From contig CANRNF010000003.1 in NCBI GenBank assembly GCA_947631865.1, forward strand, positions 16,595 through 80,594: a stretch of DNA of 64,000 nucleotides. Reading direction: 5' to 3'. Both the position numbers and the translations under genes were made by a program. How positions within the stretch are numbered: position 1 is the stretch's first letter; every line of letters starts with the position of its first letter. This document shows, in pieces, positions 1 through 64,000 of this stretch. This DNA comes from an uncultured Oscillospiraceae bacterium. Its GTDB lineage: Bacteria > Bacillota > Clostridia > Oscillospirales > Oscillospiraceae. The notes below the pieces were generated by a model. It did not search any database. It was given only the letters and a program-made list of their open reading frames with translations, and was not told the origin of the DNA.

Positions 1-1
1 G

Positions 2-574
2 GTGGGGGCGCTGTTCGGGTCTGACGCAGTGTTTTACGCCACCATCCTGTGCATCCCCTTCAACCTGCTGGCATTCACCGTGGGCGTGGATATGCTGGCC
101 GGCGGGGGCAGGCGGGGGAAGATGTCCTGGCGGGACTTTGTGAACCCGGCCATGGTCTCCTCCGTGCTGGCCGTGATCATCACATTTTTGCCGGTGAAGT
201 GGCCCGGGCCCCTGACGGAGGCCGTATCCATCCTGGGCGATATGATACTGCCCCTGTCCATGATCATCATCGGCGCCACCCTGGGGGAGCAGAAGCTGTC
301 CCAGGTTTTTCTGGACTGGCGGGTATACCTGTTTGCCCCGGTGAAGCTGCTGCTGGCCCCGGCCCTGCTGTGGGCCGTGATGGGACTGTTCATAAAAGAC
401 AAGCTCCTGCTGGATACCATCACCGTCCTGGGCGGCATGCCCTGCGCGGCGGTGGCGGCCATGCTGTCCATCCAGTACGGGGCCGACGAACGGCTGGCCA
501 GCCGGGCGGTGGTGCTCACCACGGTGCTGAGCGTGGGGACCATCCCGCTGGTGTGCTGGCTGCTTCTAAGGTGA
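2..574 (+). CDS. AEC (auxin-efflux-carrier/malate-permease-like) family transporter, C-terminal fragment; 5' end outside window
   Basis: The frame is open from the window edge. It contains several hydrophobic TM-like segments and resembles the C-terminal half of AEC permeases. rsmA follows 3 nt later. Confidence 0.55.
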   Translation: MGALFGSDAVFYATILCIPFNLLAFTVGVDMLAGGGRRGKMSWRDFVNPAMVSSVLAVIITFLPVKWPGPLTEAVSILGDMILPLSMIIIGATLGEQKLSQVFLDWRVYLFAPVKLLLAPALLWAVMGLFIKDKLLLDTITVLGGMPCAAVAAMLSIQYGADERLASRAVVLTTVLSVGTIPLVCWLLLR

Positions 575-577
575 GCT

Positions 578-1426
578 ATGGACCTTTGCGACTACAACGA
601 GATGCGCGCCCTTCTGGCGGACGCGGGGTTCCGGTTTTCAAAAAGCAAGGGCCAGAACTTCCTCACCGCCCGCTGGGTGCCGGAGCGCATCGCCGGCGAG
701 GCGGACCTGGGGCCCGGCGACGGGGTGGTGGAGATCGGCCCCGGGGTGGGCTGCCTTACCGAACAGCTGGCCGCCCGAGCGGGCAAAGTGCTGGCCTACG
801 AGGTGGACGAGGCGCTGAAGCCCGTGCTGGCCAGAACGCTCCGAGGCCTTGACAACGTGGAGGTCCTGTTCGCCGACGTGATGGGCCGGGACCTGGCCGC
901 GGACACGGCGGAACTGCTGCCCGGGCTGCGGCACACGGTATGCGCCAATCTGCCCTACAGCATCACCACGCCGGTGTTGACGAAGCTGTATCAGGCGAAA
1001 TGCTTTGACGCTATAATAGTCATGGTGCAAAAAGAGGTGGCCCGGCGGATGTGCGCGGGGGCGGGGGACGGCGATTACGGCGCGTTCACCCTGCTGACCC
1101 AGTGGTATGCTGAGCCGGAGATGCTCTTTGATGTGGGGCCGGAGTGCTTCGTGCCACGGCCGAAGGTGCACAGCGCCGTGGTGAAGCTCACCATGCGCAA
1201 AACGCCCCCTGCGGACGTGGACGAGGCCGTCTTTTTCAAGGTGGTCCGGGCGGCCTTCAACATGCGGCGCAAGACGCTTTCCAACGCCTTGGACGGGCTA
1301 TGCGGCCGGGAGCGGGCCGCCGCGGCCATCGCACACTGCGGCTTTGACGGGAATATCCGCGGCGAAGCACTGAGTTTGGCGCAGTTCGCCGCGCTCACAA
1401 ACGAGATATATTCGAGGGACCTATAA
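578..1426 (+). CDS. rsmA: 16S rRNA (adenine1518/adenine1519-N6)-dimethyltransferase RsmA/KsgA
   Basis: 282 aa with the GQNFL motif, SAM-binding EIGPGVGCLT and the NLPY motif. Confidence 0.92.
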   Translation: MDLCDYNEMRALLADAGFRFSKSKGQNFLTARWVPERIAGEADLGPGDGVVEIGPGVGCLTEQLAARAGKVLAYEVDEALKPVLARTLRGLDNVEVLFADVMGRDLAADTAELLPGLRHTVCANLPYSITTPVLTKLYQAKCFDAIIVMVQKEVARRMCAGAGDGDYGAFTLLTQWYAEPEMLFDVGPECFVPRPKVHSAVVKLTMRKTPPADVDEAVFFKVVRAAFNMRRKTLSNALDGLCGRERAAAAIAHCGFDGNIRGEALSLAQFAALTNEIYSRDL

Positions 1427-1439
1427 GGAGGATGGACAA

Positions 1440-3206
1440 ATGGCATTGACGACCAACAAGCACGTATTGGACTGGGTGCAGCGGTGCGCCGACCTGTGCA
1501 AGCCGGACGAGGTGGTCTGGCTAACCGGGGAAGAGGACGAATTGGAGGCCCTGCGGAAGCAGGCCGTGGAGGAGGGCATCCTCATCAAGCTCAACGAGGA
1601 GAAGCTCCCCGGCTGTTACTATCACCGCAGCGACCCCAACGATGTGGCCAGGGTGGAGGGGCGCACCTTCATCTGCTGCCCCAAACAGGAGGACGCCGGC
1701 CCCACCAACAACTGGATGGACCCGGACGAGATGAAGGAAAAGCTGCGCAAGATCTACAACGGCTCCATGGTGGGCCGGAAGATGTACGTGGTGCCCTATT
1801 CCATGTCCGTGATGGGCTCCCCCTTCGCCAAATACGGCTTTGAGCTGACCGACAGTATCTACGTGGTGCTCAACATGGCCATCATGACCCGCATGGGCAA
1901 GGAGGTCTATGACTACCTGGGCGACAGCCCCGACTTCATCAAGGGCCTGCACGCCTCCGCCGACATGGACCCGGAGAACCGGTACATCGCCCACTTCCCA
2001 CAGGAAAACTACATCATGACCGTGAACTCCGCCTACGGCGGCAACGCCCTGCAGGGGAAGAAGTGCTTCGCCCTGCGCATCGCATCCAACCTGGGCCGGG
2101 CTGAGGGGTGGCTTGCCGAGCACATGCTCATCCTGGGCATCGAAGACCCCAAGGGGGAGGTCACCTATGTCTGCGCCGCGTTCCCCTCCGCCTGCGGCAA
2201 GACCAATCTGGCCATGCTCATCCCGCCGGAGAGCTACCGGAAGAAGGGCTGGAAGTGCTGGACCGTGGGGGACGACATCGCCTGGCTGCGGCCTGGCCCC
2301 GACGGGCGGCTGTGGGCCGTGAACCCGGAGAACGGCTTCTTCGGCGTGGCTCCCGGCACCAGCATGAAATCCAACCCCAACGCCCTGGAGAGCACCAAAA
2401 AGAACACCATCTTCACCAACGTGGTCCTCAAGCCCGACGGCACCGTCTGGTGGGAGGGCATGGACAAGAACCCGCCCACGGATGCCCTGGACTGGAAGGG
2501 CAATCCCTGGGATCCCGCCAGCGGCGTGAAGGGGGCCCATCCCAACTCCCGCTTTACCGCCCCCGCCAAGAACTGCCCCTGTGTCAGCCCCAAGTTCGAC
2601 GACCCCCAGGGCGTGCCTATCTCCGCCATCATCTTCGGCGGCCGCCGGGCCCACACCGTGCCCCTGGTGTACCAGTCGAAGAGCTGGGCCCACGGCGTGT
2701 TCACCGGCTCCATCATGGGCTCGGAGAAGACCGCCGCCGCTGAGGGCCAGGTGGGCGAGCTGCGCCGGGACCCCATGGCCATGCTGCCCTTCTGCGGCTA
2801 CCATATGGCCGACTACTGGCAGCACTGGCTGGACATGGAGAGCAAAATATCCAATCCGCCGAAAATTTTCAACGTCAACTGGTTTCGCATGGACGATCAG
2901 GGCAATTTCATGTGGCCCGGCTTCGGCGAGAACCTGCGGGCCCTGGAGTGGGTCCTGGGCCGCTGCAACGGCACCGCCGGCGCTCAGGAGACCCCGCTTG
3001 GGTATCTGCCCCGGCCGGAGGACATCGACCTGACCGGCCTGGAGGACGAGGTGAGCCCCGAGACCTTGAAGGCCCTGCTCACCGTGGACCCCGCCGACTG
3101 GAAGGAAGAGGTGGAGCTCATCAAGGTCCACTATGCCAAGTTCGGCGACAGGCTGCCCCAAGCCCTCAAGGACTGCCTGGCCGATCTGGAGGCCTGGGTG
3201 GGCTGA
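1440..3206 (+). CDS. pckG: GTP-dependent phosphoenolpyruvate carboxykinase
   Basis: 588 aa with the P-loop FPSACGKTNLAM, colinear with PEPCK-GTP enzymes. SD AAGGAGG lies upstream. Confidence 0.92.
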   Translation: MALTTNKHVLDWVQRCADLCKPDEVVWLTGEEDELEALRKQAVEEGILIKLNEEKLPGCYYHRSDPNDVARVEGRTFICCPKQEDAGPTNNWMDPDEMKEKLRKIYNGSMVGRKMYVVPYSMSVMGSPFAKYGFELTDSIYVVLNMAIMTRMGKEVYDYLGDSPDFIKGLHASADMDPENRYIAHFPQENYIMTVNSAYGGNALQGKKCFALRIASNLGRAEGWLAEHMLILGIEDPKGEVTYVCAAFPSACGKTNLAMLIPPESYRKKGWKCWTVGDDIAWLRPGPDGRLWAVNPENGFFGVAPGTSMKSNPNALESTKKNTIFTNVVLKPDGTVWWEGMDKNPPTDALDWKGNPWDPASGVKGAHPNSRFTAPAKNCPCVSPKFDDPQGVPISAIIFGGRRAHTVPLVYQSKSWAHGVFTGSIMGSEKTAAAEGQVGELRRDPMAMLPFCGYHMADYWQHWLDMESKISNPPKIFNVNWFRMDDQGNFMWPGFGENLRALEWVLGRCNGTAGAQETPLGYLPRPEDIDLTGLEDEVSPETLKALLTVDPADWKEEVELIKVHYAKFGDRLPQALKDCLADLEAWVG

Positions 3207-3242
3207 GAAAAGCAAGTTCACTTTCTTAACAATAAAGAAAAG

Positions 3243-3272
3243 CCCCGTGACCGCAATGGTCACGGGGTTTAT
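3243..3272 (+). terminator. Rho-independent terminator after PEPCK gene
   Basis: Stem CCCCGTGACC/GGTCACGGGG with a 5-nt loop, followed by TTTAT. Confidence 0.7.
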
Positions 3273-3561
3273 ACCTGGGCTCCTGTGGGAAAAAGGAGAA
3301 TCAAAGTGTTCTCCCGTATCCCGAAACAGGTTGGCAGCGAAACAAAGCCGCGGCGAGGGCGCTTGCAACTGAGCCGGCGACTTGAGCGTGACCTGTTTCG
3401 GAAAAGAAGAAAGGCCTCTGACCGATGGAGGAGCCTCGCTTGCGAGGATCTGACATCTTCAGAGGTCTTTCGGCGTGGTGGGGGTGTTCTTATAGGATCT
3501 CGTAAGAAATTCCCTATTTTCAAGGGCTTGCGGGCAGGCACACAGCGATATTTACCGATTA

Positions 3562-3855
3562 TCAGCCCACATTCTCCGCCAGAATGCCCTCTTCATAGAG
3601 AGCCTCCGGGGCGATATCTATATCCCCGTCGCACCACACTGCCGTGCCATAGTCGATATAAACGCCTTTAAACACGTCCATATCCGCCAGCGGCGCAAAG
3701 GCAGGCATTTTCAGCAAGGGCTTAAAGTCGAACACTTTTGCCTCGCCTGTGCTGAACCGGACCCACAGCTGGTGATCGTCCATTGGCCGGACGCCGGATA
3801 CGCTCACTGTATGCGAGGGCACACCAGCATAGGCGATCCCATCCATAATATACAT
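3562..3855 (-). CDS. DUF2442-like small protein
   Basis: 97 aa. SD AAGGAG lies 6 nt upstream. It is paired with a DUF4160-like gene, an arrangement typical of this two-gene cassette. Confidence 0.55.
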   Translation of the reverse strand: MYIMDGIAYAGVPSHTVSVSGVRPMDDHQLWVRFSTGEAKVFDFKPLLKMPAFAPLADMDVFKGVYIDYGTAVWCDGDIDIAPEALYEEGILAENVG

Positions 3856-3866
3856 ATCGATCTCCT

Positions 3867-4133
3867 TTACTGCAGCGGCGCTATCTTGCCAAACGGGATA
3901 CCGCGTACCGCGTTGTTCCAGGCGGCATAGAGTTCATCCTCGTGGATAGCTGCCCATGCCTGAACAAGTTTGAGCTGCTTCACGGGCAAACTGCCAGCCA
4001 GAAGCTCCCCATCTATACCAACAGACGCCTCATATTCCGCGTACAACACATGAAAGTGAGGCTTGTTGTGCTGTCCGTCGTCCATGTAGATCATCTTGAT
4101 GACAATGTTGTAGAACCGGCAGAGCTCTGGCAT
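3867..4133 (-). CDS. DUF4160-like small protein
   Basis: The sequence MPELCRFYNIVIKMIYMDDGQHNKPHFHV matches the DUF4160 N-terminal signature. ATG at 4133 follows SD AGAGGTGG. The track ORF starts 3 codons earlier at a GTG. Confidence 0.6.
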   Translation of the reverse strand: MPELCRFYNIVIKMIYMDDGQHNKPHFHVLYAEYEASVGIDGELLAGSLPVKQLKLVQAWAAIHEDELYAAWNNAVRGIPFGKIAPLQ

Positions 4134-4250
4134 CACGACCACCTCTTTGATTTATATCCTGCCGCAGTATTGCCGTTTTCCCAGATATCGTATAAGCCAG
4201 ATGAACCGATTATAAGGTAAATGCCCGGGAACTGTAAGTTCCCGGGCATT

Positions 4251-4339
4251 TGGTGCGCGAGGCGGGAGTTGAACCCGCACGCCCGAAATGAGCACTAGAA
4301 CCTGAATCTAGCGAGTCTGCCAATTCCACCACTCGCGCA
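4251..4339 (-). tRNA. tRNA-Leu, anticodon CAG, CCA encoded
   Basis: The reverse complement folds as a cloverleaf. The acceptor stem is TGCGCGA/TCGCGCA and the anticodon stem CTAGA/TCTAG carries loop TTCAGGT. There is a long variable arm and a T-arm GCGGG-TTCAACT-CCCGC. Confidence 0.93.
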
Positions 4340-4564
4340 TATATCTGGGGCGCTTTCCTGAGCGCCCAGTAATAATACCATCAATTCAGGGGATTGTCAA
4401 TCAAAATTTGCGATTTTTCCGTTTTTGGTGGCGCATCGGAAAAGCGCGGGGACATATCCTTGCCGGCCGGGTGACGAAGACGCTCCTGATAAGGCGGGGC
4501 AGACTCTGTCAGTGGACCGACAGCCCATGGATGGGGCCTTTTCTCCAGCGGCGCGGATAGCGAG

Positions 4565-4632
4565 AAAGTCAGGTTTGGTTTCGTAAAAGTCAGTGCGCAC
4601 CCGTTGCGGAAAGCAGACTGGCATAGTAAAAT
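4565..4632 (+). promoter_or_regulatory. LytTR-type direct-repeat box R1 plus -10 (TAAAAT) upstream of M13 peptidase 1
   Basis: AAAGTCAG occurs at 4565-4572 and again at 4586-4593, a 21-bp phasing. TAAAAT lies 33 nt downstream of the second repeat. Confidence 0.6.
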
Positions 4633-4681
4633 GATCACAGTAGGGCGGCGGCCATCCGCTGCAGAAGGGAGAACATAGATC

Positions 4682-6700
4682 ATGAGAGCAAAGCGCATAC
4701 TGTCCCTTGTCCTGGCGCTGGTGATGGCGCTGGGGTGCAGCGGTACGGCTTTCGCCGCGGAGGAGGACGACGGCGTCCTGAACTTTTTGCCGGAGACCAA
4801 GCCCGCGCCGGAGGACGACCTGTACGGGTATGTGAACTTCGACATCCTGCAGGGCAAGGAGATACCGGTGGGCCATTCCTCCTGGGATGGGTTCACTGAA
4901 AACGACCTGGAGATCACTGAAGAACTCAACGCGATGCTGGACGAGTATGTGGCCAACGCCAGGACCTACGAGAAGGGGACGCCGGAGCAGAAGATCGCGG
5001 ACCTGTACCTGTCCTATGTGGACGAGGAAAGCCGCAACGCCACCGGCATCGAGCCCCTGCGGCCCTATCTGGACGCCATCAATAACGCCGGGACCGTTCA
5101 GGAGTATGTGGAGGCCATCGCCACGCTGGACGGAGAGCTGGGCTATGGAAGCCTGCTGTCCACCAGCATGGAAACGGACCTTTACGATTCCACCCGCTAC
5201 GCCGCTATTATAAGACAGGCGGACCTGGGACTGGGAAAGGCATACCTGGAGGACGAGAGCATGTCCTCCTACTGGGATATCTATAAGACCTTGGTCACGA
5301 AGCTGTTCGTGCTGTACGGCCTGAGCGAAGAGGAGGCCGCCGAAAAGGCCGGGGACGTCTTCACCCTGCAGACAAAGCTGGCCGCGTCCACGCTGTCCGA
5401 GGCGGAACTGTACGACTATTCCAAGTCGTACCAGCCCAAAAGCCTGGACGAGGTGGCCGCGCTGCTGCCCACCGTCGATATGGGGCCGGTGCTGGAGGCC
5501 TTCGGGCTGAGCGGGACAGAGCGGTTCCTGGTGATGGACGTGGGGCAGCTGGAGGCCGTCGGCCAGGTGCTCACGGAGGAGAACCTGCAGCTTTTGAAGG
5601 ATTTCTCCACCGCCACGCTGCTGAAGGATATGGCATCTTACCTTAGCATGGACTACCGGCAGGCAAAGCAGGATTACTCCTCAGCCCTGAATGGCGTCAC
5701 TCCCAAGGAACTGTCGGAGGCGGCCAAGGACTCGGTGGAGTCGAACCTGAAATGGGAGTTTGCCAAGCTCTACGTGGAGAAATACTTCCCCGAGGAGAGC
5801 AAGCAGGAGGTCCTGGATATCGTCGATGAGATCGTGGCCTGGTTCTACGGGCGCATCGACGAGCTGGACTGGATGGGCGATGAGACGAAGGCGGCCGCCA
5901 AGAAGAAGCTGGACACCCTGACGGTGAAGATCGGCTACCCCGATAGCTATGATTTCGTGGCGTATCTGGATGATGTGGAGTATGTCTCCCCGGCGGACGG
6001 CGGCAGCCTCATCGAGAACAAGATGGCTCAGTGGCGTACCGAGGCTGCGTTCAGCCACAGCCAGGTGGGCCAGGAGGTGGACAAGTCCGCCTGGGGCATG
6101 ACGCCTCAGACCGTGAACGCCTACTATGACCCCGCCGCCAACGAGATCGTATTCCCCGCGGGAATCCTCCGGGGCGTGTTCTTCGATCCGGACGCCAGCC
6201 GGGCGGCCCATCTGGGCTCCATCGGCGCGGTCATAGGCCATGAGCTGACCCATGCCTTCGACAGCTCCGGCGCCCAGTTTGACGAGAACGGCAACCTGAA
6301 TATGTGGTGGACCGAGGAGGACTACGCCAACTTCACGGCTCTGCAGCAGAAGGTCATCGACTACTATGACGCTTTTGAGGTGATGGACGGCGTCACTGTC
6401 AACGGCGAACTGACCCTTGGGGAGAACATCGCCGACCTGGGCGCGGTGCACTGCGTTACGGAGCTGTGCGGGGACGACCCGGAGGCCCTGCGGGAGCTGT
6501 TCACCGCCTGGGCCAGGTCTTGGGTCCTCGTGGAGACCCGCGAGAAATTTGATAAGCTGATCCGCACGGACGTCCATTCCCCCAAGGTGGCCCGCGTCAA
6601 CGCGGTGGTCAGCGCCACCGACGCCTTCTATACGGCCTATGACGTGCAGGAGGGCGACGGCATGTACGTGGCCCCTGCCGACCGGGTGGGCATCTGGTAA
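4682..6700 (+). CDS. M13 family zinc metallopeptidase (PepO/neprilysin-like) lipoprotein, copy 1
   Basis: 672 aa with lipobox MALGC, HELTHAF (HExxH) and GENIADLG (ExxxD). Confidence 0.88.
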   Translation: MRAKRILSLVLALVMALGCSGTAFAAEEDDGVLNFLPETKPAPEDDLYGYVNFDILQGKEIPVGHSSWDGFTENDLEITEELNAMLDEYVANARTYEKGTPEQKIADLYLSYVDEESRNATGIEPLRPYLDAINNAGTVQEYVEAIATLDGELGYGSLLSTSMETDLYDSTRYAAIIRQADLGLGKAYLEDESMSSYWDIYKTLVTKLFVLYGLSEEEAAEKAGDVFTLQTKLAASTLSEAELYDYSKSYQPKSLDEVAALLPTVDMGPVLEAFGLSGTERFLVMDVGQLEAVGQVLTEENLQLLKDFSTATLLKDMASYLSMDYRQAKQDYSSALNGVTPKELSEAAKDSVESNLKWEFAKLYVEKYFPEESKQEVLDIVDEIVAWFYGRIDELDWMGDETKAAAKKKLDTLTVKIGYPDSYDFVAYLDDVEYVSPADGGSLIENKMAQWRTEAAFSHSQVGQEVDKSAWGMTPQTVNAYYDPAANEIVFPAGILRGVFFDPDASRAAHLGSIGAVIGHELTHAFDSSGAQFDENGNLNMWWTEEDYANFTALQQKVIDYYDAFEVMDGVTVNGELTLGENIADLGAVHCVTELCGDDPEALRELFTAWARSWVLVETREKFDKLIRTDVHSPKVARVNAVVSATDAFYTAYDVQEGDGMYVAPADRVGIW

Positions 6701-6721
6701 AGGCAGGAGAACTTTCATCGG

Positions 6722-6757
6722 AAGAGGCCATTCCTGTACGGGGACGGCCTCTTTTCG
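6722..6757 (+). terminator. Rho-independent terminator after M13 peptidase 1
   Basis: Stem AAGAGGCC/GGCCTCTT followed by a T-run. A near-identical structure follows copy 2. Confidence 0.6.
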
Positions 6758-6780
6758 CCCGGGCCGGATGGGGATCGCGT

Positions 6781-6849
6781 AAAAGTCAGGTTTGATTACG
6801 AAAATGTCGGCCCTGCCGCATTGAGAAACTCCGTCGGGTATGATAAAAT
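6781..6849 (+). promoter_or_regulatory. LytTR-type direct-repeat box R2 plus -10 upstream of the response regulator/kinase operon
   Basis: AAAAGTCAG at 6781-6789 and AAAATGTCGG at 6801-6810; the GTCAG/GTCGG cores are 21 bp apart. TAAAAT at 6844-6849 lies 33 nt after the second repeat. Confidence 0.6.
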
Positions 6850-6975
6850 TAACTTGGAGAGATGTTTTGAAGAGAACGGTGTGTATGTGCGGCCGGTTCA
6901 TTGATCCTTTATGGCCCTAATGGAGCGCAGGTGGTATTCATTAGGACATAAGGCCCGCTGTGAGGAGGTATGTCT

Positions 6976-7707
6976 ATGCGGATCGCGGTCTGCGACGATG
7001 ACCTGCGGGAGATGGAACAATTTGAGGACGCCCTGCAGGGATGGGACCCGACCAGGAAAGCGGAGAAGTTTATGGACGGCGCTTCGCTGCTGGAGGCGGC
7101 CAAAGACGTACCCGGCTTCGATATCGTGTTTTTGGACATCTACATGCCAGGAGAAAACGGCGTTGACATCGCGAAGCGGCTGCGGGAGATATCGCCTGAG
7201 ACGGGTATCGCCTTCGTCACCACCAGCACGGAGCACGCGGTGGAGGCGTTTTCCCTGCACGCGCTGCATTATCTTGTCAAGCCGGTGACGACCAGGGGCG
7301 TGGTGGAGGCCTTCCGGCGGCTGACGGAGATCCGGAAAAGTCAGCGGGAGCGGATATCGTTCGCTGTCGGCACGAACCGGATCACGGTGTTTCTGGATCA
7401 AATCTGCCTGCTTGAAAACGACAACCATGTGGTGAACGTCTCCCTGTCCGACGGACGGCGGCTGAAGGTATGGATGAGCTTTGGCGAGCTGGAGCGAAAG
7501 CTGAGCGGGAGCTTTTTGCGTATCAACCGGGGGATCATCGTCAATATGGACTATATCGCCCAAATGGGGGCTGACACCTGTACCCTGCGGGACGGGAGCC
7601 GGCTGCCCATCGCCGTACGGCAGAGCGCTGCCATCCGCGCGGCCTATGACGACTATGTGTTCGACCAGCTCTCCCGGCGAAAGAGCTTTTCGGAGGTACA
7701 GCCATGA
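6976..7707 (+). CDS. LytTR-family (AgrA/ComE-like) response regulator
   Basis: The receiver domain shows CDDD, FLDIYMPGENG and LVKP. A C-terminal LytTR DNA-binding domain follows. ATG 6976 lies 7 nt after GAGGAGG; an alternative ATG is at 6970. Confidence 0.88.
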   Translation: MRIAVCDDDLREMEQFEDALQGWDPTRKAEKFMDGASLLEAAKDVPGFDIVFLDIYMPGENGVDIAKRLREISPETGIAFVTTSTEHAVEAFSLHALHYLVKPVTTRGVVEAFRRLTEIRKSQRERISFAVGTNRITVFLDQICLLENDNHVVNVSLSDGRRLKVWMSFGELERKLSGSFLRINRGIIVNMDYIAQMGADTCTLRDGSRLPIAVRQSAAIRAAYDDYVFDQLSRRKSFSEVQP

Positions 7708-9089
7708 GCGTGGGCGTGTATCTGCGTAACGCGGCAGGCTTCTTTCTCGAGATATTCCCCTGCGTGATGTTGGTCTTCCTGCCCTTTTCGGAGGAGTCGT
7801 TCCGCTTTCACAGAAAGCGCGTCCTTCTCGGGGAGGCGGCCGCGGTAACGGTGCTGTCGGCTCTGTTCCCGGCGGCGATGTACGCCGCGGCGCAGCGGGA
7901 CATGGCGGTGGCCGCCAATATCTTCATGGGCGCCGTCATATTGCTCACGCTCATCGCGCAGGGCTGGCTGATACGGGAGGCCCCGATCAAGAAGACCATG
8001 GCCGTGTTCGCGGTGGTATTTTACGGCGTGACACAGTACTGGCTGGTGAACATGCTGATCGGCGCCGTGTCCGGGCTGGTCCCGCTGTCTCAGGAACTGG
8101 AGAACTGGTCGGTATATTCCCCCTGCGGGCTGGCGATGTACGCGGTCACGACGGTGATCCTGCTGCCGCTGATGCTCCTTCTGGTGATCCAGCCGCTGAG
8201 CGAGTATCTCCAGGAGATAGAGACAAAAAAGATGCGCCAGGAGTTCTTTATCCTGGCGGCGACCACGGTGGTATTCCTTCTGCTGGTCATGGCGGCTGAC
8301 ATCAGCTACTATCGTGTGGGGTACCGGGCGTATCACCGGGAACTGCCCCAGCTTCTGGTGGCGCTGATGGACCAGCTGGCCATCTATTGGCTGATCTTCC
8401 GGGAGTCCGTGTGGCGCAAACGGGACAGCGACCACCAGCGGGCTCTGGAGATACAGCAGCTCCAATATGAAAAGATCGTCAGCGATATGGAGAACACCCG
8501 GCGGATGAGCCATGACCTGCGCCACCACTACAGCTCTCTGAACGAGATGCTTCAGGACGGCAGGCTGGATGAGATGAAGCGCTATCTCTCCCAGGTGCTG
8601 GACGACAACGCCAAGCGGATGAACGAGGTCTACTGTGAGGACATGGCGGTCAACGGGCTTTTGCAGTACTACGCGGGCGTCGCCCGGGCGGAGGGGATAC
8701 GCTGCGACATCCAGGCCCAGTGCGACAACGTGACCATCGCCCCCACGGATCTGACGGTGGTGTTCGGCAACGCCATGGAAAACGCCGTCAACGCCTGCCG
8801 GAAGTGCGGCCAGGACCGGTGGATCCTCGTGCGCGTCGGCACGGTGCAGGGTTCGCTGGCCATCGAGATATCCAACGCCTGCAGCGGCGTGTGCATCAGC
8901 CGCCGGGAGCAGACCGAGGATGGCTTCCTGCCCGCGGAGGCGTTTTTGAGTGAGCGGGCCAACGGCGGGTACGGCCTGCGCAGTATCGCCCAGACCGCCC
9001 AGAAATACGGCGGCAGCGCCAGGTTCCGGTATGACGCCGGGGAGGATACGTTCACATCCCGTATCCGGTTGAATATGCCCACGGAATGA
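7704..9089 (+). CDS. AgrC/ComD-like (HPK10-type) membrane sensor histidine kinase
   Basis: 461 aa with about 6 N-terminal TM segments. It has an H-box SHDLRHH, an N-box FGNAMENAVNA and a G-box GGYGLRSI. An ATGA overlap couples it to the regulator gene. Confidence 0.85.
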   Translation: MSVGVYLRNAAGFFLEIFPCVMLVFLPFSEESFRFHRKRVLLGEAAAVTVLSALFPAAMYAAAQRDMAVAANIFMGAVILLTLIAQGWLIREAPIKKTMAVFAVVFYGVTQYWLVNMLIGAVSGLVPLSQELENWSVYSPCGLAMYAVTTVILLPLMLLLVIQPLSEYLQEIETKKMRQEFFILAATTVVFLLLVMAADISYYRVGYRAYHRELPQLLVALMDQLAIYWLIFRESVWRKRDSDHQRALEIQQLQYEKIVSDMENTRRMSHDLRHHYSSLNEMLQDGRLDEMKRYLSQVLDDNAKRMNEVYCEDMAVNGLLQYYAGVARAEGIRCDIQAQCDNVTIAPTDLTVVFGNAMENAVNACRKCGQDRWILVRVGTVQGSLAIEISNACSGVCISRREQTEDGFLPAEAFLSERANGGYGLRSIAQTAQKYGGSARFRYDAGEDTFTSRIRLNMPTE

Positions 9090-9115
9090 GCGCTAAAAAA
9101 TTTTTTCGCAGGTGT

Positions 9116-9152
9116 CGGCCCTTTCGCCGCGCTGGATCGTATAAAGAGACAG
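9116..9152 (+). promoter_or_regulatory. Conserved bipartite promoter-like element P1 (CGGCCCTTT-N13-CGTATAAAGAGACAG)
   Basis: One of five copies with an invariant 13-nt spacer and an upstream A/T tract. It lies 68 nt upstream of the A1 start. Confidence 0.55.
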
Positions 9153-9205
9153 CACGGCAGTTCGGAGCCGTAAAATAAACACCAATTTTTAAGGAGGAAA
9201 AAACC

Positions 9206-9388
9206 ATGTCCGAAGAGAAGAAGAACGAAGTCCAGGAGCAGAACGAGCTGAACGAGAACGATCTGGACGGCGTGTCCGGCGGCGCCTTTGCCGAGGTAAA
9301 CCCGCTGAGCATGGGCCGTAATGTCCTCAGGACCACTGAAGACGGAAGGGCTGACGGCCCCATGACCAGCCGCTCCAACATTCGGTGA
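9206..9388 (+). CDS. A1: GG-leader peptide, Cys-free 34-aa core; candidate signalling peptide
   Basis: MSEEKKNEVQEQNELNENDLDGVSGG|AFAEV... SD AAGGAGG lies upstream. The gene sits directly downstream of the kinase. Confidence 0.7.
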   Translation: MSEEKKNEVQEQNELNENDLDGVSGGAFAEVNPLSMGRNVLRTTEDGRADGPMTSRSNIR

Positions 9389-9422
9389 AAAACAGCAGCC
9401 GGAGGGGTCCGACGGGAGGAAC

Positions 9423-9629
9423 ATGATGAACGTAAACACCATGGACACCCGGCTCAGGGCGCTTTTTGACCGCCAGAGGAAGGTCAGCGATCCGCGCATG
9501 GCGCGGCTCATCGGGGAGACAGAGACCCGGTGGGGCGCGCCCATCGCGGACGACGACCTGGGATCGGTGGCGGCGGCGGGCGACCCGGACGCAGGCCAGA
9601 GAAAAACACCCTGGGATGAGCGCAGATGA
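9423..9629 (+). CDS. Hypothetical 68-aa protein translationally coupled to the sigma factor gene
   Basis: SD GGGAGGA lies upstream. Its stop overlaps the sigma start (ATGA). No family was recognised. Confidence 0.5.
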   Translation: MMNVNTMDTRLRALFDRQRKVSDPRMARLIGETETRWGAPIADDDLGSVAAAGDPDAGQRKTPWDERR

Positions 9630-10099
9630 TGGACGGGGAAGAGCTGTACCTGCGGTACAGGGATAAGGTCCTGGCCTATATCCGCGCCAGGGTGGAAAAC
9701 GAACAGGACGCGGAGGACCTTTGCTCCACCGTCTTTATGAAGGCGTGGGCAAACCTGCCGGATTATGACGGGCAGAGGTCCTCTGTCTCCACATGGCTTT
9801 TTTCCATCGCCCACAACGCGATCATCGACTTTTACCGCGGCCGGCGGCCGGCGGCCGAATTGGACGAGACGGTGCCGGCCCCGGAGCGGGACCCGGAACT
9901 GGAGGCCCTGGCGGAGGCGCTGGAGGCCCTGCCGGAGCGGGAGCGGGACGTGATCGTGCTGTACTACTACCACGGACTGACCCTGAAGGAGATCGCGGTC
10001 CACATGCGCCTTGCCTACAGCACGGTGAAGCTCTGCCACAGCCGGACGCTGGAGGCGCTCAGACAGATGATGGGCGGAACAGAGGCCCTGAAGATATGA
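9626..10099 (+). CDS. Sigma-70 family, ECF-like RNA polymerase sigma factor
   Basis: 157 aa containing only region 2 (DAEDLCSTVFMKAW, STWLFSIAHNAIIDFYR) and region 4 (LPERERDVIVLYYYHGLTLKEIA). Confidence 0.85.
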   Translation: MMDGEELYLRYRDKVLAYIRARVENEQDAEDLCSTVFMKAWANLPDYDGQRSSVSTWLFSIAHNAIIDFYRGRRPAAELDETVPAPERDPELEALAEALEALPERERDVIVLYYYHGLTLKEIAVHMRLAYSTVKLCHSRTLEALRQMMGGTEALKI

Positions 10100-10132
10100 C
10101 CGGAAACGACAGTTTTTGAAGGAGATACGACC

Positions 10133-10429
10133 ATGGAGCAGAAAGTGATCGAGGAATTCCTGGAAAAGGCGAAGCAGGCAAAGAGCCCGGAGGAGATCAA
10201 GGCCGCCGCGAGGGCGTGCGGTCTGGAGCTGACGGCGGAGAAGCTCACGAAGCTGGACGGCGCGCTTTGTGGAGCGAAGGGCGAGCTGTCCGACGAGGAC
10301 CTGGACGGCGTCGCCGGCGGGAAGCAGAACCTGGAGTATGGCACCCCTGAGTTTTGGCACTATGTAGACGAACAGATCCAAAAATACGGACCGAGTGTCG
10401 TCCCCGCTTTGATGGCGACCTATATGTAA
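10133..10429 (+). CDS. N1: Nif11-like-leader GG precursor, Cys-free core
   Basis: MEQKVIEEFLEKAKQAKSPEEIKAAARACGLELTAEKL...ELSDEDLDGVAGG|KQNLEYG... matches the Nif11 leader architecture. Confidence 0.8.
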   Translation: MEQKVIEEFLEKAKQAKSPEEIKAAARACGLELTAEKLTKLDGALCGAKGELSDEDLDGVAGGKQNLEYGTPEFWHYVDEQIQKYGPSVVPALMATYM

Positions 10430-10482
10430 TAAACGCAGAAGACGCTAGCGGGGGACATACATAGTAAAGGGGAGGCACTATC

Positions 10483-10716
10483 GTGGACGACAACGAGAAC
10501 AAAAAGAGCGGTGAAGAGCTGGCCGACGAGGCCCTGGACAAGGTGGCCGGCGGCGGGTTAATGCGTAAGCCATGCTGCTTTATATGCGGTCGGGACGACA
10601 TTCCCCTGGGAGAGGGTTCCTACCGTGCGGCGGATTATGGAAGATCCATTTCCTATATCTGCGAGGCTTGCTTAAAATCCAACTACGGCCCGGAATGGAC
10701 ATGGCGCAAACTTTGA
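10483..10716 (+). CDS. A2: short-GG-leader precursor, zinc-ribbon-like core (class i)
   Basis: GTG start after AAAGGGGAGG. Leader (M)DDNENKKSGEELADEALDKVAGG; core has CFIC...YICEAC. Confidence 0.8.
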   Translation: MDDNENKKSGEELADEALDKVAGGGLMRKPCCFICGRDDIPLGEGSYRAADYGRSISYICEACLKSNYGPEWTWRKL

Positions 10717-10749
10717 TGGCCGGGTGACCCGGCAGAGAGGAGAATTATC

Positions 10750-11055
10750 ATGGAGCAGAAGAAGATCGAGGAATTCGTGGAAAAAGCGAAGCAGGCCAAG
10801 AGCCCGGAGGAAGTGGAGGCCGCAGCGAAGGCGTGCGGGGTGGAGCTGACGGCGGAGAAGCTCGCGAAGCTGGAGAAATCCCTCCGCGGAAAGAAGGGCG
10901 AGCTGTCCGACGAGGAGCTGGCCGGCGTTTCCGGCGGGGCGGTGGATCCGAGCACGACCGATTGGCTCGCTGAGCAGCTCGTTGAGCAGTTCAAAGAGCA
11001 GATCAAAGACCTCGACCCGGAATTCTTGGAATTGCTGAAGCTGGCTTTGTCCTGA
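10750..11055 (+). CDS. N2: Nif11-like-leader GG precursor, Cys-free amphipathic core
   Basis: Its leader is nearly identical to N1. ...ELSDEELAGVSGG|AVDPSTTDWLAEQLVEQFKEQI... Confidence 0.8.
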   Translation: MEQKKIEEFVEKAKQAKSPEEVEAAAKACGVELTAEKLAKLEKSLRGKKGELSDEELAGVSGGAVDPSTTDWLAEQLVEQFKEQIKDLDPEFLELLKLALS

Positions 11056-11078
11056 AAGACGGGAACAGGAGAAACGAC

Positions 11079-11345
11079 ATGGACAACAGCGAGAACAAAA
11101 AGAGCTACGAGGAACTGGCCGACGAGGCATTGGACAAGGTGGCCGGCGGTGGCTGGGAATGGCTATGGGGAGACTCATCGCCCAGAGTGACCCCATGCGG
11201 CATTTGCCGCGGAACTGAGGAGCAAGCTATATTATATACGATCGATTTCGGCAACGGCGGCAGCTCCGGGATGTACTTGTGTTCCAAGTGCCTCGCGGAC
11301 GAAAGGAAAAAATATAAAGTGACCGAAGGCTGGGGCGGGAAATGA
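11079..11345 (+). CDS. A3: short-GG-leader precursor, zinc-ribbon-like core (class i)
   Basis: Leader MDNSENKKSYEELADEALDKVAGG; core has PCGIC...YLCSKC. Confidence 0.82.
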   Translation: MDNSENKKSYEELADEALDKVAGGGWEWLWGDSSPRVTPCGICRGTEEQAILYTIDFGNGGSSGMYLCSKCLADERKKYKVTEGWGGK

Positions 11346-11399
11346 CGTGCGCGGAATTGTCCGAAGGCTGCCATTGCTGACGAAAGGAAAGGAAGAGCT

Positions 11400-11618
11400 A
11401 TGAATCAAGACGAAAATAAAAAAAGCGTTGAAGAACTGGCGGACGAGGCCTTGGACGCGATAACGGGCGGGAAGAGGGATGAATACGTACGCCCCACGGT
11501 CACCTGTCCCAAGTGCCATCAGCAAAAAGAGAGGCTGGTGACATGCCGTGACCCGAAGGATCCGACAAAGCGTGAGTCCATGTGCCCCGACTGTGCCCGC
11601 GATCTCGGGTATGTGTGA
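11400..11618 (+). CDS. A4: short-GG-leader precursor, zinc-ribbon-like core (class i)
   Basis: Leader MNQDENKKSVEELADEALDAITGG; core has CPKC...MCPDC. Confidence 0.8.
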   Translation: MNQDENKKSVEELADEALDAITGGKRDEYVRPTVTCPKCHQQKERLVTCRDPKDPTKRESMCPDCARDLGYV

Positions 11619-11650
11619 TGACCGTCCCGGACGGAGAAAGGAGAGACATC

Positions 11651-11863
11651 ATGGAAAACAGCGAGAACAAAAAGACCCCGGAAGAGCTGGCCGACGAGGC
11701 GTTGGACAAGGTGGCCGGGGGGGAGTACGGTGGGGATTTTGTTGTACTCAACTGCAGATCCTGCCGCCACCATAACAATGACTGTCCCTACGGAACTCCG
11801 CTGGGTGCCGTGTTAGAATTGAAACCATCGTATTGGACACTGTGCCCAAGCAAGGAGGCTTGA
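11651..11863 (+). CDS. A5: short-GG-leader precursor, class ii Cys core
   Basis: Leader MENSENKKTPEELADEALDKVAGG; core has NCRSC...DCPY...LCP. The internal ATG is preferred over the track start 11582 because of the SD and the leader alignment. Confidence 0.78.
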   Translation: MENSENKKTPEELADEALDKVAGGEYGGDFVVLNCRSCRHHNNDCPYGTPLGAVLELKPSYWTLCPSKEA

Positions 11864-11866
11864 CCG

Positions 11867-12112
11867 ATGAACGACAGCGAGAACAAAAAGAGCGGTGAGG
11901 CCTTGGCCGACGAGGCGCTGGAAAATGTGTCCGGGGGGAGCGACGATGTTTTTTTTACAATTATAAGTTTTAGGAACAATTTTAAAAGCAGAAACAATTG
12001 CACGTCCTGCAACAGCTATTACAGGAGCAACTGTCTGCTAAAGCTTACTGTTGAAGGACTCTACGATAAGTTTAGCGGGGACAATAACGCGATGTGCCCT
12101 TACAAGACGTAA
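11867..12112 (+). CDS. A6: short-GG-leader precursor, class ii Cys core
   Basis: Leader MNDSENKKSGEALADEALENVSGG; core has NNCTSC...NC...AMCPYKT. The core DNA is locally AT-rich. Confidence 0.78.
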   Translation: MNDSENKKSGEALADEALENVSGGSDDVFFTIISFRNNFKSRNNCTSCNSYYRSNCLLKLTVEGLYDKFSGDNNAMCPYKT

Positions 12113-12138
12113 GACAGGGCCGAAAGGAGAAAACGGAC

Positions 12139-12378
12139 ATGAGCGACAGCGAGAACAAAAAGACCCCGGAGGCCCTGGCCGACGAGGCGCTGGACGCGGT
12201 GGCCGGCGGGAGCAGCAGATTTGACGCGCTCCTTAAGGGGGGAGCCTGCGCGGACTGCCCACGGATCGACGAGAGCGTTCATATGTATGATGTGATATTC
12301 GACGGCAGCAGCATGTCCATCTATCTCTGTCCCGATTGCGTTGCCAAACGCCGCCAAAGAGGACAAGTGGTTCGGTAA
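12139..12378 (+). CDS. A7: short-GG-leader precursor, zinc-ribbon-like core (class i)
   Basis: Leader MSDSENKKTPEALADEALDAVAGG; core has CADC...YLCPDC. The start at ATG 12139 is chosen by SD and leader alignment. Confidence 0.8.
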   Translation: MSDSENKKTPEALADEALDAVAGGSSRFDALLKGGACADCPRIDESVHMYDVIFDGSSMSIYLCPDCVAKRRQRGQVVR

Positions 12379-12406
12379 GCGCGCAGACAGCGGAAAGGAG
12401 AGCGAC

Positions 12407-12682
12407 ATGAACGATAGCGAGAATAAAAAGACCCCGGAGGAGCTGGCCGACGAGGCGCTGGAGAAGGTGTCCGGAGGCGGGCTCTCCTGGGGCGGCCTTG
12501 TACTACCGGACCCGCTGGAGGACATTTTCGCTGAGAAGTGCCATAAGTGCGGGAAAAAGCCCGGTCGGCAGTATACCCTGTACTATCCGACGCCGTTCGG
12601 CCCCAGGATCGAGACCTGCTGCGACGACTGCGCCGAACTGTTCAGACAAACGTATGGAGGCGAAGCGATCCCCGTCGACTGA
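12407..12682 (+). CDS. A8: short-GG-leader precursor, zinc-ribbon-like core (class i)
   Basis: Leader MNDSENKKTPEELADEALEKVSGG; core has CHKC...CCDDC. Confidence 0.8.
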   Translation: MNDSENKKTPEELADEALEKVSGGGLSWGGLVLPDPLEDIFAEKCHKCGKKPGRQYTLYYPTPFGPRIETCCDDCAELFRQTYGGEAIPVD

Positions 12683-12709
12683 CGGCAGACAGCGGAAAGG
12701 AGAACGACT

Positions 12710-12961
12710 ATGAATGATAACGAGAACAACAAGAGCATGGAGGCTCTGCCCGACGAGGCCCTGGACAAGGTGACCGGCGGTGATGGATTGACATATCTGC
12801 CTTTCAAGATCCCATGCCACAGGTGCCCCAGATGTGACGAGACCGTGATGTATTATACGATCAAAGACGAAAGCGGTGGGTACGGGATGAACCTGTGTCC
12901 CGACTGCGTCGCGGAACTCAGGAAAGATCATACGGTGTACGAAGGCTTTCATCTATTCTGA
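12710..12961 (+). CDS. A9: short-GG-leader precursor, zinc-ribbon-like core (class i)
   Basis: Leader MNDNENNKSMEALPDEALDKVTGG; core has CHRCPRC...NLCPDC. Confidence 0.82.
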   Translation: MNDNENNKSMEALPDEALDKVTGGDGLTYLPFKIPCHRCPRCDETVMYYTIKDESGGYGMNLCPDCVAELRKDHTVYEGFHLF

Positions 12962-12981
12962 CGCCGGGAAAGAGGACGACA

Positions 12982-13172
12982 GTGAATAACGAACGCAAAC
13001 GTGTACCCCCCGAAGCGCTGGACGACGATGCCATGGACAGGGTCGCCGGGGGAGGATCACTCTCAGACGGACAGGGGTTCTACCACTGTAAAAACTGCGG
13101 TGCGCAGTTCACAAAAACCAGATCGTGTATGGCCGCCGTCTCAGCTGCCCCAGCTGCGGGGCATGGCTGTGA
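12982..13172 (+). pseudogene. A10: frameshifted GG-leader precursor (class i); single-A deficit in A5 run at 13113-13117
   Basis: GTG start, (V)NNERKRVPPEALDDDAMDRVAGG...FYHCKNCGAQFTK. With one more A the frame reads NQIVYGRRLSCPSCGAWL-stop at 13172, parallel to A11. As written the frame runs on into A11. Confidence 0.65.
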
Positions 13173-13202
13173 TATAAATGATTATATAAGGGGAGAACGA
13201 AC

Positions 13203-13391
13203 ATGGATAACAACGAGGACAAAAAGAGCGGTGAAGAGCTGGTGGACGAGGCGCTGGACAGGGTCGCCGGCGGGAGAATATACCAAGACAGACACGGGAT
13301 CCTCTACTGCGATAGCTGCGGTGCGTCTTTCCTGGCAGAACACCTCCAGACTATGCGCCGTCTCCACTGCCCCTACTGCGGGGCGGAATAA
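13203..13391 (+). CDS. A11: short-GG-leader precursor, zinc-ribbon-like core (class i)
   Basis: Leader MDNNEDKKSGEELVDEALDRVAGG; core has YCDSC...HCPYC. Confidence 0.8.
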   Translation: MDNNEDKKSGEELVDEALDRVAGGRIYQDRHGILYCDSCGASFLAEHLQTMRRLHCPYCGAE

Positions 13392-13424
13392 CATTCACAA
13401 ACTGCTGTGGTAAGGAGATATGAC

Positions 13425-14201
13425 ATGAAGCGGAGCGCGGGATACTTTATGGCGCTGGCCCTGACGGCGGCGCTCATCCTGGGCGCGGCCACGCCGGCGC
13501 TGGCGGCGGAGAATTTTTCCGACGAGATGAAATTCGACGACGGGGCCGATATCAGCCCCGCTGACGGCGCGGACAGCGTGGAGCGGGCGGGGGACCACGA
13601 GGACAGCCCCTACTTCCGCCACCCGGATTTTTATAACATGACCTCCACCGACAGTCTGACCATCCTGACGAACTTCAAGACCATACAGCAGTCCAGCGAG
13701 TGGAGCTGCGGCGTGGCCTGCGTGCTGATGACGCTGGAGTGGTACGGCCTGCGGGGGGACTACGACGAGGAGAGCCTGGCTCAGCTGCGGCCCCAGGGGA
13801 TGGAGCCCGTGGCTACCACCATGAGCCAGATGGTGGGCCTTTTTGATTCAGTAGGCGGCTTTGATTGCTACTCCGCCATCGACGCGGGGGAGGACGCGGC
13901 GGATATCTTCACTTTTGATTACATCCAGGAGACCCTGGCGAACGGCGACCCCATCATCATCGGCTGGAACGACTGGGGCGCCCACTGGCAGATCATCATC
14001 GGCTACGACGACATGGGCACCGAGGTGACCCAGGACGACGTGATCATCGTGGCCGACCCCTATGACACCACCGACCATGACCAGGACGGCTACGGCATCT
14101 ATCCCGCCGAGCGGTTCCTGTATAACTTTACATTCTACGATTACTTTGACGAGGGCGAGCTGAACGACATGTGCTTCCTCGTCGCCAGACCCGCGGCCTG
14201 A
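13425..14201 (+). CDS. Secreted papain-fold, C39-like cysteine peptidase
   Basis: Signal peptide MKRSAGYFMALALTAALILGAATPALA. The order Q..SSEWSCGVACVLM ... GAHWQIIIGYDD ... ADPYD matches the Gln/Cys/His/Asp layout of C39-type peptidases. SD AAGGAG lies 7 nt upstream of ATG 13425. Confidence 0.6.
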   Translation: MKRSAGYFMALALTAALILGAATPALAAENFSDEMKFDDGADISPADGADSVERAGDHEDSPYFRHPDFYNMTSTDSLTILTNFKTIQQSSEWSCGVACVLMTLEWYGLRGDYDEESLAQLRPQGMEPVATTMSQMVGLFDSVGGFDCYSAIDAGEDAADIFTFDYIQETLANGDPIIIGWNDWGAHWQIIIGYDDMGTEVTQDDVIIVADPYDTTDHDQDGYGIYPAERFLYNFTFYDYFDEGELNDMCFLVARPAA

Positions 14202-14258
14202 CGGGGAGAGCAAGATACATATAGGGACCGCCTCGGTCCCCACAGGAGAGGAGACCGG

Positions 14259-17222
14259 ATGATGAAAAGGAACATTTCCAAGGTACTGAGCGCGCTGCTG
14301 CTGGCGGCGCTGCTTGTCAGCGTATGTCCCTTGGCGGGACTGGCGGCGGAGCCCGCGCCCGCGGCTACGGCAGAGCCGGAGGCCACGGCGGGACCCGAGG
14401 CCACGGATGAGCCTGAGGAGACAGCGGAACCTGAGGCCACGGACGGACCCGAAGCTACGGATGAGCCGGAGGCCACGGATGAGCCCGAGGAGACGGCAGA
14501 ACCGGAGGTCACGGACGAACCCGAATCCACGGATGGACCCGAAGCTACAGATGAGCCCGAGGCCACGGATGAGCCCGAGGTCACAGACGAACCTGAAGCC
14601 ACGGATGAGCCGGAACCCGCCGCGGCCGGTGATCCCGCGGTGCGGATCACGGCGGGCGGCGAGAGCCGGGAGTATGCCTCCATCGACGAGGCGTGGGCGG
14701 CGGCCGTCCAGGCCGGAACGGCCACGGTGACCCTTCTGGCGGATGTGACGGCCCAGGATGTACTTACCGTCCCGGCGGGCGCCTCCATCACCCTTGCCGG
14801 CGGGGAAAACACGCTGACGACGGCCTGTATCCGTGTGGACGGCGGCGCGCTGACGGTGGCCAGCGGCACGGTCCAGGATGCGGGCGACGGCTCCACCGAC
14901 AAAATGGGCGCGATCAATATCCAGGCCGGCCGCCTCACGGTGAACGGCGGCACGATGCGCGGGCTCAATGCCGGCGTCTATTGCTATGGCGGTGAGACGA
15001 CCGTCAACGGCGGCGTGATCTGCGGTGAAAACGGCGGTCTCGCCGTCACGGACGCGGACAGCCTCACGGTGAACGGCGGCGACATCTCCGGCGGTTTCGC
15101 CGGCATCGCCACTACGGGCGATAACAGACCTACTATCAACGGCGGCAGCATCAGCGGCAAGGGCGGGAGCGGCGTGAGCATGGGCTTCGGGGTCATTGCC
15201 TATAGCGGCTTGGTGCTCACCGGCGGCGAGATCAGCGGCGGCGACGCCGGCGTCCTGAGCATGGGCGATACGACGGTCACGGGCGGCAGCGTCACCGGTA
15301 CGGATGGCTTCGGCCTGCTGATAGGGGAGGAGGGCTCGGCGTCTCTGTCCGGCGGCACATACGCCGGCGTGAGCGGCGCCGTGAGCTGCGGCGGCTCCGT
15401 GCTGGGCGAGGACTTCCAGTCGGACCTGACGGTGAATGACCTGCTGGCCGATGGGTACGGCTGGTACGGCGCGGACGGCGCGCGTCTGACCCCGGCGGCG
15501 GACGAGAAGGCCCTGGAAGGGCCTGTGACGGTGCGCCCCCTGCCCGTGACGCCGGTGCTGAAGGTGGCGGGGGAGAACGTGCTTTTGTCCTCCGACCCCA
15601 CGGATATCGATCATGAATATGACGCGCCTCTTACGGACGGGGCGCTGATCGAGGGCGGCGCGGGCCGCATCGTGGTCCCGGCGGAATATGTGGTACAGTT
15701 CCCCGGCGAGGGCGTGGAGGCCACCGAACGCTACAGGTACGACAACCGCTATGAGCCGGACACGCTCATCTACCACCGGTACACCTTTGAGATCACCGAC
15801 CCCACGCTGACGGAGGTCACCGTGACTGTGTCCCCCAACCCAGACCCGCCCATGTGGACGAAGGTCATCTCCCATACATACGCCGATTTCTCCTGGAGCG
15901 TGACCGACTGCGCCAACAATAGGCACACCTACAACCACGCCGACGACGAGAGCACGATCTACGCGGCGGAGGACGCGGGCGGCGTGACCCTGAACCTGAG
16001 CAAGACGGAGGGCGCGGAGCCCCTGATGAAGATAGGCACAGCGACAGACATCGGCGGCGGCAAGTATACCCTTTACAGCGAGAACGGCGTGATCGAGTTC
16101 ACGCTGGCGCCCGGCAGCATCCGGGTCAACGTCACCGGCGAGACGGAGGGGCTTATCCGGGCCTCCGAATACGTGATGGACAGATACGGCGAGAACTACT
16201 TCCGGGTATATGTCAAGCCGGGCTACACCGTGGTCCCTGCGGATGAGAATACCCAGGTGACCGCGGGCTATACCAGCGAGAACGACGACGGATCGGATCG
16301 CCTCCACTACCATGTGAACGCGGACGCGGCGGCGGAAAAGGGCCTTGACAGCGTCACGGTGCGCCTTGAGAAGATCACCTCTGCCACCCTCTCTGTCAAT
16401 GAGCCGGACGTTCTGCTGGCGGCGGACCCCAACGGCAGCGGCAAAAGCCCCATCCTCACCGACGGGGACGTCATCCCGCCGGAGGGCGGGTGGCTGCTCA
16501 CCAGGTCGGACTGGTGGTTCAGCGGCGACAACGACGAGTATGCCTATGATTGGCGGGACGCGGCCTACGGTGAGCCCGGCAGCGAGATATACGATTGGAC
16601 CTATATCTATCCCCTGAAAAACGGCGTGGTGAACGTCACGATGGAATCGGTCGACGAACCGGCCCATTGGGCGGAAGTGACCGTTGATAACCCCGGCCTC
16701 AGGGACCTTTACATGCACGCTTATACCGGCGGTCAGGGAGCGCAGTTCAATTCCGATACGTATCATGCGTCGATGATCGTGTCGTACTATTTGTATATCG
16801 AAAACACAGATGGCTCGCTCCGTAAAGCCGCCGATATCACCGATATGGTTGGTATCCAGAGTGTAGAGGAACACTCCGACTATCTCATGCTGTACGTGGA
16901 CCCGGCGGCGGAGAAGATATCCTTCACCGTGAAGGCTCCCGCGGGCACTATCACACCCATACCGGGACCCACGGCGACGGCTGCCCCGACCGCGACGGCA
17001 GCACCCACGGCGACGGTTGCGCCCACGGCGACGGCAGCGCCCACGGCGACGGCAGCACCCACCACGGCGCCCGCCGCCACGGCGGCGCCCACCACGGCCC
17101 CCGGGGCAACCAGCCCCGCGACGGGAGATGAGACGGCATTTATCCCCTGGCTGCTGGCGCTTCTCGGCTGCGGCGCCGCCCTCGCGGTGGTGACGGCCTG
17201 CCGGCGGCGGGAGAGAAGATAA
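14259..17222 (+). CDS. Cell-wall-anchored surface protein with acidic EPEATD repeats, parallel beta-helix-like Gly-rich repeats and a sortase-type sorting signal
   Basis: 987 aa with a signal peptide. It has periodic NGG-x-I-x-GG repeats. The C-terminus is SPATG + hydrophobic segment + RRRERR, as in (S/P)PxTG sorting signals. Confidence 0.7.
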   Translation: MMKRNISKVLSALLLAALLVSVCPLAGLAAEPAPAATAEPEATAGPEATDEPEETAEPEATDGPEATDEPEATDEPEETAEPEVTDEPESTDGPEATDEPEATDEPEVTDEPEATDEPEPAAAGDPAVRITAGGESREYASIDEAWAAAVQAGTATVTLLADVTAQDVLTVPAGASITLAGGENTLTTACIRVDGGALTVASGTVQDAGDGSTDKMGAINIQAGRLTVNGGTMRGLNAGVYCYGGETTVNGGVICGENGGLAVTDADSLTVNGGDISGGFAGIATTGDNRPTINGGSISGKGGSGVSMGFGVIAYSGLVLTGGEISGGDAGVLSMGDTTVTGGSVTGTDGFGLLIGEEGSASLSGGTYAGVSGAVSCGGSVLGEDFQSDLTVNDLLADGYGWYGADGARLTPAADEKALEGPVTVRPLPVTPVLKVAGENVLLSSDPTDIDHEYDAPLTDGALIEGGAGRIVVPAEYVVQFPGEGVEATERYRYDNRYEPDTLIYHRYTFEITDPTLTEVTVTVSPNPDPPMWTKVISHTYADFSWSVTDCANNRHTYNHADDESTIYAAEDAGGVTLNLSKTEGAEPLMKIGTATDIGGGKYTLYSENGVIEFTLAPGSIRVNVTGETEGLIRASEYVMDRYGENYFRVYVKPGYTVVPADENTQVTAGYTSENDDGSDRLHYHVNADAAAEKGLDSVTVRLEKITSATLSVNEPDVLLAADPNGSGKSPILTDGDVIPPEGGWLLTRSDWWFSGDNDEYAYDWRDAAYGEPGSEIYDWTYIYPLKNGVVNVTMESVDEPAHWAEVTVDNPGLRDLYMHAYTGGQGAQFNSDTYHASMIVSYYLYIENTDGSLRKAADITDMVGIQSVEEHSDYLMLYVDPAAEKISFTVKAPAGTITPIPGPTATAAPTATAAPTATVAPTATAAPTATAAPTTAPAATAAPTTAPGATSPATGDETAFIPWLLALLGCGAALAVVTACRRRERR
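14349..14618 (+). repeat. In-frame 18-nt tandem repeats encoding (E/G)PE(A/E/V/S)T(D/A) x ~15
   Basis: Direct reading of repeated gagcc[c/g]gaggccacggat units. Confidence 0.85.
16968..17100 (+). repeat. In-frame 18-nt tandem repeats encoding PTATAA linker
   Basis: cccacggcgacggc[a/t]gc[a/g/c] units repeated about 5 times, followed by PTTAP variants. Confidence 0.8.
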
Positions 17223-17248
17223 ACAGATGGTTGAAAAGGAGAAAAGAC

Positions 17249-17413
17249 ATGAACGATAAAGAGAACAAAAAGACCCCGGAGGAACTGACCGACGAGGCGG
17301 TGGACACCGTCGCGGGCGGCGCGCTCGGCCTCGTCACCCCGCAGACACTGACCCAGGAGGAGATCGACGCCCTGCTGGCGGGGCAGAAAGAGGACAGCCA
17401 GAAGAAGCGGTAA
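17249..17413 (+). CDS. A12: short-GG-leader precursor, Cys-free 30-aa core
   Basis: MNDKENKKTPEELTDEAVDTVAGG|ALGLVTPQTLTQEEIDALLAGQKEDSQKKR. It lies immediately upstream of the giant Sel1 gene. Confidence 0.72.
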   Translation: MNDKENKKTPEELTDEAVDTVAGGALGLVTPQTLTQEEIDALLAGQKEDSQKKR

Positions 17414-17462
17414 ACACATATCCCGCCCCATGCCGGGCGGACAGCGAAAGGGAGGTACATTT

Positions 17463-20400
17463 ATGAGCATCAAAAAGACGTTGGCGCTGCTTTTGGCGGC
17501 GGTCATGCTGCTGGCAGTGTGCGCGGGCTGCGGAAAGACGCCCGAGCAGATGGTGGACGAGGCGGCGAAGGCCCTGGCAGAGGGCGACGGCGAGAAGGCC
17601 GTGAAGCTGCTGACAAAGGCCGGGGACAAGGACTACGCTCCCGCCGACGCGGTGCTGGGCGGCCTGTATGTTACCGGCGAGGGCGTGGAACAGGACTACG
17701 CCAAGGCCATGGAGCTGTACCAGTCGGCCGCGGACGGCGGCGATGCCGCGGGTCTGACCGGCATGGGCGATCTGTACGCCAATGGCATGGGCGTGGAAGT
17801 GGACAAGGCGAAGGCCTTCGAACTGTACTCCCAAGCGGCGGAGCAGGGCGACATAGCCGGCCAGACGGCCGTGGGCCGGTTCTATGACTACGGCTACGAC
17901 GTGGTGGATGTGGATTATACCGAGGCGGCCCGGCTGTACGAGCTGAGCGCGGAGGCGGGCGACCCCATGGCCGCGCTGTCGCTGGCCTGGCTTTATGACC
18001 AGGGCCAGGGCATGGAAGAGGACCACGACAAGGCCGGGGAGTACTTTGCCCAGGCCCTGGCGGGCGTCACGGAGAGCGGCGGCCCGTACGAGGGCGAGCC
18101 CTATATCCTGGGCCAGCTCTACTTCGGCGGCTACAGCGTGGAGCAGGACTACGACAAGGCGCTTGAATACTTTACCACCGCGATGGAGCAGGGCTCCTTC
18201 GAGGCGGAGCGGATGCTGGCTATGATGTACGTGTACGGCTACGGCGTGGACGTGGACATGGATAAGGCCGTCGAGCTTCTCACCGACGCCGCGTCCCACG
18301 GGGTGTATGATACCGCTTACGTGCTGGGCATGAACTGCCTGGGCCTGGTGAACGAGACCGGCGAGGGGTTTGAGCCTGACTACGCCGAGGCGGTCAAGTG
18401 GCTGGAAATGGACGCGGCGCTGGACCATCCGGCGGCGGAAACCTGGCTGGGCGACATGTATATGTACGCCAACGGCGTGGAGATGGACAAGGCAAAGGCC
18501 CTGGAGTACTACACCCAGGCGGCGGAACAAGATGACGCCTATGGCCAGTACATGATGGGCAACATCTATGACGCCGGCTACGGCGTGGTGGACGTGGACG
18601 AGGCCACGGCCGTGGAGTGGTATGAAAAGGCCGCGGCGCAGAATGAGGCGGAGGCCATGTATCAACTGGCCGCTCATTACGAGGAAGGCCTGGGCGTGGA
18701 GAAGGACGAGGCCAAGGCCCAGGAGCTCTTTGACAGCCTTGCCGCCCAGCTCACCGCGAAAGACGAGAGCGAGCTGTACTCCGCCGAAAAGCGGGTCCTG
18801 GGCTATCTGTACGGGGAGGGCCAGGGCGTAGAGGAGGACGACGTCCGTGCCGCGGAGCTTATGACCGCCGCGGCGGAGAAGGGCGAGGCGCGGGCCATGT
18901 ACGACCTGGGCTGGCTGTATGAAGAAGGCGAGGGCGTGGAACAGGACTACGCCAAGGCCATGGAATGGTACGGCAAGGCGGCGGAGCACGGCGTGCGCAA
19001 GGCGATGTACTCTCTGGGCCTGATGTACCTCTACGGCGAAGGCGTGGAGGTGGACTACGATCAGGCGATGCAGTGGTTTGAAAAGTCAGCGGAGCAGGAG
19101 GACTCCTACGCGCTGTACGCCGTGGGCTGGATGTACGGTCAGGGCTACGGTGTGGAGAAGGACCCGGACAAGACCGTGGAGTACTATACCCAGGCGGCGG
19201 AGCTGGATAACCCCCAGGCGCTGGTGGCTTTGGGCCGCATGTACTACTCCGGCGATGATGTCGAACAGGACTATGACAAGGCCAGGGCGCTCTTTGAGCA
19301 GGGCGTAGAGCTGGACGATCCCTACAGCGAGGTGTATCTGGCCGATATGTACATGTACGGCGAAGGCGTGGAGGAGGATTATACCCAGGCGCGAGAGCTG
19401 TACGAGCAAATCCTGACCCATGAGGACGCCGATGACGACCTTATAGGCTACGCGGCGGAGAACGACGGCTGGTTCTATGAGTACGGCATGGGCGTGGAGA
19501 TGGATAAGGCCAAGGCCTTTGAACTTTACACCCAGTCCGCGGAGCTGGGCTATGTGGACGGCCAGACCTCTCTGGGCCGGTTCTACGACTATGGCTACGG
19601 CGTGGTGGACAGAGACTATGCCCAGGCCGCGGAGTGGTACCAGAAGGCCGCGGACCAGGGCGACGCCGAGGCGATGCTGTATCTGGCCTGGCTCTATGAG
19701 CAGGGCGATGGCGTTGAGCAGGACGAGGCCAAGGCCGAGGAACTCTATACCCAGGCCTTCGAGGCTGCCTCGGAGGACGAGGACTACAGCTACAACCAGC
19801 TGGTGCTGGGCTACCTTTATCTGGACGGCACCGGTGTGGAGCAGGACTATGCCAAGGCCCTGGAATACCTCACCGCGGCGGCGGAGGACGATATCTTCGA
19901 GGCCGGGAGTGAGCTGGGCATGATGTACCTCAATGGTCTCGGCACGGAAAAGGACGAGGCCAAGGGCCTGGAGCTGCTGGAAGACGCGGCGGCTCACGGC
20001 GTGCCTGTGGCATACAACTACCTGGGCCACGCCTATGCGGACGGCACCGGCGTGGAGCTTGACTATGAAAAGGCCCGGGAGCTCCTGGAACAGGGCGAGG
20101 CCCTGGGGGACCCCTACGTGTGCTACTATCTGGCCGACATGTACATGTACGGTCTGGGCGGAGATGAGGACTATGCCAAGGCGCGGGAGTACTATGAGCA
20201 GGTCCTGGCACTCCCCGAGCAGGACGACGACGATCTGGGCTACGCCGCGGAGAGCGACGGCTGGTTCTACGAGTACGGCATGGGCGTGGAGATGGATAAG
20301 GCAAAGGCCTTTGAGCTTTACACCCAGTCCGCGGAGCTGGGCTATGTGGACGGCCAGACCTCTCTGGGCCGGTTCTACGACTACGGCTACGGCGTAGTGG

Positions 20401-22781
20401 ATAAGGATTACGCCAAGGCCGCGGAGTGGTACCAGAAGGCCGCGGACCAGGGCAACGCCGAGGCGATGCTGTATCTGGCCTGGCTCTATGACCAGGGCGA
20501 GGGCGTTGAGCAGGATCAGGCCAAGGCCGAAGAGCTCTACGCTCAGGCTTTCGAGGCCGCCTCGGAGGATGAGGACTACAGCTACAACCAGCTGGTGCTG
20601 GGCTATCTCTATTATGACGGCGTCGGCGGCGTGGAGCAGGACTATGCCAAGGCCCTGGAATACTTCACCGCGGCGGCGGAGGACGATATCTTCGAGGCCG
20701 AGGATATGGCGGGCATGATGTACGTCATGGGTTTCGGCACGGAAAAGGACGAGGCCAAGGGTATAGAGATGCTGGAGGACGCGGCGGCCCATGGCGTGCC
20801 CGAGGCCTACGATTACCTGGGCCAGTTCTACGAACTGGGCTACGGCGTGGAGCAGGACAAGGCCAAGGCGAAGGAGTATTACGAGAAGGGCGCGGCCCTG
20901 GGCGATATATGGTCCCCGGTGGCCCTGGGTGACATGTATAACTACGCCGACGGGGTGGAGCTGGACAAGGCCAAGGCCTTTGAGTACTACGCCCAGGCCG
21001 CAGAGCTGGGCGAGCCGGACGCCGTTTACATGGTGGGCGAGTTCTATGACTGCGGCTACGGCGCGGTGGACATAGACGAGGCCAAGGCCGTGGAGCAGTA
21101 CGAAAAGGCGGCGGCGCTGGGCCAGCCGGACGCCATCTATTTTCTGGGCTGCCACTATCAGAACGGCGACGGCGTGGAAAAGGACGAGGCCAAGGCCCAG
21201 GAGCTCTTTGAAAGCCTGTACGCCCAGCTCACCGCGAAAGACGAGAGCGAGCTTTACTCCGACGAAAAGCGGGTCCTGGGCTATCTGTACGAGAATGGCC
21301 TGGGCGTGGAGGAGGATTACGCCAAAGCCGTGGCGCTCTTCCAGCAGGCCATAGACGAGGGGTCTTATAAGGCCCTGTACGATCTGGGCTGGTGCAGCGT
21401 CTACGGCATGGGCATGGATGAGGACAAGGCCGGGGCCGTGGAGCTCTTTGCTCAGGCGGCGGAACGCGGCGACTGCATGGCGATGGCCTCCCTGGGCGTC
21501 GCGTATATTAACGGCGACGGCGTGGAGCAGGACTACGACAAGGCTCTGGAGTGGCTTGAAAAGTCCGCGGAGCAGGACTATTACTATGCGTATTACCTCC
21601 TGGGCTGTATGTATGAATACGGCGACGGGGTGGACCAGGACTACGACAAGGCTCTGGAGTACTTCACCAAGTCGGCAGACCAGAATTACGCCGGCGCGCT
21701 GGCCATGCTGGGCTATAAGTATGACGCGGGCGAGGGCGTGGAGGCAGACAGCGCCAAGGCCGTGGAGTATTACACCAGGGGTATGGACTGGGGCGACGCC
21801 ATGTCCGCCCAAAATCTGGCGGTCATGTACGGCGCCGGCGACGGCGTGGAGGTAGACCTGGACAAGAGCTTCGAGCTTTATAACAAGGCCCTGGAGCTGA
21901 ACGGGGAGTACGACCTTGCCATGGAGGCCCTGGGAGAGTATTACATGACCGGCAAGGGCTCTGTGGAGGTGGACTACGCTCAGGCGATGGAGTGGTTTGA
22001 AAAGGCCGCCCAGTACGACAACGTGGAGGCCATCTACTACATAGGCGTCCTGTACGCCAACGGCCTGGGCGTGGAGACGGACGAGGCGAAGGCCCAGGAG
22101 TACTATAAAGACGTGGCCGCCATCCTCACCCAGAAGGAGGAAGAGGGCACGATGGACTCCGCCGACAAGCGCATCCTTGGCTTCCTCTACCGGGACGGCA
22201 AGGGCCTGGAACAGGACGAGGTCCGGGGCGCTGAGCTTCTGACCGCCGCCTCGGAGGAGGGCAACTTCCAGGCGACCTACTCCCTGGGCAACTGCTATCT
22301 GGACGGCCAGGGCGTGGAGCAGGATCCCGCCAAGGCGGTGGAGCTCCTTTCGCTGGCCGCGGCCCACGGCGAGACCGGCGCCGCCGGCAAGCTGGGATAC
22401 ATATACTTCTACGGCGAAGGCGTGGACCAGGACTATGAGGAAGCGTTCCGTTGGCTGCAGATGGGCGCGGATATGGGCGACGCCTACTGCCAGCTGCTCC
22501 TGGGGGGTATGTATGTCACCGGCATCGGCGTGGAACAGGACGGCGAAAAGGGCGTCGCCCTGCTGGAGGAGTCCGTGGACGAAAGGGCCGATGGCTGGTA
22601 TCTCCTGGGCGCGGTCTATGAGACCGGCGAGGGCGTGGAGCCGGATATGGATAAGGCCCTGGAATACTACGCCAAGGCCGCGGAGGCCGGGGACGCGGAC
22701 GCGGCCCAGCGGCTGGAGGAGCTGACGGCGGGACCGGAAACGGAGGAGCCCGCCGCCAGCGAGCCTCCCGCTGAGGATTAA
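17463..22781 (+). CDS. Giant Sel1-repeat (SLR/TPR-like) lipoprotein, ~1772 aa
   Basis: Lipobox LAVCAGCG. Dozens of ~36-aa units follow the pattern A..WY.KAAEQGd..A...LG.MY..G.GVEQDY.KA. ATG 17463 follows SD GGGAGG. Confidence 0.88.
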   Translation: MSIKKTLALLLAAVMLLAVCAGCGKTPEQMVDEAAKALAEGDGEKAVKLLTKAGDKDYAPADAVLGGLYVTGEGVEQDYAKAMELYQSAADGGDAAGLTGMGDLYANGMGVEVDKAKAFELYSQAAEQGDIAGQTAVGRFYDYGYDVVDVDYTEAARLYELSAEAGDPMAALSLAWLYDQGQGMEEDHDKAGEYFAQALAGVTESGGPYEGEPYILGQLYFGGYSVEQDYDKALEYFTTAMEQGSFEAERMLAMMYVYGYGVDVDMDKAVELLTDAASHGVYDTAYVLGMNCLGLVNETGEGFEPDYAEAVKWLEMDAALDHPAAETWLGDMYMYANGVEMDKAKALEYYTQAAEQDDAYGQYMMGNIYDAGYGVVDVDEATAVEWYEKAAAQNEAEAMYQLAAHYEEGLGVEKDEAKAQELFDSLAAQLTAKDESELYSAEKRVLGYLYGEGQGVEEDDVRAAELMTAAAEKGEARAMYDLGWLYEEGEGVEQDYAKAMEWYGKAAEHGVRKAMYSLGLMYLYGEGVEVDYDQAMQWFEKSAEQEDSYALYAVGWMYGQGYGVEKDPDKTVEYYTQAAELDNPQALVALGRMYYSGDDVEQDYDKARALFEQGVELDDPYSEVYLADMYMYGEGVEEDYTQARELYEQILTHEDADDDLIGYAAENDGWFYEYGMGVEMDKAKAFELYTQSAELGYVDGQTSLGRFYDYGYGVVDRDYAQAAEWYQKAADQGDAEAMLYLAWLYEQGDGVEQDEAKAEELYTQAFEAASEDEDYSYNQLVLGYLYLDGTGVEQDYAKALEYLTAAAEDDIFEAGSELGMMYLNGLGTEKDEAKGLELLEDAAAHGVPVAYNYLGHAYADGTGVELDYEKARELLEQGEALGDPYVCYYLADMYMYGLGGDEDYAKAREYYEQVLALPEQDDDDLGYAAESDGWFYEYGMGVEMDKAKAFELYTQSAELGYVDGQTSLGRFYDYGYGVVDKDYAKAAEWYQKAADQGNAEAMLYLAWLYDQGEGVEQDQAKAEELYAQAFEAASEDEDYSYNQLVLGYLYYDGVGGVEQDYAKALEYFTAAAEDDIFEAEDMAGMMYVMGFGTEKDEAKGIEMLEDAAAHGVPEAYDYLGQFYELGYGVEQDKAKAKEYYEKGAALGDIWSPVALGDMYNYADGVELDKAKAFEYYAQAAELGEPDAVYMVGEFYDCGYGAVDIDEAKAVEQYEKAAALGQPDAIYFLGCHYQNGDGVEKDEAKAQELFESLYAQLTAKDESELYSDEKRVLGYLYENGLGVEEDYAKAVALFQQAIDEGSYKALYDLGWCSVYGMGMDEDKAGAVELFAQAAERGDCMAMASLGVAYINGDGVEQDYDKALEWLEKSAEQDYYYAYYLLGCMYEYGDGVDQDYDKALEYFTKSADQNYAGALAMLGYKYDAGEGVEADSAKAVEYYTRGMDWGDAMSAQNLAVMYGAGDGVEVDLDKSFELYNKALELNGEYDLAMEALGEYYMTGKGSVEVDYAQAMEWFEKAAQYDNVEAIYYIGVLYANGLGVETDEAKAQEYYKDVAAILTQKEEEGTMDSADKRILGFLYRDGKGLEQDEVRGAELLTAASEEGNFQATYSLGNCYLDGQGVEQDPAKAVELLSLAAAHGETGAAGKLGYIYFYGEGVDQDYEEAFRWLQMGADMGDAYCQLLLGGMYVTGIGVEQDGEKGVALLEESVDERADGWYLLGAVYETGEGVEPDMDKALEYYAKAAEAGDADAAQRLEELTAGPETEEPAASEPPAED
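19446..21029 (+). repeat. Internal tandem duplication (2 x 792 bp, 264 aa) within the Sel1 gene
   Basis: GYAAE(N/S)DGWFYEYGMGVEMDKAKAFELYTQSAELGYVDGQTSLGRFYDYGYGVVD... recurs at 19446 and 20238 with near identity. Looser copies occur elsewhere in the gene. Confidence 0.8.
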
Positions 22782-22800
22782 CACTTATTTCCGGGGCCGC

Positions 22801-22837
22801 CGGCCCTTTGGGCTTTCTGAAACGTATAAAGAGACAG
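22801..22837 (+). promoter_or_regulatory. Conserved bipartite promoter-like element P2
   Basis: CGGCCCTTT-N13-CGTATAAAGAGACAG, 37 nt upstream of the A13 ATG. Confidence 0.55.
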
Positions 22838-22859
22838 AAGACCGGAAAGGAGAACCGCT

Positions 22860-23120
22860 ATGAATAGCAGCAAAAACGAAAAGAATTTTGAAGAGCTGTC
22901 CGACGAAGCCCTTGACAAGGTGGCCGGAGGCTGGGACGAGGACGAGGTATTGGAGGCTGGGCCATGGGTAGCGAAGGCTCCCCTGACCGATGATGAAAGA
23001 TACGGCGATCACGAGTGCGGCAACTGCCACAGAAGGCATATCAACGCCTCGAACGGCATGTTGAGAGACGACAACGTATGGTTTTGCAACGGCTGCTGGT
23101 ACACGATCAGCGGTTGGTAA
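22860..23120 (+). CDS. A13: short-GG-leader precursor, zinc-ribbon-like core (class i)
   Basis: Leader MNSSKNEKNFEELSDEALDKVAGG; core has ECGNC...FCNGC. Confidence 0.8.
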   Translation: MNSSKNEKNFEELSDEALDKVAGGWDEDEVLEAGPWVAKAPLTDDERYGDHECGNCHRRHINASNGMLRDDNVWFCNGCWYTISGW

Positions 23121-23138
23121 AGATGAAGGGAGGCAGAG

Positions 23139-23405
23139 ATGATAGACAACAAGGACAAAAGGGAGCTGTCCGACGAGGCCATGGATGAGGTGGTGGGCGG
23201 TTCGATCCGACTCCCCACTTCTGTGACGGCCGCTTATTTGAGCGATCCGTCTCAACCGCATACCGTGTGCGACAGATGCCACGGTACATTTGCCGCGGGC
23301 GTGGTCACAGAGCACGCGGTGAGCTCCGGCTATCTTTGGCTCTGCCCGGCTTGCGTCCAGGCTTACAAGGACGCCGGTCTGTACTTTCACAAAGCCGATA
23401 TATAA
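23139..23405 (+). CDS. A14: short-GG-leader precursor, zinc-ribbon-like core (class i)
   Basis: Leader MIDNKDKRELSDEAMDEVVGG; core has VCDRC...LCPAC. Confidence 0.78.
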   Translation: MIDNKDKRELSDEAMDEVVGGSIRLPTSVTAAYLSDPSQPHTVCDRCHGTFAAGVVTEHAVSSGYLWLCPACVQAYKDAGLYFHKADI

Positions 23406-23433
23406 GAAGGAGCAGCGGTAAAAGGAGAAGGCT

Positions 23434-23700
23434 ATGAACGACAACGAGAACAGGAAGAGCATGGAAGAGCTGGCCGACGAGGCGCTGGACGCCGTGTCCG
23501 GGGGAGCGGTATCAAAAGAGACTCTAGATGAGGAGAAATGGTATTGCTTTTTTCAGGGATTTCAGTCGCTGAATAATTGCTGCAATTGTCAGTCAGACTG
23601 GGATTTCACCTGTCAGCTCTTCGATATGGATCCAGAGGCGAGATACAATATGTTCGGCGGGAACCAGTTCGCGAAGTGCCCGTATTTCAGGAGCATGTAA
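23434..23700 (+). CDS. A15: short-GG-leader precursor, class ii Cys core
   Basis: Leader MNDNENRKSMEELADEALDAVSGG; core has NNCCNC...TC...AKCPYFRSM. Confidence 0.8.
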   Translation: MNDNENRKSMEELADEALDAVSGGAVSKETLDEEKWYCFFQGFQSLNNCCNCQSDWDFTCQLFDMDPEARYNMFGGNQFAKCPYFRSM

Positions 23701-23723
23701 GGCCTGGACCAAAGGGGGGGCCT

Positions 23724-23756
23724 GTGAACGACAGCGGGAACAAAAGAGCAGCGTAG
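23724..23756 (+). pseudogene. Truncated leader remnant (VNDSGNKRAA-stop)
   Basis: gtgaacgacagcgggaacaaaaga matches the 5' end of A19 (atgaacgacagcggaaacaaaagg) but stops after 10 codons. Confidence 0.5.
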
Positions 23757-23782
23757 AAACAAATCAAAAAGGAGCAGACACC

Positions 23783-25045
23783 ATGAAGCGGAGCACGAGA
23801 TACTGGCTTGCGCTGGCCCTGACGGCGGCGCTGATCCTGGGCGCGGCGATGCCTGCGCTGGCGGCGGAGGAGGCGGCCACAGCAGAGGAAGCCTTCGATA
23901 TGGCCGTGGCGTATATGTACGGCGACGGGGTGGAGCAGGACTCTGAAAAGGCCTTCCAGCTCTTCAGCCAGGCGGCGGAGCAGGACTATCCCGACGCCTA
24001 CGAGTACCTGGCCTATCTGTACTATGCCGGCGAGGGCGTGGAGCAGGATTACGCCGAGGCGATGGAGTGGTACAAAAAGGCCGCGGAGAATGGAAACGCC
24101 AGAGCGGCCTTCGACGTGGGCGCGATGTACGACTTCGGCGACGGCGTGGATCAGGATCATGCCATGGCGAAGGAGTGGTACGAAAAGGCCTCGGAGATGG
24201 GCGACGACGACGCGCTCAACAACCTGGGCTGCCTGTACGAATACGGCGACGGCGTGGAGCGGGACTACGCCAAGGCGGCGGAGTATTACACCCAGGCCTC
24301 GGAGATGGGCGACGGCATGGCCTCGGCGAACCTGAGCTGGCTGTATGCCTGCGGTCTGGGCGTGGAGCGGGACGAGGCAAAGGCCTTCGAGCTGGCCGGC
24401 AAGGCGGCGGAGGCAGGCGAGAGCGGTGGCATGTATTTGATGGGCCAGTTCTATGACTACGGCTACGGCGTGGTGGAGAAAGACCACGCCCAGGCGGCCC
24501 AGTGGTATGAAAAGGCCATCGAGGCGGACGGCGAGAACGCGGCGGCCTTGATGGAGCTGGGCACTCTTGTCAAAGACGGCGAGGGCACGGAAAAGGACGA
24601 GGCGCGGGCCGAAGAGCTCTTCCAGGAGGCCGCGGAGATCCTTCTGGCGTGGGAGGCCGAGGATGCGCTGGACATCTCCGAAAAGCGGACCCTGGGCCAG
24701 CTGTACTATACGGGCATGGGCGTGGAACAGGACTATGAAAAGGCCGCGGAACTGCTGGCCGACGCCGCTGGAGACAACGACCGGGACGCCCTGTATGTTC
24801 TGGGCGCCTGCTATCTCTTCGGCCAGGGCGTGGAGCAGGATATGGCCAAGGCCATGGAGCTGATCACCGGCGCGGCGGAACAGGGGCTACCCGTTGCCAT
24901 GGCGACGCTGGGCACGATGTATGAGCAGGGCTTGGGCGTGGACGCGGACCCGGATATGGCCCGGCAATTCTATGAAGAGGCCGCCTCCCTGGGCATGGAC
25001 ACCTCCAGGGAGCTGGAGCATCTGGCGGAGACGCCCGCCGCCTGA
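23783..25045 (+). CDS. Secreted Sel1-repeat protein (420 aa)
   Basis: Signal peptide ...AAMPALAAEE. It has about 10 Sel1 units of the same type as the giant paralog. Confidence 0.88.
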   Translation: MKRSTRYWLALALTAALILGAAMPALAAEEAATAEEAFDMAVAYMYGDGVEQDSEKAFQLFSQAAEQDYPDAYEYLAYLYYAGEGVEQDYAEAMEWYKKAAENGNARAAFDVGAMYDFGDGVDQDHAMAKEWYEKASEMGDDDALNNLGCLYEYGDGVERDYAKAAEYYTQASEMGDGMASANLSWLYACGLGVERDEAKAFELAGKAAEAGESGGMYLMGQFYDYGYGVVEKDHAQAAQWYEKAIEADGENAAALMELGTLVKDGEGTEKDEARAEELFQEAAEILLAWEAEDALDISEKRTLGQLYYTGMGVEQDYEKAAELLADAAGDNDRDALYVLGACYLFGQGVEQDMAKAMELITGAAEQGLPVAMATLGTMYEQGLGVDADPDMARQFYEEAASLGMDTSRELEHLAETPAA

Positions 25046-25061
25046 GAAATTTAGAAGCGTT

Positions 25062-25098
25062 CGGCCCTTTCGGCGGACTGGAACGTATATAGATACAC
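25062..25098 (+). promoter_or_regulatory. Conserved bipartite promoter-like element P3
   Basis: CGGCCCTTT-N13-CGTATATAGATACAC, 37 nt upstream of the A16 ATG. Confidence 0.5.
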
Positions 25099-25120
25099 AC
25101 CGGCGAGCGGAGGTATCATC

Positions 25121-25363
25121 ATGAACAACAACGAAAACAGAAAGGCTCCCCAGGAGCTGACAGACGAGATGCTGGACGCGGTGGCCGGAGGCGGGCGCCA
25201 GGCCGATAGCTCTGACGCGTATTTTTGGCAGCAGTTTCGGAACAACAACGACTGCCTGCATTGCAAGAACAGCTGCCCGTATATTTTCATGTCGCCCGAG
25301 GAGAGGAGCATTACCTTTGGCAGAGACCCCAACGCGAAGTGCCAGTATTACAAGAGCATGTGA
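25121..25363 (+). CDS. A16: short-GG-leader precursor, class ii Cys core
   Basis: Leader MNNNENRKAPQELTDEMLDAVAGG; core has NDCLHC..SCPY...AKCQYYKSM. Confidence 0.8.
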   Translation: MNNNENRKAPQELTDEMLDAVAGGGRQADSSDAYFWQQFRNNNDCLHCKNSCPYIFMSPEERSITFGRDPNAKCQYYKSM

Positions 25364-25383
25364 GACCGAAGGGAGAGCAAACT

Positions 25384-25629
25384 ATGGAAAACAGCGAGAA
25401 CAAAAAAGCTCCGGAAGAGCTGACGGACGAGATGCTGGACAAGATCGTCGGCGGAGCCGATACACCAGATAAGGATGCCATTCTGGCGTGGGCCATGCAG
25501 TTTGGTATGAACAACTGCTTGCGATGCAAGGGCATGACGACCAGCCAGTGCAGTTACTATCATGGGCCGGTGGACGTCTACCTGATGGGGTTGAAGGCCT
25601 CCGACACCTGCCCCGGATTCATATCCTGA
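25384..25629 (+). CDS. A17: short-GG-leader precursor, class ii Cys core
   Basis: Leader MENSENKKAPEELTDEMLDKIVGG; core has NNCLRC...QC...DTCPGFIS. The internal ATG 25384 is chosen by leader alignment. Confidence 0.78.
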   Translation: MENSENKKAPEELTDEMLDKIVGGADTPDKDAILAWAMQFGMNNCLRCKGMTTSQCSYYHGPVDVYLMGLKASDTCPGFIS

Positions 25630-25645
25630 TGAAGGAGGCGCCGTC

Positions 25646-25915
25646 ATGAGCGACAACGAGAACAGGAAGAACAGCGAAGAACTGGCGGACGAGGCGCTGG
25701 ACAATGTCGCGGGAGGCATCACGCCCGAGCAATGGGAGCAGGCGCGGCAGCAGGCGCTTGCGCAGTATAAGGATCCATGCATCGTGTGCAAGACGACGGA
25801 AGGCGTGAAGTACTACGCCTACAGGAACAAGGTGGGATGCTACGGCGCTCAGTATTTCTGCCCGGCCTGCCGTGATCTGAAGATCCAGCAGGGATATGAG
25901 GTGTGGGAATACTGA
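25646..25915 (+). CDS. A18: short-GG-leader precursor, zinc-ribbon-like core (class i)
   Basis: Leader MSDNENRKNSEELADEALDNVAGG; core has PCIVC...FCPAC. Confidence 0.8.
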   Translation: MSDNENRKNSEELADEALDNVAGGITPEQWEQARQQALAQYKDPCIVCKTTEGVKYYAYRNKVGCYGAQYFCPACRDLKIQQGYEVWEY

Positions 25916-25936
25916 CGGCCGTGCCCGCCAAAGAAA

Positions 25937-25958
25937 GCTGGACAATGTCGCCGGGGGA
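25937..25958 (+). pseudogene. Orphan fragment of a leader 3' end (..LDNVAGG)
   Basis: gctggacaatgtcgccggggga duplicates the A18 leader segment ctggacaatgtcgcgggaggc. It has no start codon or SD. Confidence 0.4.
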
Positions 25959-25993
25959 ATGATGGATATTAGTGATCTTAAGGAGGAACATCC

Positions 25994-26233
25994 ATGAACG
26001 AGGAACTGATCGGGAAGCTGAAGGAGGCCAAGTCCGTGGAGGACGTGGTCGCCGTTGCCAAGCAGTACGGCAAGAAGTTGACCCTGGAGCAGGCCAAGGT
26101 CCTTCTGGACCGGGTGAAGGCCGCTGTGACCGGCGAGTTGTCCGACGAGGACCTGGCCGCCGTCGCCGGCGGCGCCGTCGACCCGAAGAAGTTCGGGGAG
26201 GCCATGGGCGCTGACAAGCATTGGCTGGGCTGA
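25994..26233 (+). CDS. N3: Nif11-like-leader GG precursor, 19-aa Cys-free core
   Basis: MNEELIGKLKEAKSVEDVVAVAKQYGKKLTLEQAKVLL...ELSDEDLAAVAGG|AVDPKKFGEAMGADKHWLG. Confidence 0.75.
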   Translation: MNEELIGKLKEAKSVEDVVAVAKQYGKKLTLEQAKVLLDRVKAAVTGELSDEDLAAVAGGAVDPKKFGEAMGADKHWLG

Positions 26234-26245
26234 TCCGGACAACGA

Positions 26246-26279
26246 GCAAGGGGCTCCCCCACGCGGGGGAGCCCCTTGC
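26246..26279. terminator. Bidirectional terminator hairpin between N3 and fic-like gene
   Basis: A perfect 15-bp stem GCAAGGGGCTCCCCC/GGGGGAGCCCCTTGC with loop ACGC. Confidence 0.75.
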
Positions 26280-26298
26280 TGTATATTAGAGCGGCCGG

Positions 26299-26904
26299 TC
26301 ACAGCTCTTCGATCTTGAAGGCGGAATATCCCTCGTAATAATAGCTGTGGTCGATGCCCTTCATGTATATTTCCCGGTCATTGACCTTGTCGGTCAGGGC
26401 CGCTTTCAGCAGGTGCTTGATCTCTATATCGCGGATGGGGCTGCGCTCCATGGCCAGAAGGTAGTCCTCCTTGTCCACCAGGCTCCAGTCCACTACCATG
26501 CCCAACTCCTTTTTGAAGATGTGGTCCAGCCAGATGCGGGCGCTGCGGCCGTTGCCCTCCCGGAACGGATGGGCGATGTTCATCTCCACATACTTCTCCA
26601 CGATCTGGTCAAAGGTCGACTGGGGCATGCATTCGATGTTTTTCAAAGAGGTCTCCAGATACATGAGGGGGGCGAAGCGGAAATTGCCCTTGGCCAGATT
26701 GACATCCCGCATTTTCCCGGCAAACTCGTAAATGTCCTCAAAGAGGAAGCGATGGATCTCCGCCAGCGTGGCATAAGTTCCCGGCATCAGCGTATCCAGA
26801 CGGCCGCTGTCATAGAGCTGGGCTGCCTTTTTCTTGCTGATACGCTCCTCCTCACGGGCCAACTCCGAAGAGTCCGTGATCCCCAGCTTGTTTTCCAACG
26901 CCAT
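26299..26904 (-). CDS. Fic-domain protein (AMPylase-type)
   Basis: 201 aa with the Fic motif HPFREGNGRSARIW. Confidence 0.85.
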   Translation of the reverse strand: MALENKLGITDSSELAREEERISKKKAAQLYDSGRLDTLMPGTYATLAEIHRFLFEDIYEFAGKMRDVNLAKGNFRFAPLMYLETSLKNIECMPQSTFDQIVEKYVEMNIAHPFREGNGRSARIWLDHIFKKELGMVVDWSLVDKEDYLLAMERSPIRDIEIKHLLKAALTDKVNDREIYMKGIDHSYYYEGYSAFKIEEL

Positions 26905-26993
26905 CGCACGCGCTCCCTTTCATTGCATTTACCTATGAAGTATACCACATCGATCATTGGCGTGCAACAGACCGCCCCGGCGGAGCGGAAGCT

Positions 26994-28463
26994 CTATTCC
27001 TTGGCGGCCGGTTCCCGGATGAGTCCGGAGGCCCGTTTCCAGCGGCCGGACAGCAGCCGGGCGGAGAAGAGGATAGAGCGCAGGGCCCAGTCGGAGCACA
27101 TGCCAATCCAGTAGCCCATAGCGCCCAGCTGCGGCATGCCGGGGATGCGGTCCGTGGTGAGGAAGAACGCCAGGGTCACCCGCATGATGAACATGGACAG
27201 CACCGAGCCGTACATCACGTATTTTACGTCGCTGGTGGCCTTCAGGATCCCCGGGGCGGTGAAGGAGAGGGGGTAGGTGAAGAACTGGACGAACAGGCAG
27301 AAATAAAGGCACTGCCGCCCAATGGCCTTCGCCTCGGCCCCGTAGCCGTAGAGCTGGGTCAAAAACGGCATGAGCGCCAGGAACGTGCCCACGCAGACGG
27401 CGTTGGTCACGTAAGATATGACCAGCATCCGCTTCATGTAATACTTGACCTGGTCCGGGTCGCCCGCGCCCACCGACTGGCCGATGACCGTGAGACAGGA
27501 GGTGCCCACGCCGCCGCCCACCACCGAGGCGAAGTTGTTGATCTGGTTGGCGATGGTGTTGCCGTTGGCCTGGATGTTGACGTGGATGAGCCTGCCGGCT
27601 TCGTCCAGGGCCGTGACGCTCTTGGGGCCGGTGGCGTACACGGCGGCGTTCACGAAGGTGTTGGTCATGAGCTTGCCCAGCTGGAACAGCGCCGACTCCA
27701 CGCCGCTGGGGATGGCCAGCTTCAGGATGCTCCTGACCATGGCGCCGTCGAAGCGGAACCGCTCGAAGACCCGCACCCGCACGGTGTTGCCCTTTTGGCT
27801 CAGCAGCGCCAGCATGAACAGCGCCGGGATGGCCCGGCAGAAGAGGGTAGCCAGCCCCGCGCCCAGAACGCCCATGCGGAGAACAAACAGAAACACCGCG
27901 TTCAGCCCGATGTTGACCACGCAGCTCATGGCCGCGCTGGCCATGGTGGAAAAGCTCTTCCGCTGGGCGCGCAGGAGCGCCGCGCAGGCGTTGAACAGGC
28001 CGATGAAGGGGAAGGAGGCGGCGGTCACGTAGAAGTAGGTCCGCTGGTAGGCGAAGGTGGAGCTGTCCACGTTCCCGTAGAAAAGCCCCAGGATGGGCTT
28101 GTTGAGGGCCAGGCAGAGAAGACCCACCCCCAGGGAGATGCACACAACCAGGGCCAGCAGCTGCTTGGCCACCTTGTTGGCACGGGGCCGGTCGCCTGCG
28201 CCCAGGGCCTGAGAGGTGACGATGGCGCCGCCGGTGGCGAAGGCGGAGAAGAGCTGGATGATGAGGTTGTTGATGTAATCCACGTTGCCGATGGCGTTGC
28301 TGGCGTTGCTCCGTACGGCCTGGGCGGCGTCGATGTTGGAGACCATCAGCGAGTCGAAAAAGCCCAGCGAGGTGGAGAATATCTGCTCTATCACGATGGG
28401 CAGCACCAGCCAGAGAAGCTGCCGCGCCGTGAAGAGCGTATATCGCTTTTTTGCCTTTCCCAT
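26994..28463 (-). CDS. MATE family efflux transporter
   Basis: About 12 TM segments with an N-terminal LPIVIEQIFSTSLGFFDSLMV MATE signature. ATG 28463 follows GGGAGGG; the track ORF starts 7 codons earlier. Confidence 0.82.
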   Translation of the reverse strand: MGKAKKRYTLFTARQLLWLVLPIVIEQIFSTSLGFFDSLMVSNIDAAQAVRSNASNAIGNVDYINNLIIQLFSAFATGGAIVTSQALGAGDRPRANKVAKQLLALVVCISLGVGLLCLALNKPILGLFYGNVDSSTFAYQRTYFYVTAASFPFIGLFNACAALLRAQRKSFSTMASAAMSCVVNIGLNAVFLFVLRMGVLGAGLATLFCRAIPALFMLALLSQKGNTVRVRVFERFRFDGAMVRSILKLAIPSGVESALFQLGKLMTNTFVNAAVYATGPKSVTALDEAGRLIHVNIQANGNTIANQINNFASVVGGGVGTSCLTVIGQSVGAGDPDQVKYYMKRMLVISYVTNAVCVGTFLALMPFLTQLYGYGAEAKAIGRQCLYFCLFVQFFTYPLSFTAPGILKATSDVKYVMYGSVLSMFIMRVTLAFFLTTDRIPGMPQLGAMGYWIGMCSDWALRSILFSARLLSGRWKRASGLIREPAAKE

Positions 28464-28604
28464 GGTAATGCCCTCCCGCGTCATGGCGGAAATGTCCCTG
28501 TTTCACCGGGGCCACCGATATGTTACAACTATTTTGCTTGATTTTCCATTGTTTTCGCTCTAAAATTACAAATAATTGAATTTTCTCAGGAAGGGAAGGA
28601 TCCA

Positions 28605-29987
28605 ATGAAGCTCCGGGAGCTTTTTACAGCCAGGGACATGACCGAGGGGGCGCCCTGGAAACGTATCATGGAATTCGCCGTGCCCATGCTCATCGGCAAC
28701 CTGGCCCAGCAGCTGTATAACACGGTGGACTCTATCGTGGTGGGCAAGTACGTGGGGGACAACGCCCTGGCGGCGGTGGGTACCTGCATGCCCATCTTCA
28801 ATCTGCTGCTGGCCGTGTTCGTGGGCGTGTCCACCGGCGCGGGCATCGTGATAAGCCAGCGCTTCGGCGCGGACGACCGGGAAGGCCTTTCCCGGGCCAT
28901 CGGCAACTGTATCACCCTCGCGGCTATCACCTCCGTGGCCACCATGGTCATCGGCGTGGTCATCACGGAACCGCTGCTGCGGCTTTTGAGCACGCCGGAG
29001 TCCGTGTTCGACTGGTGCGCGCAGTACCTCAAGATATTCTTCCTGGGGGCGGCGGGCTTTACGTATTACAACATCCTCTCCGGCATCCTCCGGGGCCTGG
29101 GGGACTCCTTCTCCGCCCTGGGGTTCCTGCTGCTGGCGACTATCCTGAACATCTTCCTGGACGTGTGGTTCGTGGCCAGCTTCGGGCTGGGCGTGCCCGG
29201 CGTGGCCCTGGCCACCATCATCGCCCAGGCCATCTCCGCGGCGTTGTGCTTCGTGAAGCTGCTGCACATGCGGGAGGTGTTCGACCTCAACTGGCATACG
29301 CTGCGCATGCGCAAGGACACGGCCTGGCGCATCATCAAGCTGGGCGTCCCCTCCGGCATCACCCAAGGCATCATGTCCGTGGCCATGCTGGTGGTGCAGT
29401 CTCTCACCAACAGCATGGGGGAGATGGTGATGGCCTGCAACGTGATCATCATGCGGGTGGACGGCTTCGCCATGATGCCCAACATGAGCTTCGGCCAGGC
29501 CATGAGCGTCTTCGCCGGGCAGAACGTGGGCGCGGGCCGCCTGGACCGGGTGGAGCAGGGGACGAAGCAGGGCGGCGCCATGGCCCTGGCCACCTCCGCC
29601 ACCATCACGGCCATACTGCTGTTCGCCGGACGGTATCTCTTTGACCTGTTCACCGACACCCCGGAACTGATGGACATGGCGGTGCGCATGATGCGTATCC
29701 TTGCGGTGGGCTATATCTGCGTCGCTGTGACCCAGGTGCTGGGCGGCGTGATGCGGGGCGCGGGGGACACCGCCACGCCCATGTGGATCACCATGATCAG
29801 CACCATCGTGCTGCGGGTGCCTATCGCCTACGGCATGGCTTTTCTCACCCGCACAGAGGCCTTCCCCAAGGGCCAGCCCCAGGCGCTGTTCGGCTCCCTT
29901 CTCATCTCCTGGGCCGTGGGCGCGCTGCTCACCTGGATCGCCTACCGCCGGGGCGCCTGGCGGAAGAAGGCTCTGATCACCAACTGA
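28605..29987 (+). CDS. MATE family efflux transporter
   Basis: 460 aa with FAVPMLIGNLAQQLYNTVDSIVVG, typical of MATE/NorM-like pumps. It is divergent from the other MATE gene. Confidence 0.85.
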   Translation: MKLRELFTARDMTEGAPWKRIMEFAVPMLIGNLAQQLYNTVDSIVVGKYVGDNALAAVGTCMPIFNLLLAVFVGVSTGAGIVISQRFGADDREGLSRAIGNCITLAAITSVATMVIGVVITEPLLRLLSTPESVFDWCAQYLKIFFLGAAGFTYYNILSGILRGLGDSFSALGFLLLATILNIFLDVWFVASFGLGVPGVALATIIAQAISAALCFVKLLHMREVFDLNWHTLRMRKDTAWRIIKLGVPSGITQGIMSVAMLVVQSLTNSMGEMVMACNVIIMRVDGFAMMPNMSFGQAMSVFAGQNVGAGRLDRVEQGTKQGGAMALATSATITAILLFAGRYLFDLFTDTPELMDMAVRMMRILAVGYICVAVTQVLGGVMRGAGDTATPMWITMISTIVLRVPIAYGMAFLTRTEAFPKGQPQALFGSLLISWAVGALLTWIAYRRGAWRKKALITN

Positions 29988-30009
29988 ACTGGCCTGGGCG
30001 AGGTTGCGC

Positions 30010-30078
30010 AAAAGTCAGGTTTGACAGCGAAAATGTCGGAGCCTGCGTGTTGAACGCACCGTTGTGGTGTGATATTAT
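30010..30078 (+). promoter_or_regulatory. LytTR-type direct-repeat box R3 plus -10 upstream of M13 peptidase 2
   Basis: AAAAGTCAG at 30010-30018 and AAAATGTCGG at 30030-30039. TATTAT at 30073-30078 lies 33 nt after the second repeat. Confidence 0.6.
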
Positions 30079-30140
30079 AAAACAGAAAACAGCTATTGGA
30101 TAGGCGGCGGTCATCCGCCGCAGAAGGGAGAACATCGACT

Positions 30141-32159
30141 ATGAAGATAAACCGTGTATTGGCCCTTATCCTGGCGCTGGTGATGGCGCTGGGGTGCTGC
30201 GGCACGGCCTTTGCCGCGGAGGAGGACGACGGCATCCTGGATTTTTTGCCGGAGACAAAGCCCGCGCCGGAGGACGACCTGTACGGGGCCGTGAATTTTG
30301 ATACGCTAAAGGAGAATGAGGTCCCCGCCGGCCGTAAGAGGTGGTCCCCCGATGTGGCCAACGACCTGGAGATCACCGAAGAACTCAACGAGATGCTGGA
30401 CGAGTATGTGGCCAACGCCGGGACTTACGAGAAGGGGACGCCGGAGCAGAAGATCGCGGACCTGTACCTGTCCTACGTGGACGAGGAGAGCCGTAACGCC
30501 ACCGGCATTGAGCCCATCCGTCCCTATCTGGACGCCATCAACAGCGCTTCGACCATCCAGGAGTATGTGGAGGCCATCGCCGCCATGGGCGGTGAGATCA
30601 GTTTTTACAGCCTGCTGTATTTCAGCGTGAGCGTGGATCTTTACGATTCCACCCACTATGCCCTCTATGCGAACCAGGCGGACCTGGGCCTGGGAAAGGC
30701 ATACCTGGAGGACGAGAGCATGTCCTCTTACTGGGATATCTATAAGACCCTGGTCACGAAGCTGTTCGTGCTGTACGGCCTGAGCGAGGAAGAGGCCGCC
30801 GAAAAGACCGAAAACGTCGTCAGCCTGCAGACCAAGCTGGCCGCGTCCACGCTGTCCGAGGCGGATATGTACGACTATTCCAAGGCGTACCAGCCCATGA
30901 GCATGGACGAGATGACGGCGCTGCTGCCTACCGTCGATATGGGGCCGGTGCTGGAGGCCTTCGGGGTATCCGGGGCCGAGCAGGTCGTGGTGACGGATAG
31001 AGGTCAGCTGGAGGCCATCGGCCAGGTGCTCACCGAGGAGAATCTGCCGCTTTTGAAGGACTTCTCCACCGCCACGCTGCTGAAGGATATGGCGCCTTAC
31101 CTGGGCATGGACTACCGGCAGGCGTCGCAGGATTACTCCACAGCCATGAACGGCGTCACCCCCAAGGAGCTGCCGGAGGCGGCCAAGGACTCGGTGGAGT
31201 CGACCCTGGAGTGGGATTTTGCCAAGCTCTATGTGGAGAAGTATTTCCCCGAGGAGAGCAAGCAGTATGTGCTGGACATGACGGACGAGATCATTGCCTG
31301 GTTCGAGCAGCGCATCGACGAGTTGGACTGGATGGGCGACGAGACAAAGGCGGCCGCCAAGAAGAAGCTGGACACCCTGAACGTGAAGATCGGCTACCCT
31401 GACAGCTATGATTTCGTGTCGTATCTGGACGATGTGGAGTACGTCTCCCCGGCGGACGGCGGCAGCCTCATCGAAAACAAGCTGAATGAGTCCAGGGTCT
31501 ACGCCGCGTACAGCCACAGCCTACTGGGGCAGGAGGTGGATAAGTCCGCCTGGGGCATGACGCCTCAGACTGTGAACGCCTACTATAGCCCCACCGCCAA
31601 CGAGATCGTGTTCCCCGCGGGCATCATCCGGGGCGCGTTTTACGATCCCGACGCCAGCCGGGCGTACAACCTGGGCGGCATCGGCGCGGTCTTCGCCCAC
31701 GAGCTGACCCACGCCTTCGACAGCTCCGGCGCCCAGTTTGACGAGAACGGCAACCTGAACATGTGGTGGACCGAGGAGGACTACGCCAACTTCACGGCGC
31801 TGCAGCAGGATGTCATCGACTATTATGAGGCTTTCGAGCTGACGGACGGCATCGACCTCAACGGCGAGCTGACCCTGACGGAGAATATCGCCGACCTGGG
31901 CTCGCTGCACTGCGTGGCGGAGCTGTGCGGGGACGACCCGGAGGCCCTGCGGGAGCTGTTCGAGGCCTATGCCGCGTCCTGGGCCGAGAAGGCGCCCCGG
32001 GAGGTGTACGACAATTGGAGCCGCACGGACACCCACGCTCCCGGCATAGCCCGGACCAACGCGGTGGCCAGCTCCACCGAAGAGTTCTACGAGGCCTATG
32101 ACGTGCAGGAGGGCGACGGCATGTACGTGGCCCCCGAGGACCGGGTCTGCATCTGGTAA
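30141..32159 (+). CDS. M13 family zinc metallopeptidase lipoprotein, copy 2
   Basis: 672 aa from ATG 30141, with lipobox MALGC, HELTHAF and TENIADLG. It is colinear and roughly four-fifths identical by eye to copy 1. Confidence 0.88.
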   Translation: MKINRVLALILALVMALGCCGTAFAAEEDDGILDFLPETKPAPEDDLYGAVNFDTLKENEVPAGRKRWSPDVANDLEITEELNEMLDEYVANAGTYEKGTPEQKIADLYLSYVDEESRNATGIEPIRPYLDAINSASTIQEYVEAIAAMGGEISFYSLLYFSVSVDLYDSTHYALYANQADLGLGKAYLEDESMSSYWDIYKTLVTKLFVLYGLSEEEAAEKTENVVSLQTKLAASTLSEADMYDYSKAYQPMSMDEMTALLPTVDMGPVLEAFGVSGAEQVVVTDRGQLEAIGQVLTEENLPLLKDFSTATLLKDMAPYLGMDYRQASQDYSTAMNGVTPKELPEAAKDSVESTLEWDFAKLYVEKYFPEESKQYVLDMTDEIIAWFEQRIDELDWMGDETKAAAKKKLDTLNVKIGYPDSYDFVSYLDDVEYVSPADGGSLIENKLNESRVYAAYSHSLLGQEVDKSAWGMTPQTVNAYYSPTANEIVFPAGIIRGAFYDPDASRAYNLGGIGAVFAHELTHAFDSSGAQFDENGNLNMWWTEEDYANFTALQQDVIDYYEAFELTDGIDLNGELTLTENIADLGSLHCVAELCGDDPEALRELFEAYAASWAEKAPREVYDNWSRTDTHAPGIARTNAVASSTEEFYEAYDVQEGDGMYVAPEDRVCIW

Positions 32160-32180
32160 ACACAGGAAAACTTACATCGG

Positions 32181-32216
32181 AAGAGGCCATCCCGGTATGG
32201 GGACGGCCTCTTTTTT
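32181..32216 (+). terminator. Rho-independent terminator after M13 peptidase 2
   Basis: Stem AAGAGGCC/GGCCTCTT followed by a T6 run. Confidence 0.65.
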
Positions 32217-32239
32217 GCCCGGGCCGGGAAGGATTACGT

Positions 32240-32308
32240 AAAAATCAGGTTTGATTACGAAAACGTCAGAGCCTCCTTGTTGAGGAGGGCATTTTGTTAT
32301 GATAAAAT
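32240..32308 (+). promoter_or_regulatory. LytTR-type direct-repeat box R4 plus -10 upstream of the partner-switching/export operon
   Basis: AAAAATCAG at 32240-32248 and AAAACGTCAG at 32260-32269. TAAAAT at 32303-32308 lies 33 nt after the second repeat. Confidence 0.55.
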
Positions 32309-32542
32309 ATATCAATAACTATTATGGGGGAGAGCGGGGAGATGGAGAAGACACGGGTGTCCTCTGTTGTCCATAAGCTGCCATCCCCGGGGCGTGCGAA
32401 ATAGTGATATTGACTATAAAATCATCGTTGCGGTATGAGCAAAATTGATGTAAAATAATATTAAAGTGACTTCCGGCTGGATGTACAGCCTGGACAGGCC
32501 GGAAGACGGAAACAAAGTTATAATCATTAGGAGGCAACAACA

Positions 32543-32839
32543 ATGACCATCACGAAAAACCAGAACGGGACCCATCTTGATCTGGCCCTGGAGGGCCGGC
32601 TGGATACCACCACCGCGCCCCAGCTGGAGGCGGAGCTGAAGCAGAGCGTGAACGGCGTCACGGAGCTGGCGCTGGATTTCAGCAAGCTGGAGTATCTGTC
32701 CTCGGCCGGCCTGCGCGTGCTTTTGAGCGCCCAGAAGGTCATGAACCGGCAGGGGTCCATGGTGATCAAGAACGTGAACGAGACCATCATGGAGATCTTT
32801 GAGGTCACCGGCTTCTCGGATATTTTGACCGTCGAGTAA
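32543..32839 (+). CDS. STAS-domain anti-sigma-factor antagonist (SpoIIAA/RsbV-like)
   Basis: 98 aa with the LEYLSSAGLRVLL phosphorylation-loop motif. Confidence 0.85.
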   Translation: MTITKNQNGTHLDLALEGRLDTTTAPQLEAELKQSVNGVTELALDFSKLEYLSSAGLRVLLSAQKVMNRQGSMVIKNVNETIMEIFEVTGFSDILTVE

Positions 32840-32851
32840 GAACGAGCAAGC

Positions 32852-34600
32852 GTGTCAACGACGATGGAAGACGAGAACATCCTGATACAGAACGAGGAGT
32901 TTCTGGAAAAAACATACCGCGCGGCGCTGTGGCCGGGGATGTTGTCGATCTTGAGCGGCTGCGTAAATATCATTGCGGACGGGGTCCTGGTCGGCCAGAA
33001 GATCGGTGCGGGAGGCCTTGCGGCCATCAACCTCTGCGTGCCGGTCTATCTGGCTCTGTGCATCGTGGGCTCCTTCTTCGTGTCCGGCGCGGCGATCTGC
33101 AGCTCCAGGGAGATCGGCGCCAACCGCCGGGACAAGGCGGGCCTGTATTACCGCTATGCAGTGACGCTCTGTTTGATCGCCTCTGTCTTCATGACAGCCG
33201 TGGGCATTCTGCTGATCGATCAGATCGCGGCTTTTCTGTGCCGCGACAGCGAGATCCTTCCGATGGTGAAGGACTATGCGCTGGTCACGCTGGCGGGCGC
33301 GTTCCCAAAGATCTTTCTGTATGTCCCGTTCTGGTATCTGCGCCTGGACGGGCGGAACAAGACCGTGACCGTGATGATGACGATCATGGGCGCGGGGAAC
33401 GTGGCGCTGGACTTCGCCTTCCTGTACGGACTCGATATGGGCGTCTTTGGCGCGGCGCTGGCCAGCGTCATCGCGACGGCCGTGGCGTGCGTGATCGGTT
33501 TCGCGGGCCTTCACCGTGGGACCTTCCATTTCAAGCCGGGTCCGGCGCTCCCGGGGAGAGAGGAATTCCGGGAGATGTCTGTGGCGGGAAGCCCTGCCGC
33601 GATGAACAACCTGGTCCAGACACTGCGCCTTCTGTGCGTGAACGGCCTGCTGCAGAAATACGGCGGCAGCATGATGCTGGCGGAGTTTTCCGTGCTGAAC
33701 GGGATCAGCGCCTTTGCTGAGGCCGTGACGGTGGGCGTTCCCCAGGCAGGCACGGCGATGATGGGTGTCTACCGGGGCGAGAGGGACAACGAGAGCATCT
33801 GCATCCTGCTGAAGCTGGAGCTGAAAAAGGGCGTCCTGTACAGCCTGGTATTCAGCGCGGTCATCGTGCTGGGGGCAGACATCATCGCGGCGGCCTACGG
33901 CCTGGCGCAGCCCATGCGCTTCCCCATGCTGTGCCTTGCCATCAGCCTGATCCCCTCCCTGTGGAACAACGTGCTGTCTTCCTATTACAGCGTTTCGGGC
34001 CACGCGGGGCTGTCCAACCTGATCATCATCCTCAAGTCCTATGTGTTCGCGGCGCTGAGCCTGCTGGCTCTGCTGGCGTCCGGGATAACGCCGTGGCTGT
34101 TCCTCACGGCGGGCGAACTGCTCACGGTGTGTGTGTGGTATCTCATCACCGGGATCCTGCACCGCCGGAGCGAGATGACCAGCCGGTATTTTCTCATGGA
34201 TCAGACGCTGGAAAAGGCGGGCCAGGTCATCAACTTCTCCATGATCAGCGATAACGAGAAGATCTGCGAGGCCAGTGAGAGGATCACGGATTTCTGCCAG
34301 GAAAACGGGATGCAGGCCAAGCAGGTGATGCGGGTGAGTCTGGCGCTGGAGGAGATGATGACGCTCATCACGAGCATCAACGACCCCCAGCGGATCCTGT
34401 TTGACATCCGGGTGTACGCCGTGCCCAGCGAGACCGGCATCCGCATCCGCTATAACGGGAAAAAGTTTGACCCGCTCCTGTCCGGGGATGGCGGGGACGA
34501 CGACATGCTCTATATGGGCATGCGGATGCTGCAAAAGCTGGTGAAGAAGGTGGATTACCAGGACACGTTTGGGATGAACACGCTTCTGATCGTGCTGTGA
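32852..34600 (+). CDS. MATE-like polytopic transporter fused to a C-terminal RsbW/SpoIIAB-like (HATPase_c_2-type) domain, apparently degenerate
   Basis: The first ~440 aa hold about 12 TM segments. The C-terminal ~130 aa align with the C-terminal domains of the genes at 36266 and 47330 but lack a clear N-box Asn and G-box. The start is GTG 32852 or ATG 32864. Confidence 0.6.
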   Translation: MSTTMEDENILIQNEEFLEKTYRAALWPGMLSILSGCVNIIADGVLVGQKIGAGGLAAINLCVPVYLALCIVGSFFVSGAAICSSREIGANRRDKAGLYYRYAVTLCLIASVFMTAVGILLIDQIAAFLCRDSEILPMVKDYALVTLAGAFPKIFLYVPFWYLRLDGRNKTVTVMMTIMGAGNVALDFAFLYGLDMGVFGAALASVIATAVACVIGFAGLHRGTFHFKPGPALPGREEFREMSVAGSPAAMNNLVQTLRLLCVNGLLQKYGGSMMLAEFSVLNGISAFAEAVTVGVPQAGTAMMGVYRGERDNESICILLKLELKKGVLYSLVFSAVIVLGADIIAAAYGLAQPMRFPMLCLAISLIPSLWNNVLSSYYSVSGHAGLSNLIIILKSYVFAALSLLALLASGITPWLFLTAGELLTVCVWYLITGILHRRSEMTSRYFLMDQTLEKAGQVINFSMISDNEKICEASERITDFCQENGMQAKQVMRVSLALEEMMTLITSINDPQRILFDIRVYAVPSETGIRIRYNGKKFDPLLSGDGGDDDMLYMGMRMLQKLVKKVDYQDTFGMNTLLIVL

Positions 34601-34610
34601 CAGACGCGAT

Positions 34611-36269
34611 ATGGTGGGAAAGGAAAGTATGACAGAAGAAACAGGGCTCCGGCGCATGGAGGCCGTGTGCGGCGACGCCGTCCGTGTGCAGGAGCGGTTC
34701 CTGATGGAGCTGCTGGAGCGCAACGCGCAGACAGAATACGGAAAGAAGTGGGGCTTTTCCGGCCTTCGCACCGTAGAGGACTACCGAAAGCAGGTGCCCC
34801 TGTCCCGGTATGACGACTATGAACCGCTTATAGAGCGCCAGATCGGGGGAGAAAAAGGGCTTCTGACAGCCGATGAGCCGGTGTTCTACTGCATCAGCGC
34901 GGGCAGCACCTCCCAGCCGAAGTATGTGCCCATCACCCAGCGGGATGTGACGGTCCACCGGATATACCTGTTGGATGCAGTGCAGGACGTCATCTGGAAA
35001 GAGCTGGCGGGCCTCCCGGACGAGAAGCTGTTTGGCAGGATCTTTGAGACCGGCGAGTTTTACCGCACCGCCATGCCGGACGGCACCATGAACGGCGTGC
35101 GCTCCGGCGTGCTGATGCGGTGGCTGGAATCGAGAGACGAGATCGACTTCTCCGAATATACCTCACCCCGAAAGGTGATGTTCCCGGAGAAGATGGAGAA
35201 TATGCTCTACGTGAAGCTGCGCTTCGCTCTGGCCTGCCGGGATATCACCGCGATCCACGGCGTTTTCGTGCATGGGATGGTGCAGATGTTCCAGTACCTT
35301 CAGGAGCGCTGGGACGGGTTCGTGGAGGACATTGCCAGCGGAGAGGTCAGCGATCGCTTCCAGATCAGCGAACAGTGGAAGCGCTACATAAAAGAGCGCC
35401 TGGCGCCGGACCCCGGGCGGGCGGAGGAACTGCGGTCCGCGACGAAGGACGGCGCTTCGGGGCTCGTGCGCCGGATATGGCCGGAGCTTCGGTATATCCG
35501 CATGGCAGGGGGCAGCATCTTCCAGGGGTACATGGATGAGCTGCGGGTATTCATCGGCGATCTGCCCATCCACTTCTACGCCTACGCCTCCTCGGAGAGC
35601 ACCTTGGGCGCGGTCTACACGCTGCAGGAGGAGGATGCCCGCTATGTGCTGATCCCGGAGTCCTGCTTCTTTGAGTTCCTTCCGGAGGGAGAGACTGGAG
35701 AGCGGGCGCTGACGTTCCGGGAGGTGGAGGCCGGGAAGAGCTACGAGCTTGTCGTTACCACCCTGTCCGGCCTTTACCGATACATGATGGGGGATGTCGT
35801 GGAGGTGACGGGTTTCTACGGCGAGGCGCCGATCATTCGCATGAGCCGCCGGAAGAGTCAGGTGCTCAACGTGGCGGACGAGAAAATGGATATGCGGCAG
35901 ATGGAAAGGGCGATGCGGCGGTTTGAGCGGCTTTCGGGTTGTCTCCTGGAGGGCTACTGCGCGGACACGGGCTTTCGTGGATCTACGCCGTACTATTCGG
36001 TGTATCTGGAGCCGAAGACAGGAGCGCTGCCAGCGGATGCAGAAACACTACTGGACGACTGCCTCCGTGACAGCTGCTTCGGATACAAAGGCGCCCGGGA
36101 ACTGGGGCAGATCGGCGACGTGCGGGTGCTGCCCTTACAAAAAGGCGCTTTCGCGGCGTACCGTGAATTCCTGGCGGGGAAGGGATTCCGCATGGAACAG
36201 AATAAACCCATTCATATCCTTCAGACCGAGGAGCAGAAAGACTTTTTTAAGGGAGAGGCAGTGAGATGA
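34611..36269 (+). CDS. GH3 family (acyl-acid amido synthetase-like, adenylating) protein
   Basis: The N-terminus FL.ELL.RNAQTEYGKKWGF...VEDYRKQVPLSRYDDYEPLI and SAGSTSQPKYVPIT are characteristic of bacterial GH3 proteins. An alternative start is at 34629. Confidence 0.7.
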   Translation: MVGKESMTEETGLRRMEAVCGDAVRVQERFLMELLERNAQTEYGKKWGFSGLRTVEDYRKQVPLSRYDDYEPLIERQIGGEKGLLTADEPVFYCISAGSTSQPKYVPITQRDVTVHRIYLLDAVQDVIWKELAGLPDEKLFGRIFETGEFYRTAMPDGTMNGVRSGVLMRWLESRDEIDFSEYTSPRKVMFPEKMENMLYVKLRFALACRDITAIHGVFVHGMVQMFQYLQERWDGFVEDIASGEVSDRFQISEQWKRYIKERLAPDPGRAEELRSATKDGASGLVRRIWPELRYIRMAGGSIFQGYMDELRVFIGDLPIHFYAYASSESTLGAVYTLQEEDARYVLIPESCFFEFLPEGETGERALTFREVEAGKSYELVVTTLSGLYRYMMGDVVEVTGFYGEAPIIRMSRRKSQVLNVADEKMDMRQMERAMRRFERLSGCLLEGYCADTGFRGSTPYYSVYLEPKTGALPADAETLLDDCLRDSCFGYKGARELGQIGDVRVLPLQKGAFAAYREFLAGKGFRMEQNKPIHILQTEEQKDFFKGEAVR

Positions 36270-38293
36270 AAAAGAAGAACCGCAGACTGGCGGTAGTGAT
36301 GGTCGCGAGCATCGTGGCAGTCATCGTGATCCTGAGCGTGATCGTGGCGATGACGGGCTACCAGCAGTTCACCAATGTGCTGGAGCAGCAGTACAACGAC
36401 ACCGCCTATGAGGTGGCGGAGACGGCGCTGACCTATCTGAACCCGGACAAACTGGAGGGGTACCTGCAGACGGGGCAGACGGACGAGGAGTACGACGCCA
36501 TCCTGGCGCGTCTCGACGATCTGGTGGTGAGCAGCAACTGTAATTTCATCTACGTGGCGAAGATAGACGAGACGGATTACATGACGACCACCTACATCTA
36601 CGATTCCGTTAACCCTGCCACAGGCTTCAGCCGCTATGAATTCGGCTATGTCTCCCGGGACGTTGACCCGAACTATGTGGACGACCTGAAGCATATCCTG
36701 ACCACGGGCGGCCGCGCGGAGAAGTATCTGTACTCTTATACCGAGTCCGGCGCGCACACCACGGCGGGTCTTGCGGTGAAGGATTCCACTGGCAAAGTAG
36801 TGGCTGTGATCGGCGTGGAGAAATCCATGACCGTCCTCTACGGCGCACGGAGCACCTATATCCTCTGGGTCGCATCCATCGCGGCGGCGATTGTGGTCCT
36901 GACCCTGCTGGTCTACCTGCTGTGGCTGAACGGCAAGGTGATCCGGCCTATCGCGGAGATCACCGGCGAGGCACAGCGTTTCGCCATCGACGGAGAGAAC
37001 CCGGCGACGAGTCTGAAGGCCACGGAAAACCGTTACGAGATCGGTGTGCTGGCGTCCTCTATCCTGAAGATGGAGGCGGAGATCAAACAGTATATCGACA
37101 ACCTGACCGCCGTGACAGCGGAGAAGGAGCGCATCGGCGCGGAGCTGGACATCGCCACCCACATCCAGGCCTCCATGCTGCCCTGCATCTTCCCGCCCTT
37201 CCCTGATAAGCCGGAGGTGGATATCTACGCCTCCATGAACCCGGCCAAGGAGGTGGGCGGCGACTTCTACGACTTCTTCATGGTGGACGACACCCACCTG
37301 GCCATCGTCATGGCGGACGTGTCCGGCAAGGGCGTGCCCGCGGCTCTGTTCATGGTCATCGGAAAGACCCTCATCAAGGACCACACCACCCCGGGCCGGG
37401 ACCTGGGCGAGGTATTTATGGAGGTCAACAAGCTCCTGTGCGAGGGCAACGGCGAGGAGCTGTTCATCACCGCCTTCGAGGGCGTGCTGGACCTGGAGAC
37501 CGGCCAGTTCAACTTTGTGAACGCCGGGCATGAGATGCCCTTCATCCGCCGGAAGGGGAAGTATACGCCGGAGAAGATACGGGCCGGATTCGTCCTGGCA
37601 GGCATGGATATGACCCGCTACCGCATGGGTTCCCTGCAGATGGAGCCTGGGGACGCGATCTTCCAGTACACGGATGGCGTGACCGAGGCGACGAACGGCC
37701 AAAACGAGCTGTACGGCATGGAGCGGCTGGAGGCGGTGCTGAACAGGAACGCGGATGCCTCCCCCGATAAGCTGCTGCCGGCGGTGAAGGCGGACATCGA
37801 CGCCTTCGTGGGCAGCGCGCCCCAATTCGACGACATCACCATGCTGTGCTTGGAGTATAAGAAAATGATGAATGCATCCGATCCCAACGAGATGACCGTG
37901 GAGGCCACCTTGGAGAACATCCCCGCCGTGACGGCCTTTGTGGACGAGCGGCTGGAGGCCCTGGACTGCCCCATGAAGGCCCAGATGCAGATCGACGTGG
38001 CCATCGACGAGCTGTTCAGCAACATCGCCCGGTACGCCTACGACCCCTCCGGCCCGGCGACTGTACGGGTGGACGTGGACCAGAATCCCCTGGCGGTGCG
38101 CATCACCTTCATCGACCACGGCAAGCCCTACGACCCCCTGGCCAAGGAGGACCCGGACGTGACCCTCTCCGCGGAGGATCGCCAGATCGGCGGCCTGGGC
38201 ATCTTCATGGTGAAGAAGTCCATGGACGATGTGCGCTACGAGTACAAGGACGGCCAGAACATCCTGACCGTGGAAAAACGCCTGGAGACGTGA
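36266..38293 (+). CDS. Membrane sensor PP2C (SpoIIE/RsbU-type) phosphatase with C-terminal RsbW-like kinase domain
   Basis: An N-terminal TM, an extracytoplasmic domain and a second TM are followed by ELDIATHIQASMLP...EVGGDFYDFF...MADVSGKG (PP2C). The C-terminal domain has DELFSNIARYA and GGLGIFMVKK boxes. Confidence 0.8.
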   Translation: MKKKNRRLAVVMVASIVAVIVILSVIVAMTGYQQFTNVLEQQYNDTAYEVAETALTYLNPDKLEGYLQTGQTDEEYDAILARLDDLVVSSNCNFIYVAKIDETDYMTTTYIYDSVNPATGFSRYEFGYVSRDVDPNYVDDLKHILTTGGRAEKYLYSYTESGAHTTAGLAVKDSTGKVVAVIGVEKSMTVLYGARSTYILWVASIAAAIVVLTLLVYLLWLNGKVIRPIAEITGEAQRFAIDGENPATSLKATENRYEIGVLASSILKMEAEIKQYIDNLTAVTAEKERIGAELDIATHIQASMLPCIFPPFPDKPEVDIYASMNPAKEVGGDFYDFFMVDDTHLAIVMADVSGKGVPAALFMVIGKTLIKDHTTPGRDLGEVFMEVNKLLCEGNGEELFITAFEGVLDLETGQFNFVNAGHEMPFIRRKGKYTPEKIRAGFVLAGMDMTRYRMGSLQMEPGDAIFQYTDGVTEATNGQNELYGMERLEAVLNRNADASPDKLLPAVKADIDAFVGSAPQFDDITMLCLEYKKMMNASDPNEMTVEATLENIPAVTAFVDERLEALDCPMKAQMQIDVAIDELFSNIARYAYDPSGPATVRVDVDQNPLAVRITFIDHGKPYDPLAKEDPDVTLSAEDRQIGGLGIFMVKKSMDDVRYEYKDGQNILTVEKRLET

Positions 38294-38306
38294 AAGGGGA
38301 GACACC

Positions 38307-39488
38307 ATGAGCTTAGCAGAGGGGAAGTTTGAAAACGGCGTTCTGACGGCATCTCTCATCGGACACATCGACTCCGGCAACGCCGCCCAGGCGGAGCGGG
38401 AGCTGAACGAACTGCGCCAAAAGACCCCGGAAGCGGCGGCCGTGGTGCTGGACTTCGAGCGGCTCCAGTACATATCCAGCGCGGGCCTGCGGATCATTCT
38501 GCGGCTGCGGAAGGACCGGCCTGAGCTGAAGATCGTGAACGTGTCGCCCGAGGTATATGAGATCCTGGACATGACCGGCTTCACAGAGATGATGCCGGTA
38601 GAGAAGGCCTACCGGCGGCTGAGCGTGGATGGCTGTGAGGTCATCGGTCAGGGCGCCAACGGCCAGGTCTATCGCCTGGACCCGGATACCATCATCAAGG
38701 TGTACCTGAATCCGGACAGCCTGCCGGACATCCACCGGGAGCGGGAACTGGCCCGCCGGGCCTTCGTGCTGGGCATCCCTACCGCCATCCCCTACGACGT
38801 TGTAAAGGTGGGGGAGGGCTATGGCTCCGTGTTCGAGCTTCTGAACGCCAAGAGCCTGGCCAAGCTCATCATCGCCGAGCCGGAGAAGCTGGACGAGTAC
38901 GTGCAGGTCTATGTGGACCTGCTGAAAAAGATCCACAGCACCGAGGTGCAGCCCGGAGACATGCCGGATATGAAGGCGGTGGTCCTTGGCTGGACGGATT
39001 ATCTGAAGGATCACCTGCCGCCGGCGCAGTATGAAAAGCTCCACGGGCTGATCGAGGCGGTGCCGGAGGACCACCACATGCTCCACGGCGACTACCATAT
39101 AAAAAACGTCATGGTCCAGAACGGCGAGGTGCTGCTCATCGACATGGACACCCTGTGCATGGGTCACCCCGTGTTTGAGTTCGCGTCCATATTCCTGGCC
39201 TACCAGGGCTTCGGGGAGCTGGACCACAGTGAGACGGAGCGGTTTTTGGGCGTGAGCCATGAGACGGGCGCGGCCATCTGGAACAAGACCCTCCGGCTCT
39301 ACTTTGGCACAGAGGACCAGGCCGAGCTGGACGCCGTCGCCGACAAGGCCAAGGTCGTTGGCTACACCCGGCTCCTGCGGCGGACCCTCCGCCGGAAGAG
39401 CGGCACCGCCGACGGTCAGGCCATCGTCGCCAACTGCAAGGCCCGGCTGGCGGAGCTTTTGGAGCGGGTCGATGCGCTGACATTCTGA
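38307..39488 (+). CDS. STAS domain fused to an aminoglycoside-phosphotransferase/choline-kinase-like (APH fold) kinase domain
   Basis: The N-terminus has LQYISSAGLRIILRL (STAS). The C-terminus has HGDYHIKNVMV...LIDMD (HxDxxxxN...D kinase motifs). Confidence 0.7.
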   Translation: MSLAEGKFENGVLTASLIGHIDSGNAAQAERELNELRQKTPEAAAVVLDFERLQYISSAGLRIILRLRKDRPELKIVNVSPEVYEILDMTGFTEMMPVEKAYRRLSVDGCEVIGQGANGQVYRLDPDTIIKVYLNPDSLPDIHRERELARRAFVLGIPTAIPYDVVKVGEGYGSVFELLNAKSLAKLIIAEPEKLDEYVQVYVDLLKKIHSTEVQPGDMPDMKAVVLGWTDYLKDHLPPAQYEKLHGLIEAVPEDHHMLHGDYHIKNVMVQNGEVLLIDMDTLCMGHPVFEFASIFLAYQGFGELDHSETERFLGVSHETGAAIWNKTLRLYFGTEDQAELDAVADKAKVVGYTRLLRRTLRRKSGTADGQAIVANCKARLAELLERVDALTF

Positions 39489-39527
39489 GCATAACACTAA
39501 TAACAACACTGCAGGGGGAGAACTGAT

Positions 39528-40004
39528 ATGGACAACGGACTGTTTCGTCAAAAGAGCCTGGACAAGGTGTCCAGCCCAGAGCAGATGAACGACTATATCC
39601 GGGTGACCAGTCCCGGGGTGTGGCTGATCCTGGCCGCGGTGATCGCGATCCTGGCCGGACTGCTCATCTGGTCCGTGCTGGGCCGGCTGGAGACCACGGT
39701 GCCGGCGGCGGCGGTGGCCGGGCCGGACGGAGCGGCGGTGTGCTACATCGATGAGGGAGACCTCTCCTCCGTGCACGCGGGCCAGACGGTGCATATCGCA
39801 GGGATCGATTATGCTCTGTCCGAGGTGGCGGCCAAGCCTGTGGTCGTAGACGAGAGTTTCGACGCCTACGCCCTGCACGTGGGCGGCCTGGAGGCCGGCC
39901 AGTGGGTGTACCCTGCGGAGCTGGACGGGACGCTGGACGAGGGGATCTACGAGGCGAAGGTCGTGGTGGACAGCGTTTCTCCCATCTCGTTCCTGCTGAA
40001 TTGA
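39528..40004 (+). CDS. Short HlyD-like/NHLM-type bacteriocin secretion accessory protein
   Basis: The N-terminus FRQKSLDKVSSPEQMNDYIRVTSPGVWLIL plus a single TM resembles the start of NHLM-system HlyD homologues. It is only 158 aa. Confidence 0.55.
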   Translation: MDNGLFRQKSLDKVSSPEQMNDYIRVTSPGVWLILAAVIAILAGLLIWSVLGRLETTVPAAAVAGPDGAAVCYIDEGDLSSVHAGQTVHIAGIDYALSEVAAKPVVVDESFDAYALHVGGLEAGQWVYPAELDGTLDEGIYEAKVVVDSVSPISFLLN

Positions 40005-40011
40005 GGCGCCC

Positions 40012-42186
40012 ATGAAGAAGCAAGAGATCAAAAAGCCCGTTACCAAGGGCGTGGCCAAAGTGCCGGTGGTCATGCAGATGGAGGCGCTGGAGTGCGGCGC
40101 CGCCAGCCTGACCATGGTGCTGGCCTATTATGAGAAATGGATACCGCTGGAGCAGGTGCGCGCCGACTGCGGCGTGAGCCGGGACGGCTCCAACGCCAAA
40201 AACGTGCTGAAGGCCGCGAGGAGCTACGGCCTCACGGCGAAGGCATACCGCTTTGAGCCGGATGACCTGCGGGAGCGGGGAACGTTCCCCTGCATCATCC
40301 ACTGGAACTTCAACCACTTCGTGGTGCTGGACGGGTTCAAGGGCGGCAAAGCCATATTGAACGACCCGGCCCGGGGCGTGACCCCGGTGAGCATGGAGAC
40401 CTTTGACGAGTCCTTCACCGGCATCTGCATGATGTTCGAGCCGGGGGAGGGGTTCCAGCCCGGCGGCAGCCCCAAGAGCATGCTGGGCTACGCGAAAAAG
40501 CGGCTCACCGGCGCCGGGGCGGCGCTGGTGTTCGTGACGCTGACCACGCTCATCAGCTCCCTTTTCGGCGTGATCAGCCCCGCCTTCTCCCGGATATTTA
40601 TGGACCGTCTGCTCACGAGGCAGAACCCGGAGTGGCTGTGGCCGTTTTTGGCGGCCCTGGCCGGCGTGAGCATTTTGCAGCTCGTCGTGGCATGGGTCCA
40701 GGCGGTTTGGTCCCTTCGCATCACAGGCAAGCTGGCTTCCGTGGGTTCGGCAACGTTCCTGTGGAAGGTGCTGCACATGCCCATGGAGTTTTTCTCCCAG
40801 CGCATGGCCGGCGACATCCAGCAGCGGCAGACCACCAACGCCAACATCGCCCAGGAACTGGTGAATACCATAGGGCCGCTGGTGCTGAACGCCATCATGA
40901 TGGTGTTCTACCTGGTGGTCATGCTCCGGTATTCCTGGATATTGACCCTGGTAGGACTGGCCTCCGTGGTCATCAACCTGGGCGTGAGCCGCCTTATATC
41001 CAAAAAGCGTGTGAACATCATGCGCGTGCAGATGCGCGACGCGGGCAAGCTCGCCTCCTCCACCATGGCGGCCATCGAAATGATCGAGACCATCAAGGCC
41101 GCCGGCGCGGAGAACGGCTACTTCGAGCGCTGGGCGGGCTACCAGGCCAGCGTGAACACCCAGCAGATGCGCTTTACCAAGACAGACGCGTATCTCGGCC
41201 TTATCCCCTCCATCGTCAGCGTCATCAGCGACATGGCCATCCTGTTCCTGGGCGTGCTGTTCGTCATGCAGGGCAGCTTCACCATCGGTATGGTCATGGC
41301 CTTCCAGGGCTTCCTCATGAGCTTCACCGCCCCGGCCACTACCCTCATCGGCGCGGGCCAGACCATCCAGGAGATGCGTACGGAGATGGAGCGCGTGGAG
41401 GACGTGATGGAGTACCCCGAGGACAGCAATATGGTCGAGGGGGAGGAGCAGGAAAGCTACGACAAGCTCTCCGGCGCTCTGGAGATGAAGCACGTCACCT
41501 TCGGCTACTCCAAGCTGGCGGAACCCCTCATCGAGGACTTCAATCTGAGCCTGAAGCCGGGCAGCCGGGTGGCCTTCGTGGGAGGCTCCGGCTGCGGCAA
41601 GAGCACCCTTTCCAAGCTCATATCGGGCCTTTACCAGCCCTGGAGCGGGGAGATCCTCTTCGACGGCAAGCCCATCCGGGAGATCGACCGGAGCGTGTTC
41701 ACCGGCTCACTCGCGGTGGTGGATCAGGACGTCATCCTCTTTGAGGACACCATTGCTGAAAATATCAAGATGTGGGATAAGTCCATCGAGGACTTCGAGA
41801 TGATCATGGCGGCCCGGGACGCTGGTATCCACAGCGACATCGTCCAGCGTGAGGGCGGCTACAACCACAAGCTGACAGAGGGCGGCCGTGACTTCTCCGG
41901 CGGCCAGCGCCAGCGCATGGAGATCGCCCGTGTCCTGGCCCAGGACCCCACCATCATCATCCTGGACGAGGCCACCTCCGCCCTGGACGCCAAGACGGAG
42001 TACGAAGTGGTCAAGTCCATCAAGGACCGGGGCGTCACCTGTATCGTGGTGGCCCACCGGCTCTCCACCATCCGGGACTGCGACGAGATCATCGTCCTGG
42101 ACCAGGGCAAAGTGGTGGAGCGGGGGACCCACGACGAGCTATACGCCAAGGGCGGATATTACACCCGCCTGGTGTCCAATGACTGA
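40012..42186 (+). CDS. Peptidase-containing ABC transporter (PCAT): C39 peptidase + permease + ATPase
   Basis: The C39 domain shows QMEALECGAASL, NHFVVL and NDP. It has 6 TM segments, Walker A GGSGCGKST, signature FSGGQRQR and Walker B IILDEATSALD. Confidence 0.9.
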   Translation: MKKQEIKKPVTKGVAKVPVVMQMEALECGAASLTMVLAYYEKWIPLEQVRADCGVSRDGSNAKNVLKAARSYGLTAKAYRFEPDDLRERGTFPCIIHWNFNHFVVLDGFKGGKAILNDPARGVTPVSMETFDESFTGICMMFEPGEGFQPGGSPKSMLGYAKKRLTGAGAALVFVTLTTLISSLFGVISPAFSRIFMDRLLTRQNPEWLWPFLAALAGVSILQLVVAWVQAVWSLRITGKLASVGSATFLWKVLHMPMEFFSQRMAGDIQQRQTTNANIAQELVNTIGPLVLNAIMMVFYLVVMLRYSWILTLVGLASVVINLGVSRLISKKRVNIMRVQMRDAGKLASSTMAAIEMIETIKAAGAENGYFERWAGYQASVNTQQMRFTKTDAYLGLIPSIVSVISDMAILFLGVLFVMQGSFTIGMVMAFQGFLMSFTAPATTLIGAGQTIQEMRTEMERVEDVMEYPEDSNMVEGEEQESYDKLSGALEMKHVTFGYSKLAEPLIEDFNLSLKPGSRVAFVGGSGCGKSTLSKLISGLYQPWSGEILFDGKPIREIDRSVFTGSLAVVDQDVILFEDTIAENIKMWDKSIEDFEMIMAARDAGIHSDIVQREGGYNHKLTEGGRDFSGGQRQRMEIARVLAQDPTIIILDEATSALDAKTEYEVVKSIKDRGVTCIVVAHRLSTIRDCDEIIVLDQGKVVERGTHDELYAKGGYYTRLVSND

Positions 42187-42200
42187 GGGGGTGCGCTGCA

Positions 42201-44399
42201 ATGGGATGGTTTGACGAACAAATAAGAGAACGCCGGCGCCAGGACCAGCAGGCATTCGAGGAGAGTTTCGCCTCCATCGCGGGGGCCGTGCTGGGCCGCC
42301 GGGTCATGCCCGGCGACGACAGCCAGCAGGCCAGAAGCGCCATGGAGGAGATCCTGCGCTACTACCACGCCAAACCCCGGGAGATGCCCGACACGGTGAA
42401 GGACTTCAACGAACAGCTGGAGTTCATGCTGCGGCCCTACGGCATCATGCGCCGGACGGTGACGCTGGAGAAGGGGTGGTACAAGGACGCCATCGGGGCC
42501 ATGCTGACCCGCCGGAAGGAGGACGGCGCCCTCACGGCCATGATCCCCACGGGCCTCACCGGCTACACCTACGCCGACCCGGCCACAGGCAAGCGGCAGC
42601 GGGTGAATGCCCGGACAGAGGAGCTTTTTGAAAGAGAGGCCATCGCCTTCTATAAGCCATTCCCCCAGGGGAAGATCGGCATCCCCGGCCTCATGCGGTA
42701 TATAGCCGCCTGCACCTCTTGGGCGGACCGGATCTTCTTCGCCCTGTCCGCGCTGGCGGTGTCTCTGGTGGGACTGCTGCTGCCCCGGCTCAATAACCTC
42801 CTGTTCTCCCGGGTCACGGACAGCGGGAGCGTGGTGGTTCTGGCGGCGCTCATCTCCTTCATGCTGCTGGTGACCGTGAGTTCCAGGATCCTGGAGGTAG
42901 TGAAGCAGCTGCTCACCACACGGATGAACACAAAGGTCTCCGTGTCGGTGGAGGCCGCGGGTATGATGCGGCTTTTCTCCCTGCCTGCCAACTTCTTTAA
43001 ACAGTACAGCACCGGCGAGATCGCCACCCGCTGCATGAATATCAAGCAGCTGGCCTCCTTGCTGGTGTCCTCGGTGGCCGCGGTGGGGCTGACCAGCCTG
43101 TTCTCCCTGCTGCAGATCACCCAGATCTTTGCTTATGCACCGGCGCTGGTGGTGCCGGCGCTGGCCATCGTGGCCGTGACGATGGTGTTCTCGGTGCTCA
43201 CGTCCATCCGCCAGAAGGGCATCACCCAGCAGATGATGGAGCAGAGCGCCAAGGAGACCGGCCTTACCTACGCCCTCGTCAGCGGCGTGCAGAAGGTGAA
43301 GCTCTCCGGCGCGGAGAAGCGGGCCTTCGCCAAGTGGAGCGAGCAGTACGCCAAGGTGGCGCGGCTGCAATATGACCCGCCCATGTTCTTGAAGGTGAAC
43401 AGCGTCATCAGTACGGCCATCACCCTCGTCGGCACACTGGTGATGTACGCTGTGGCGGTGGAGAGCGGCGTGTCCGTTTCGGAATACTACGCCTTCAACT
43501 CCTCCTACGCCATGATCAGCGGCGCTTTTATGTCCCTGGCCGGCATCGCCTCCATGGTGGGCCAGATCATCCCCATCCTCAATATGGCCAAGCCCATACT
43601 GGACACGGAGCCGGAGATCAGCTCCGACAAGCAGGTGGTGGAGCGCATCAGCGGCGGCATCGAACTCAATAACGTCTCCTTCCGCTACTCGGAGGATATG
43701 CCCAACGTGGTGGACGACATGAGCCTCAAGATCCGGCCGGGCCAGTACGTGGCCATCGTGGGCCGGACCGGCTGCGGCAAGAGCACGCTCATGCGGCTGC
43801 TGCTTGGTTTCGAGACGCCCCAGAAGGGCGCCATCTACTACGACGGCCGGGACATGGCCGGTCTGGACCTGAAGAGCCTGCGCCGGCGCATGGGTGTGGT
43901 GATGCAGGACGGGAAGCTCTTCCAGGGCGATATCTACTCCAACATCACTATCTCCGCGCCCTGGCTCACCATGGACGACGCCTGGGAGGCGGCGGAAATG
44001 GCGGGCATCGCCGAGGACATCCGGCGCATGCCCATGGGGATGCACACCCTGATCTCCGAGGGAAGCGGCGGCATCTCCGGCGGCCAGCGCCAGCGGCTGC
44101 TCATCGCCCGGGCCATCGCTCCCAAGCCCCGCATCCTCATGTTCGACGAGGCCACCTCGGCCCTGGACAATATCACCCAGCGGGTGGTGTCCGAGTCTTT
44201 GGATCAGCTGAAATGCACCCGTATCGTCATAGCCCACCGGCTCAGCACCATCCGCCACTGCGACCGGATCATCGTCCTGGAGGGCGGCCATATCGTGGAG
44301 GACGGCACATACGAGGAGCTCATCGCCAAACACGGCTTCTTCGCCGAGCTGGTGTCCCGGCAGCGCTTGGACACGGATACATCCTCGGACGGCAAATAA
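42201..44399 (+). CDS. Second bacteriocin-export ABC permease/ATPase lacking the peptidase domain (NHLP/NHLM-type partner)
   Basis: 732 aa with a non-peptidase N-terminal domain, a TMD, GRTGCGKST, ISGGQRQR and LMFDEATSALD. Confidence 0.85.
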   Translation: MGWFDEQIRERRRQDQQAFEESFASIAGAVLGRRVMPGDDSQQARSAMEEILRYYHAKPREMPDTVKDFNEQLEFMLRPYGIMRRTVTLEKGWYKDAIGAMLTRRKEDGALTAMIPTGLTGYTYADPATGKRQRVNARTEELFEREAIAFYKPFPQGKIGIPGLMRYIAACTSWADRIFFALSALAVSLVGLLLPRLNNLLFSRVTDSGSVVVLAALISFMLLVTVSSRILEVVKQLLTTRMNTKVSVSVEAAGMMRLFSLPANFFKQYSTGEIATRCMNIKQLASLLVSSVAAVGLTSLFSLLQITQIFAYAPALVVPALAIVAVTMVFSVLTSIRQKGITQQMMEQSAKETGLTYALVSGVQKVKLSGAEKRAFAKWSEQYAKVARLQYDPPMFLKVNSVISTAITLVGTLVMYAVAVESGVSVSEYYAFNSSYAMISGAFMSLAGIASMVGQIIPILNMAKPILDTEPEISSDKQVVERISGGIELNNVSFRYSEDMPNVVDDMSLKIRPGQYVAIVGRTGCGKSTLMRLLLGFETPQKGAIYYDGRDMAGLDLKSLRRRMGVVMQDGKLFQGDIYSNITISAPWLTMDDAWEAAEMAGIAEDIRRMPMGMHTLISEGSGGISGGQRQRLLIARAIAPKPRILMFDEATSALDNITQRVVSESLDQLKCTRIVIAHRLSTIRHCDRIIVLEGGHIVEDGTYEELIAKHGFFAELVSRQRLDTDTSSDGK

Positions 44400-44417
44400 A
44401 AAGTTTTCTCCGGCTGC

Positions 44418-44454
44418 CGGCCCTTTTGGCGGGGAGAAACGTATAAAGAGACAG
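44418..44454 (+). promoter_or_regulatory. Conserved bipartite promoter-like element P4
   Basis: CGGCCCTTT-N13-CGTATAAAGAGACAG, 38 nt upstream of the A19 ATG. Confidence 0.55.
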
Positions 44455-44477
44455 AACGGCAGACAGGAGGTATCCCC

Positions 44478-44708
44478 ATGAACGACAGCGGAAACAAAAG
44501 GATCGATGAAGAGCTGGCCGAGGAGACGCTGGACGCAGTGACGGGTGGTATCGGCATCAGCGTCACGCCGGAGGACGGCGTCGTGGGCATCGACTGTAAC
44601 TGCGGAACGATCATAAGTGTGCCGAAGGGCGCCACCAGCGTGCAATGCCCCGGGTGCGGCAGGAAATGGCGCATCAACGGCAAAGTGGTGACCCCGGCTA
44701 TCCTCTGA
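44478..44708 (+). CDS. A19: short-GG-leader precursor, class iii core (CxCG...CPxC)
   Basis: Leader MNDSGNKRIDEELAEETLDAVTGG; core has DCNCGT...QCPGCGRKW. Confidence 0.8.
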   Translation: MNDSGNKRIDEELAEETLDAVTGGIGISVTPEDGVVGIDCNCGTIISVPKGATSVQCPGCGRKWRINGKVVTPAIL

Positions 44709-44751
44709 CGGCTCTTGCCGGCGGATGACAGGCCCTGAAAGGAGAACAGCC

Positions 44752-44976
44752 ATGGAGAACAAAGGGAATAGGAAGAACGTTGACGAGCTGGCCGACGAGG
44801 CCCTGGACGCCGTGGCGGGGGGTCTCCCCGACATCGTCACCACCGCTGAAAATGGAGTGATCACCTGTACCTGCGGCACGGTCATAAACGTGAAGGGCGT
44901 CAGTGACGTGCGTTGCCCTCAGTGCAAGCAGCGTTGGCATCGATTTTTGGGACAGGCTGGCTGGGGCGTTTTTTAA
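44752..44976 (+). CDS. A20: short-GG-leader precursor, class iii core
   Basis: Leader MENKGNRKNVDELADEALDAVAGG; core has TCTCGT...RCPQCKQRW. The internal ATG 44752 follows GAAAGGAGAA. Confidence 0.8.
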   Translation: MENKGNRKNVDELADEALDAVAGGLPDIVTTAENGVITCTCGTVINVKGVSDVRCPQCKQRWHRFLGQAGWGVF

Positions 44977-45023
44977 AAGGAATGTGCATGTGGCGCTGAT
45001 AGCTGCAAAGGAGGAAAAGAGCC

Positions 45024-45242
45024 ATGAGCGAAGATAAGAAAATAAGCGAAGAAAAGGCCCTGCCCGACGAGACTCTGGAGGGCGTCGCGGGGGGCGCCGT
45101 GGCACCCTCGCTGCAGGCTGCCAAATGCTCTGTCTGCCACGAGATCGTGATGGTACAGGCTGCCTGTTTGCCGTCGTTTGGCAGGTGCCCTAAGTGTCAG
45201 AAGGAAGCGTACTTCAGCGAGATAGGCTATAACTTCAGCTGA
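45024..45242 (+). CDS. A21: GG-leader precursor, class iii-like core
   Basis: MSEDKKISEEKALPDETLEGVAGG|AVAPSLQAAKCSVCHE...GRCPKCQKE. Confidence 0.75.
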   Translation: MSEDKKISEEKALPDETLEGVAGGAVAPSLQAAKCSVCHEIVMVQAACLPSFGRCPKCQKEAYFSEIGYNFS

Positions 45243-45304
45243 CAGACGGATGACCCCGCCCGGGAAGGGCAAATCATATTTTAATAGTAAGTGACGGAAA
45301 GCAT

Positions 45305-46603
45305 ATGGAAACGACAAAATTGGCGCCGGTGAGTCTCGCCATGTTTTACGGGGCGAACCGGGACTTTGCAAACGCGTTCAGCGTCCGGGTGACGCTGAAA
45401 AACCCCATCGAGCCGGAGGCGCTGCGCCGGGCCGTGGACAAGGCCATGGAGCGGTACCCCTATTTTGCCGTGCGCCTGACGGCGCAGGGCGAGGCGCTGG
45501 TGCTGGAGGACAACCCCCTGCCGGTGACCATCGTGAAGGGACCGGAGCTGGCGAAGCTGAATACGGCGGCGTCCAACTACCACCTGGTGGGTGTGAGCTA
45601 CGAGCGCACCAGCGTCATCTTCGGGGCGTTCCACGCCCTGACGGACGGGGCCGGCGCCTTCCACTGGATCAAGACGACGCTCTATTATTACCTCTGCGAG
45701 ACCGAGGGACGGACCCTTGACCCGGCGGGCGTGCGCCTGGCGGGAGAAGAGATCCCCGAGGGGGAGATGGAGGACCCGTTCAATACGGAGATACCGGAGA
45801 CGGAGGAGCCCATGCTGCCCAAGTGGAGCGGCGCCTTCTCCATCACGGACCACACCCCCGTGAGCAGGCAGCGCTGCTGGCATATCCGCATCGGGGAGAC
45901 ATCCTTCATGAAGTACACCCGCACCCAGGACGGCAGCCCCGCCACCATCACCTCGGCCTTCATGGCCAAGGCGTTGCACACCCTGTACCCGGACATGACA
46001 GAGCCGGTGGTGTGCGGCATGGCCCACAACATCCGGGACGTGATCCGTAAGCCCCTGGCCCACCAGAGCATGGTCAAGCTCATAGAGCTCTCCTACCCGC
46101 CCCGGCTGAAGGGGTCGGACATCGAGCGGCTGGCTATCTGCAGCCGCGGCATGGTGATGCTCCAGAGCCAGCCGGAGACGGTGTGGGACACGGTAAAGAA
46201 GCAGCTTGCCCTGGAAAAGGAGCTGGAGGGGCTGACGCTGCAGGAGAAGTTCGACCTGCTGCGGCCCATCGTCACCGGCGCCCGGACAGGCATCGGCAAT
46301 CTGCCCGCCTCCGCCCCCGTGAGCTTCAAGGTCAGCTATGTTGGCCGGACGGACTGGGGCAGTATGGCCAATATGATCGAATCCGTGCACTGCTCCGTGA
46401 CCACGGACGGCAGCGGCATCTGCATCGAGATCAACACCTGCAACGGGTACTTCGACTACTGCTTCATGCAGGAGTTCGAGGACGACAAGTACGTGAACAC
46501 CTTCGTGGACCTGCTGGAGCAGGAGGGCATCTACTGCACGGTCAGCGGGCCCTACGACGTACATGTGCCCAAGATGCGCCTGCCGGACGATCCGGAGGAA
46601 TAA
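45305..46603 (+). CDS. Free-standing condensation/CAT-superfamily-like acyltransferase (HxxxDG)
   Basis: 432 aa. GAFHALTDGAGAFHW resembles the HHxxxDG active-site motif. Size and layout fit a stand-alone C-domain/PapA5-like enzyme. The assignment is tentative. Confidence 0.45.
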   Translation: METTKLAPVSLAMFYGANRDFANAFSVRVTLKNPIEPEALRRAVDKAMERYPYFAVRLTAQGEALVLEDNPLPVTIVKGPELAKLNTAASNYHLVGVSYERTSVIFGAFHALTDGAGAFHWIKTTLYYYLCETEGRTLDPAGVRLAGEEIPEGEMEDPFNTEIPETEEPMLPKWSGAFSITDHTPVSRQRCWHIRIGETSFMKYTRTQDGSPATITSAFMAKALHTLYPDMTEPVVCGMAHNIRDVIRKPLAHQSMVKLIELSYPPRLKGSDIERLAICSRGMVMLQSQPETVWDTVKKQLALEKELEGLTLQEKFDLLRPIVTGARTGIGNLPASAPVSFKVSYVGRTDWGSMANMIESVHCSVTTDGSGICIEINTCNGYFDYCFMQEFEDDKYVNTFVDLLEQEGIYCTVSGPYDVHVPKMRLPDDPEE

Positions 46604-46619
46604 ACGTTTTTTCGCCGGC

Positions 46620-46656
46620 CGGCCTTTTTGGCCGGCCGGAACGTATATAGGGGCAG
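46620..46656 (+). promoter_or_regulatory. Conserved bipartite promoter-like element P5 (variant) upstream of idi
   Basis: CGGCCTTTT-N13-CGTATATAGGGGCAG, 35 nt upstream of GTG 46677. The left half also forms a perfect palindrome CCGGCCGGCC-TTTTT-GGCCGGCCGG. Confidence 0.45.
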
Positions 46657-46676
46657 TAAGCGGAAGGAGGACGGCC

Positions 46677-47255
46677 GTGAGCGGTGAGCGGGACATCATC
46701 CTGGTGGACGAACAGGACCAGGTCGTGGGCTTTGGGGAGAAAATGGAGGTCCACCGGAAGGGGCTGCTGCACCGGGCGTTCTCCATCTTTATCTATGACC
46801 GGGAGAACGACCGGATGCTGCTGCAGCAGAGGGCCCCGGGAAAGTACCATTCCGGCGGCCTTTGGACCAACGCCTGCTGCTCCCATCCACGGAAGGGCAT
46901 GACCATGGAGGCGTGCCTGAACCGGCGTCTGGGGGAGGAGCTGGGCCTGCGGACGGACCTTCCCATCGCGGCGGCGGCCAGGGACGGGTTCCGCCCCTGC
47001 GGGAGGTTCCTCTATGAGATGCGCCAGGGCGATACCGGCGAGCACGAGATGGACCACGTGTTCCTGTACTGCCCTGCTGAGACGATCGATATCGACGCGC
47101 TGGACTTTGACCGGTCGGAGATCGGAGCGCTCAAATGGGCCGGCAGGGAGGAACTGCACGCCTGGCTGGAGGAGCGGCCGGAGGATTTCACCGCATGGTT
47201 CGCCCCGGCGCTGGCGCTGGCTGAGCGGGCCATAGAACAGGAAAAGGGCGCTTAG
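46677..47255 (+). CDS. idi: Isopentenyl-diphosphate delta-isomerase, type 1 (Nudix)
   Basis: HRAFSIFIY, GGLWTNACCSHP and GEHEMDHVF are present. GTG 46677 lies 6 nt after GGAAGGAGG. The track ORF extension overlaps the previous gene. Confidence 0.85.
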   Translation: MSGERDIILVDEQDQVVGFGEKMEVHRKGLLHRAFSIFIYDRENDRMLLQQRAPGKYHSGGLWTNACCSHPRKGMTMEACLNRRLGEELGLRTDLPIAAAARDGFRPCGRFLYEMRQGDTGEHEMDHVFLYCPAETIDIDALDFDRSEIGALKWAGREELHAWLEERPEDFTAWFAPALALAERAIEQEKGA

Positions 47256-47270
47256 TGCGCTGATGGAGCA

Positions 47271-47300
47271 AGAAGGCTCCCCCGGATGGGGGAGCCTTCT
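47271..47300. terminator. Bidirectional terminator hairpin
   Basis: AGAAGGCTCCCCC-GGAT-GGGGGAGCCTTCT between convergent genes. Confidence 0.75.
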
Positions 47301-47329
47301 CATATGTGTTTTTAAGGGCTTTGCCGGAC

Positions 47330-50300
47330 TCAAATGGTGAAGATGAGCCGGTTCACGCCGTCGGAATAGGCGTGCTCATAGCCCTGGATGGCTGCCTTCA
47401 CCAGCTTCACGGACAGCTCGTCGCCCTCCTGCATGGGGTCGAAGTCGGTGCCGTTCCAGGTGAAGCGCATCTCAAGCCTATCCTCTTTCTCGGAGTACTC
47501 CACCGAGACCGTGACGGGGAAGGAGGCACCCAGGCAGGGGATGATGCTCTGAGCCAGGATCTCCTCGTACACGCTCTGCATGCCCAGCACCCGCTTTCTG
47601 CCCAGCAGGTTCTTCTCGCCGAACTGGCGGATGCTCTCCGACTGGCCGATGAAGTCGTAATCCGGGGACTGGGCGGAGAGGGAGAGGGTCTTGAGCCGCT
47701 GGACGAAGACGCGGGTCCTGTCCTGCTTGGGGTGGTCGAAGATCTCCTCCGGGGAGCCCTCCTCGAAGATGACGCCCTGGTCCATGTAAAACACACGGGT
47801 GGACACGTCGTGGGCAAACTGCATCTCGTGGGTGACGATGAGCATGGTGAGGCCGTCCGCCGCCAGCTGCTTCATGACGCTCAGCACCTCGCCCACCATG
47901 GTGGGGTCAAGGGCGCTGGTGGGCTCGTCAAAGAGGACCACCTCCGGCTCCATGGCCAAGGTGCGGGCGATGGCTACGCGCTGACGCTGGCCGCCGGACA
48001 GCTCGTCGGGGTAGCGGTCGGCCTTCTCCGCCATGCCCACCAGGCGCAGCAGGCGCATGGCATTGGCCGCCGCGTCCTGCTCCGACACGCCCTTCACCAG
48101 CATGGGGCCCAGGATGATGTTCTCCATCACCGTGAGGTGGCCGAACAGGTTGAAGGACTGGAACACCATGCCCATCTTCCGGCGCACCGCGCTGAGCTGG
48201 GCAGGCTTGGCCGTGGTCATCTCCTGGCCGAAGGCCAGGATGCTGCCCTGAGTGGGTGCCTCCAGCCGGTTCAGACAGCGCAGGAGCGTGCTCTTGCCGG
48301 TGCCGGAGGGACCGATGATGGTGACCACGTCGCCCTTGTGGATCTCGGCGTTCACGTCTGTAAGCGGCGTTGCGTTGGGGAACGCCTTCATGAGGTGAGA
48401 GATGGTGATGACGGGATCGGAGCTGTCCGTACCCGTGAAACGGGCGGGCGCGGGGGCCGCGGCGGCGTTTGCCACATCATAGGTCTTCCTGGGCCTGCGC
48501 TTGGGGTCCAGCCGTCTTTCCAGCAGGCTCAGCACCGAGGTCAGCATCCAGGCCAGCAGGAAATAGATCACCGCCGTGGCGATCAGCGGGAAGAACGCCT
48601 CGAAAGTCCGGCTGCGGATCAGGTCCGTCACCCTCGTCAGGTCCTGTACCGCGATATAGCCGACGATGGAGGTCATCTTCACCAGGGAGATGAACTCGCC
48701 CCGGTAAACGGGAAGGATGTGCCGGGCTGCCTGAGGTGCGATGATCTTCGTGAAGGTCTTCACCCGGTCAAAGCCGATGGCCTCGGCCGCCTCCCACTGG
48801 CCTATGTCCACGGCTTCGATGCCCATGCGCATCATCTCGGACACGTAGGCCGCGAAGTTGATGGCGAAGGCAACGATGGCCACCGCCACGCCGCTGATGC
48901 TCACGCCGGCGAACACGATGTAGAACAGCACCATCAGCAGCACCAGCACAGGCACGCCCTGAATGACGCGCACCAGGCACGCCACGATGGCGGAGAGGAC
49001 GCGGTAGCGGCTCCGGCGCATCATGCACATCGCGAAGCCCAGCACCGTGCCGAACAGGGCGGAGAACAGGGAGATGATGGCCGTGACGCCCAGGCCGGAC
49101 AGGATCATCTCCCACCGGTTTTCCCGAATGAAGGTCTTTTCAAAGCTGCTGGAGAGCCGCTCGAAAAAGCCGCCGCCGGCAGCCTCGTCACCGCCCGCCA
49201 CCGCGACCACCACGCCGCCGATATAGTTGGGCTCAGTGAAGTTCATCTTCTCCGCCCGCTCCTCGGTGACGGTGATGCCGCCGGCGGCCAGGTCGTATTT
49301 GCCGGCCTCAAGACCGGCCAGCATGGCCGAAAAACCAACGATCTGGATATGCAGGCCATAGCCGTGTTCCCTGCAGAAGCGGGTCACGATGTCCACGTCA
49401 TAGCCCATCAGACGGTTGTTCTTCATATAGGATAATGGCTCCATGCCCGGCGCGCCGGCGTATTCTATCGTGCCGTTCGTGGCGGGCAGGTCCGCGGGAT
49501 CCTCCAACGTCTGCAGGGACTCGTCCGTACCGAACCAGATGTCCTCGATCTCGTCCAGGGTCCCGTCGGCGCGGATCTGGGCCAGGTACTCGTTCATCTC
49601 CTCCTGAAGCTTCTTACCCTTGTCCGTCTTGGGCATGGCGATGGCGTAGCTGTCCTCCCGGAGCCTATCGGGCAGGCAGGTGACACCGTCGACCTCCGCG
49701 CACAGCACACGGGCCACGGGCTCGTCGAGCAAAAAGCCGTCCAGCTTGTTCTGTCTGATCGCCTCCGCCATGTCGGAATAGTTTTCGTAGTACAGCTTCT
49801 GGGGGTCTTGGAAGGTGCTGTCTATGATCTCGTCAAAGGAGGAGCCTGTGGCGACGCCGATCCGCTTGCCGTTCAGCTGGTCCAGCTGTGTGATAGCGTC
49901 GGCGGCCGGGGCCGCGCCGCTGGCCCGGACCAGAATGGCCGTCTCCGAGGTATAGATGGGGTCAGAGAAGTCGATGATCTCCTGACGCTCCGGGGTGACG
50001 TTCAGGTTGGACATGATGCAGTCGATGACGCCGGTCTGGGCCGCGGCGATGACGCCGTCAAAATCGTAGAGGCTGAACTCGACCCCTGTCCCCAGCCAGG
50101 CCGCCAGGCGGGTGGCCAACTCGATGTCGAAGCCCCAGATCCGGTTGTCCTTGTAGTAGCTGAAGGGCTGCACGAACCCGGTGGTCCCCACCTTCAGCGT
50201 GACCTCCGGGTCCTCAGGCAGGGGGATGTCGGGCATGGTCTCGTCCGCCTTGTCTATCCACCGGCTCTTCATATCGTCCAGCGTCCCGTCTGCCTCAATG

Positions 50301-50728
50301 GAGTCCAGGAACGCGTTTATCTCCTCCAACAGATCGGGGATGTCCGTCTTGCGGGACACGCCGATGGCGATGTCTGTGATGTCCCCCATGGTCTCGTCCA
50401 GGACCGTGAGACCCGTCAAGCCGTTGGCCAGGGCATAGCGGAGCATGGTGGCGTCGAAGGCGAAGGCGTCCAGCTTCTTCTGCTGCACGGCCAGATAGGC
50501 GGTCGCGCTGTCAGAGTAGCGGTTGATGGTCACGTTGTGGAAGGTCTTGGTCGCGACTACATCGCCGGAAGAGCCCATGGCCACGCCTACGGTGCGCCCA
50601 GGCTGGTCCAGTTCCGCCAGCGTCGTGATGACATCGTCCTTCTCCCCGCAGCCCGCCATCAGGCAGACAAGCAGCATGACCGCCAGCGCCAGCGCAGCCG
50701 CCCGCGCCCATTTGGAATATCCCTTCAT
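47330..50728 (-). CDS. Single-polypeptide polar amino-acid ABC importer: lipoprotein signal + 2 substrate-binding domains + permease + ATPase + C-terminal RsbW-like domain
   Basis: 1132 aa with lipobox LMAGCG and two family-3 SBP domains. The permease has the EAAEAIG loop. The ATPase has [22 protein letters not shown] and [11 protein letters not shown]. The last ~125 aa align with the MATE-fusion C-terminal domain. Confidence 0.85.
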
Positions 50729-50870
50729 ATTTGCCCTCCTTGTTTGCGGCCAGGAAAACGTCCCGGCTCAGGCTCTCGGCGTTCCCTGTCTGGCATGGTG
50801 TTGGAAGTTCCGAACAGAAAACACAAAAATTATAATATAATCATTTCAAATCTTCAATATGATCACGTGG

Positions 50871-51755
50871 CTATTTCCGCTCAAATTGCTTCATATAAGA
50901 GAGATACAGCTGCTCGGCGTGGGTCAGCTCCGCCGGGGGGCGGTGGCCAAGGCCGTAGACGAAAGAGATGGAGGGCTCCAGCTCCACGCAGCGCACGTCC
51001 GGGTCCTCCGCCAGGGCGGCGGCGAACTCCCGGGCGTGCAGGGACACGCCCATCCCCGCCTTCACCAGGTCGATGCAGCCGATGGAGCTGCCCTCGTATA
51101 CCACTTGGGGCACCACGCCAGCCCGCCGGAAGGCCGCTTTGATCAGCGCGGACACGGACCCGCCCCGGGAGGGCAGCAGAAGCCGCTCTCCGCCCAGCCG
51201 CTCCAGGCCCACGCTCCCCGCCGCGGCGCAGGGGTGGTCCCGGCGCAGCAGCGCTACCACAGCGCTCTTCTCCATGGGCATGAACGTGTAGTCCCCGGCC
51301 CCGGCGAAATTGGAATAAGTGGGGAAGATGTTCACCGTCTTTTTCTGGAACATCTCATAGAGGACCAGCTCGTCCGCCTCCACCATGGAGAAGGTGAGCT
51401 CCGGATAGGCCTCCCGGAAGCCGGTGATGTACTTGGCCATGTCATAATACTGGGGGTGCTGCATCACGGCGATGGTCAGGGAGGTGGAGGAGCGGTGCTT
51501 CAAGTCGTCCAGGGCGATCTCCGAGTCCATGCAAAGGGCCGCCAGCTTCTTGGCGTAGGGCAGATACAGCGCCCCCGCCTCGCTGAGGCGGATGCTGCGG
51601 GTTGTGCGGTTGAAAAGGGGCATCCCCAGCTCCTTTTCCATGGCCTGGATGTGCTTGGAGATGGAGGACTGGGAGATGAACAGGCGGGCCGCGGCCTCGC
51701 TGAAACTGCCGCATTCCGCCAGCATCACGAATTCCCGGATGTAGCTGATATCCAT
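50871..51755 (-). CDS. LysR-family transcriptional regulator
   Basis: N-terminal wHTH FSEAAARLFISQSSISKHIQAMEKELG followed by a LysR substrate-binding domain. Confidence 0.88.
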   Translation of the reverse strand: MDISYIREFVMLAECGSFSEAAARLFISQSSISKHIQAMEKELGMPLFNRTTRSIRLSEAGALYLPYAKKLAALCMDSEIALDDLKHRSSTSLTIAVMQHPQYYDMAKYITGFREAYPELTFSMVEADELVLYEMFQKKTVNIFPTYSNFAGAGDYTFMPMEKSAVVALLRRDHPCAAAGSVGLERLGGERLLLPSRGGSVSALIKAAFRRAGVVPQVVYEGSSIGCIDLVKAGMGVSLHAREFAAALAEDPDVRCVELEPSISFVYGLGHRPPAELTHAEQLYLSYMKQFERK

Positions 51756-51789
51756 AGGCGCCTCCCCAAACTGATATATTCCTGGGCAG

Positions 51790-51807
51790 AATAAATCATA
51801 CCTTATT
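51790..51807. promoter_or_regulatory. Interrupted dyad AATAA-N8-TTATT in the divergent LysR intergenic region (candidate LysR box)
   Basis: The inverted repeat is read directly from the sequence. Its position between the LysR gene and the divergent operon fits a T-N11-A-type site. Confidence 0.3.
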
Positions 51808-51902
51808 TGGAATTGTTTTGCAAGCGTGTAAAGGATATATTTGTATCAGACAGTTTTTTGTCGAACTTTAACAAAGAAGAGATCTGCAAGGAGGAAAACA
51901 AC

Positions 51903-52940
51903 ATGCTATTCCAGGTGTATGGAGACAACTCCATCTATCAGGTGATCGGATGGGTGCTGGTGTTCCTGGGCCTCATCCTCACCAACGAGATCCAGCGCCG
52001 CTCCAAGCTGGGCGGCTATGGCTTCTTCGTGGGCATCCTGGGCGCGCTGACGGTGTACTTCATCGCCATCTATGTGGGCGCGGCCAAGGGCGCGGAGTGG
52101 GCCCTGCACAACCCCACCTACATCTACATGAACAGCTGGTTCCATTACGCCAAACTGTACGCCGCCAGCATCGGCTGCATCGGCTTCATGTGGCTGAAGT
52201 ACAAGCACTGCCTGGGGAAGAAGGACTGGTTCAAGTGCTATCCCTTCGTCATCGTGGCCATCAACATCCTCATCGCCGTAGCCAGCGACTTCGAGAGCGC
52301 TGTCAAGGGCTCCATCGCCCTGGCCAACACCGGCAGCCGCTGGTGGCTGTCCAGCGAGGGCGTGTGGCTGTACGGCGGCTGGTGGAACTGGGCCAACGGC
52401 CTGGCCGGCATCATCAACATCCTGTGCATGACCGGCTGGTGGGGCATCTACTCCTCCAAGAAGCACGACGACATGCTCTGGCCCGACATGACCTGGGTCT
52501 ACATCGTGGCCTATGACATCTGGAACTTCGTGTACACCTATCTGAATCTGCCCACTCACTCCTGGTACTGCGGCTTCGCGCTGCTGCTGGCCCCCACCGT
52601 GGCGGCCATCTTCTGGAACAAGGGCGGCTGGATCCAGAACCGGGCCAATACCCTGGCCACTTGGTGCATGTTCGCCCAGGTGTTCCCCATGTTCCAGGAC
52701 TACAGCCGTTTCTCCGTGATCCCCAGCCTGTACGCCGACGGGATCATGGACCCGGCCGTCCATCCCACGCTGGCCGATCCCCGCGCCCAGGGCGTGGTGG
52801 CCGTGCTCAGCATCCTCATCAACTGCGCCGCCCTGGCCCTCATCATCAAGCGGGCCAAGAAGCAGCACATCAACCCCTACAAGCAGGAAGTCTTCAAGGG
52901 CACCCGGGACTTCGAGGAGGCCATGGCCCGCGCCGAGTGA
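51903..52940 (+). CDS. Trp-rich polytopic membrane protein, function unknown
   Basis: About 9-10 TM segments. ATG 51903 follows AAGGAGG. The track ORF begins earlier at a non-ATG codon. Confidence 0.6.
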   Translation: MLFQVYGDNSIYQVIGWVLVFLGLILTNEIQRRSKLGGYGFFVGILGALTVYFIAIYVGAAKGAEWALHNPTYIYMNSWFHYAKLYAASIGCIGFMWLKYKHCLGKKDWFKCYPFVIVAINILIAVASDFESAVKGSIALANTGSRWWLSSEGVWLYGGWWNWANGLAGIINILCMTGWWGIYSSKKHDDMLWPDMTWVYIVAYDIWNFVYTYLNLPTHSWYCGFALLLAPTVAAIFWNKGGWIQNRANTLATWCMFAQVFPMFQDYSRFSVIPSLYADGIMDPAVHPTLADPRAQGVVAVLSILINCAALALIIKRAKKQHINPYKQEVFKGTRDFEEAMARAE

Positions 52941-53028
52941 GCGGCATCTACCGGAATGCGTATCCCCCCAAACATATACCCTATGCCTCCCTCGGGGGGC
53001 ATAGGGCCTGCTAAATGAGGAGAGAATT

Positions 53029-55815
53029 ATGGCTGATATTCATGATCCCAATCCCGATAAAGTCGTGCGGGAGGAGCCCATGCGGGAACCCATCGCCAAG
53101 CTGGGCAAGCTGATCACGGACCGTATCCCCCAGAAGCTGGGCCTCAAGAAGATCACCAAGGACGACCCGGAGTACTGGGCCCTGTCCGCCATCCTCACTG
53201 ACGAGGAGGCGGAGTTCGCCATGAAGCTGGGTGTGCGCAAGCCCAAGACCTTCAAGCAGCTCCAGGAGCTGTCCGGCATGGAGACGGAGAAGCTGGAGAA
53301 GATGCTGGAGCACCTGAGCTGGCTGGGCATCCTGGAGTACAACTGGGAAAACCTGGACGGCAAGAACCCCCAGCATGAAAAGCGCTGGGTCCTGCCCATG
53401 TACGTGCCCGGCAGCGCCGAGTTCACCAACATGAACATGGACGTGATCGGCGAACACCCGGAAATGGGCCGCTTCTTCGAGCGGATGAGCTTCCTGCCCC
53501 TTACGAAGGTCACCCCCATGGTGCCCCCCGGAGGCGCCGGCATCGGCATGCACGTCATCCCCGTTGAGAAGGCCATCGAGATGGAGGACAAGTCCGTCTC
53601 CCTGGAGCATATCTCCCACTGGCTGGATAAATATGACGGCAAGTATGCCGCCAGCCCCTGCTCCTGCCGCCGGTCCCGCCAGACCTATGAGGAGGGCTGC
53701 GCCGACGACTTCATGGACTGGTGCGTGGCCGTGGGCGACATGGCCGACTACGTGGTGGAGACCAACAAGGGCGGCCGCTACATCACCAAGGAGGAGGCCC
53801 TGGCCATCTTCCAGAAGGCCGAGGACAACGGCTTCGTCCACCAGATCACCAACATCGACGGCGAGAACAAGATCTTCGCCATCTGCAACTGCAACGTGAA
53901 CGTGTGCTACGGCCTGCGGACCAGCCAGCTGTTCAACACCCCCAACATGTCCCGCTCCGCCTATGTGGCCCACGTGAACAAGGACGAGTGCGTGGCCTGC
54001 GGCCGGTGCGTGGAGTACTGCCCCGCCGGGGCGGTGAAGCTGGGCCAGAAGCTGTGCAAGGCCGACGGCAGCGAGGTCACCTATCCCCGCCAGCCCCTGC
54101 CCAGCGAGCAGAGCTGGGGCGAGCACATGTGGACCGTGGACTACCGGGACAAGAACCGCATCAACTCCCACGAGTCCGGCACATCTCCCTGCAAGACTGC
54201 CTGCCCGGCCCACATCGCCGTGCAGGGCTATCTGAAGCTGGCGGCCCAGGGCAAGTACACCGAGGCCCTGCAGCTCATCAAGCGGGAGAATCCCTTCCCC
54301 GCGGTGTGCGGCCGCATCTGCAACCGCCGCTGCGAGGACGCCTGCACCCGGGGCACCGTGGACCAGGCCGTGGCCATCGACGAGGTGAAGCGTTTCATCG
54401 CCCAGCAGGACCTGGATGCCAAGACCCGGTTCATCCCCCAGAAGGTCATTCCCAAGGTCCAGGGCGAGTTCGAGGAGAAGATCGCCATCATCGGCGGCGG
54501 CCCGGCGGGCATGAGCTGCGCCTACTATCTGGCGGAGAAGGGCTACCGGCCCACCGTGTTTGAAAAGGAAGCCCGGCCCGGCGGCATGCTCATGAACGGT
54601 ATCCCCTCCTTCCGTCTGGAGAAAGACGTGGTGGAGGCGGAGATCGACGTGCTGCGGGAGATGGGCGTCCAGTTCAAGTGCGGCGTGGAGGTCGGCAGGG
54701 ACGTGACCATCGCCCAGCTCCGGGAGCAGGGCTACAAGGGCTTCTACGTGGCCGTTGGCCTGCAGTCCGGCGGGAAGCTGGGCGTGCCCGGCGACGACGC
54801 TAAGGGCGTGACCGCGGGCATCGACTTCATGCGGGCCGTCAACCTGGAGGGCAAGGTCAGCCTCACCGGCAAGGTCGTGGTCATCGGCGGCGGCAACATC
54901 GCCGCGGACGTGGCCCGTACCGCCGTACGCTGCGGCGCCGAGAGCGTGACCATGTACTGCCTGGAGGGCTATGACGATATGCCCATGGGCGAGGAGGACC
55001 GGTCCGAGTGCGAGCGGGACGGCATCGTCATCCACGCGGGCTGGGGCCAGACCGAGATCGTGGCCAAGGACGGCAAATGCGCCGGCATCAAATTCCGCAA
55101 ATGCCTGTCCGTGAAGAACGCTGAAGGCCGCTTCGCCCCCACCTTTGACGACAGCCAGACCGAGACAGCTGAGTGCACCACTGTTCTTTACTGCATCGGC
55201 CAGAAGGTGGACTGGAAGCAGCTGCTCACCGGCACCAAGGTGGAGTTCAACCCCAACGGCACCGCCAAGGCGGACCCGGTCACCTATCAGACCGCCGAGC
55301 CGGACATCTTCGTGGGCGGCGACGCCTACACCGGCCAGAAGTTCGCCATCGACGCCATCGCCGCCGGCCACCAGGGCGCCGTGAGCCTGCACCGGTTCGT
55401 GCAGCCTCACTCCAGCCTGACCATCGGCCGCAACCCCAACCACTTCGTGGAGCTGAACAAGCAGGACATCAAGATCAACGAGGAGTCCTTCGACAACACG
55501 CCCCGCCAGCGCATCGGCTACAACGAAGCCCTGCGCAAGACCTTCAGGGACGAGCGCATCCCCTTCACCGAGGAACAGGTGAAGAAGGAGACCGCCCGGT
55601 GCCTGGGCTGCGGCGCGTCCATCGTGGACCCCAACAAGTGCATCGGCTGCGGCGTGTGCACCACCAAGTGCGCTTTCGGCGCCATCACATTGCACCGCGA
55701 CCGGCCCGAGTGTACCCACATGATCCCGGCGGAGGATAAGCTGAAGGAGATCCTTCCCTACGCCGCCAAGCAGGCCATCCACATCAAGTTCGGCAAGAAG
55801 AACCAAAATGCATGA
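53029..55815 (+). CDS. Large Fe-S flavoprotein: N-terminal Cys-cluster domain + GltD-like NAD(P)H/FAD oxidoreductase + C-terminal 2x[4Fe-4S] ferredoxin
   Basis: CVACGRCVEYCP, IAIIGGGPAGMSCAYYL..KG (Rossmann fold), VVVIGGGNIAADVA and CLGCGASIVDPNKCIGCGVCTTKC. Confidence 0.75.
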   Translation: MADIHDPNPDKVVREEPMREPIAKLGKLITDRIPQKLGLKKITKDDPEYWALSAILTDEEAEFAMKLGVRKPKTFKQLQELSGMETEKLEKMLEHLSWLGILEYNWENLDGKNPQHEKRWVLPMYVPGSAEFTNMNMDVIGEHPEMGRFFERMSFLPLTKVTPMVPPGGAGIGMHVIPVEKAIEMEDKSVSLEHISHWLDKYDGKYAASPCSCRRSRQTYEEGCADDFMDWCVAVGDMADYVVETNKGGRYITKEEALAIFQKAEDNGFVHQITNIDGENKIFAICNCNVNVCYGLRTSQLFNTPNMSRSAYVAHVNKDECVACGRCVEYCPAGAVKLGQKLCKADGSEVTYPRQPLPSEQSWGEHMWTVDYRDKNRINSHESGTSPCKTACPAHIAVQGYLKLAAQGKYTEALQLIKRENPFPAVCGRICNRRCEDACTRGTVDQAVAIDEVKRFIAQQDLDAKTRFIPQKVIPKVQGEFEEKIAIIGGGPAGMSCAYYLAEKGYRPTVFEKEARPGGMLMNGIPSFRLEKDVVEAEIDVLREMGVQFKCGVEVGRDVTIAQLREQGYKGFYVAVGLQSGGKLGVPGDDAKGVTAGIDFMRAVNLEGKVSLTGKVVVIGGGNIAADVARTAVRCGAESVTMYCLEGYDDMPMGEEDRSECERDGIVIHAGWGQTEIVAKDGKCAGIKFRKCLSVKNAEGRFAPTFDDSQTETAECTTVLYCIGQKVDWKQLLTGTKVEFNPNGTAKADPVTYQTAEPDIFVGGDAYTGQKFAIDAIAAGHQGAVSLHRFVQPHSSLTIGRNPNHFVELNKQDIKINEESFDNTPRQRIGYNEALRKTFRDERIPFTEEQVKKETARCLGCGASIVDPNKCIGCGVCTTKCAFGAITLHRDRPECTHMIPAEDKLKEILPYAAKQAIHIKFGKKNQNA

Positions 55816-56176
55816 GCTTGGCGTGGTGTTCCATGTGATCGACAGTCTGAAGAAGGTGGCTGCCGAGAACGGCGTGGAGCAGATCAGCAAGGTGACCCTC
55901 CAGCTGGGCGAGGTGTCCACCGTCATCCCCAGCTACCTGGCCGACTGCTGGAAATGGGCGTCGGCCAGGGAGCCGCTGGTGAACGGGGCGGAGCTCCTCA
56001 TTGAGCCCATCAAGGCTATCAGCTGGTGCGAGGACTGCCAAAAGCAGTACGGCACCATAGAGCACGGCCGGGAGTGCCCCTACTGCGGCGGCGGGAACAC
56101 CTACCTCTTGCAGGGCAATGAGTTCATGATAAAAGAGATAGAGGTCCCGGGACCGGAGGAGGAGAGCCATGGATAA
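55808..56176 (+). CDS. hypA: Hydrogenase/Ni-enzyme maturation metallochaperone HypA
   Basis: MHELGV N-terminus and a CEDC...CPYCG zinc site; 122 aa. Confidence 0.85.
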   Translation: MHELGVVFHVIDSLKKVAAENGVEQISKVTLQLGEVSTVIPSYLADCWKWASAREPLVNGAELLIEPIKAISWCEDCQKQYGTIEHGRECPYCGGGNTYLLQGNEFMIKEIEVPGPEEESHG

Positions 56177-56837
56177 GGTGCGGGTCATAGAGGTCAAGCA
56201 GAGCGTTTTTGCCGACAACGACGCTGAGGCGGAGCGCATCCGCCGTCAGCTCAAGGAGAAGAAGACCTTCCTCATCAACCTTATGAGTTCCCCCGGCGCG
56301 GGAAAGACCACCACCCTGAAAAGGACTATCGCCGACCTCAAAGATGAGATACGCATCGGCGTCATGGAGGCGGATATCGACGCCACCGTGGACGCGGAGG
56401 CCATCGCCGCCGCCGGCGCGAAGGCCATCCAGATCCACACCGGCGGCATGTGCCACCTGGACGCGGGCATGACCGAGCAGGGCCTTCAGGAGATAGGCGC
56501 GGAGGACTTCGACCTGGTGGTGCTGGAGAACGTGGGCAACCTGGTGTGCCCCGCGGAGTTCGACACCGGCGCCAGCCGCAACGTGGCCATCCTCTCCGTC
56601 CCAGAGGGGCACGACAAGCCCCTGAAGTATCCCCTCATGTTCCAGGTCTGCCAGGCCCTTGTCATCAACAAGATCGACGTGCTGCCGTATTTTGATTTTG
56701 ACATGGATAAGGTGGTGTCCTACGCCAAAATGCGCAATCCCGCCATCGAGATATTCCCCGTCAGCGCCAAGACAGGGGAGGGGTTCGACGCCTGGGAGAA
56801 CTGGCTTCGGACCGAGACCGCCGCCTGGAACAGCTGA
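56169..56837 (+). CDS. hypB: Ni-insertion GTPase HypB
   Basis: P-loop SSPGAGKTT, ENVGNLVCP and NKID motifs. It overlaps hypA. Confidence 0.88.
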   Translation: MDKVRVIEVKQSVFADNDAEAERIRRQLKEKKTFLINLMSSPGAGKTTTLKRTIADLKDEIRIGVMEADIDATVDAEAIAAAGAKAIQIHTGGMCHLDAGMTEQGLQEIGAEDFDLVVLENVGNLVCPAEFDTGASRNVAILSVPEGHDKPLKYPLMFQVCQALVINKIDVLPYFDFDMDKVVSYAKMRNPAIEIFPVSAKTGEGFDAWENWLRTETAAWNS

Positions 56838-56850
56838 ATACACCAAAAAG

Positions 56851-56886
56851 CAAAGAAGCCGCCGGCTCACGCCGGCGGCTTCTTTG
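56851..56886. terminator. Bidirectional terminator hairpin
   Basis: CAAAGAAGCCGCCGGC-TCAC-GCCGGCGGCTTCTTTG. Confidence 0.8.
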
Positions 56887-56892
56887 CGCTCG

Positions 56893-57633
56893 CTATTCGC
56901 TTTCGGTCAGTATCTTTTGCACACGGGCCAGGTCCATATGCTCAAGCACATAGTCCGCTTGGGGGAGGGGCTCCCGGGGGGAGATGTTGGAGCGGATGTA
57001 CACGGTGGAAAGGCCCACGGCCTGGGCGCCCCGGATGTCGCAGACCCCGTCGTTGCCCACCATGACGGCGTCCTCCGGGCGGATGCCCTGCTGGTGCAGA
57101 AGAAGCTGGAAAAACCGCCGGTCCGGCTTTTTGACGCCGTAGTCAGAGGAGAGGTATATGGCGTCGAAGTACTGCTCCAGCCCCAGGCTCCGCAGTTCAT
57201 ACATGGTGAAGATGCGCTGGGCGTTGGACAGCAGCCATACCCGCCGGCCGCTGGCCCGCAGGGCTTTTAAGAGCTCCTCCGCGCCCTCATAGAGGCGGAT
57301 GTAGTCCAATGAACACTTGCGGAAATACTCCCCCGTGCGGACGGCCAGGGCCATGTCGGCCCGGACGCCCTTGTCCTGAAAAAGCCCCAGAAAGACCTTC
57401 TCGATCTGTATTTCCGGGTGTGCCTCATGGGCGTCGCCGGGGCGGCCCGGGGCCTGCTCCAACTGATGGATGAGATCAAAATAGCCGTCCCGCAGCGCCT
57501 CCGGCGTGTATTCCGCGTCCTGTGCCCCGTACCAGCGGGCCATTTCTTCCCACAGTCGGGGCGACTGTTCGTCGGTGCGGATGTCCACCAGCGTGCCGTA
57601 GAGGTCAAAAATGCAATCGTGCCAGCGGCTCAT
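56893..57633 (-). CDS. HAD-superfamily hydrolase
   Basis: Motif I IFDLYGTLVD, a C-terminal VGND motif, 246 aa. Confidence 0.75.
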   Translation of the reverse strand: MSRWHDCIFDLYGTLVDIRTDEQSPRLWEEMARWYGAQDAEYTPEALRDGYFDLIHQLEQAPGRPGDAHEAHPEIQIEKVFLGLFQDKGVRADMALAVRTGEYFRKCSLDYIRLYEGAEELLKALRASGRRVWLLSNAQRIFTMYELRSLGLEQYFDAIYLSSDYGVKKPDRRFFQLLLHQQGIRPEDAVMVGNDGVCDIRGAQAVGLSTVYIRSNISPREPLPQADYVLEHMDLARVQKILTESE

Positions 57634-59582
57634 TCCGTCGCCCCCTCGATATGCTCCAAGGCCTCGTATACCCGCAGCAGCTCGCCCACGCTCCAGGCTT
57701 GGGCAAAGCAGCCCTTGGAGGGGCCGGGCTCGCCGCCGTCGTATATCTCAGGAAGCTGCCCCAGACAGCCTTCCCGTAGCAGGGCGGGCATGTTGGCCAG
57801 CATCCGCCGGACCTGGGCCGCCGCCTGGGGCGTACTGCCGTGGACCTTGAGATAAGCCAGGTACCAGGCGCCCAGGGGGTAGGGCCACACTGTCCCCTGG
57901 TGGTAGGCCATGTCCCGCTCCCGCTGGGGGCCGCCGTAGAAGGGATGGAACTGGGGGTCCTCCGGGGACAGGGTCCGCAGACCATAGGGGGTGTAGAGAT
58001 GACGGTATACCGCGTCCACGACCCGCCGCTCCTGGTCGGGGGAGAGCATGGTGAAGGGCATGGTCACCGCCCATATCTGGTTGCAGCGGAGCTGCTCATC
58101 CGCTTTTGTGCCGGAGAGCACGTCCCTGAGGTAACCCCGGTCCTCCATCCAGAACTTTTCCACGAAGGACCGGCGGACCTTTTCCGCCAGCGCCGCGTAT
58201 TCACTGCCGCTGACCCCAACGATGGGGGCCAGACGGGCCAGGACCCGCAGGGCGCTGTACCAGTAGGCGTTGATCTCCACTGGCTTTCCGTGGCGGGGGG
58301 TGGGGAGGATATCGCCGATGCGAACGTCCATCCATGTGACCTGGTCCAGGCCTTCCCCGGCCCGGATGAGGCCGTCCGCGTCCATGGCGATGGCGAAACG
58401 GGTCCCGGTCTCATAGGCCCGGACGATGCGCTCCAGCACGGGCCATGCCTCCCGGATGAAGGCCTCATCCGCCGTCTTTTGATAATAGAGCCAGACGCAG
58501 TTGATGAGCAGCAGCGGCGCGTCGGCGGAGTTGTACAGGGGCTGGGTCTCACCCTCGGGAAAGAGGTTGGGCACCAGCCCGTCCTTTTCGTAGGCCAGGA
58601 AGGTGCGCAGGATATCCCGGGCCGTGTCGTACTGGCCTCGGGCCAGGACACATCCGGGAAGGGCGATCATGGTATCCCGGCCCCAGTCCCCGAAGAAGGG
58701 GAAGCCCGCCAGGATGGTCTTGCCGCCGGCCCCTGGGCGGTCGGCGATGAAGGCGTCGGCGGCCCGGGCCAGTTCCCGCGCCGCGGGATCCCGGAAGCCG
58801 GAGCGCTCCAGCAGCGCGGCCTGCCGGGCCTCCTCCTCGCGGAGGATGGTTTCAGCGGCTTTGTCTGTAGGTGCGGCAGAGAACGTAAGTTCCAGTTTGC
58901 CCGTTTCTCCGGCGGGCACGGTCAGAGAAGCGGCGCAGCAGATCAACCCCACGCCGCTGGGGGCGCGGCCGTCCTTCTCGTCGTCGGCGTAATAGAGGGC
59001 CTCCCAGCGGGAGGGAACAGCTGCCAGCCTGCCAGTGGGCGTGATATGTACCGTCATGCCGCCGCAGGATACCGCGCCGTCTGCGTACTGAACAGGCCGG
59101 GGTCCCTGGGGCGGTTCGCCCTTGGGGGCAAACTGGAACACCGGCGTCACCTGCAATGTGCAGGGCGCGTCCGAGCAGTTCTCCACCGTGTAGACGAACG
59201 CCGTGGTGTTGGCCCCGTGCTCCATGGCGCACCGGCGGGTGACGAGGACGCCGCCCGTCTCATACTCCCAGCGGGGAAGGCCGTCCCAGACGAATGTACG
59301 CAGCCAGCGGTAGCCGTCCTCGTCGGGCGCGCCGTCACGAAAGCGCTGGGAGGAGAGAAAGGCCGGGCCAGACCCCGTGTCCAGCGTCTCCGACAGCCGG
59401 TGGACGAGGCATGTCCGCCTGTTGGGAGAGCGAGCGGCCAGGAGCATCCCCTGGTCGCAGCGGGAGACGGAAAAGGCAGCCGAGGCGGAGGCAAAGCCGC
59501 CCAAGCCGTTGGCCAGCAGCCAGCAGGTCGCCTCCGCCTGGGGCAGGGCGGCCATATCCGTTTGGTCAAAAGTAAATCGCAT
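57630..59582 (-). CDS. Amylo-alpha-1,6-glucosidase / glycogen debranching enzyme (GDE_C type)
   Basis: 650 aa with FPFFGDWGRDTMIALPG, typical of bacterial/archaeal GDE proteins. Confidence 0.8.
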   Translation of the reverse strand: MRFTFDQTDMAALPQAEATCWLLANGLGGFASASAAFSVSRCDQGMLLAARSPNRRTCLVHRLSETLDTGSGPAFLSSQRFRDGAPDEDGYRWLRTFVWDGLPRWEYETGGVLVTRRCAMEHGANTTAFVYTVENCSDAPCTLQVTPVFQFAPKGEPPQGPRPVQYADGAVSCGGMTVHITPTGRLAAVPSRWEALYYADDEKDGRAPSGVGLICCAASLTVPAGETGKLELTFSAAPTDKAAETILREEEARQAALLERSGFRDPAARELARAADAFIADRPGAGGKTILAGFPFFGDWGRDTMIALPGCVLARGQYDTARDILRTFLAYEKDGLVPNLFPEGETQPLYNSADAPLLLINCVWLYYQKTADEAFIREAWPVLERIVRAYETGTRFAIAMDADGLIRAGEGLDQVTWMDVRIGDILPTPRHGKPVEINAYWYSALRVLARLAPIVGVSGSEYAALAEKVRRSFVEKFWMEDRGYLRDVLSGTKADEQLRCNQIWAVTMPFTMLSPDQERRVVDAVYRHLYTPYGLRTLSPEDPQFHPFYGGPQRERDMAYHQGTVWPYPLGAWYLAYLKVHGSTPQAAAQVRRMLANMPALLREGCLGQLPEIYDGGEPGPSKGCFAQAWSVGELLRVYEALEHIEGATE

Positions 59583-59595
59583 GCTGTTCTCCTTC

Positions 59596-61530
59596 TCAGC
59601 GCTGGCCCAGGATCAGGGCGGACACCGGCGCCAGGGGAGCGGTGCCCGTCACGACTTGAGGCGAGCGCCAGAGGAAACTGGACGATCCGTCTGCGAGTAT
59701 ATCCCATTCTCCCGAGGGCAAAGGCAGCTCGACAGCGTCCTCCCGGACGCTATAGGCCAGCAGGAGACGCCGCCAGATGCTGCCCTCTCCGGTGTTGTCC
59801 AGCAGCACGGCTGCGCAGCACTCCACAGGCGCCGCGACCGAGAGGACGCGCGCAGCCGCCCGGGGCGTCTTGTCCTGGAGGCCGGGCAGCTGCATCCGCA
59901 GGGCGATGAGGCCCCGGTAGTAGTCCACCAGTTCCTGGTTCTCCCAGGCCCGGGACCAGTCCAGCCGGTTGAGGTCAGGCGGGGCATTATAGGAGTTTTT
60001 CAAACCCTGTTTCGTGCGGGCGAACTCCTCGCCGGCCAGGAAAAAGAGATGCCCTTGGCAAGTGAAGAGCATGGCCGCCGCCAGGCGGTTCTGGCGCAGT
60101 AATTCCGGCGGACAGGTCTGGGCGGCGGGGTCCTGACCGGCGGCCAGGACCAGCTTATCCCACAGCGTCCAGTCATCGTGGCAGGAGAGGTAGCAGACCG
60201 TCTGGGAGGGGGCCTTCACAGTGGCGCCCGGACAGCCGGACCAGCCCTTGATGCAGTTGGCCAGGCTCTCCAGATCCAGCCCGCCGCCGTTGGCGAATCC
60301 CTTGTCCTCCGGCTGTCCCAGGCCGCCCTTGACGGCATCCCGGATGTTGTCGCAAAAGGCGGCGACATGGGGGTCGAGCTGGGTCAGATCCCCCTTGTGG
60401 GCCAGCGCTGTTCCCGGCCGGGCCGCGGTGTCCCCGGCGGACCAGGGCTCGCCCAGCATCAGCTTTTCGCCGGGACCGAAGCGCCGGTCCAGCTCCCATC
60501 GGATGCGGTTCATCAGCGGCACGTCCAGCAGGCCCATCAGGTCGAAGCGGAAGCCGTCTATGTGGTATTCCTCCGCCCAGTAGAGGACGGAATCCAGGAT
60601 GTATTTGGCGCACATGCTCCGCTCGGAGGCAAGGTCGTTGCCGCAGCCGGAGCCGTTGGAGGGCGTGCCGTCCTCGTTCTGCCGGTAGTAATACCAGGGC
60701 ACGGTGCGCCACAGCCAGGAGTCCAGGCGGTAGGTGTGGTTGTACACCACATCCATGATGACCCGAAAGCCGCTTTTGTGCAGGGCCTGCACCGCCTGCT
60801 TCAGCTCCCGGATGCGGATCTCGCCCCGGGTGGGGTCGGTGGCGTAGGAGCCCTCCGGGACATTGTAGTTCACCGGGTCATAGCCCCAGTTATATTGGTC
60901 GGGGGCGCCGGCCTCATCCACGGAGCCGGAGTCGAACACGGGCATCAGCTGTACATGGGTCACGCCCAGCTGCCGCAGATAGGCAAGGCACGTGGGATGC
61001 TCCCCGTCGCCGTTGAGCGTGGTGTCCTCCAGACACAGAGCCAGATATTTGCCGCGATATTCTTCAGGCACCCCGGAGGCAGGGTCCCAGGAGAAGTCCT
61101 TCACGTGCAGCTCGTATATCGCCGTCTCCGGCGGGAGGGGAGGGGCCTTGTCCTCTTCCCAGCCATCCGGGTCGGTGCGTCGCATGTCCAGGACCATGCT
61201 CCGAGCGCCGTTGACGCCGCAGGCCCGGGCATAGGGGTCCGCGGTGGCGCGGGCCGTGCCGTCCACCGTGACCATGTAGTCGTAGTAAAGCCCGGCAAGG
61301 TTTTCTGCCGTGGCATAGCGCCACAGGCCCCTGTCCTCGCGTTGGAGGGGGACCTGCCGCAGGCAGGCGCTGTCCGCGCCGGTGGGATAGAGCCGAAGGG
61401 TCACATCCCGGGCCGTGGGAGCCCACAGGCGGAATTCCGTGCCCAGGGGCGAGCAGAAGCAGCCCAGGGGCGTGTCGCAGTGATATTTCTCCTGAAACTC
61501 GGGGGAGTCGAATAGCTGTTTTTCCGTCAT
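59596..61530 (-). CDS. pulA: Type I pullulanase (GH13)
   Basis: YNWGYDP signature, DVVYNH, GFRFDLM and HD regions; 644 aa. Confidence 0.85.
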   Translation of the reverse strand: MTEKQLFDSPEFQEKYHCDTPLGCFCSPLGTEFRLWAPTARDVTLRLYPTGADSACLRQVPLQREDRGLWRYATAENLAGLYYDYMVTVDGTARATADPYARACGVNGARSMVLDMRRTDPDGWEEDKAPPLPPETAIYELHVKDFSWDPASGVPEEYRGKYLALCLEDTTLNGDGEHPTCLAYLRQLGVTHVQLMPVFDSGSVDEAGAPDQYNWGYDPVNYNVPEGSYATDPTRGEIRIRELKQAVQALHKSGFRVIMDVVYNHTYRLDSWLWRTVPWYYYRQNEDGTPSNGSGCGNDLASERSMCAKYILDSVLYWAEEYHIDGFRFDLMGLLDVPLMNRIRWELDRRFGPGEKLMLGEPWSAGDTAARPGTALAHKGDLTQLDPHVAAFCDNIRDAVKGGLGQPEDKGFANGGGLDLESLANCIKGWSGCPGATVKAPSQTVCYLSCHDDWTLWDKLVLAAGQDPAAQTCPPELLRQNRLAAAMLFTCQGHLFFLAGEEFARTKQGLKNSYNAPPDLNRLDWSRAWENQELVDYYRGLIALRMQLPGLQDKTPRAAARVLSVAAPVECCAAVLLDNTGEGSIWRRLLLAYSVREDAVELPLPSGEWDILADGSSSFLWRSPQVVTGTAPLAPVSALILGQR

Positions 61531-61545
61531 AATCGTTTTGATACC

Positions 61546-63144
61546 TCACGCGCAGCCCAGCACCACGCTGGTCTGTCCGTCCAGGGTGAGGGCAGTGCCG
61601 TCCAGGGAGGCGCCGCCCATGCCGATGGCGGCGTTGATGCCGGTGATCTCCAGGCCCGTGATGTCTGCCAGCTCCAGGGTGACGGCGTCGGGGGCAGTGT
61701 TATGAAGCACCATCACGATGGTATCCTCCCAGCTCGCCATGAAACCGCCCACGCTGGTGCCCTCCAGGGCCAGGGCTGTATAGGTCCCCCGGGCGATGGC
61801 GGGGTCGGCCTTGCGGATCATGATGAGCTTTTTGTAATAGGAATAGAGGCTGTCCTCATCCGCCATCTGCTCCACGGCGGTGGCGGAGACCCGCTCGTGG
61901 TCATAGCTCGCGCCCTCCGGGTCGGTCACCGTGTCCCCGTCGCCCCACTCCATTTTGAGCCGGCGGTTGGCGTCGGTGGTGGCCCCGCCCCGGGAGCCCT
62001 TCATGCCCAGCTCCTCGCCGTAGTAGATGAAGGGGGAGCCGGAGGAGAGAAGATACAGGTTCGCGGCCATCTTCATATACCCGCTGGGGGTCAGATAGCC
62101 CGCCGCCCGGTCTGTGTCGTGGTTGGCGATGAAGGGGACGATCATGGCATCCTCGTTCAGGCTGTGTATCCGGTCCAGATAGGTCTGCACATAGGCGGTG
62201 TACTTGTTCACGCTGCCGCCCTTGGCTACCTGGGCGATGGAGCCGTTGGCCTGGGAGGTAGTGAAGTCGAAGCAGTTGAGGGCGGGGACGTACTCGTCCG
62301 TGACGGTGTCGGAGTCCCAGACCTCCGCCACGGCGTACACCTCCGGGTCGATGGCCCGCAGCTGGTCCATATACCACACCCAGAACTCGGCGCTGCGCTC
62401 ATTATCCCCAAAATAGATGTACTTGGCCGCGTCGAAGCGGAAGCCGTCCACGCCCAGGTCCATGTAGTATTTGGCCACGTCCAGCACCGCCTGGCGCACA
62501 GCCTCGTTATCGTAGTTCAGTTCCGGCATAGCGGGGGAGAAGTTGCTCTCGTAATAGATATCCGTGCCGTCCAGCTTCGTGAAGGTCATGCCCGCAGGCA
62601 CAGGCTCTCCCTCGGTGTAATAGGAGTAGAAATCATAATAGGGATCCTCCGTGGCGCCGCTGCGGTGAGCGTCGGCAAACGCCTGGAACCAGGGGTTGCC
62701 CGTGCCGGTGTGGTTCAGGACCAGGTCCAGTATCACCTTCACGCCCCGCTCATGGCACAGGGCTGTCAGCTCCCGCAGGTCCTCCTCCGTGCCGAAGGCG
62801 GGATCGATGGCGTAGTAGTCGTCCACGTCGTATTTATGGTAGCTGGCGGAGGTGAAGATGGGGGACAGCCACAGGCCTTCCACCCCCAGGCTGAGACCAG
62901 AGGCGGGGTCGCCGTCATTTAAGTAATCCATCCTGTTGATGATGCCCCGCAGGTCGCCGACGCCGTCCCCGTTGGAGTCGGAGAAGGAGCCTACGAATAT
63001 CTCGTAGAAGACCCGGTAGTTGTCATCCGGGTCGGGCGCCGGCAGGAGGGTTGGGTCATCGACGACCGCCTCGCCGGCCGCCAGGGCCGCTGTGCCCGGA
63101 AGCAGCAGGCACAGGGCCAGAAGAAGGGAAAATATACGTTTCAT
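61546..63144 (-). CDS. Secreted GH13 alpha-amylase family enzyme
   Basis: Signal peptide, then GH13 regions DLVLNHTG, GVDGFRFDAAKY, EVWD and FIANHD. Confidence 0.85.
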   Translation of the reverse strand: MKRIFSLLLALCLLLPGTAALAAGEAVVDDPTLLPAPDPDDNYRVFYEIFVGSFSDSNGDGVGDLRGIINRMDYLNDGDPASGLSLGVEGLWLSPIFTSASYHKYDVDDYYAIDPAFGTEEDLRELTALCHERGVKVILDLVLNHTGTGNPWFQAFADAHRSGATEDPYYDFYSYYTEGEPVPAGMTFTKLDGTDIYYESNFSPAMPELNYDNEAVRQAVLDVAKYYMDLGVDGFRFDAAKYIYFGDNERSAEFWVWYMDQLRAIDPEVYAVAEVWDSDTVTDEYVPALNCFDFTTSQANGSIAQVAKGGSVNKYTAYVQTYLDRIHSLNEDAMIVPFIANHDTDRAAGYLTPSGYMKMAANLYLLSSGSPFIYYGEELGMKGSRGGATTDANRRLKMEWGDGDTVTDPEGASYDHERVSATAVEQMADEDSLYSYYKKLIMIRKADPAIARGTYTALALEGTSVGGFMASWEDTIVMVLHNTAPDAVTLELADITGLEITGINAAIGMGGASLDGTALTLDGQTSVVLGCA

Positions 63145-63286
63145 GAGGTGTTCCTCCGTTCATATCAACGTATCTCCTATGCTACCGAAAAACGACAAAA
63201 AGTCAATAGGAAATCGGATAGATATTGTATGCTTTGCTTGTATATCACAGCAAATTATGATATGTTTAAGAGGAGGTGAGGAGAGG

Positions 63287-63778
63287 ATGAACGGCCAGAT
63301 CACAGAGCTGTACAGCGACGCCGATATGGCGGGGATGGCGGGACGCATCAAACGCTGCAAGGTCTTTTGCTGGGCCCTGGCGTTGGCGGCGCTGGCGGCC
63401 TGCATCACCATGATCGCTCTGACGAACACCGCCAACGCCCCGCGCATGGAAGGGGCAACCGTCGCGGTGAGCACCCTGGCGGGCTGGGTCGTGTTATACG
63501 TGTTTCTGTTCATGCAGACCCCGGCCAGGCGGGAGCTTGCCCACGCCCGGATGCTCCATCAGGAGGAGCGGGAGCGGGTGGAGGGCGCCGTGGCCGTGAA
63601 GGAGGAGCGGTTCACCATCCGCAAGAGCGTGGCGGTCCGGCGGGTGGAGGTGACCGTCGGAGACGAGACCCAGCGGCTGCTGGTTTGTGACAGCCGGGCT
63701 GGGGCTCTCGCGGCGGCGAACGCGACGGTCCTGTATGCGTGCCACGGCTATGTGGCCGCCTATGAGGTGACGGCATGA
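63287..63778 (+). CDS. Hypothetical membrane protein (2 TM)
   Basis: ATG 63287 follows AGGAGGTGAGGAGAGG. It has two hydrophobic segments. The track ORF start 63020 is rejected. Confidence 0.5.
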   Translation: MNGQITELYSDADMAGMAGRIKRCKVFCWALALAALAACITMIALTNTANAPRMEGATVAVSTLAGWVVLYVFLFMQTPARRELAHARMLHQEERERVEGAVAVKEERFTIRKSVAVRRVEVTVGDETQRLLVCDSRAGALAAANATVLYACHGYVAAYEVTA

Positions 63779-64000
63779 GAGCGTTAAAAAACATTTTGTC
63801 CCAGCTGCACACCTTCGTGCTGTGGCTGCTGGCCTCGGCCATCTTCTGGGGCTGGATATTCACCTTCGTCACCGACACCTCTGTGGAGAAGAAGATCACG
63901 GTCTACTGCGAGGTGCCTCAGATGGAGGACCGGCTCCTGGCGGCGGCCCTGGAGGAGGATATGCCGGAGGGCCTTTCCATGATCAAGGTCCACCCCTTCA
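63775..64000 (+). CDS. Hypothetical membrane protein, N-terminal fragment (3' end outside window)
   Basis: ATG 63775 overlaps the previous stop (ATGA). The frame is open to the window end and has one TM (FVLWLLASAIFWGWIFTFV). Confidence 0.4.
   Translation, partial: MRALKNILSQLHTFVLWLLASAIFWGWIFTFVTDTSVEKKITVYCEVPQMEDRLLAAALEEDMPEGLSMIKVHPF

Follow-up and report, generated by a model that had tools for sequence, protein, structure and literature searches.

A locus of about 40 kb from an uncultured Oscillospiraceae bacterium of the rabbit gut is probably controlled by cell density and a sigma factor, and is the probable source of about two dozen small proteins, mostly zinc-finger-like in appearance, which its own machinery would cleave and export. 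It lies within the 64,000-nucleotide stretch analysed here (the window), and all precursor genes are encoded on the plus strand, as are the other features whose coordinates are given below. The large genes named in the original prediction, i.e. those for the LytTR regulator, the kinase, the ECF sigma factor, the C39_2 peptidase, the Sel1 proteins and the PCAT, were recovered with Pfam and NCBIfam, and the earlier count of 23 intact GG-leader genes and one frameshifted copy was reproduced.

The 23 intact precursors comprise 19 with short, near-identical leaders of 24 aa, three with long Nif11-type leaders and one with a pheromone-like leader. The short leader follows the consensus M-N-D-S-E-N-K-K-x-x-E-E-L-A-D-E-A-L-D-x-V-A-G-G and is detected by a leader HMM with E-values of 1e-9 to 1e-16 in the 19 genes, which share the same strand throughout. 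AGGAG-type ribosome-binding sites (Shine-Dalgarno) are present at 23/23 intact genes. Two Nif11-type precursors with Cys-free cores (10133–10429, 35.1 bits; 10750–11055, 33.4 bits) pass the TIGR03798 cut-off of 32.3 bits, and a Nif11-like precursor with a 19-aa Cys-free core falls below it (25994–26233, 26.1 bits). The pheromone-like gene (9206–9388) lies beside the kinase gene; its distinct 26-aa leader and Cys-free 34-aa core make up a candidate pheromone. The frameshifted pseudogene (12982–13172), a paralogue of precursor 13203, is identical in an independent assembly. Precursor orthologues were found in at least five related MAG species and many metagenomes; they are conserved between species, with a core dN/dS of about 0.36, and cross-species conservation includes the short-leader precursor at 17249–17413, whose core of 30 aa contains no Cys.

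The cores of 18 intact precursors are Cys-rich (four to six Cys, 38–67 aa) and, together with the pseudogene, account for the 19 such cores counted earlier. The pattern CxxC (or CxC)...CxxC occurs in 13 of them and CxxC-C-C in the other five, CPxC-type knuckles are frequent, and the cores are hydrophilic, soluble and near neutral. Family A is encoded at 10483–10716 (five Cys, GTG start), 11079–11345, 11400–11618, 12139–12378, 12407–12682, 12710–12961, 23139–23405 (21-aa leader) and 25646–25915, and family B (CxxC-C-CP) at 11651–11863, 11867–12112, 23434–23700 (six Cys), 25121–25363 and 25384–25629. The remaining short-leader precursors show CxxC...CxxC (13203–13391, 38-aa core; 22860–23120; 45024–45242) or CxC...CxxC (44478–44708; 44752–44976). 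As anticipated, the cores could be assigned to no described family: they match neither a Pfam or NCBIfam family nor, at a significant level, a solved structure. Their length, described earlier as much greater than that of typical cores, has precedents in the 66-aa PCAT1 cargo (PMC6959990) and in large class II microcins (PMC12219008).

The four Cys of family A are invariant in an alignment of 35 family A sequences. An AlphaFold2 model of the 11079 core predicts, with moderate confidence (pLDDT 70–84), a hairpin plus a helix, in which the hairpin lies between the two invariant CxxC pairs and the second pair is placed at the N-terminus of the helix. This arrangement resembles that of small zinc-ribbon, treble-clef and Stc1-LIM-like zinc fingers, whose known members are intracellular, whereas the cores described here carry an export leader. 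A Foldseek search with the model returned no significant match, and the cores are without significant sequence or fold match to any solved structure. Among the proteins picked up by the family A profile are cytoplasmic zinc-finger proteins with several repeats and the Pfam domain Stc1; against the PDB the profile yields weak matches only, mostly to zinc domains and in some cases to c-type cytochromes. Judged by model and profile, family A looks like a zinc-binding mini-domain, in line with the proposed metal-stabilised mini-protein. For family B, structural support was sought and none was found.

The regulatory genes are clustered near the left end of the locus. They encode a response regulator with a LytTR DNA-binding domain (6970–7707; Pfam), an AgrC/ComD-type histidine kinase with six TM segments and a HATPase_c_5 domain (7704–9089) and an ECF sigma factor (9626–10099; TIGR02937, 103 bits; Pfam r2 and r4), whose start is overlapped by a 68-aa ORF without family match (9423–9629), a possible anti-sigma or co-factor. 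Two classes of promoter box, each with four copies in the window as compared to 0.01 expected by chance, all stand at operon starts. The L-box consists of LytTR-type direct repeats spaced by 21 bp and precedes M13 peptidase a (4561–4591, repeat CGNAAAAGTCAG), the regulator (6778–6808), M13 peptidase b (30007–30037) and the gene string from STAS to the exporter (32237–32267); a sigma-70-like promoter, TTGAGA-17-TGnTAAAAT, follows the second copy at 6821–6849. The S-box is an ECF-type promoter, GGCCC-N16-CGTATA, which precedes all four array transcription units (9117–9143, GGCCCTTT-N13-CGTATA; 22802–22828; 25063–25089; 44419–44445). In related MAGs, the S-box is kept ahead of peptide arrays and the L-box ahead of the regulator, M13b, X+STAS and MatE-HATPase-like genes. 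These conserved cis-elements support the original proposal of quorum and sigma control.

The predicted STAS/RsbW/PP2C module is indeed present, comprising a stand-alone STAS anti-sigma-factor antagonist (32543–32839; TIGR00377, 72.6 bits), a protein that joins a MatE-like membrane domain to an RsbW-like HATPase_c_2 (32852–34600), a membrane PP2C (SpoIIE) phosphatase joined to the same type of RsbW-like domain (36266–38293) and a STAS–APH-type kinase fusion of a widespread family (38307–39488). However, the cassette is generic rather than specific to peptide loci, occurring in at least 8000 clusters and also without exporter or peptides. That it acts on the ECF sigma factor of the locus is a conjecture.

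Of the NHLM-type export trio, two members are well established: the PCAT, a C39 peptidase plus ABC exporter with intact catalytic Gln, Cys and His (40012–42186; TIGR03796, 951 bits), and a second ABC permease/ATPase without peptidase domain (42201–44399; TIGR03797, 731 bits), both of which exceed their cut-offs. The HlyD-like partner (39528–40004) has merely 158 aa and one TM segment, and its match to TIGR03794 is confined to the N-terminal 47 positions of the model (42.9 bits; cut-off 156). The leader positions L-12, L-7, V-4 and GG agree with the PCAT1/CtA structure (PMC6959990) and, together with the retained catalytic residues, make the expected GG-dependent cleavage and export of the precursors plausible.

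Surface and secreted proteins accompany the arrays, and the C39-like peptidase, the sortase-anchored beta-helix protein and the two secreted Sel1 proteins were all confirmed. They are a papain-like C39_2 peptidase with signal peptide and intact Cys and His (13407–14201), a 987-aa surface protein (14259–17222), a Sel1-repeat lipoprotein with 38 repeats (17430–22781) and a secreted Sel1 protein with ten (23783–25045). The 987-aa protein combines a signal peptide, acidic repeats, G-rich beta-helix-like repeats and a sorting signal (SPATG + TM + RRRERR), and has no Pfam or PDB match. In the majority of related loci, arrays are bordered by C39_2, Sel1 and the 987-aa protein. Further parts, missing from the earlier list, are two M13 (neprilysin/PepO-like) metallopeptidases that are 79% identical, namely a (4682–6700; lipoprotein-type signal; Pfam PF05649/PF01431) and b (30096–32159; probable true start ATG 30141), the MatE and RsbW-like fusion, a GH3 amido-synthetase and a 432-aa acyltransferase-fold protein (p432).

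We regard a two-tier-regulated locus for the production and export of polymorphic small secreted proteins, including the following mechanism, as having a probability of about one half. Cis-elements and domain families suggest that a GG-leader pheromone, most likely 9206–9388, would be sensed by the AgrC-type kinase and that the LytTR regulator would then bind the four direct-repeat boxes, thereby activating its own operon, both M13 peptidases at the surface and the string of genes from the small STAS protein to the exporter. The ECF sigma factor would drive the four S-box promoters, one per peptide array, and, since one S-box precedes its own operon, would reinforce its own expression in a positive feedback loop. 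Gating of the sigma factor by the RsbW-like, PP2C and STAS proteins is possible. Homology to PCAT1/LahT suggests that the leader of 24 aa would dock on the PCAT through its C39 domain and be cut after GG, and that the unfolded core of 38–67 aa would be pumped out by the PCAT/ABC pair and the short membrane partner. Outside the cell, most cores may fold, enzymatically unmodified, into Cys4 mini-domains with Zn(II) or else held by two disulfides, with family A forming a beta-hairpin and a helix beginning at the second CxxC. The least certain steps are that the mini-proteins would serve as extracellular bacteriocin-like competition factors, and that the Sel1 lipoproteins, the secreted C39-like peptidase and the sortase-anchored protein may be partners in binding, immunity or processing. 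Several points were counted against this mechanism: the AlphaFold2 model is of moderate confidence and family B gained no structural support, the hydrophilic, near-neutral cores are unlike most pore-forming bacteriocins, no small membrane immunity genes were found by the arrays, p432 and GH3 would be able to acylate or ligate, and the partner-switch module is widespread and also occurs where there are no peptides.

The precursors might instead be true RiPP precursors that undergo modification at Cys, and perhaps at further residues, prior to export, a tentative reading that we consider clearly less probable. The enzyme could be unlinked, as for ProcM and the prochlorosins, for which there is room because genome coverage is one window of about 64 kb; otherwise p432, the GH3 ligase and the STAS-APH kinase are candidates for an unrecognised maturase. 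A conserved leader, hypervariable cores, many paralogues, Nif11-type leaders and the NHLM set are the hallmark of NHLP/N11P RiPPs (PMC2887384), but such families are also known without identified modifying enzyme, and leader conservation follows the transporter (Haft et al., PMC2887384). No LanB/C/M, radical-SAM or YcaO protein was found in the window, among 20 neighbour ORFs tested across related loci or among the precomputed Pfam assignments for five further related loci (L001, L002, L018, L022 and L023); nor does any locus examined contain a radical-SAM/SPASM or ATP-grasp maturase. Nevertheless, the earlier statement that there is no recognisable maturase is too strong, because the locus encodes p432 and the GH3 ligase. 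The former (45305–46603) is a cytoplasmic protein with a confident condensation/BAHD/PapA5-type acyltransferase fold and an invariant HxxxDG, hence a candidate tailoring enzyme, and adjoins arrays or exporter in four loci (the window, L005, L006 and L022), but its distant homologues occur in unrelated housekeeping contexts. The latter, an adenylate-forming enzyme with Pfam GH3 N/M/C domains (34611–36269), lies within the export operon, but is missing near the exporters of L015, L016 and L022. Moreover, a folded zinc domain accounts better for the pattern and spacing of the Cys and for the predicted hairpin and helix than do the known sactipeptide, ranthipeptide or lanthipeptide cores.

Less probable still is that the mini-proteins are non-toxin surface ligands or building blocks that dock on the Sel1 lipoproteins or the sortase-anchored protein, resulting in a variable surface coat, adhesion layer or matrix. 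The GG-motif EbfG proteins of Synechococcus biofilms, which are exported by PteB, offer a comparison. The interleaving of Sel1 giants, C39_2 and the 987-aa protein with the arrays (window, L006, L009, L011–L014, L017), the position of C39_2 among the peptide genes in L022, the soluble, near-neutral, domain-like cores and the failure to find small membrane immunity genes within or beside the arrays would all suit such a role. Binding of the cores to surface proteins is conjectural, however, the Sel1 proteins could equally provide immunity or sequestration, and large, polymorphic arrays of GG peptides under quorum-type LytTR control are how bacteriocin loci are classically organised. Very improbable is the notion that the small ORFs are largely chance products or that the 40 kb merely juxtapose unrelated operons. 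It could draw on the independent occurrence of the partner-switch cassette elsewhere and on genes absent from the earlier part list, i.e. Fic and two MatE genes (minus strand) and the IPP isomerase at the right edge of the locus, which are probably passengers. A single system spanning the whole 40 kb is conjectural; the common promoter boxes tie the parts together. For the peptide genes, the leader HMM matches of 19 genes on one strand, the ribosome-binding sites, the invariant Cys and the cross-species orthologues with their dN/dS effectively refute the notion of chance products.

In comparison with known systems, the favoured export locus shares with the streptococcal Blp/Com loci (BlpRH/BlpC/BlpAB, multiple blp bacteriocin genes) the LytTR regulator and AgrC/ComD-type kinase, a (here candidate) GG-leader pheromone by the kinase, operator boxes of 21-bp-spaced direct repeats, a PCAT with a (here predicted) active C39 domain and arrays of GG-leader structural genes. 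It differs by an ECF sigma tier with its own box before every array, the lack of adjacent small membrane immunity genes, hydrophilic, domain-like Cys4 cores instead of cationic or hydrophobic peptides, an accessory protein truncated to 158 aa and an exporter of the NHLM two-ABC type. With the NHLP/Nif11 (N11P) RiPP families (TIGR03794/03796/03797; PMC2887384), e.g. prochlorosins/ProcM, it has in common TIGR03796 and TIGR03797 proteins above cut-off, two precursors passing TIGR03798 and a big paralogous expansion of conserved leaders with hypervariable cores. In contrast to these families, 19 of its 23 precursors carry the short leader and no NHLP or Nif11 domain, and its homologue of TIGR03794 is reduced to a stub of 158 aa. 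LanM, cyclodehydratase and radical-SAM partners were looked for at the locus and not found, and the cores do not show the kind of Ser/Thr/Cys richness that marks heterocycle or lanthionine substrates.

The export step is closest to PCAT1 of Clostridium thermocellum, likewise a Clostridial PCAT, whose substrate CtA has a 24-residue GG leader with L-12, L-7 and a hydrophobic -4 and a cargo of about 66 residues that is transported unfolded (PMC6959990). PCAT1 has a single substrate as opposed to 23, the exporter of the present locus pairs its PCAT with a second ABC subunit, and neither a Cys4/zinc-finger character of CtA nor LytTR/ECF-like regulation is reported in the literature covered. Class II microcins are large, unmodified and sometimes disulfide-bonded proteins (PMC12219008) that resemble the cores in their GG signals, PCAT export and high sequence diversity. 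However, they are made by Gram-negative bacteria, depend on a T1SS that includes an outer-membrane component, are accompanied by adjacent membrane immunity proteins, and are devoid of the CxxC...CxxC zinc-knuckle pattern, ECF/LytTR control and Sel1 and C39_2 partners. The GG-leader/PCAT export route is thus already known, but a cargo of zinc-finger-like mini-domains, as the cores appear to be, has not been described for it before.

The window contains 23 intact genes and one frameshifted gene with double-glycine (GG) leaders, exactly the number given by the original prediction. Scanning all six frames with a regular expression and a leader HMM recovered nineteen precursor genes, all on the forward strand, that share the nearly invariant 24-residue leader MNDSENKKxxEELADEALDxVAGG, which the leader HMM matches with E-values between 1e-9 and 1e-16; the short-leader precursors scanned with TIGR03793 score at most 15 bits. 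The genes starting at 10133, 10750 and 25994 encode Nif11-type leaders of about 60 residues with the same ending (...ELSDE(D/E)L(D/A)xV(A/S)GG) and reach 35.1, 33.4 and 26.1 bits with TIGR03798, so that two of the 23 precursors pass its cut-off of 32.3. A further GG-leader gene with a different leader (9206-9388) is located directly 3' of the kinase gene, and the frameshifted paralogue (12982-13172) shows the identical frameshift in an independent metagenome assembly. Every intact precursor gene (23/23) has an AGGAG/GGAGG ribosome-binding site, and the spacing within the arrays is 3-78 bp, the exception being a 241-bp stretch that contains the pseudogene. The leader alignment and HMM document conserved hydrophobic residues at positions -4, -7 and -12 from the terminal GG, which coincide with those of the PCAT1/CtA system. 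Between array 3 and the adjacent Nif11-like gene, a 33-aa ORF (25896-25997) with a leader-like part ending in KLDNVAGG and just 12 subsequent residues is probably a decayed precursor remnant. Modularity of leaders and cores is seen in the metagenome proteins P0046, P0033 and P0239; P0046 combines a Nif11-like long leader with a family A core 78% identical to that of precursor 11079, and P0033 carries two tandem leaders ahead of a Cys-free core of the type found in precursor 17249.

Eighteen intact cores of 38-67 aa contain four to six cysteines. Thirteen of them have two CxxC (or CxC) pairs, and the other five constitute family B with the pattern CxxC-x(3-7)-C...CP. When 19 different precursors were scanned with Pfam and NCBIfam, no family was assigned and the output consisted of sub-threshold leader or zinc-finger noise only. 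An alignment of 35 family A sequences shows C40, C43, C68 and C71 to be invariant; they represent four putative metal ligands in two knuckles. The AlphaFold2 model derived from this alignment has a disordered leader and a core with a pLDDT of 70-84, comprising a beta-hairpin (51-56 / 62-67), a helix (69-78) that starts at the second CxxC and a short strand (80-83). The modelled core looks treble-clef or zinc-ribbon-like; a Foldseek search with it against the PDB gave nothing significant (best E = 0.46). The family A profile has weak PDB matches only (E >= 0.004), mostly zinc domains and some c-type cytochromes, and the PDB sequence search with family B gave no match. The cores are hydrophilic, with GRAVY values mostly below zero and net charges from -7 to +3, which is atypical for class II bacteriocins without being decisive. 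The family A core profile also recognises six to nine tandem CxxC...DG...CxxC units in P0203 (1016 aa), P0223 (2168 aa), P0244, P0247 and P0291, some of which are called Stc1 by Pfam, and it matches three stretches of P0312, where a unit of the CxxC...DG...CxxC type is fused to an endonuclease VII domain.

Searched against 5.8 billion proteins, the profile of the 19 short-leader precursors matched no more than 66 clusters, each of them from metagenomes or MAGs, and a scan of a species-level genome collection located the leader family in at least five uncultured Oscillospiraceae MAGs from rabbit gut (bins CANPVS01, CANQQB01, CANQSF01, CANQMW01 and CANQRM01). The leader HMM found 98 further matches in the fetched loci, near-identical copies in same-species loci included; their leaders are very similar and their cores highly diverse, falling into recurring subfamilies. 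With the family A alignment as query, HMMER retrieved 248 matches at E <= 1e-3 from 1.84 billion exhaustively searched representatives. Among them are peptides in which a CxxC...CxxC core stands behind another GG or Nif11-type leader, as well as cytoplasmic proteins with multiple repeats that Pfam assigns to Stc1 (LIM-like zinc finger). One example of the former is L027, which comes from a lineage whose leaders differ; downstream of its array lies a STAS protein that closely resembles the small one of the window. Within the clade the conserved neighbours are the C39_2 peptidase, the Sel1 giants, the 987-aa surface protein, the 432-aa protein p432 and the string STAS-APH/HlyD stub/PCAT/second ABC subunit. 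In a comparison of the window precursors with L004 and L014, the two closest genomes differ little in the cores (dS 0.025, dN/dS 0.36) and show a five times higher dS of 0.126 in the leader-coding parts. This difference is indicative of sequence exchange among paralogous leaders, thereby suggesting a shuffling as if by gene conversion in which the cores stay in place. In another related locus (L010:707-6017), three ORFs of 547, 605 and 551 aa without a Pfam match, located upstream of a LytTR regulator and a peptide array, have a third-position GC of 0.50-0.55 vs more than 0.8 in neighbouring genes and may represent foreign DNA.

Gene-by-gene family assignments along the locus bear out the parts listed in the original prediction. 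The order begins with M13 peptidase a, a LytTR response regulator and a kinase with six transmembrane segments and a HATPase_c_5 domain, followed by the 9206 peptide, a 68-aa ORF, the ECF sigma factor and array 1. Then come a secreted C39_2 peptidase with intact Cys and His and the 987-aa surface protein, which combines a signal peptide, acidic repeats, G-rich beta-helix-like repeats and a sorting signal (SPATG, TM segment, RRRERR) and gave nothing significant in the PDB sequence search. The 17249 peptide, a 38-repeat Sel1 lipoprotein, array 2, a 10-repeat Sel1 protein and array 3 are succeeded by Fic and MatE genes on the reverse strand, a forward MatE gene and M13 peptidase b. The distal part encodes a small STAS protein, a MatE + HATPase_c_2 fusion, a GH3 ligase, a SpoIIE (PP2C) + HATPase_c_2 fusion, a STAS + APH-kinase fusion, the HlyD-like stub, the peptidase-containing exporter (PCAT), a second ABC subunit, array 4, p432 and an IPP isomerase (TIGR02150); housekeeping genes occupy 47-64 kb. 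Both M13 peptidases, the GH3 ligase, p432 and the fusion architectures have to be added to the list, and its HlyD-like component is a short stub. Of the NHLM-type export trio, PCAT reaches 951 bits for TIGR03796 (cut-off 853) and the second ABC subunit 731 bits for TIGR03797 (cut-off 709); the 158-aa stub scores 42.9 vs 156 for TIGR03794 and matches its N-terminal 47 positions only. The C39 domain of PCAT is recognised by PF03412 at 1.8e-32, and the motifs QMEALECGAAS and NFNHFVVL contain the catalytic Gln, Cys and His.

A tRNA-Leu(CAG) gene (4251-4338, reverse strand) lies directly left of the first LytTR-type box and is preceded by a DUF2442/DUF4160 gene pair (about 3562-4133, reverse strand), an arrangement that recurs in the related MAG locus L004; a tRNA was the only hit of the Rfam scan. 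Located where the 40-kb accessory locus begins, the tRNA gene could signify the border of an island. The M13 peptidase paralogues are 79% identical and have near-identical upstream L-boxes and downstream terminator hairpins; these duplicated modules (4561-6780 and 30007-32230) flank about 23 kb containing arrays 1-3. A strong GC-rich hairpin at 26240-26290 (GAGCAAGGGGCTCCCCC...GGGGGAGCCCCTTGCT), situated between array 3 and the convergent Fic-domain gene (26299-26904, reverse strand), is likely a bidirectional terminator that ends the array 3 transcript.

The strongest new evidence of our analysis is provided by the comparison of intergenic regions, which revealed two cis-elements. The LytTR-type L-box is a direct repeat, CGTAAAAGTCAG-N9-CGAAAATGTC, whose 21-bp period is the geometry of operators of the AgrA/ComE/BlpR type. 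It occurs four times in the window (0.01 expected), namely upstream of M13 peptidase a, the regulator-kinase operon, M13 peptidase b and the gene string from the small STAS protein to the exporter; at the regulator-kinase operon it is followed downstream by the promoter TTGAGA-17-TGnTAAAAT. The S-box, GGCCCTTT-N13-CGTATA, corresponds to GGCCC-N16-CGTA and hence to the layout of an ECF promoter. Its four copies (0.01 expected) at 9117, 22802, 25063 and 44419 are each located 30-60 bp 5' of the gene that opens a peptide array, and the copy at 9117 precedes the operon that encodes the ECF sigma factor itself, a protein consisting of regions 2 and 4 only (TIGR02937, 103 bits). S-boxes are also found before peptide genes in related MAG loci, and L-boxes recur before the regulator and M13 peptidase b in the near-identical loci L001, L002, L004 and L014 and before a MatE-HATPase-like gene in L009. 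The two boxes and their recurrence support, and do not prove, a two-tier regulatory circuit: a pheromone would act through the kinase and the LytTR regulator on the regulator itself, the peptidases and the exporter, and the ECF sigma factor would control all cargo arrays with positive feedback. The 68-aa ORF (9423-9629), considered as the cognate anti-sigma factor, matched no family.

STAS, RsbW-type kinase and PP2C domains are encoded together in the locus. STAS-APH proteins form at least 8000 clusters at about 68% identity, and the cassette STAS / SpoIIE + HATPase_c_2 / HD_4 / STAS-APH occurs in other Clostridia (e.g., the L030 and L031 MAGs), where neither PCAT nor peptides are nearby and where it appears to be an uncharacterised partner-switching module of its own. 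The abundance and the independent occurrence identify a generic signalling module, and we therefore rejected the cassette as a system-specific component. In the clade studied here it is physically joined to the exporter, lies behind an L-box and is accompanied by MatE-HATPase and GH3 genes. Its RsbW-like domains are 23 kb distant from the ECF sigma factor region; a regulatory link between the two is possible. Proteins of about 415 aa with a C-terminal STAS domain and an unannotated N-terminal region containing the methyltransferase-like motif VLD(I/L)xCGYTP adjoin arrays in related MAGs (L008:10332-11585, L008:11859-13118, L009:17099-18334, L012:2555-3808, L015:1315-2718) and are absent from the window; an L-box is positioned directly upstream of them in L012, L015 and L016.

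The most probable explanation of the locus, to which we assign a probability of roughly 0.5, is regulated PCAT export of unmodified mini-proteins that would be stabilised by metal or disulfides and act extracellularly, probably in competition. The main rival, which we consider rather doubtful, is a RiPP system in which an unlinked enzyme, or else the unrecognised acyltransferase or ligase of the locus, would serve as the maturase. Maturases of the LanB/C/M, radical-SAM/SPASM, YcaO, cyclodehydratase and ATP-grasp classes were found neither in the window, nor among 20 unassigned ORFs flanking arrays in related MAGs, nor in the precomputed Pfam annotation of L001, L002, L018, L022 and L023. The 20 ORFs encode STAS fusions, AIM24, GDPD, Macro domain, PFK, Tex, glycosyltransferases, a Ser/Thr kinase and anthranilate synthase, or have no match. 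A candidate tailoring enzyme is p432 (45305-46603, forward strand), which has no Pfam match and nothing significant in the PDB sequence search. Its model (pLDDT 90.6) is a two-lobed CAT-like fold that Foldseek aligns with condensation-domain, BAHD and PapA5 acyltransferases (probability 1.0, E 1e-16 to 1e-13), and across 42 homologues the HxxxDG motif has an invariant H110 together with a nearly invariant D114 and G115 (at least 90%). As modelled, p432 is an acyltransferase fold of the condensation/BAHD/PapA5 superfamily. It adjoins arrays or the exporter in the window and in L005, L006 and L022, and the adenylate-forming GH3 ligase lies within the export operon, an association that is not conserved in other exporter neighbourhoods. 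The predicted lack of a recognisable maturase consequently stands for the classical enzymes and falls for candidate tailoring enzymes. Should p432 or GH3 modify the cores, this would be new RiPP chemistry.

A relationship of p432 to full-length HlyD or STAS-fusion proteins was rejected, as it lacks a TM segment and similarity to the 415-aa STAS proteins, and a role as dedicated maturase found no support in broad synteny, since distant homologues reside in unrelated housekeeping contexts. In L018 (CANQGC010000034.1), a 45% identical homologue follows ORFs of 68 and 76 aa, a 639-aa HATPase_c_5 kinase and a 1426-aa protein without a Pfam match; the arrangement may represent another, distinct locus for peptide signalling in which this acyltransferase-fold protein is likewise employed.

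Among known systems, the export logic corresponds to that of GG-leader/PCAT systems, and the regulator layout resembles that of Blp/Com. A LytTR regulator, an HPK10-type kinase and direct-repeat operators, the hallmarks of a Blp-like locus, are all present. Unlike Blp-like class II bacteriocin loci, it lacks adjacent small membrane immunity genes; no plausible immunity gene was detected in 4.3-47.4 kb, where all small ORFs encoding a hydrophobic segment run antisense to known genes. The exporter is of the NHLM type described with NHLP/Nif11 precursors (PMC2887384), and a difference from the NHLP/N11P RiPP systems (Haft 2010) is that no modifying enzyme is found in the window or the related-locus genes checked. 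Families without an identified modifying enzyme do exist, and leader conservation tracks the transporter (PMC2887384). The cargo size has precedents in PCAT1 of C. thermocellum, which exports a 66-residue cargo behind a 24-residue leader (PMC6959990), and in class II microcins, which are unmodified small proteins with disulfide bonds in some cases (PMC12219008).

Given that the export and regulatory logic is well known, the cargo size precedented and the partner-switching module generic, we rate the importance of the locus below the original prediction, whose observation is confirmed and whose interpretation is supported in part. Our literature searches found no described GG-leader zinc-ribbon family, nor a description of an expanded exported Cys4 zinc-finger-like mini-domain family, of ECF-box control of GG-peptide arrays, of Sel1 giants and a secreted C39-like peptidase as conserved partners, or of the absence of immunity genes at such a locus. 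What keeps the finding substantial is that neither the cargo family nor its partners have been described and that both can be tested directly. Tentatively, the locus might even represent an undescribed class of secreted effectors, i.e., ribosomal, unmodified, metal-stabilised zinc-finger-like mini-proteins that are exported by the GG-leader/PCAT route under quorum and ECF-sigma control and work with giant surface Sel1 lipoproteins serving as receptor, immunity sponge or display scaffold. Such a secretion-plus-partner logic would be unlike that of RiPPs and classical bacteriocins.

The proposed circuit is compact and testable, with a pheromone acting on LytTR boxes and an ECF sigma factor acting at a promoter box of sharp definition, and the strongly conserved leader could serve as a tag for secretion. 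The usual topics for GG-leader/PCAT export are bacteriocins, pheromones and RiPPs. A large, fast-diversifying exported zinc-finger-like family would, if the reading is true, widen the cargo space of PCAT exporters and point to a new type of extracellular effector in never-cultured gut Clostridia.

Follow-up and report, generated by a model that had tools for sequence, protein, structure and literature searches.

Four direct-repeat boxes as likely operators of a LytTR response regulator in an uncultured gut Clostridium

Four direct-repeat boxes in the 64-kb window (the whole stretch of DNA analysed here) are, judging from their sequence and distribution, likely to be the operators of a response regulator encoded directly behind one of them, and the circuit which they outline appears to be a regulon for quorum sensing by peptide pheromone, of the Pln/Blp/Com type. 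All four elements of the original prediction are present on the + strand, with their (G/A)TC(A/G)G cores exactly 21 bp apart in each of the boxes, and the adjacent regulator/kinase pair that it assumed was recovered as one open reading frame with Response_reg and LytTR domains next to another with HATPase_c_5. The boxes, the promoters behind them and this gene pair are arranged as follows.

4561-4593, + strand: box 1, two direct-repeat units with GTCAG cores at 4568-4572 and 4589-4593, upstream of M13 peptidase a
4604-4632, + strand: promoter 1, -35 TTGCGG (4604-4609), 17-nt spacer, -10 TAAAAT (4627-4632), by hand count
6778-6810, + strand: box 2, a pair of direct-repeat units in front of the regulator/kinase operon, with orthologous sites in other genomes
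6821-6849, + strand: promoter 2, TTGAGA, 17 nt, TG-n-TAAAAT, by sigma-70 scan
6970-7707, + strand: response regulator with receiver (Response_reg) and LytTR DNA-binding domains
7704-9089, + strand: histidine kinase spanning the membrane several times, with a GHKL HATPase_c_5 domain and AgrC/ComD/PlnB-like architecture
30007-30039, + strand: box 3, a pair of direct-repeat units in front of M13 peptidase b
30050-30078, + strand: promoter 3, TTGAAC, 17 nt, TG-n-TATTAT, by sigma-70 scan
32237-32269, + strand: box 4, a pair of direct-repeat units in front of the STAS-to-ABC operon
32280-32308, + strand: promoter 4, TTGAGG, 17 nt, TG-n-TAAAAT, by sigma-70 scan

The unit of the boxes has the consensus ATTnCRnAAAnGTCAG and is arranged in at least two imperfect direct repeats with a 21-bp period and no palindrome. 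Two 9-bp repeats with a 12-bp spacer had been proposed; the period holds, but the conserved unit of about 16 bp is longer than claimed, and the GTTTGAYT 'spacer' between the repeat cores is conserved too in the profile of sites. Similarly, the proposed consensus AAAA(T/C)GTC misfits box 1 in its second repeat (AAAAGTCAG), whereas AAAnGTCAG suits all eight units. The strict pattern AAARTCAGGTTTGNNNNCGNAAANGTCRG recovers exactly the four boxes from the window, even with three mismatches allowed, against 0.00 matches expected from 100 shuffles. In a weight-matrix scan of the 64 kb the four boxes score 40-45 bits and the next best position 13 bits; no fifth box above 13 bits was found in the window, and hence its many other peptide genes are not directly box-controlled. 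The loose core RTCRG-N16-RTCRG is found 8 times in the window with 3.3 expected, barely above chance, so the significance rests on the extended motif.

The promoter elements keep a fixed distance to the boxes. By hand count the second repeats end at 4593, 6810, 30039 and 32269 and the -10 hexamers start at 4627, 6844, 30073 and 32303, which is 34 positions past the repeat end; the TAAAAT or TATTAT hexamer foreseen 33 nt past the second repeat is thus confirmed at all four boxes, with 33 nt between. Moreover, a TTGnnn -35 starts 11 positions past the repeat (10 nt between) and is followed by a 17-nt spacer in 4/4 boxes. An independent sigma-70 scan called three of the four promoters, promoter 1 falling under the threshold. 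The sole match in an Rfam search of the long 5' leaders was a tRNA at 4254-4338.

Outside the window the box is confined to one group of organisms. A scan of one genome per species, covering 185,579 species, returned 109 matching stretches, 72 from 30 rabbit-gut Clostridia MAG species and 37 from other phyla, and the box with the extended consensus is found solely in the 30 rabbit-gut species. At the 17 positions outside the search pattern the rabbit-gut matches average 13.8/17 to the consensus; the 37 other stretches (5.0/17, with a random expectation of 4.25) were set aside as chance. The rabbit-gut genomes hold about 80 distinct box sites, 1-8 per species, and with few exceptions these are followed by TTGAA and then TAWAAT at the distances of the window boxes (TTGAA at +39 and TG-n-TAWAAT at +59 to +67 in the 80-site profile, cores 21 bp apart). 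The exceptions, for instance the box 5' of HD-dnaG-rpoD genes in genomes L027 and L097, have no recognisable -35/-10. A ubiquitous genomic repeat unrelated to promoters, the outcome that the original prediction had named as speaking against it, is not what we found, as the motif occurs in promoter settings in these 30 species. A mobile or REP-like repeat was also considered and rejected: the closest relative, Lapin-001__bin25, has only 8 strict matches across its entire MAG, all in promoter-like settings.

The genes behind the rabbit-gut boxes are recurrent. Regulator/kinase operons follow at 15 sites, in 15 different MAGs, and M13 peptidases at 9 sites, the latter being the most conserved non-regulatory targets; STAS/SpoIIE modules, Nif11-leader precursors, radical SAM enzymes and a sigma factor are also repeatedly found. 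In relatives the regulator/kinase pair adjoins M13 genes, STAS/SpoIIE genes or the export trio, and arrays of up to six units are seen in L020, L061 and L085. In L001, L003, L005, L007 and L008 the box precedes operons with a regulator of 72-81% identity, whereas the DNA around it is unrelated. A diverged sub-lineage (L009/L010; regulator 67-71% identical) carries the box as GAAATGCRG with the geometry unchanged, and several otherwise invariant positions of its LytTR domain are altered. The targets predicted for the window were both M13 peptidases, the regulator/kinase operon itself and the 12-kb STAS-to-ABC operon; boxes recur 5' of orthologous genes, and hence all four are backed by orthologous promoters.

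The LytTR domain of the regulator scores 40.6 bits against a Pfam cut-off of 22.6, and orthologues begin at the MRI.. codon at 6976. Its phosphate-accepting Asp is predicted to lie in ..FLDIYMPG.. The kinase, with about 6-7 hydrophobic spans and the H-box RRMSHDLRHH, combines a polytopic sensor with an AgrC-like GHKL domain as is typical of the HPK10 type. A LytTR regulator is therefore encoded near the boxes with a box (box 2) 5' of its own operon, as in the 15 orthologous cases. A sequence search of solved structures with the regulator matched the receiver domain only and no LytTR domain of AgrA or ComE, and so says nothing about how the regulator contacts DNA. Since direct repeats phased at 21 bp are used by AraC-family activators as well, geometry alone cannot name the binding protein, and the boxes might be true operators of an AraC-type activator or of a paralogous LytTR regulator encoded elsewhere, the examined portion of this genome being 64 kb. 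The motif is also unlike the PlnC consensus (PMC2714321) and is not known to match any other published LytTR consensus. Nevertheless, we regard another binding protein as unlikely, because the box directly precedes the regulator/kinase operon in so many different MAGs, the targets cluster physically around regulators of the 6970-7707 type, box and LytTR domain co-vary in L009/L010, and no further DNA-binding regulator besides the sigma factor is present among the examined genes of the window.

With the regulator at 6970-7707 as the binding protein, the kinase at 7704-9089 would phosphorylate it, and two phosphorylated molecules would bind head-to-tail, one per unit, on units two helical turns (21 bp) apart. 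The box would be placed at about -78 to -46 relative to transcription starts predicted near 4639, 6856, 30085 and 32315, where the bound pair could recruit RNA polymerase to the adjacent weak -35, and we infer that the regulator acts as an activator at the boxes. Repression, or action both ways as in the PlnC/PlnD pair, has a precedent in PlnD, which represses via the repeats by which PlnC activates (PMC2714321), and the optimal 17-nt spacers and the extended TG in 3/4 of the -10 boxes would allow some basal promoter activity. It is less probable still than a different binding protein, since the boxes stop 10 nt 5' of the -35, near -46, a typical activator position that leaves the core promoter clear, and the -35 hexamers (TTGCGG, TTGAGA, TTGAAC, TTGAGG) are weak.

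The two M13 genes belong to a duplication that bears on how the boxes are to be counted.

4682-6700, + strand: M13 peptidase a, 672 aa, signal peptide of lipoprotein type (..LALGC)
6721-6754, + strand: terminator hairpin and U-run of M13 peptidase a, directly 5' of box 2
30141-32159, + strand: M13 peptidase b, 672 aa from ATG 30141
32179-32214, + strand: terminator hairpin and U-run of M13 peptidase b, directly 5' of box 4

The TTG at 30096, given by the open-reading-frame tool as the start of M13 peptidase b, is probably not the true start. The genes share 85-90% DNA identity, and the duplicated segment (about 4625 to 6809 and about 30076 to 32268) includes boxes 2 and 4. These two boxes hence share recent ancestry and are not mutually independent, their likeness alone proves little, and independent instances of the box in the window number about three instead of four. 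Boxes 1 and 3, by comparison, are conserved only at the motif and promoter positions. That the boxes are relics of the M13 cassette duplication without a regulatory role would agree with the span that takes in boxes 2 and 4, but is highly improbable, as the well-conserved block does not reach boxes 1 and 3 (surrounding DNA 50-58% identical), box 1 resembles box 2 inside one copy, and the motif is kept at orthologous promoters of 30 species whose flanks have diverged.

The remaining genes of the proposed regulon encode peptides, a sigma factor and export functions.

9206-9388, + strand: double-glycine-leader peptide, 60 aa (..NDLDGVSGG followed by AFAEVNPL..), candidate pheromone
9423-9629, + strand: 68-aa open reading frame whose 3' end overlaps the start of the sigma factor gene
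9626-10099, + strand: ECF-type sigma factor gene
10133-10429, + strand: Nif11-like-leader peptide precursor (TIGR03798), with homologues elsewhere directly downstream of boxes
32543-44399, + strand: box 4 operon, eight tightly packed genes with gaps of at most 40 nt
Box 4 operon, genes 1-4: STAS; MatE+HATPase_c_2; GH3; SpoIIE+HATPase_c_2
Box 4 operon, genes 5-8: STAS+APH; a 158-aa protein like the HlyD N-terminus; NHLP ABC1 (C39 peptidase); NHLP ABC2

No strong internal terminator was found within 32543-44399, and the Peptidase_C39 + ABC gene at 40012-42186 lies in this operon, which would place a C39 exporter under the shared box control. The precursor matches TIGR03798 at 35.1 bits (cut-off 32.3), ABC1 matches TIGR03796 at 951.3 bits (NCBIfam cut-off 853.3) and ABC2 matches TIGR03797 at 731.0 bits (NCBIfam cut-off 709.4). 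A full-length TIGR03794 HlyD was not found in the 158-aa protein, which covers positions 1-47 of the 421 of the profile (42.9 bits, cut-off 156); L001 and L005 keep the short form, with 157 aa. Near the regulator/kinase pair, the double-glycine-leader candidates are those at 9206-9388 and 10133-10429, and in several relatives a family of cores ending in ..W.GSLFGK directly follows boxes. Candidate pheromones are AFAEVNPLSMGRNVLRTTEDGRADGPMTSRSNIR, the core of 10133-10429 and the ..GSLFGK-type cores of relatives. Double-glycine peptides, an export trio of NHLP/Nif11 type and an ECF sigma factor in one window give the likeness to the Pln/Blp/Com bacteriocin regulons. A second promoter-like motif, TCGGCC-N17-CGTATA, is located in front of peptide genes, with copies at 9115 and 25061.

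Activation at the boxes would have several outputs. The regulator/kinase operon itself would be raised by positive feedback, and from box 2 transcription probably reads through to the genes for the double-glycine peptide, the ECF sigma factor and the Nif11-leader peptide. Two surface-anchored M13 peptidases would form a second output, and the 12-kb operon would supply a partner-switching module with a GH3 enzyme as a third and, as a fourth, the machinery that exports and cleaves double-glycine peptides. The induced M13 peptidases may degrade the cell's own or competitors' signal or bacteriocin peptides, thereby acting as negative feedback or quenching. The regulator may also drive the ECF sigma factor, which could fire the TCGGCC-N17-CGTATA promoters before peptide genes in a two-tier cascade, to which the second promoter-like motif may point, and the pheromone itself may be freed from a Nif11-type long leader as a short core without modification. 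These three features, none of them described for LytTR quorum sensing, are put forward jointly as a tentative reading that we think rather doubtful.

The window system is very probably a fresh instance of the well-known LytTR peptide quorum sensing in uncultured rabbit-gut Clostridia, and the regulation type itself is textbook. What is gained is a precise, cross-validated predicted operator for an uncharacterised LytTR regulator (consensus, geometry, about 80 sites, 30 species), by which the regulon of peptide signalling in rabbit-gut Clostridia may be read from sequence alone. This regulon would link peptide export of the Nif11/NHLP type, best known from cyanobacteria, with classical LytTR quorum sensing, and suggests that M13 peptidases and a partner-switching/GH3 module belong to its usual outputs. 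It also offers leads on how gut anaerobes may control bacteriocin-like peptides.

Among the known systems, the AgrA operators at P2/P3 of Staphylococcus aureus are LytTR direct repeats in pairs, spaced by 12-13 bp and next to the -35, and AgrA is autoregulated; the window differs in the optimal 17-nt promoter spacer, that of P3 being overlong, and in having no AgrB/AgrD-type cyclic-peptide genes. ComCDE/ComAB and BlpRH/BlpAB are three-component peptide quorum-sensing systems in which the regulator switches on the exporter along with its own operon. ComCDE feeds into the alternative sigma factor ComX, whereas the sigma factor of the window is of the ECF type, downstream of the kinase and in the same direction, and no competence genes are present in the window. 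ComE, a streptococcal LytTR regulator, binds direct repeats (PMC4005675).

The window matches the NHLP/Nif11 system (Haft et al. 2010, PMC2887384) in the TIGR03798 precursor and the ABC1/ABC2 pair TIGR03796/TIGR03797, but its HlyD-like partner has 158 aa and corresponds to the N-terminus of TIGR03794 only. A literature search on LytTR and Nif11 gave no paper tying NHLP/Nif11 to LytTR quorum sensing, and one on GH3/STAS/SpoIIE and bacteriocin gave no account of the window system. For the M13 enzymes there is a precedent in PepO, an M13-family peptidase, for the damping of peptide signalling. In vitro PepO breaks down XIP, a peptide signal, and S. mutans PepO is reported to be free of ComDE control (bioRxiv 10.1101/670752), whereas the window enzymes are box-linked and predicted to be cell-surface lipoproteins.

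The pln regulon of Lactiplantibacillus plantarum C11 (PlnABCD) has paired tandem repeats with a 21-bp period directly 5' of the -35/-10, and these precede several operons (regulatory, transport and peptide), the regulatory one being autoregulated (PMC2714321). It shares with the window a LytTR regulator, an HPK10-like kinase, double-glycine peptides and a C39 ABC exporter. The window targets differ in comprising M13 lipoprotein peptidases, a partner-switching/GH3 operon and an ECF sigma factor, as do the Nif11-type long leaders of its peptides and the host, an uncultured high-GC gut Clostridium. The window consensus ATTnCRnAAAnGTCAG does not match that of the characterised regulator PlnC, TACGTTAAT (PMC2714321). 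About 16 bp are conserved per unit in the window, against 9 bp in pln. Nor is AAAnGTCAG known to agree with the consensus of AgrA or ComE, and the boxes would represent a new specificity within the LytTR operator class.

The direct-repeat box is specific to one lineage and linked to promoters, and it accompanies a LytTR regulator/kinase pair together with a recurrent set of genes. All four elements of the original prediction are present in the window at the proposed positions, all on the + strand, and their reading as LytTR-type operators, with binding predicted, is supported. The boxes and the genes around them are as follows:

4561-4593 (+): box 1
4682-6700: M13 peptidase with a lipoprotein signal peptide
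6721-6754: terminator hairpin of this M13 gene
6778-6810 (+): box 2
6970-7707: regulator with receiver and LytTR domains
7704-9089: kinase with a HATPase_c_5 domain, about 6-7 hydrophobic spans and an H-box
30007-30039 (+): box 3
30141-32159: second M13 peptidase with a lipoprotein signal peptide
32179-32214: terminator hairpin of the second M13 gene
32237-32269 (+): box 4
32543-44399: eight genes in close succession after box 4

In the 64-kb window the strict pattern AAARTCAGGTTTGNNNNCGNAAANGTCRG matches exactly the four boxes, even with up to three mismatches (0.00 in shuffled sequence), and a weight matrix scores them at 40-45 bits against 13 for the next best position. The bare core RTCRG-N16-RTCRG is hardly enriched (8 seen, 3.3 expected), hence the signal resides in the extended motif. 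Counting of bases places the ends of repeat 2 at 4593, 6810, 30039 and 32269, followed identically at all four boxes by 10 nt, TTGnnn, 17 nt and TAAAAT or TATTAT, which bears out the 33 nt proposed between repeat 2 and this hexamer. Three of the four -10 boxes have an extended TG, and an independent sigma-70 scan calls promoters at 6821-6849, 30050-30078 and 32280-32308. The proposed consensus needed correction, since its AAAA(T/C)GTC misfits box 1 whereas AAAnGTCAG fits all eight units. A tRNA gene (4254-4338, -) diverges from box 1 and has a near-consensus promoter of its own, TTGACA-17-TATTAT with TG (4372-4400, -).

AgrA places tandem LytTR domains on paired repeats beside the -35 box. The same arrangement, two LytTR domains in tandem on two repeats just upstream of -35, is described for PlnC/PlnD (PMC2714321) and ComE (PMC4005675). 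By analogy with these systems, two molecules of the phosphorylated regulator would bind each box head to tail, covering about -78 to -46 relative to the predicted transcription start, and would activate promoters with weak -35 boxes, thereby amplifying its own synthesis and inducing the M13 peptidases and an exporter that would cleave double-glycine leaders. PepO is reported to break down a streptococcal peptide signal in vitro (bioRxiv 10.1101/670752), and a similar role for the M13 peptidases may be guessed from this precedent. It is possible that the regulator represses the box promoters instead, as PlnD provides a precedent (PMC2714321), but the box position upstream of -35 argues for activation.

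The two M13 genes are 85-90% identical in DNA, and the similar block, spanning about 4625-6809 and about 30076-32268, takes in both terminator hairpins. Boxes 2 and 4 lie inside the duplicated block and are therefore of recent common ancestry. Its well-conserved part does not reach boxes 1 and 3, whose surroundings share only the motif, -35 and -10, and box 1 is also similar to box 2 within one copy. The window holds roughly three independent instances of the box, so that other genomes had to supply further evidence. Across the clade, a G+C-rich hairpin stands 10-20 nt upstream of the ribosome-binding sites of M13 genes, as GGCGGCGG-NNNN-CCGCYGC in the window (4645-4662 and 30104-30121) and as GGGCGG..CCGCCC in relatives (in locus L010, about 14795-14812 and 17483-17500); fold energies of the M13 leader hairpins are unexceptional (z = -0.5 and -2.1).

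The degenerate pattern AANRTCAGNTTTGNNNNCNNAAANGTCR, scanned over 185,579 species with one genome each, matched 109 stretches against an estimated 17 or so expected by chance; 72 came from 30 Clostridia MAG species of the rabbit gut ('Lapin') and 37 from unrelated phyla. At the 17 positions left free in the pattern, the consensus is matched on average at 13.8 in the rabbit-gut stretches and 5.0 in the others (random 4.25). In a profile of 80 distinct sites, unit 1 is preceded by ATTKC and GTTTGAYT lies between the two cores, while TTGAA stands at +39 and TG-n-TAWAAT occupies +59 to +67 as in the window; the repeated unit thus comes to ATTnCRnAAAnGTCAG, or about 16 bp. At some promoters the box extends to three to six units, all in perfect 21-bp register (related loci L020, -, about 1877-1990; L061, L085 and L087), and one multi-unit array precedes the gene of an 807-aa M13 peptidase. 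The closest relative, Lapin-001__bin25 (regulator 94% identical), has only eight strict matches in its whole MAG; the motif is therefore not a common repeat, an objection foreseen in the original prediction. Every genuine match among the 185,579 genomes belongs to a MAG of a single rabbit-gut study, and the clade seems restricted to the rabbit host or to that sampling. NCBI labels of these MAGs vary (Oscillospiraceae, Lachnospiraceae, Ruminiclostridium, Marvinbryantia) and look inconsistent.

When the genes lying first or second after each of 82 site clusters are sorted into families by sequence similarity, the following emerge, and large surface proteins are also found:

Regulator: 15 sites, with the kinase next at 13
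AIM24-family proteins: 10 sites
M13 peptidases: 9 sites
Nif11-leader precursors: at least 7 sites
Small membrane protein: 7 sites
Radical SAM enzymes: 4 sites
STAS: 3 sites
Sodium:dicarboxylate symporters: 3 sites
ECF sigma factors: 2 sites
HD hydrolase-dnaG-rpoD operon: 2 sites

Each of the four predicted targets is thus matched elsewhere by orthologous box-promoter-gene combinations. Binding of the boxes by a protein other than the neighbouring regulator is disfavoured by the linkage of box and regulator at 15 sites in 15 different MAGs. The canonical boxes before the HD hydrolase-dnaG-rpoD operon (primase and housekeeping sigma) occur in the closest relative (L027 2984, -) and one other MAG (L097 2314, +), without the usual TTGAA or -10 at the standard distance.

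Regulator orthologues form a large family (62-94% identity). Eight of their loci were looked up and seven reported; in five of the seven the regulator operon is preceded by the same box, with TTGAAA and TATAAT following at unchanged distances, in flanks of unrelated, even AT-rich, DNA. Such conservation across species excludes the notion that the boxes are relics of the M13 duplication. In two more distant loci, L009 and L010, whose regulators share 67-71% identity, the units are GAAATGCRG in unchanged geometry (variant box GCGTGAAATGCRGGTTTTGGNGCGTRAAATGYGG, 9880-9910 and 9876-9909, upstream of the regulator orthologues with usual spacing to TTGAAA and TATAAT), and their LytTR domains have other residues at several positions invariant in other orthologues, which hints weakly that protein and site change together. 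Neighbours of the regulator/kinase pair in relatives are M13 peptidases, STAS and SpoIIE, a short HlyD-like protein with ABC1 and ABC2, an ECF sigma factor and CstA.

Four genes follow the kinase in the same direction and open an island of double-glycine peptide genes (about 9200-26300 and about 44740-44960, +), with at least 12 further double-glycine peptide genes in the stretch 10.4-26.3 kb and at 44.8 kb:

9115-9147 (+): second promoter-like motif, upstream of the peptide/68-aa ORF/sigma operon
9206-9388 (+): 60-aa double-glycine peptide
9423-9629 (+): 68-aa ORF, overlapping the sigma start codon through ATGA
9626-10099 (+): ECF-type sigma factor
10133-10429 (+): Nif11-leader peptide precursor (TIGR03798)
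13407-14201: stand-alone C39-like peptidase, interleaved among the peptide genes
Likewise interleaved: Sel1-repeat proteins of 1783 and 420 aa
25061-25093 (+): second motif, ahead of a pair of double-glycine peptide genes

At least 12 island peptides share the short leader M-x-N-x-ENKK-x-x-EEL-A-DEALD-x-V-A-GG, with mostly Cys-rich cores, and four more have Nif11-type long leaders (10133, 10750, 25994 and p98). The second motif, TCGGCCCTTTCG-N-CG-NN-CTGGA-N-CGTATA-N-AGA (2 in the window, 0 expected), also occurs in related loci (L035 603-631; L048 4347-4375, -; L055 7551-7579; L093 after the kinase gene). Its CGTATA is similar to an ECF-type -10, and it may be the sigma factor's own promoter; if so, a cascade would run from LytTR regulator to sigma factor. 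The small acidic ORF is conserved at 65-68 aa (L005 18716-18913; ..LFD.QR....AAAG[DE]..), has no family match, and may encode an anti-sigma factor or partner protein. In Lapin-022__bin60 (L093 4910-5115, reverse-complement coordinates) the ECF-type motif follows the kinase gene and a 3'-end remnant of the sigma gene runs straight into the STAS operon; a deletion has apparently taken out the peptide and sigma genes. Candidates for the signal are the 60-aa peptide beside the kinase and, past the sigma gene, the Nif11-leader peptide; in L005 the sole such peptide of the cluster occupies the post-sigma position, with a 15-residue core, IIDTVKEWFGSLFGK. Nif11-leader precursors with 15-19-residue cores ending ..W(I/F/M)GSLFGK occur in L019, L035, L077, L097, L111 and L005, several directly 3' of boxes, and their core size is typical of peptide pheromones.

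The box 4 operon encodes, in order, STAS, a MatE fusion, GH3, a SpoIIE fusion, STAS-APH, a 158-aa protein and two ABC transporters:

32852-34600: MatE transporter fused to a HATPase_c_2 anti-sigma-type kinase domain
Among the fusion genes: GH3 acyl-amido-synthetase-like enzyme
36266-38293: SpoIIE phosphatase fused to HATPase_c_2
38307-39488: STAS fused to an APH kinase
Next: 158-aa protein similar to the HlyD N-terminus

The MatE, SpoIIE and STAS fusions are unusual. At 951 and 731 bits, the two transporters exceed the curated cut-offs for the NHLP bacteriocin export pair, and relatives retain the STAS/SpoIIE/HATPase_c_2 set adjoining the same export genes.

The genes around the boxes probably form a regulon for peptide quorum sensing and bacteriocins, of the Pln/Blp/Com type. 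Unlike those systems, it has precursors and export proteins of the Nif11/NHLP type (Haft et al. 2010, PMC2887384), an ECF sigma factor, M13 lipoprotein peptidases and a partner-switching/GH3 operon, a combination for which we found no published account. The box architecture shows every testable feature of LytTR operators except identity with a known consensus, and hence would represent a new LytTR specificity.

Follow-up and report, generated by a model that had tools for sequence, protein, structure and literature searches.

Known peptide-signaling systems and the M13 locus

Published LytTR promoters have a 9-12-9 repeat architecture directly 5′ of the −35 element (PMC2714321). In the LytTR regulons of class II bacteriocins (pln, blp and com), several operons each lie behind two 9-bp repeats with a 12-bp spacer in this position, and the most similar boxes are those of the regulatory and transport operons (PMC2714321). 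In the Fsr system of Enterococcus faecalis, the LytTR regulator binds upstream of its own locus and of the adjacent gene gelE, which codes for a secreted zinc protease acting on peptides of the regulon (PMC5454873). A different family of zinc peptidases, M13, is represented in streptococci by PepO, which limits the peptide pheromones XIP (S. mutans) and SHP (S. pyogenes) according to a report citing Underhill 2019 and Wilkening 2016 (PMC9173638).

The window, the whole 64,000-nt stretch of DNA analyzed here, comes from a rabbit-gut Oscillospiraceae bacterium and carries a locus in which two cassettes (copies A and B), each with an M13 peptidase gene, bracket 23.2 kb of intervening DNA. Domain annotation confirmed the gene content originally listed for this region: a LytTR regulator, a kinase, an ECF sigma factor, arrays of double-glycine-leader peptides, Sel1 proteins, Fic and two MATE genes. 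The first gene 3′ of copy A encodes the LytTR response regulator (6970–7707, + strand; Response_reg and LytTR domains) and the second a GHKL histidine kinase (7704–9089, + strand). The candidate signal (9206–9388, + strand) is a 60-aa double-glycine-leader peptide, and its predicted mature form is a linear, cysteine-free 34-aa peptide (AFAEVNPLSMGRNVLRTTEDGRADGPMTSRSNIR). The approximately 20 cargo peptides with double-glycine leaders, Nif11-type among them, are longer than the candidate signal and have cores of 35–67 aa that are rich in cysteine and, given this content, probably folded. The cargo block also contains the gene for a C39-like, extracytoplasmic peptidase (13407–14201). On the far side of copy B, an operon (32543–44399, + strand) codes for a STAS protein (an anti-sigma antagonist), a MatE-HATPase fusion, GH3, SpoIIE-HATPase, STAS-APH, a 158-aa protein, a peptidase-containing exporter (NHLM_micro_ABC1; TIGR03796) and a second ABC subunit.

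As in the pln, blp and com regulons, several operons of this locus stand behind spaced direct repeats, and a double-glycine-leader signal would be exported via a peptidase-containing ABC transporter. However, the locus has an ECF sigma tier and a partner-switching module in addition, resides in a high-GC Oscillospiraceae host, pairs Nif11-type leader peptides with an NHLM-type exporter and has its promoters embedded in a duplicated 2.3-kb gene cassette, which is not the case in the bacteriocin regulons. The resemblance to Fsr lies in predicted LytTR sites at both the regulatory locus and a neighboring gene for an extracytoplasmic zinc protease. GelE, however, is an M4 enzyme of the thermolysin type and not an M13 peptidase, Fsr signals through a cyclic lactone, the product of an AgrB-type enzyme, instead of a double-glycine-leader peptide, and it has no duplicated cassette.

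The peptidases encoded in the cassettes belong to the same family as streptococcal and lactococcal PepO, with the NCBIfam PepO model as their best match and structures named 'Endopeptidase PepO' matching at E = 3e-86, and the role proposed for them (limiting a peptide signal) is the same. Yet they score only 339–366 bits against an equivalog cut-off of 1000, which indicates that they are not orthologues, and they carry a signal peptide, which streptococcal PepO, a cytoplasmic protein, is not known to have. Furthermore, the genes are duplicated and lie behind predicted LytTR boxes, whereas streptococcal pepO is reported not to be induced by the signaling system (PMC9173638). The original prediction had invoked pheromone degradation by M13/PepO enzymes in streptococci; that these enzymes limit pheromones there is reported (PMC9173638), but the analogy is loose.

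A duplicated cassette at both ends of the cargo

Comparison of the window with itself by blastn aligned positions 4644–6808 with 30103–32267 at 84.9% identity over 2,179 nt (E = 0) and returned a separate 41-nt match between box 2 (6777–6816) and box 3 (30006–30046). Global alignment set the limits of the repeat at 4557–6849 and 30003–32308, colinear and in direct orientation. Homology begins about 8 nt 5′ of each upstream box (4557 and 30003) and ends with the −10 hexamer (6849 and 32308), so that the segments proposed at first (4565–6849 and 30010–32308) were good to within a few bases. Both copies consist of a 29-nt direct-repeat box, an intact 672-aa M13 gene, a terminator hairpin and a second box with its promoter.

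The original prediction had named, as evidence against a duplication, a similarity confined to the coding region with unrelated flanks. The flanks are homologous too: colinearity between the copies takes in the 5′ UTR, the terminator, the two boxes and the −10, and the unconstrained spacers have diverged, those between box and −10 to a near-random degree. Copies A and B are paralogues by segmental duplication, with homology that passes the ends of the coding sequence on both sides. An assembly artefact or chimera was ruled out, as several samples assembled independently, and a separate MAG as well, show both copies again, each with its distinct flanks. The composition profile of the window is flat (56–67% GC), with no signature of horizontal transfer for the core or copy B, and no integrase or transposase genes were seen beside the cassettes.

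Boxes and promoters

The box pattern, AAAGTCAG-N13-AAArTCrG, occurs exactly four times in the 64 kb (4565, 6782, 30011 and 32241), always on the + strand, a count reached in none of 100 shuffles. Box 1 (4565–4593), formed by two direct repeats with a 21-nt period (AAAGTCAGGTTTGGTTTCGTAAAAGTCAG), is located 5′ of the peptidase gene of copy A (M13a) and box 2 (6782–6810) 5′ of the regulator operon. Box 3 (30011–30039) begins 24 nt after the MATE2 stop codon and precedes the peptidase gene of copy B (M13b), and box 4 (32241–32269) precedes the export and partner-switching operon.

A consensus scan called the promoters of the regulator operon (6821–6849; TTGAGA, 17 nt, TAAAAT, with TG before the −10), of M13b (30050–30078; TTGAAC, 17 nt, TATTAT) and 3′ of box 4 (32280–32308; TTGAGG, 17 nt, TAAAAT), all on the + strand. 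The M13a promoter core (4604–4632, + strand), which begins 10 nt past box 1, was uncalled because of its weak −35 and was read from the sequence (TTGCGG, 17-nt spacer, TAAAAT). The arrangement is the same at all four promoters and consists of two 15-nt repeat units in a 21-nt period, a 10-nt gap, a −35 of the form TTGnnn, a 17-nt spacer and a −10 of the form TAnnAT. Each box thus presents two direct repeats of about 9 bp, separated by 12 bp and directly 5′ of the −35, as expected of LytTR promoters, and a LytTR response regulator gene lies directly 3′ of box 2. Box 1 is also kept in the orthologous loci L013, L007 and L014, where the flanking sequence has diverged. By architecture, position and conservation, the four boxes are predicted sites of the LytTR regulator of the locus. 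Boxes 2 and 4 are colinear within the cassette and identical in geometry, which bears out the proposal that the promoters of the regulator and export operons are paralogous.

The M13 peptidases

M13a (4682–6700, + strand) and M13b (30141–32159, + strand) align without gaps over 672 codons each, with 84.3% nucleotide and 79.2% amino acid identity (estimated by eye at about 80%). Against Pfam, the M13a product scores 289 bits with Peptidase_M13_N and 177 with Peptidase_M13, and that of M13b 284 and 172 bits (cut-offs 32 and 24.5); solved M13 structures (PDB chains) match residues 38–672 (E = 1.7e-94). Both translations contain the motifs HELTH, GENIADLG or TENIADLG, VNAYY, and DVHSP or DTHAP. 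We take HExxH and ExxxD (ENxADxGG) to bind zinc, NAYY to bind substrate and the downstream His to be catalytic. The full-length domain pair and these motifs, intact in M13b as in M13a, identify both proteins as M13 zinc endopeptidases. Their signal peptide contains LGC in the context ...LVMALG-C, where A occupies position −3 and L position −2, which fits a relaxed lipobox only (pattern used at the signal-peptide end: [LVI][ASTVI][GAS]C); a signal-peptidase I site (AFA/A) follows. LGC(C) is conserved across all close M13 homologues. Whether lipoprotein or signal-peptidase I product, the protein is predicted to be extracytoplasmic.

Folding revealed a 7-bp hairpin in the 5′ UTR of M13a (4645–4662, + strand; GCGGCGG-CCAU-CCGCUGC), immediately 5′ of the ribosome-binding site, and its counterpart in M13b (30104–30121, + strand; GCGGCGG-UCAU-CCGCCGC). 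All close M13 homologues have this hairpin, and sequence changes occur in both arms of its stem. Folding also showed the two terminators, a 14-bp interrupted stem followed by UUUU for M13a (6721–6754, + strand) and a 14-bp stem followed by UUUUUU for M13b (32179–32214, + strand), both missed by a consensus terminator scan because of a short T run or interrupted stem. The folding z-score was −2.2 for copy B, and copy A was no different from shuffles.

The omega values of the paralogues (0.44) and of close orthologue pairs (0.16–0.27) indicate that both M13 genes are under purifying selection. In every compared pair, divergent patches have higher values than the rest of the protein (0.45–0.65 versus 0.13–0.32); these patches are fast in all lineages and not peculiar to the M13a/M13b pair. 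Positive selection on them was not detected, with omega never above 1 in any compared pair. The 601–650 patch presumably overlaps the S1′ wall region, which serves as a lead only. M13a and M13b probably have different substrate preferences.

Age and origin of the duplication

M13a and M13b belong to separate clades, each common to other rabbit-gut Oscillospiraceae species, and two MAGs carry one copy from each clade. Because of this separation and a dS of 0.32 between copies A and B, the sequences indicate that the duplication is old. The box-M13-terminator-box-regulator arrangement was found in L013, L007 and L014, and a single cassette stands directly 5′ of the LytTR regulator and kinase genes in two other species. 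From this distribution, a single cassette in front of the regulator looks like the ancestral state.

In the lineage of the window, the cargo extends over about 22 kb and has the second cassette at its distal end, directly 5′ of the export and partner-switching operon. The sigma gene directly adjoins STAS98 in the related locus L092. In L007, which has kept its cassette but from which the genes for pheromone and sigma factor are deleted, what remains of the 3′ end of the sigma gene adjoins STAS98. By parsimony, this adjacency of sigma gene and export operon in two relatives suggests that the cargo block and copy B are a derived insertion between them. The possibility that L092 is a chimera formed via the repeated box was rejected, since such an event would create a junction with the regulator gene instead of the pheromone gene, and L007 independently matches the sigma-STAS98 junction.

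Close M13 homologues also occur without regulator and boxes, among glycoside hydrolase genes in L008 and L011 and beside an ABC gene in L010 and L012; these four and L009 are stand-alone genes with ordinary sigma-70-like promoters. The persistence of M13 in such species suggests that the enzyme has a value independent of the signal. This stand-alone context might be ancestral for the B clade; if so, conversion and not whole-block duplication would be the source of the cassette-like flanks of copy B. Neither a LytTR regulator nor boxes were found near M13 loci of more distant origin (Enterocloster, Hungatella, Bacteroidota and others), and a scan of metagenome contigs for closer relatives gave a best match of 46% identity.

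Proposed signal-induced turnover of exported peptides

The account that we favor combines an old duplicated cassette, gene conversion, cargo insertion and signal-induced M13 turnover of exported peptides, and we give it as a whole a probability of roughly 45%. The ancestral locus would have had one cassette, with a LytTR box and promoter, a secreted or lipid-anchored M13 oligopeptidase, an intrinsic terminator and a second LytTR box and promoter. Later, the cargo block and copy B would have entered the locus between its sigma gene and export operon. From its place 3′ of copy B, a promoter would hold the displaced operon under the same regulator, and hence under quorum control. Occasional gene conversion keeps the copies partly alike. 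Once exported, the double-glycine-leader signal would activate the kinase and regulator and the four promoters would fire, so that the cell produces additional regulator and exporter along with two extracytoplasmic M13 peptidases. The most likely substrates of these enzymes would be linear peptides that the locus exports, foremost the 34-aa candidate pheromone, and their degradation would provide negative feedback or signal turnover. The candidate signal is a plausible M13 substrate because it is linear and cysteine-free, whereas the cargo is longer and rich in cysteine. The structural and evolutionary part of this account (old duplicated cassette with gene conversion) is highly probable; the specific role of M13 in pheromone turnover is a tentative assignment.

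The M13 peptidases could instead be self-protection or resistance enzymes, co-induced and destroying the cell's own exported peptides, or the related peptides of its neighbors, at the cell surface. Their predicted co-regulation with about 20 exported double-glycine-leader peptides is consistent with this role, as are their retention in relatives that lack the regulator and boxes, in the manner of orphan immunity genes, and the existence of two diverged paralogues with fast-evolving patches. However, no antimicrobial activity is known for the cargo peptides, and the closed chamber of M13 enzymes favors short, unstructured peptides, unlike cargo cores that are probably folded. The literature searched also gave no link of M13 to bacteriocin immunity or to LytTR regulation, and we consider self-protection unlikely. 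Somewhat less likely still is a broader scheme in which the cassette is a portable unit of LytTR loci with double-glycine peptides. Its inducible surface M13 would destroy the pheromone or exported toxins of its own system, an internal timer or immunity arm of a kind not known from such loci. With its outward inducible promoter and its recombination with the paralogue, the cassette would also allow large blocks of cargo to be inserted or swapped with the distal export operon still under quorum control.

A general nutritional or housekeeping function for M13 oligopeptidases that merely sit beside the locus, with boxes that serve the neighboring operons and are alike by shared function and not by duplication, would fit the stand-alone homologues with sigma-70-like promoters and the near-random spacers between box and −10. 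Boxes 1 and 3, however, have only M13 genes to serve, and the exact geometry is kept in four loci. Furthermore, homology and colinearity between the copies include the 5′ UTR and the terminator, which points to block duplication or conversion rather than convergence. Such a function is improbable. A role in maturation, with M13 trimming the pheromone or cargo after leader removal, is more doubtful again, as the transporter, by cutting at the double glycine, normally releases a peptide that is already mature, positive feedback would need a cassette wherever the signal is made (L092 has no upstream box) and L007 keeps its cassette despite the loss of the pheromone and sigma genes; in its favor are the C39-like peptidase gene, which makes extracellular processing plausible at the locus, and the precedent of Fsr, in which gelatinase processes the ef1097 product (enterocin O16 precursor) of E. 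faecalis (PMC5454873).

Recombination between the two copies

Two gene-conversion tracts were identified between copies A and B. In the older one (5372–5806, + strand; codons 231–375), each copy of this lineage has the other as its nearest relative. The A/B split is supported there at 1 of 36 informative sites versus 66 of 100 elsewhere, a contrast reached in none of 500 permutations, and regional trees agree. The second is a recent B-to-A tract of 45 nt over the copy A terminator (6707–6751, + strand), where both copies of the window match L006B at 15 consecutive sites, unlike the orthologue L013A, and share an 11-nt indel (Fisher p = 4e-9). Paralogous pairs such as the duplicated tuf genes are homogenized by gene conversion. 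As in pairs of the tuf type, the copies described here are direct repeats kilobases apart, with a mosaic phylogeny, discrete conversion tracts and their own flanks; homogenization is, however, weak and patchy, with 16% overall divergence.

The recombination between repeats that the original prediction envisaged is thus borne out as gene conversion but not as excision or amplification of the 23-kb core. Active reciprocal exchange, which would leave a population heterogeneous for the locus, could draw on direct repeats of 2.2 kb that share 14 perfect runs of 30 nt or longer, on the conversion that has occurred and on locus architectures that differ among relatives (L007 and L092). Yet these repeats are old paralogues with 84% identity and a longest perfect run of 50 nt, and a divergence of 16% cuts RecA-dependent exchange by orders of magnitude. 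None of 12 informative related contigs, surveyed by exact-protein look-ups only and taken from low-coverage short-read metagenome assemblies whose low sensitivity would let rare variants escape, had a deletion or amplification junction or a single-copy hybrid. The MATE2-M13b-STAS98 junction was kept in 8 contigs and DUF4160-M13a-regulator in 4, and neither DUF4160-M13-STAS98 nor MATE2-M13-regulator was found among the 12. Lapin-001__bin25 holds both copies in the same positions despite a dS of 0.05–0.19 from the window. The compact loci L007 and L092 have breakpoints outside the M13 genes and do not match what an exchange between the repeats would produce. Ongoing excision or amplification is very unlikely, and the repeat, an ordinary old paralogous duplication, is not in itself a sign of instability.

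Implications for peptide signaling in gut Clostridia

If the favored account is true, the locus is a peptide quorum circuit with an extracellular M13 endopeptidase inside the regulon, directly behind the predicted sites of the regulator, an arrangement for which we found no counterpart in the literature searched. The four boxes delimit the predicted regulon of the LytTR system and can be used in this way for annotation. The locus also illustrates how large bacteriocin-like loci may grow, with cargo apparently interposed within an operon and the displaced genes brought back under control by the duplicated promoter cassette. Such a circuit would offer a testable case of signal-induced signal destruction in an uncultured lineage of gut Clostridia.

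A duplicated, promoter-bearing M13 peptidase cassette

Self-comparison of the window identified a single long direct repeat (4644–6808 versus 30103–32267; 84.9% identity over 2,179 nt) and an extra 41-nt match between the box downstream of copy A (6777–6816) and the box upstream of copy B (30006–30046). Pairwise alignment placed the limits of homology from about 8 nt 5′ of each upstream box to the −10 hexamer (4557–6849 and 30003–32308). This confirms the colinear 2.3-kb box-M13-terminator-box repeats of the original prediction, with similarity that is not confined to the coding region. Both copies carry an intact M13 peptidase gene of 672 codons: M13a (4682–6700) and M13b (30141–32159), the latter read from ATG 30141 and not from the TTG farther 5′ that the mechanical ORF uses. 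Their gap-free alignment gives 84.3% nucleotide and 79.2% amino acid identity, matching the predicted protein length and identity (about 80%).

Both proteins match the Peptidase_M13_N and Peptidase_M13 domains full-length as well as solved M13 structures (E = 1.7e-94), and retain the HELTH, ENIADLG and VNAYY motifs and the downstream histidine. Their divergent patches (around residues 52–80, 148–180, 255–290, 446–470 and 601–650) are fast-evolving in all lineages, with omega <1. Each N-terminus forms a signal peptide carrying a conserved L-G-C(C). This motif meets the relaxed lipobox pattern only, and an AFA|A site follows it. For these reasons we term M13a and M13b extracytoplasmic proteins, which may be the lipoproteins first proposed.

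Exactly four copies of the box motif, AAAGTCAG-N13-AAArTCrG, are present in the 64 kb (4565, 6782, 30011 and 32241), always on the + strand, a count reached by no shuffled sequence. Extended alignment resolved each box as a 15-nt unit, TTnCGnAAAnGTCAG, repeated at a 21-nt period. Every box is separated by 10 nt from a −35 element (TTGnnn), behind which a −10 element (TAnnAT) lies at a spacing of 17 nt. LytTR-regulated promoters share this architecture, with two 9-bp repeats separated by a 12-bp spacer directly 5′ of the −35 (PMC2714321). Behind box 2, a LytTR response regulator gene and a GHKL kinase gene come first. We infer that the boxes belong to this regulator, given their architecture, position and conservation.

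A 14-bp hairpin followed by a U run separates the M13 stop codon from the downstream box in both copies. A 7-bp hairpin also precedes each M13 ribosome-binding site (4645–4662 in A, 30104–30121 in B). It is kept directly 5′ of this site in all close M13 homologues (L007, L008, L009, L011 and L014), including those without boxes, and varies on both stem sides (GCGGCGG/CCGCUGC, GCAGCGG/CUGCUG); it may serve to stabilise the mRNA or act in translation. Directly 5′ of box 1, on the minus strand, is a DUF2442/DUF4160 gene pair (3562–4142), a pairing we take to be typical of small toxin-antitoxin-like modules. All contigs of this strain contain the pair, which was not detected 5′ of M13a in the related locus L013.

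Peptide genes and regulatory tiers of the locus

The locus is a two-tier peptide system. Behind the kinase gene are genes for a 60-aa double-glycine-leader peptide (the candidate pheromone, with a predicted 34-aa, cysteine-free mature form), a 67-aa protein and an ECF-type sigma factor (9626–10099). At least 20 more double-glycine-leader peptides lie farther on, among them peptides with cysteine-rich cores and three with Nif11-type leaders (TIGR03798, above cut-off); the small genes occupy 10133–13391, 22860–23700, 25121–26233 and 44478–45242. Most have the common leader M(D/N)xSENKKSxEELADEALDKVAGG, and two CxxC pairs in the core, which we take to be zinc-ribbon-like. The cargo block also contains a secreted C39-like peptidase, a 987-aa protein, Sel1-repeat proteins, a Fic protein and two MATE genes. 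The Fic gene (26299–26904) is replaced at the same position by an unrelated 290-aa gene in the related MAG Lapin-001__bin25 and one ENA contig (L085/L088, 3336–4208), and a degenerate box-like sequence, AAAGTCAGGCTTGATCACAGAATCGTCAG, lies near this slot in L006 and L087. The Fic position thus appears to be a variable slot of the cargo block.

We also identified a 36-nt motif (GGCCCTTT..GGAnCGTATAnAGAGACAG) at five sites: 5′ of the candidate pheromone gene (9117–9152), before the peptide arrays at 22.8, 25.1 and 44.4 kb (22802–22837, 25063–25098 and 44419–44454) and at 46.6 kb (46621–46656). It is probably the promoter type of the ECF sigma factor, forming a second regulatory tier under the LytTR boxes.

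Behind box 4 are a STAS anti-sigma antagonist (STAS98), a MatE-HATPase fusion, a GH3-family adenylating enzyme, SpoIIE-HATPase and STAS-APH fusions, and a peptidase-containing exporter scoring above the cut-off of TIGR03796. The fusions (within 32852–39488, as is GH3) are unusual, joining MatE or a SpoIIE phosphatase to HATPase_c_2 (anti-sigma kinase-like in the MatE fusion) and STAS to an APH-type kinase. Together with STAS98, they look like a partner-switching module joined to the export system.

Age of the duplication and gene conversion

Close M13 relatives (71–98% amino acid identity) occur only in rabbit-gut Oscillospiraceae MAGs and matching ENA assemblies; the next-best matches fall to 55%, then 45%. 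The M13 tree separates an A clade (window A, L013, L007, L014, L008, L011 and L009) from a B clade (window B, L006, L092, L010 and L012). Two MAGs have one A and one B copy each, and in Lapin-001__bin25 both copies have the same two contexts as in the window. Values of dS are 0.32 for A versus B, 0.44 for A versus L007 and 0.40 for B versus L010, and omega is 0.44 between the paralogues and 0.16–0.27 between close orthologue pairs. Together, these data indicate that the duplication predates the divergence of several species and that both copies are under purifying selection.

Genome comparison also recovered loci with a single cassette. L007 and L014, from other species, have one box-M13-terminator-box followed by the regulator gene, with the promoter geometry of the window, and this cassette appears to be ancestral. 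Other relatives have lost the boxes: in L008 and L011 the gene is among glycoside hydrolase genes, with a degenerate half-box still downstream; in L010 and L012 it adjoins an ABC gene and the terminator differs. No LytTR regulator was found near M13 loci outside this clade. The flanks of the stand-alone B-type M13 in L010 and L012, from two MAGs, are 93–94% identical and the M13 genes themselves just 80%, with about 62 residues missing in frame between two DLY motifs in L012. The gene has either decayed or been replaced by another allele.

Two tracts show that copies A and B exchange sequence. In a quartet of both window copies with L007 and L010, just 1 of 36 informative sites inside codons 231–375 backs the A/B split, versus 66 of 100 outside, a contrast reached in 0 of 500 permutations. 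In regional trees, window A and L013 group with window B, L006 and L092 in these codons only. The central conversion is older than the split of the window lineage from Lapin-001. The second tract, in the 3′ flank, spans the terminator (6707–6751), where window A equals both B copies, and not its orthologue L013A, at 15 consecutive variable sites and an 11-nt indel. The flanks are A-type (79 versus 11 sites over the gene's final 600 nt, 16 versus 3 from box 2 to the −10; Fisher p = 4e-9). This is a short, recent conversion in the window's own lineage, most simply from B to A.

The original prediction was that homologous recombination between the repeats could excise or amplify the intervening 23 kb. 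Recombination between the copies is borne out, as gene conversion; excision or amplification found no support. Exact-protein look-ups retrieved 12 contigs, of which eight share the gene order MATE2-M13b-STAS98 and four the order DUF4160-M13a-regulator. None of the 12 had a deletion (DUF4160-M13-STAS98) or amplification (MATE2-M13-regulator) junction, a survey small and short-read based enough that rare events could escape it. The longest run identical between the copies is 50 nt.

Proposed origin of the cargo block

Two related loci have a different gene order. In L092 (ENA ERZ27249596 NODE_5173, 1–6502; about 91% identical to the window in nucleotides), MATE1 is followed by a B-type M13 that has no upstream box, and then by terminator, box, pheromone, 67-aa gene, sigma, STAS98 and MatE-HATPase. 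A sigma-70-like promoter takes the place of box 3, the one box of L092 touches the −35 without the 10-nt gap of the others, and neither regulator and kinase genes nor cargo intervene. L007 reads box, M13, box, regulator, kinase, remnants, STAS98 and the rest of the operon. The remnants, in the kinase-STAS98 intergenic region (14569–14851), match the pheromone upstream region (window 9118–9175) and the sigma 3′ end (9993–10071), and indicate that the pheromone and 67-aa genes and most of sigma have been lost from this species, which keeps cassette, regulator and kinase.

The sigma gene or its remnant hence abuts STAS98 in two lineages; in the window, about 22.4 kb (10.1–32.5 kb) ending in copy B separate them. 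By parsimony, cargo and copy B would be a derived interposition. The regulatory module could have been duplicated in tandem and then differentially lost. Given such an interposition, box 4 would restore regulator-dependent transcription of the displaced export operon.

Predicted role of the M13 peptidases

As the original prediction stated for streptococci, the M13 enzyme PepO limits the pheromones XIP in S. mutans and SHP in S. pyogenes (PMC9173638). The signalling system reportedly does not induce pepO there (PMC9173638), whereas M13a and M13b each lie behind a box of their own that is conserved across species, and are predicted on this ground to be signal-induced. A LytTR regulator of E. 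faecalis binds 5′ of its own locus and of gelE, a neighbouring gene for a secreted zinc protease; gelatinase processes one of the regulon's peptides (PMC5454873).

M13 enzymes prefer short unstructured peptides, a preference that the cysteine-free 34-aa candidate signal fits better than the longer, cysteine-rich cargo peptides. Together with the predicted induction, this leads us to favour turnover of the signal, in which the peptidases would provide negative feedback; M13a and M13b could alternatively confer surface immunity or be maturation enzymes. A literature search for M13 peptidases tied to LytTR regulation or bacteriocin immunity found no paper. Taken alone, the repeat is an old and ordinary paralogous duplication that shows gene conversion; what would be new is an M13 gene that belongs to a predicted LytTR regulon and forms a duplicated cassette with promoters. 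M13 genes are retained in relatives without the regulator, which indicates that the enzyme is also useful outside this circuit.
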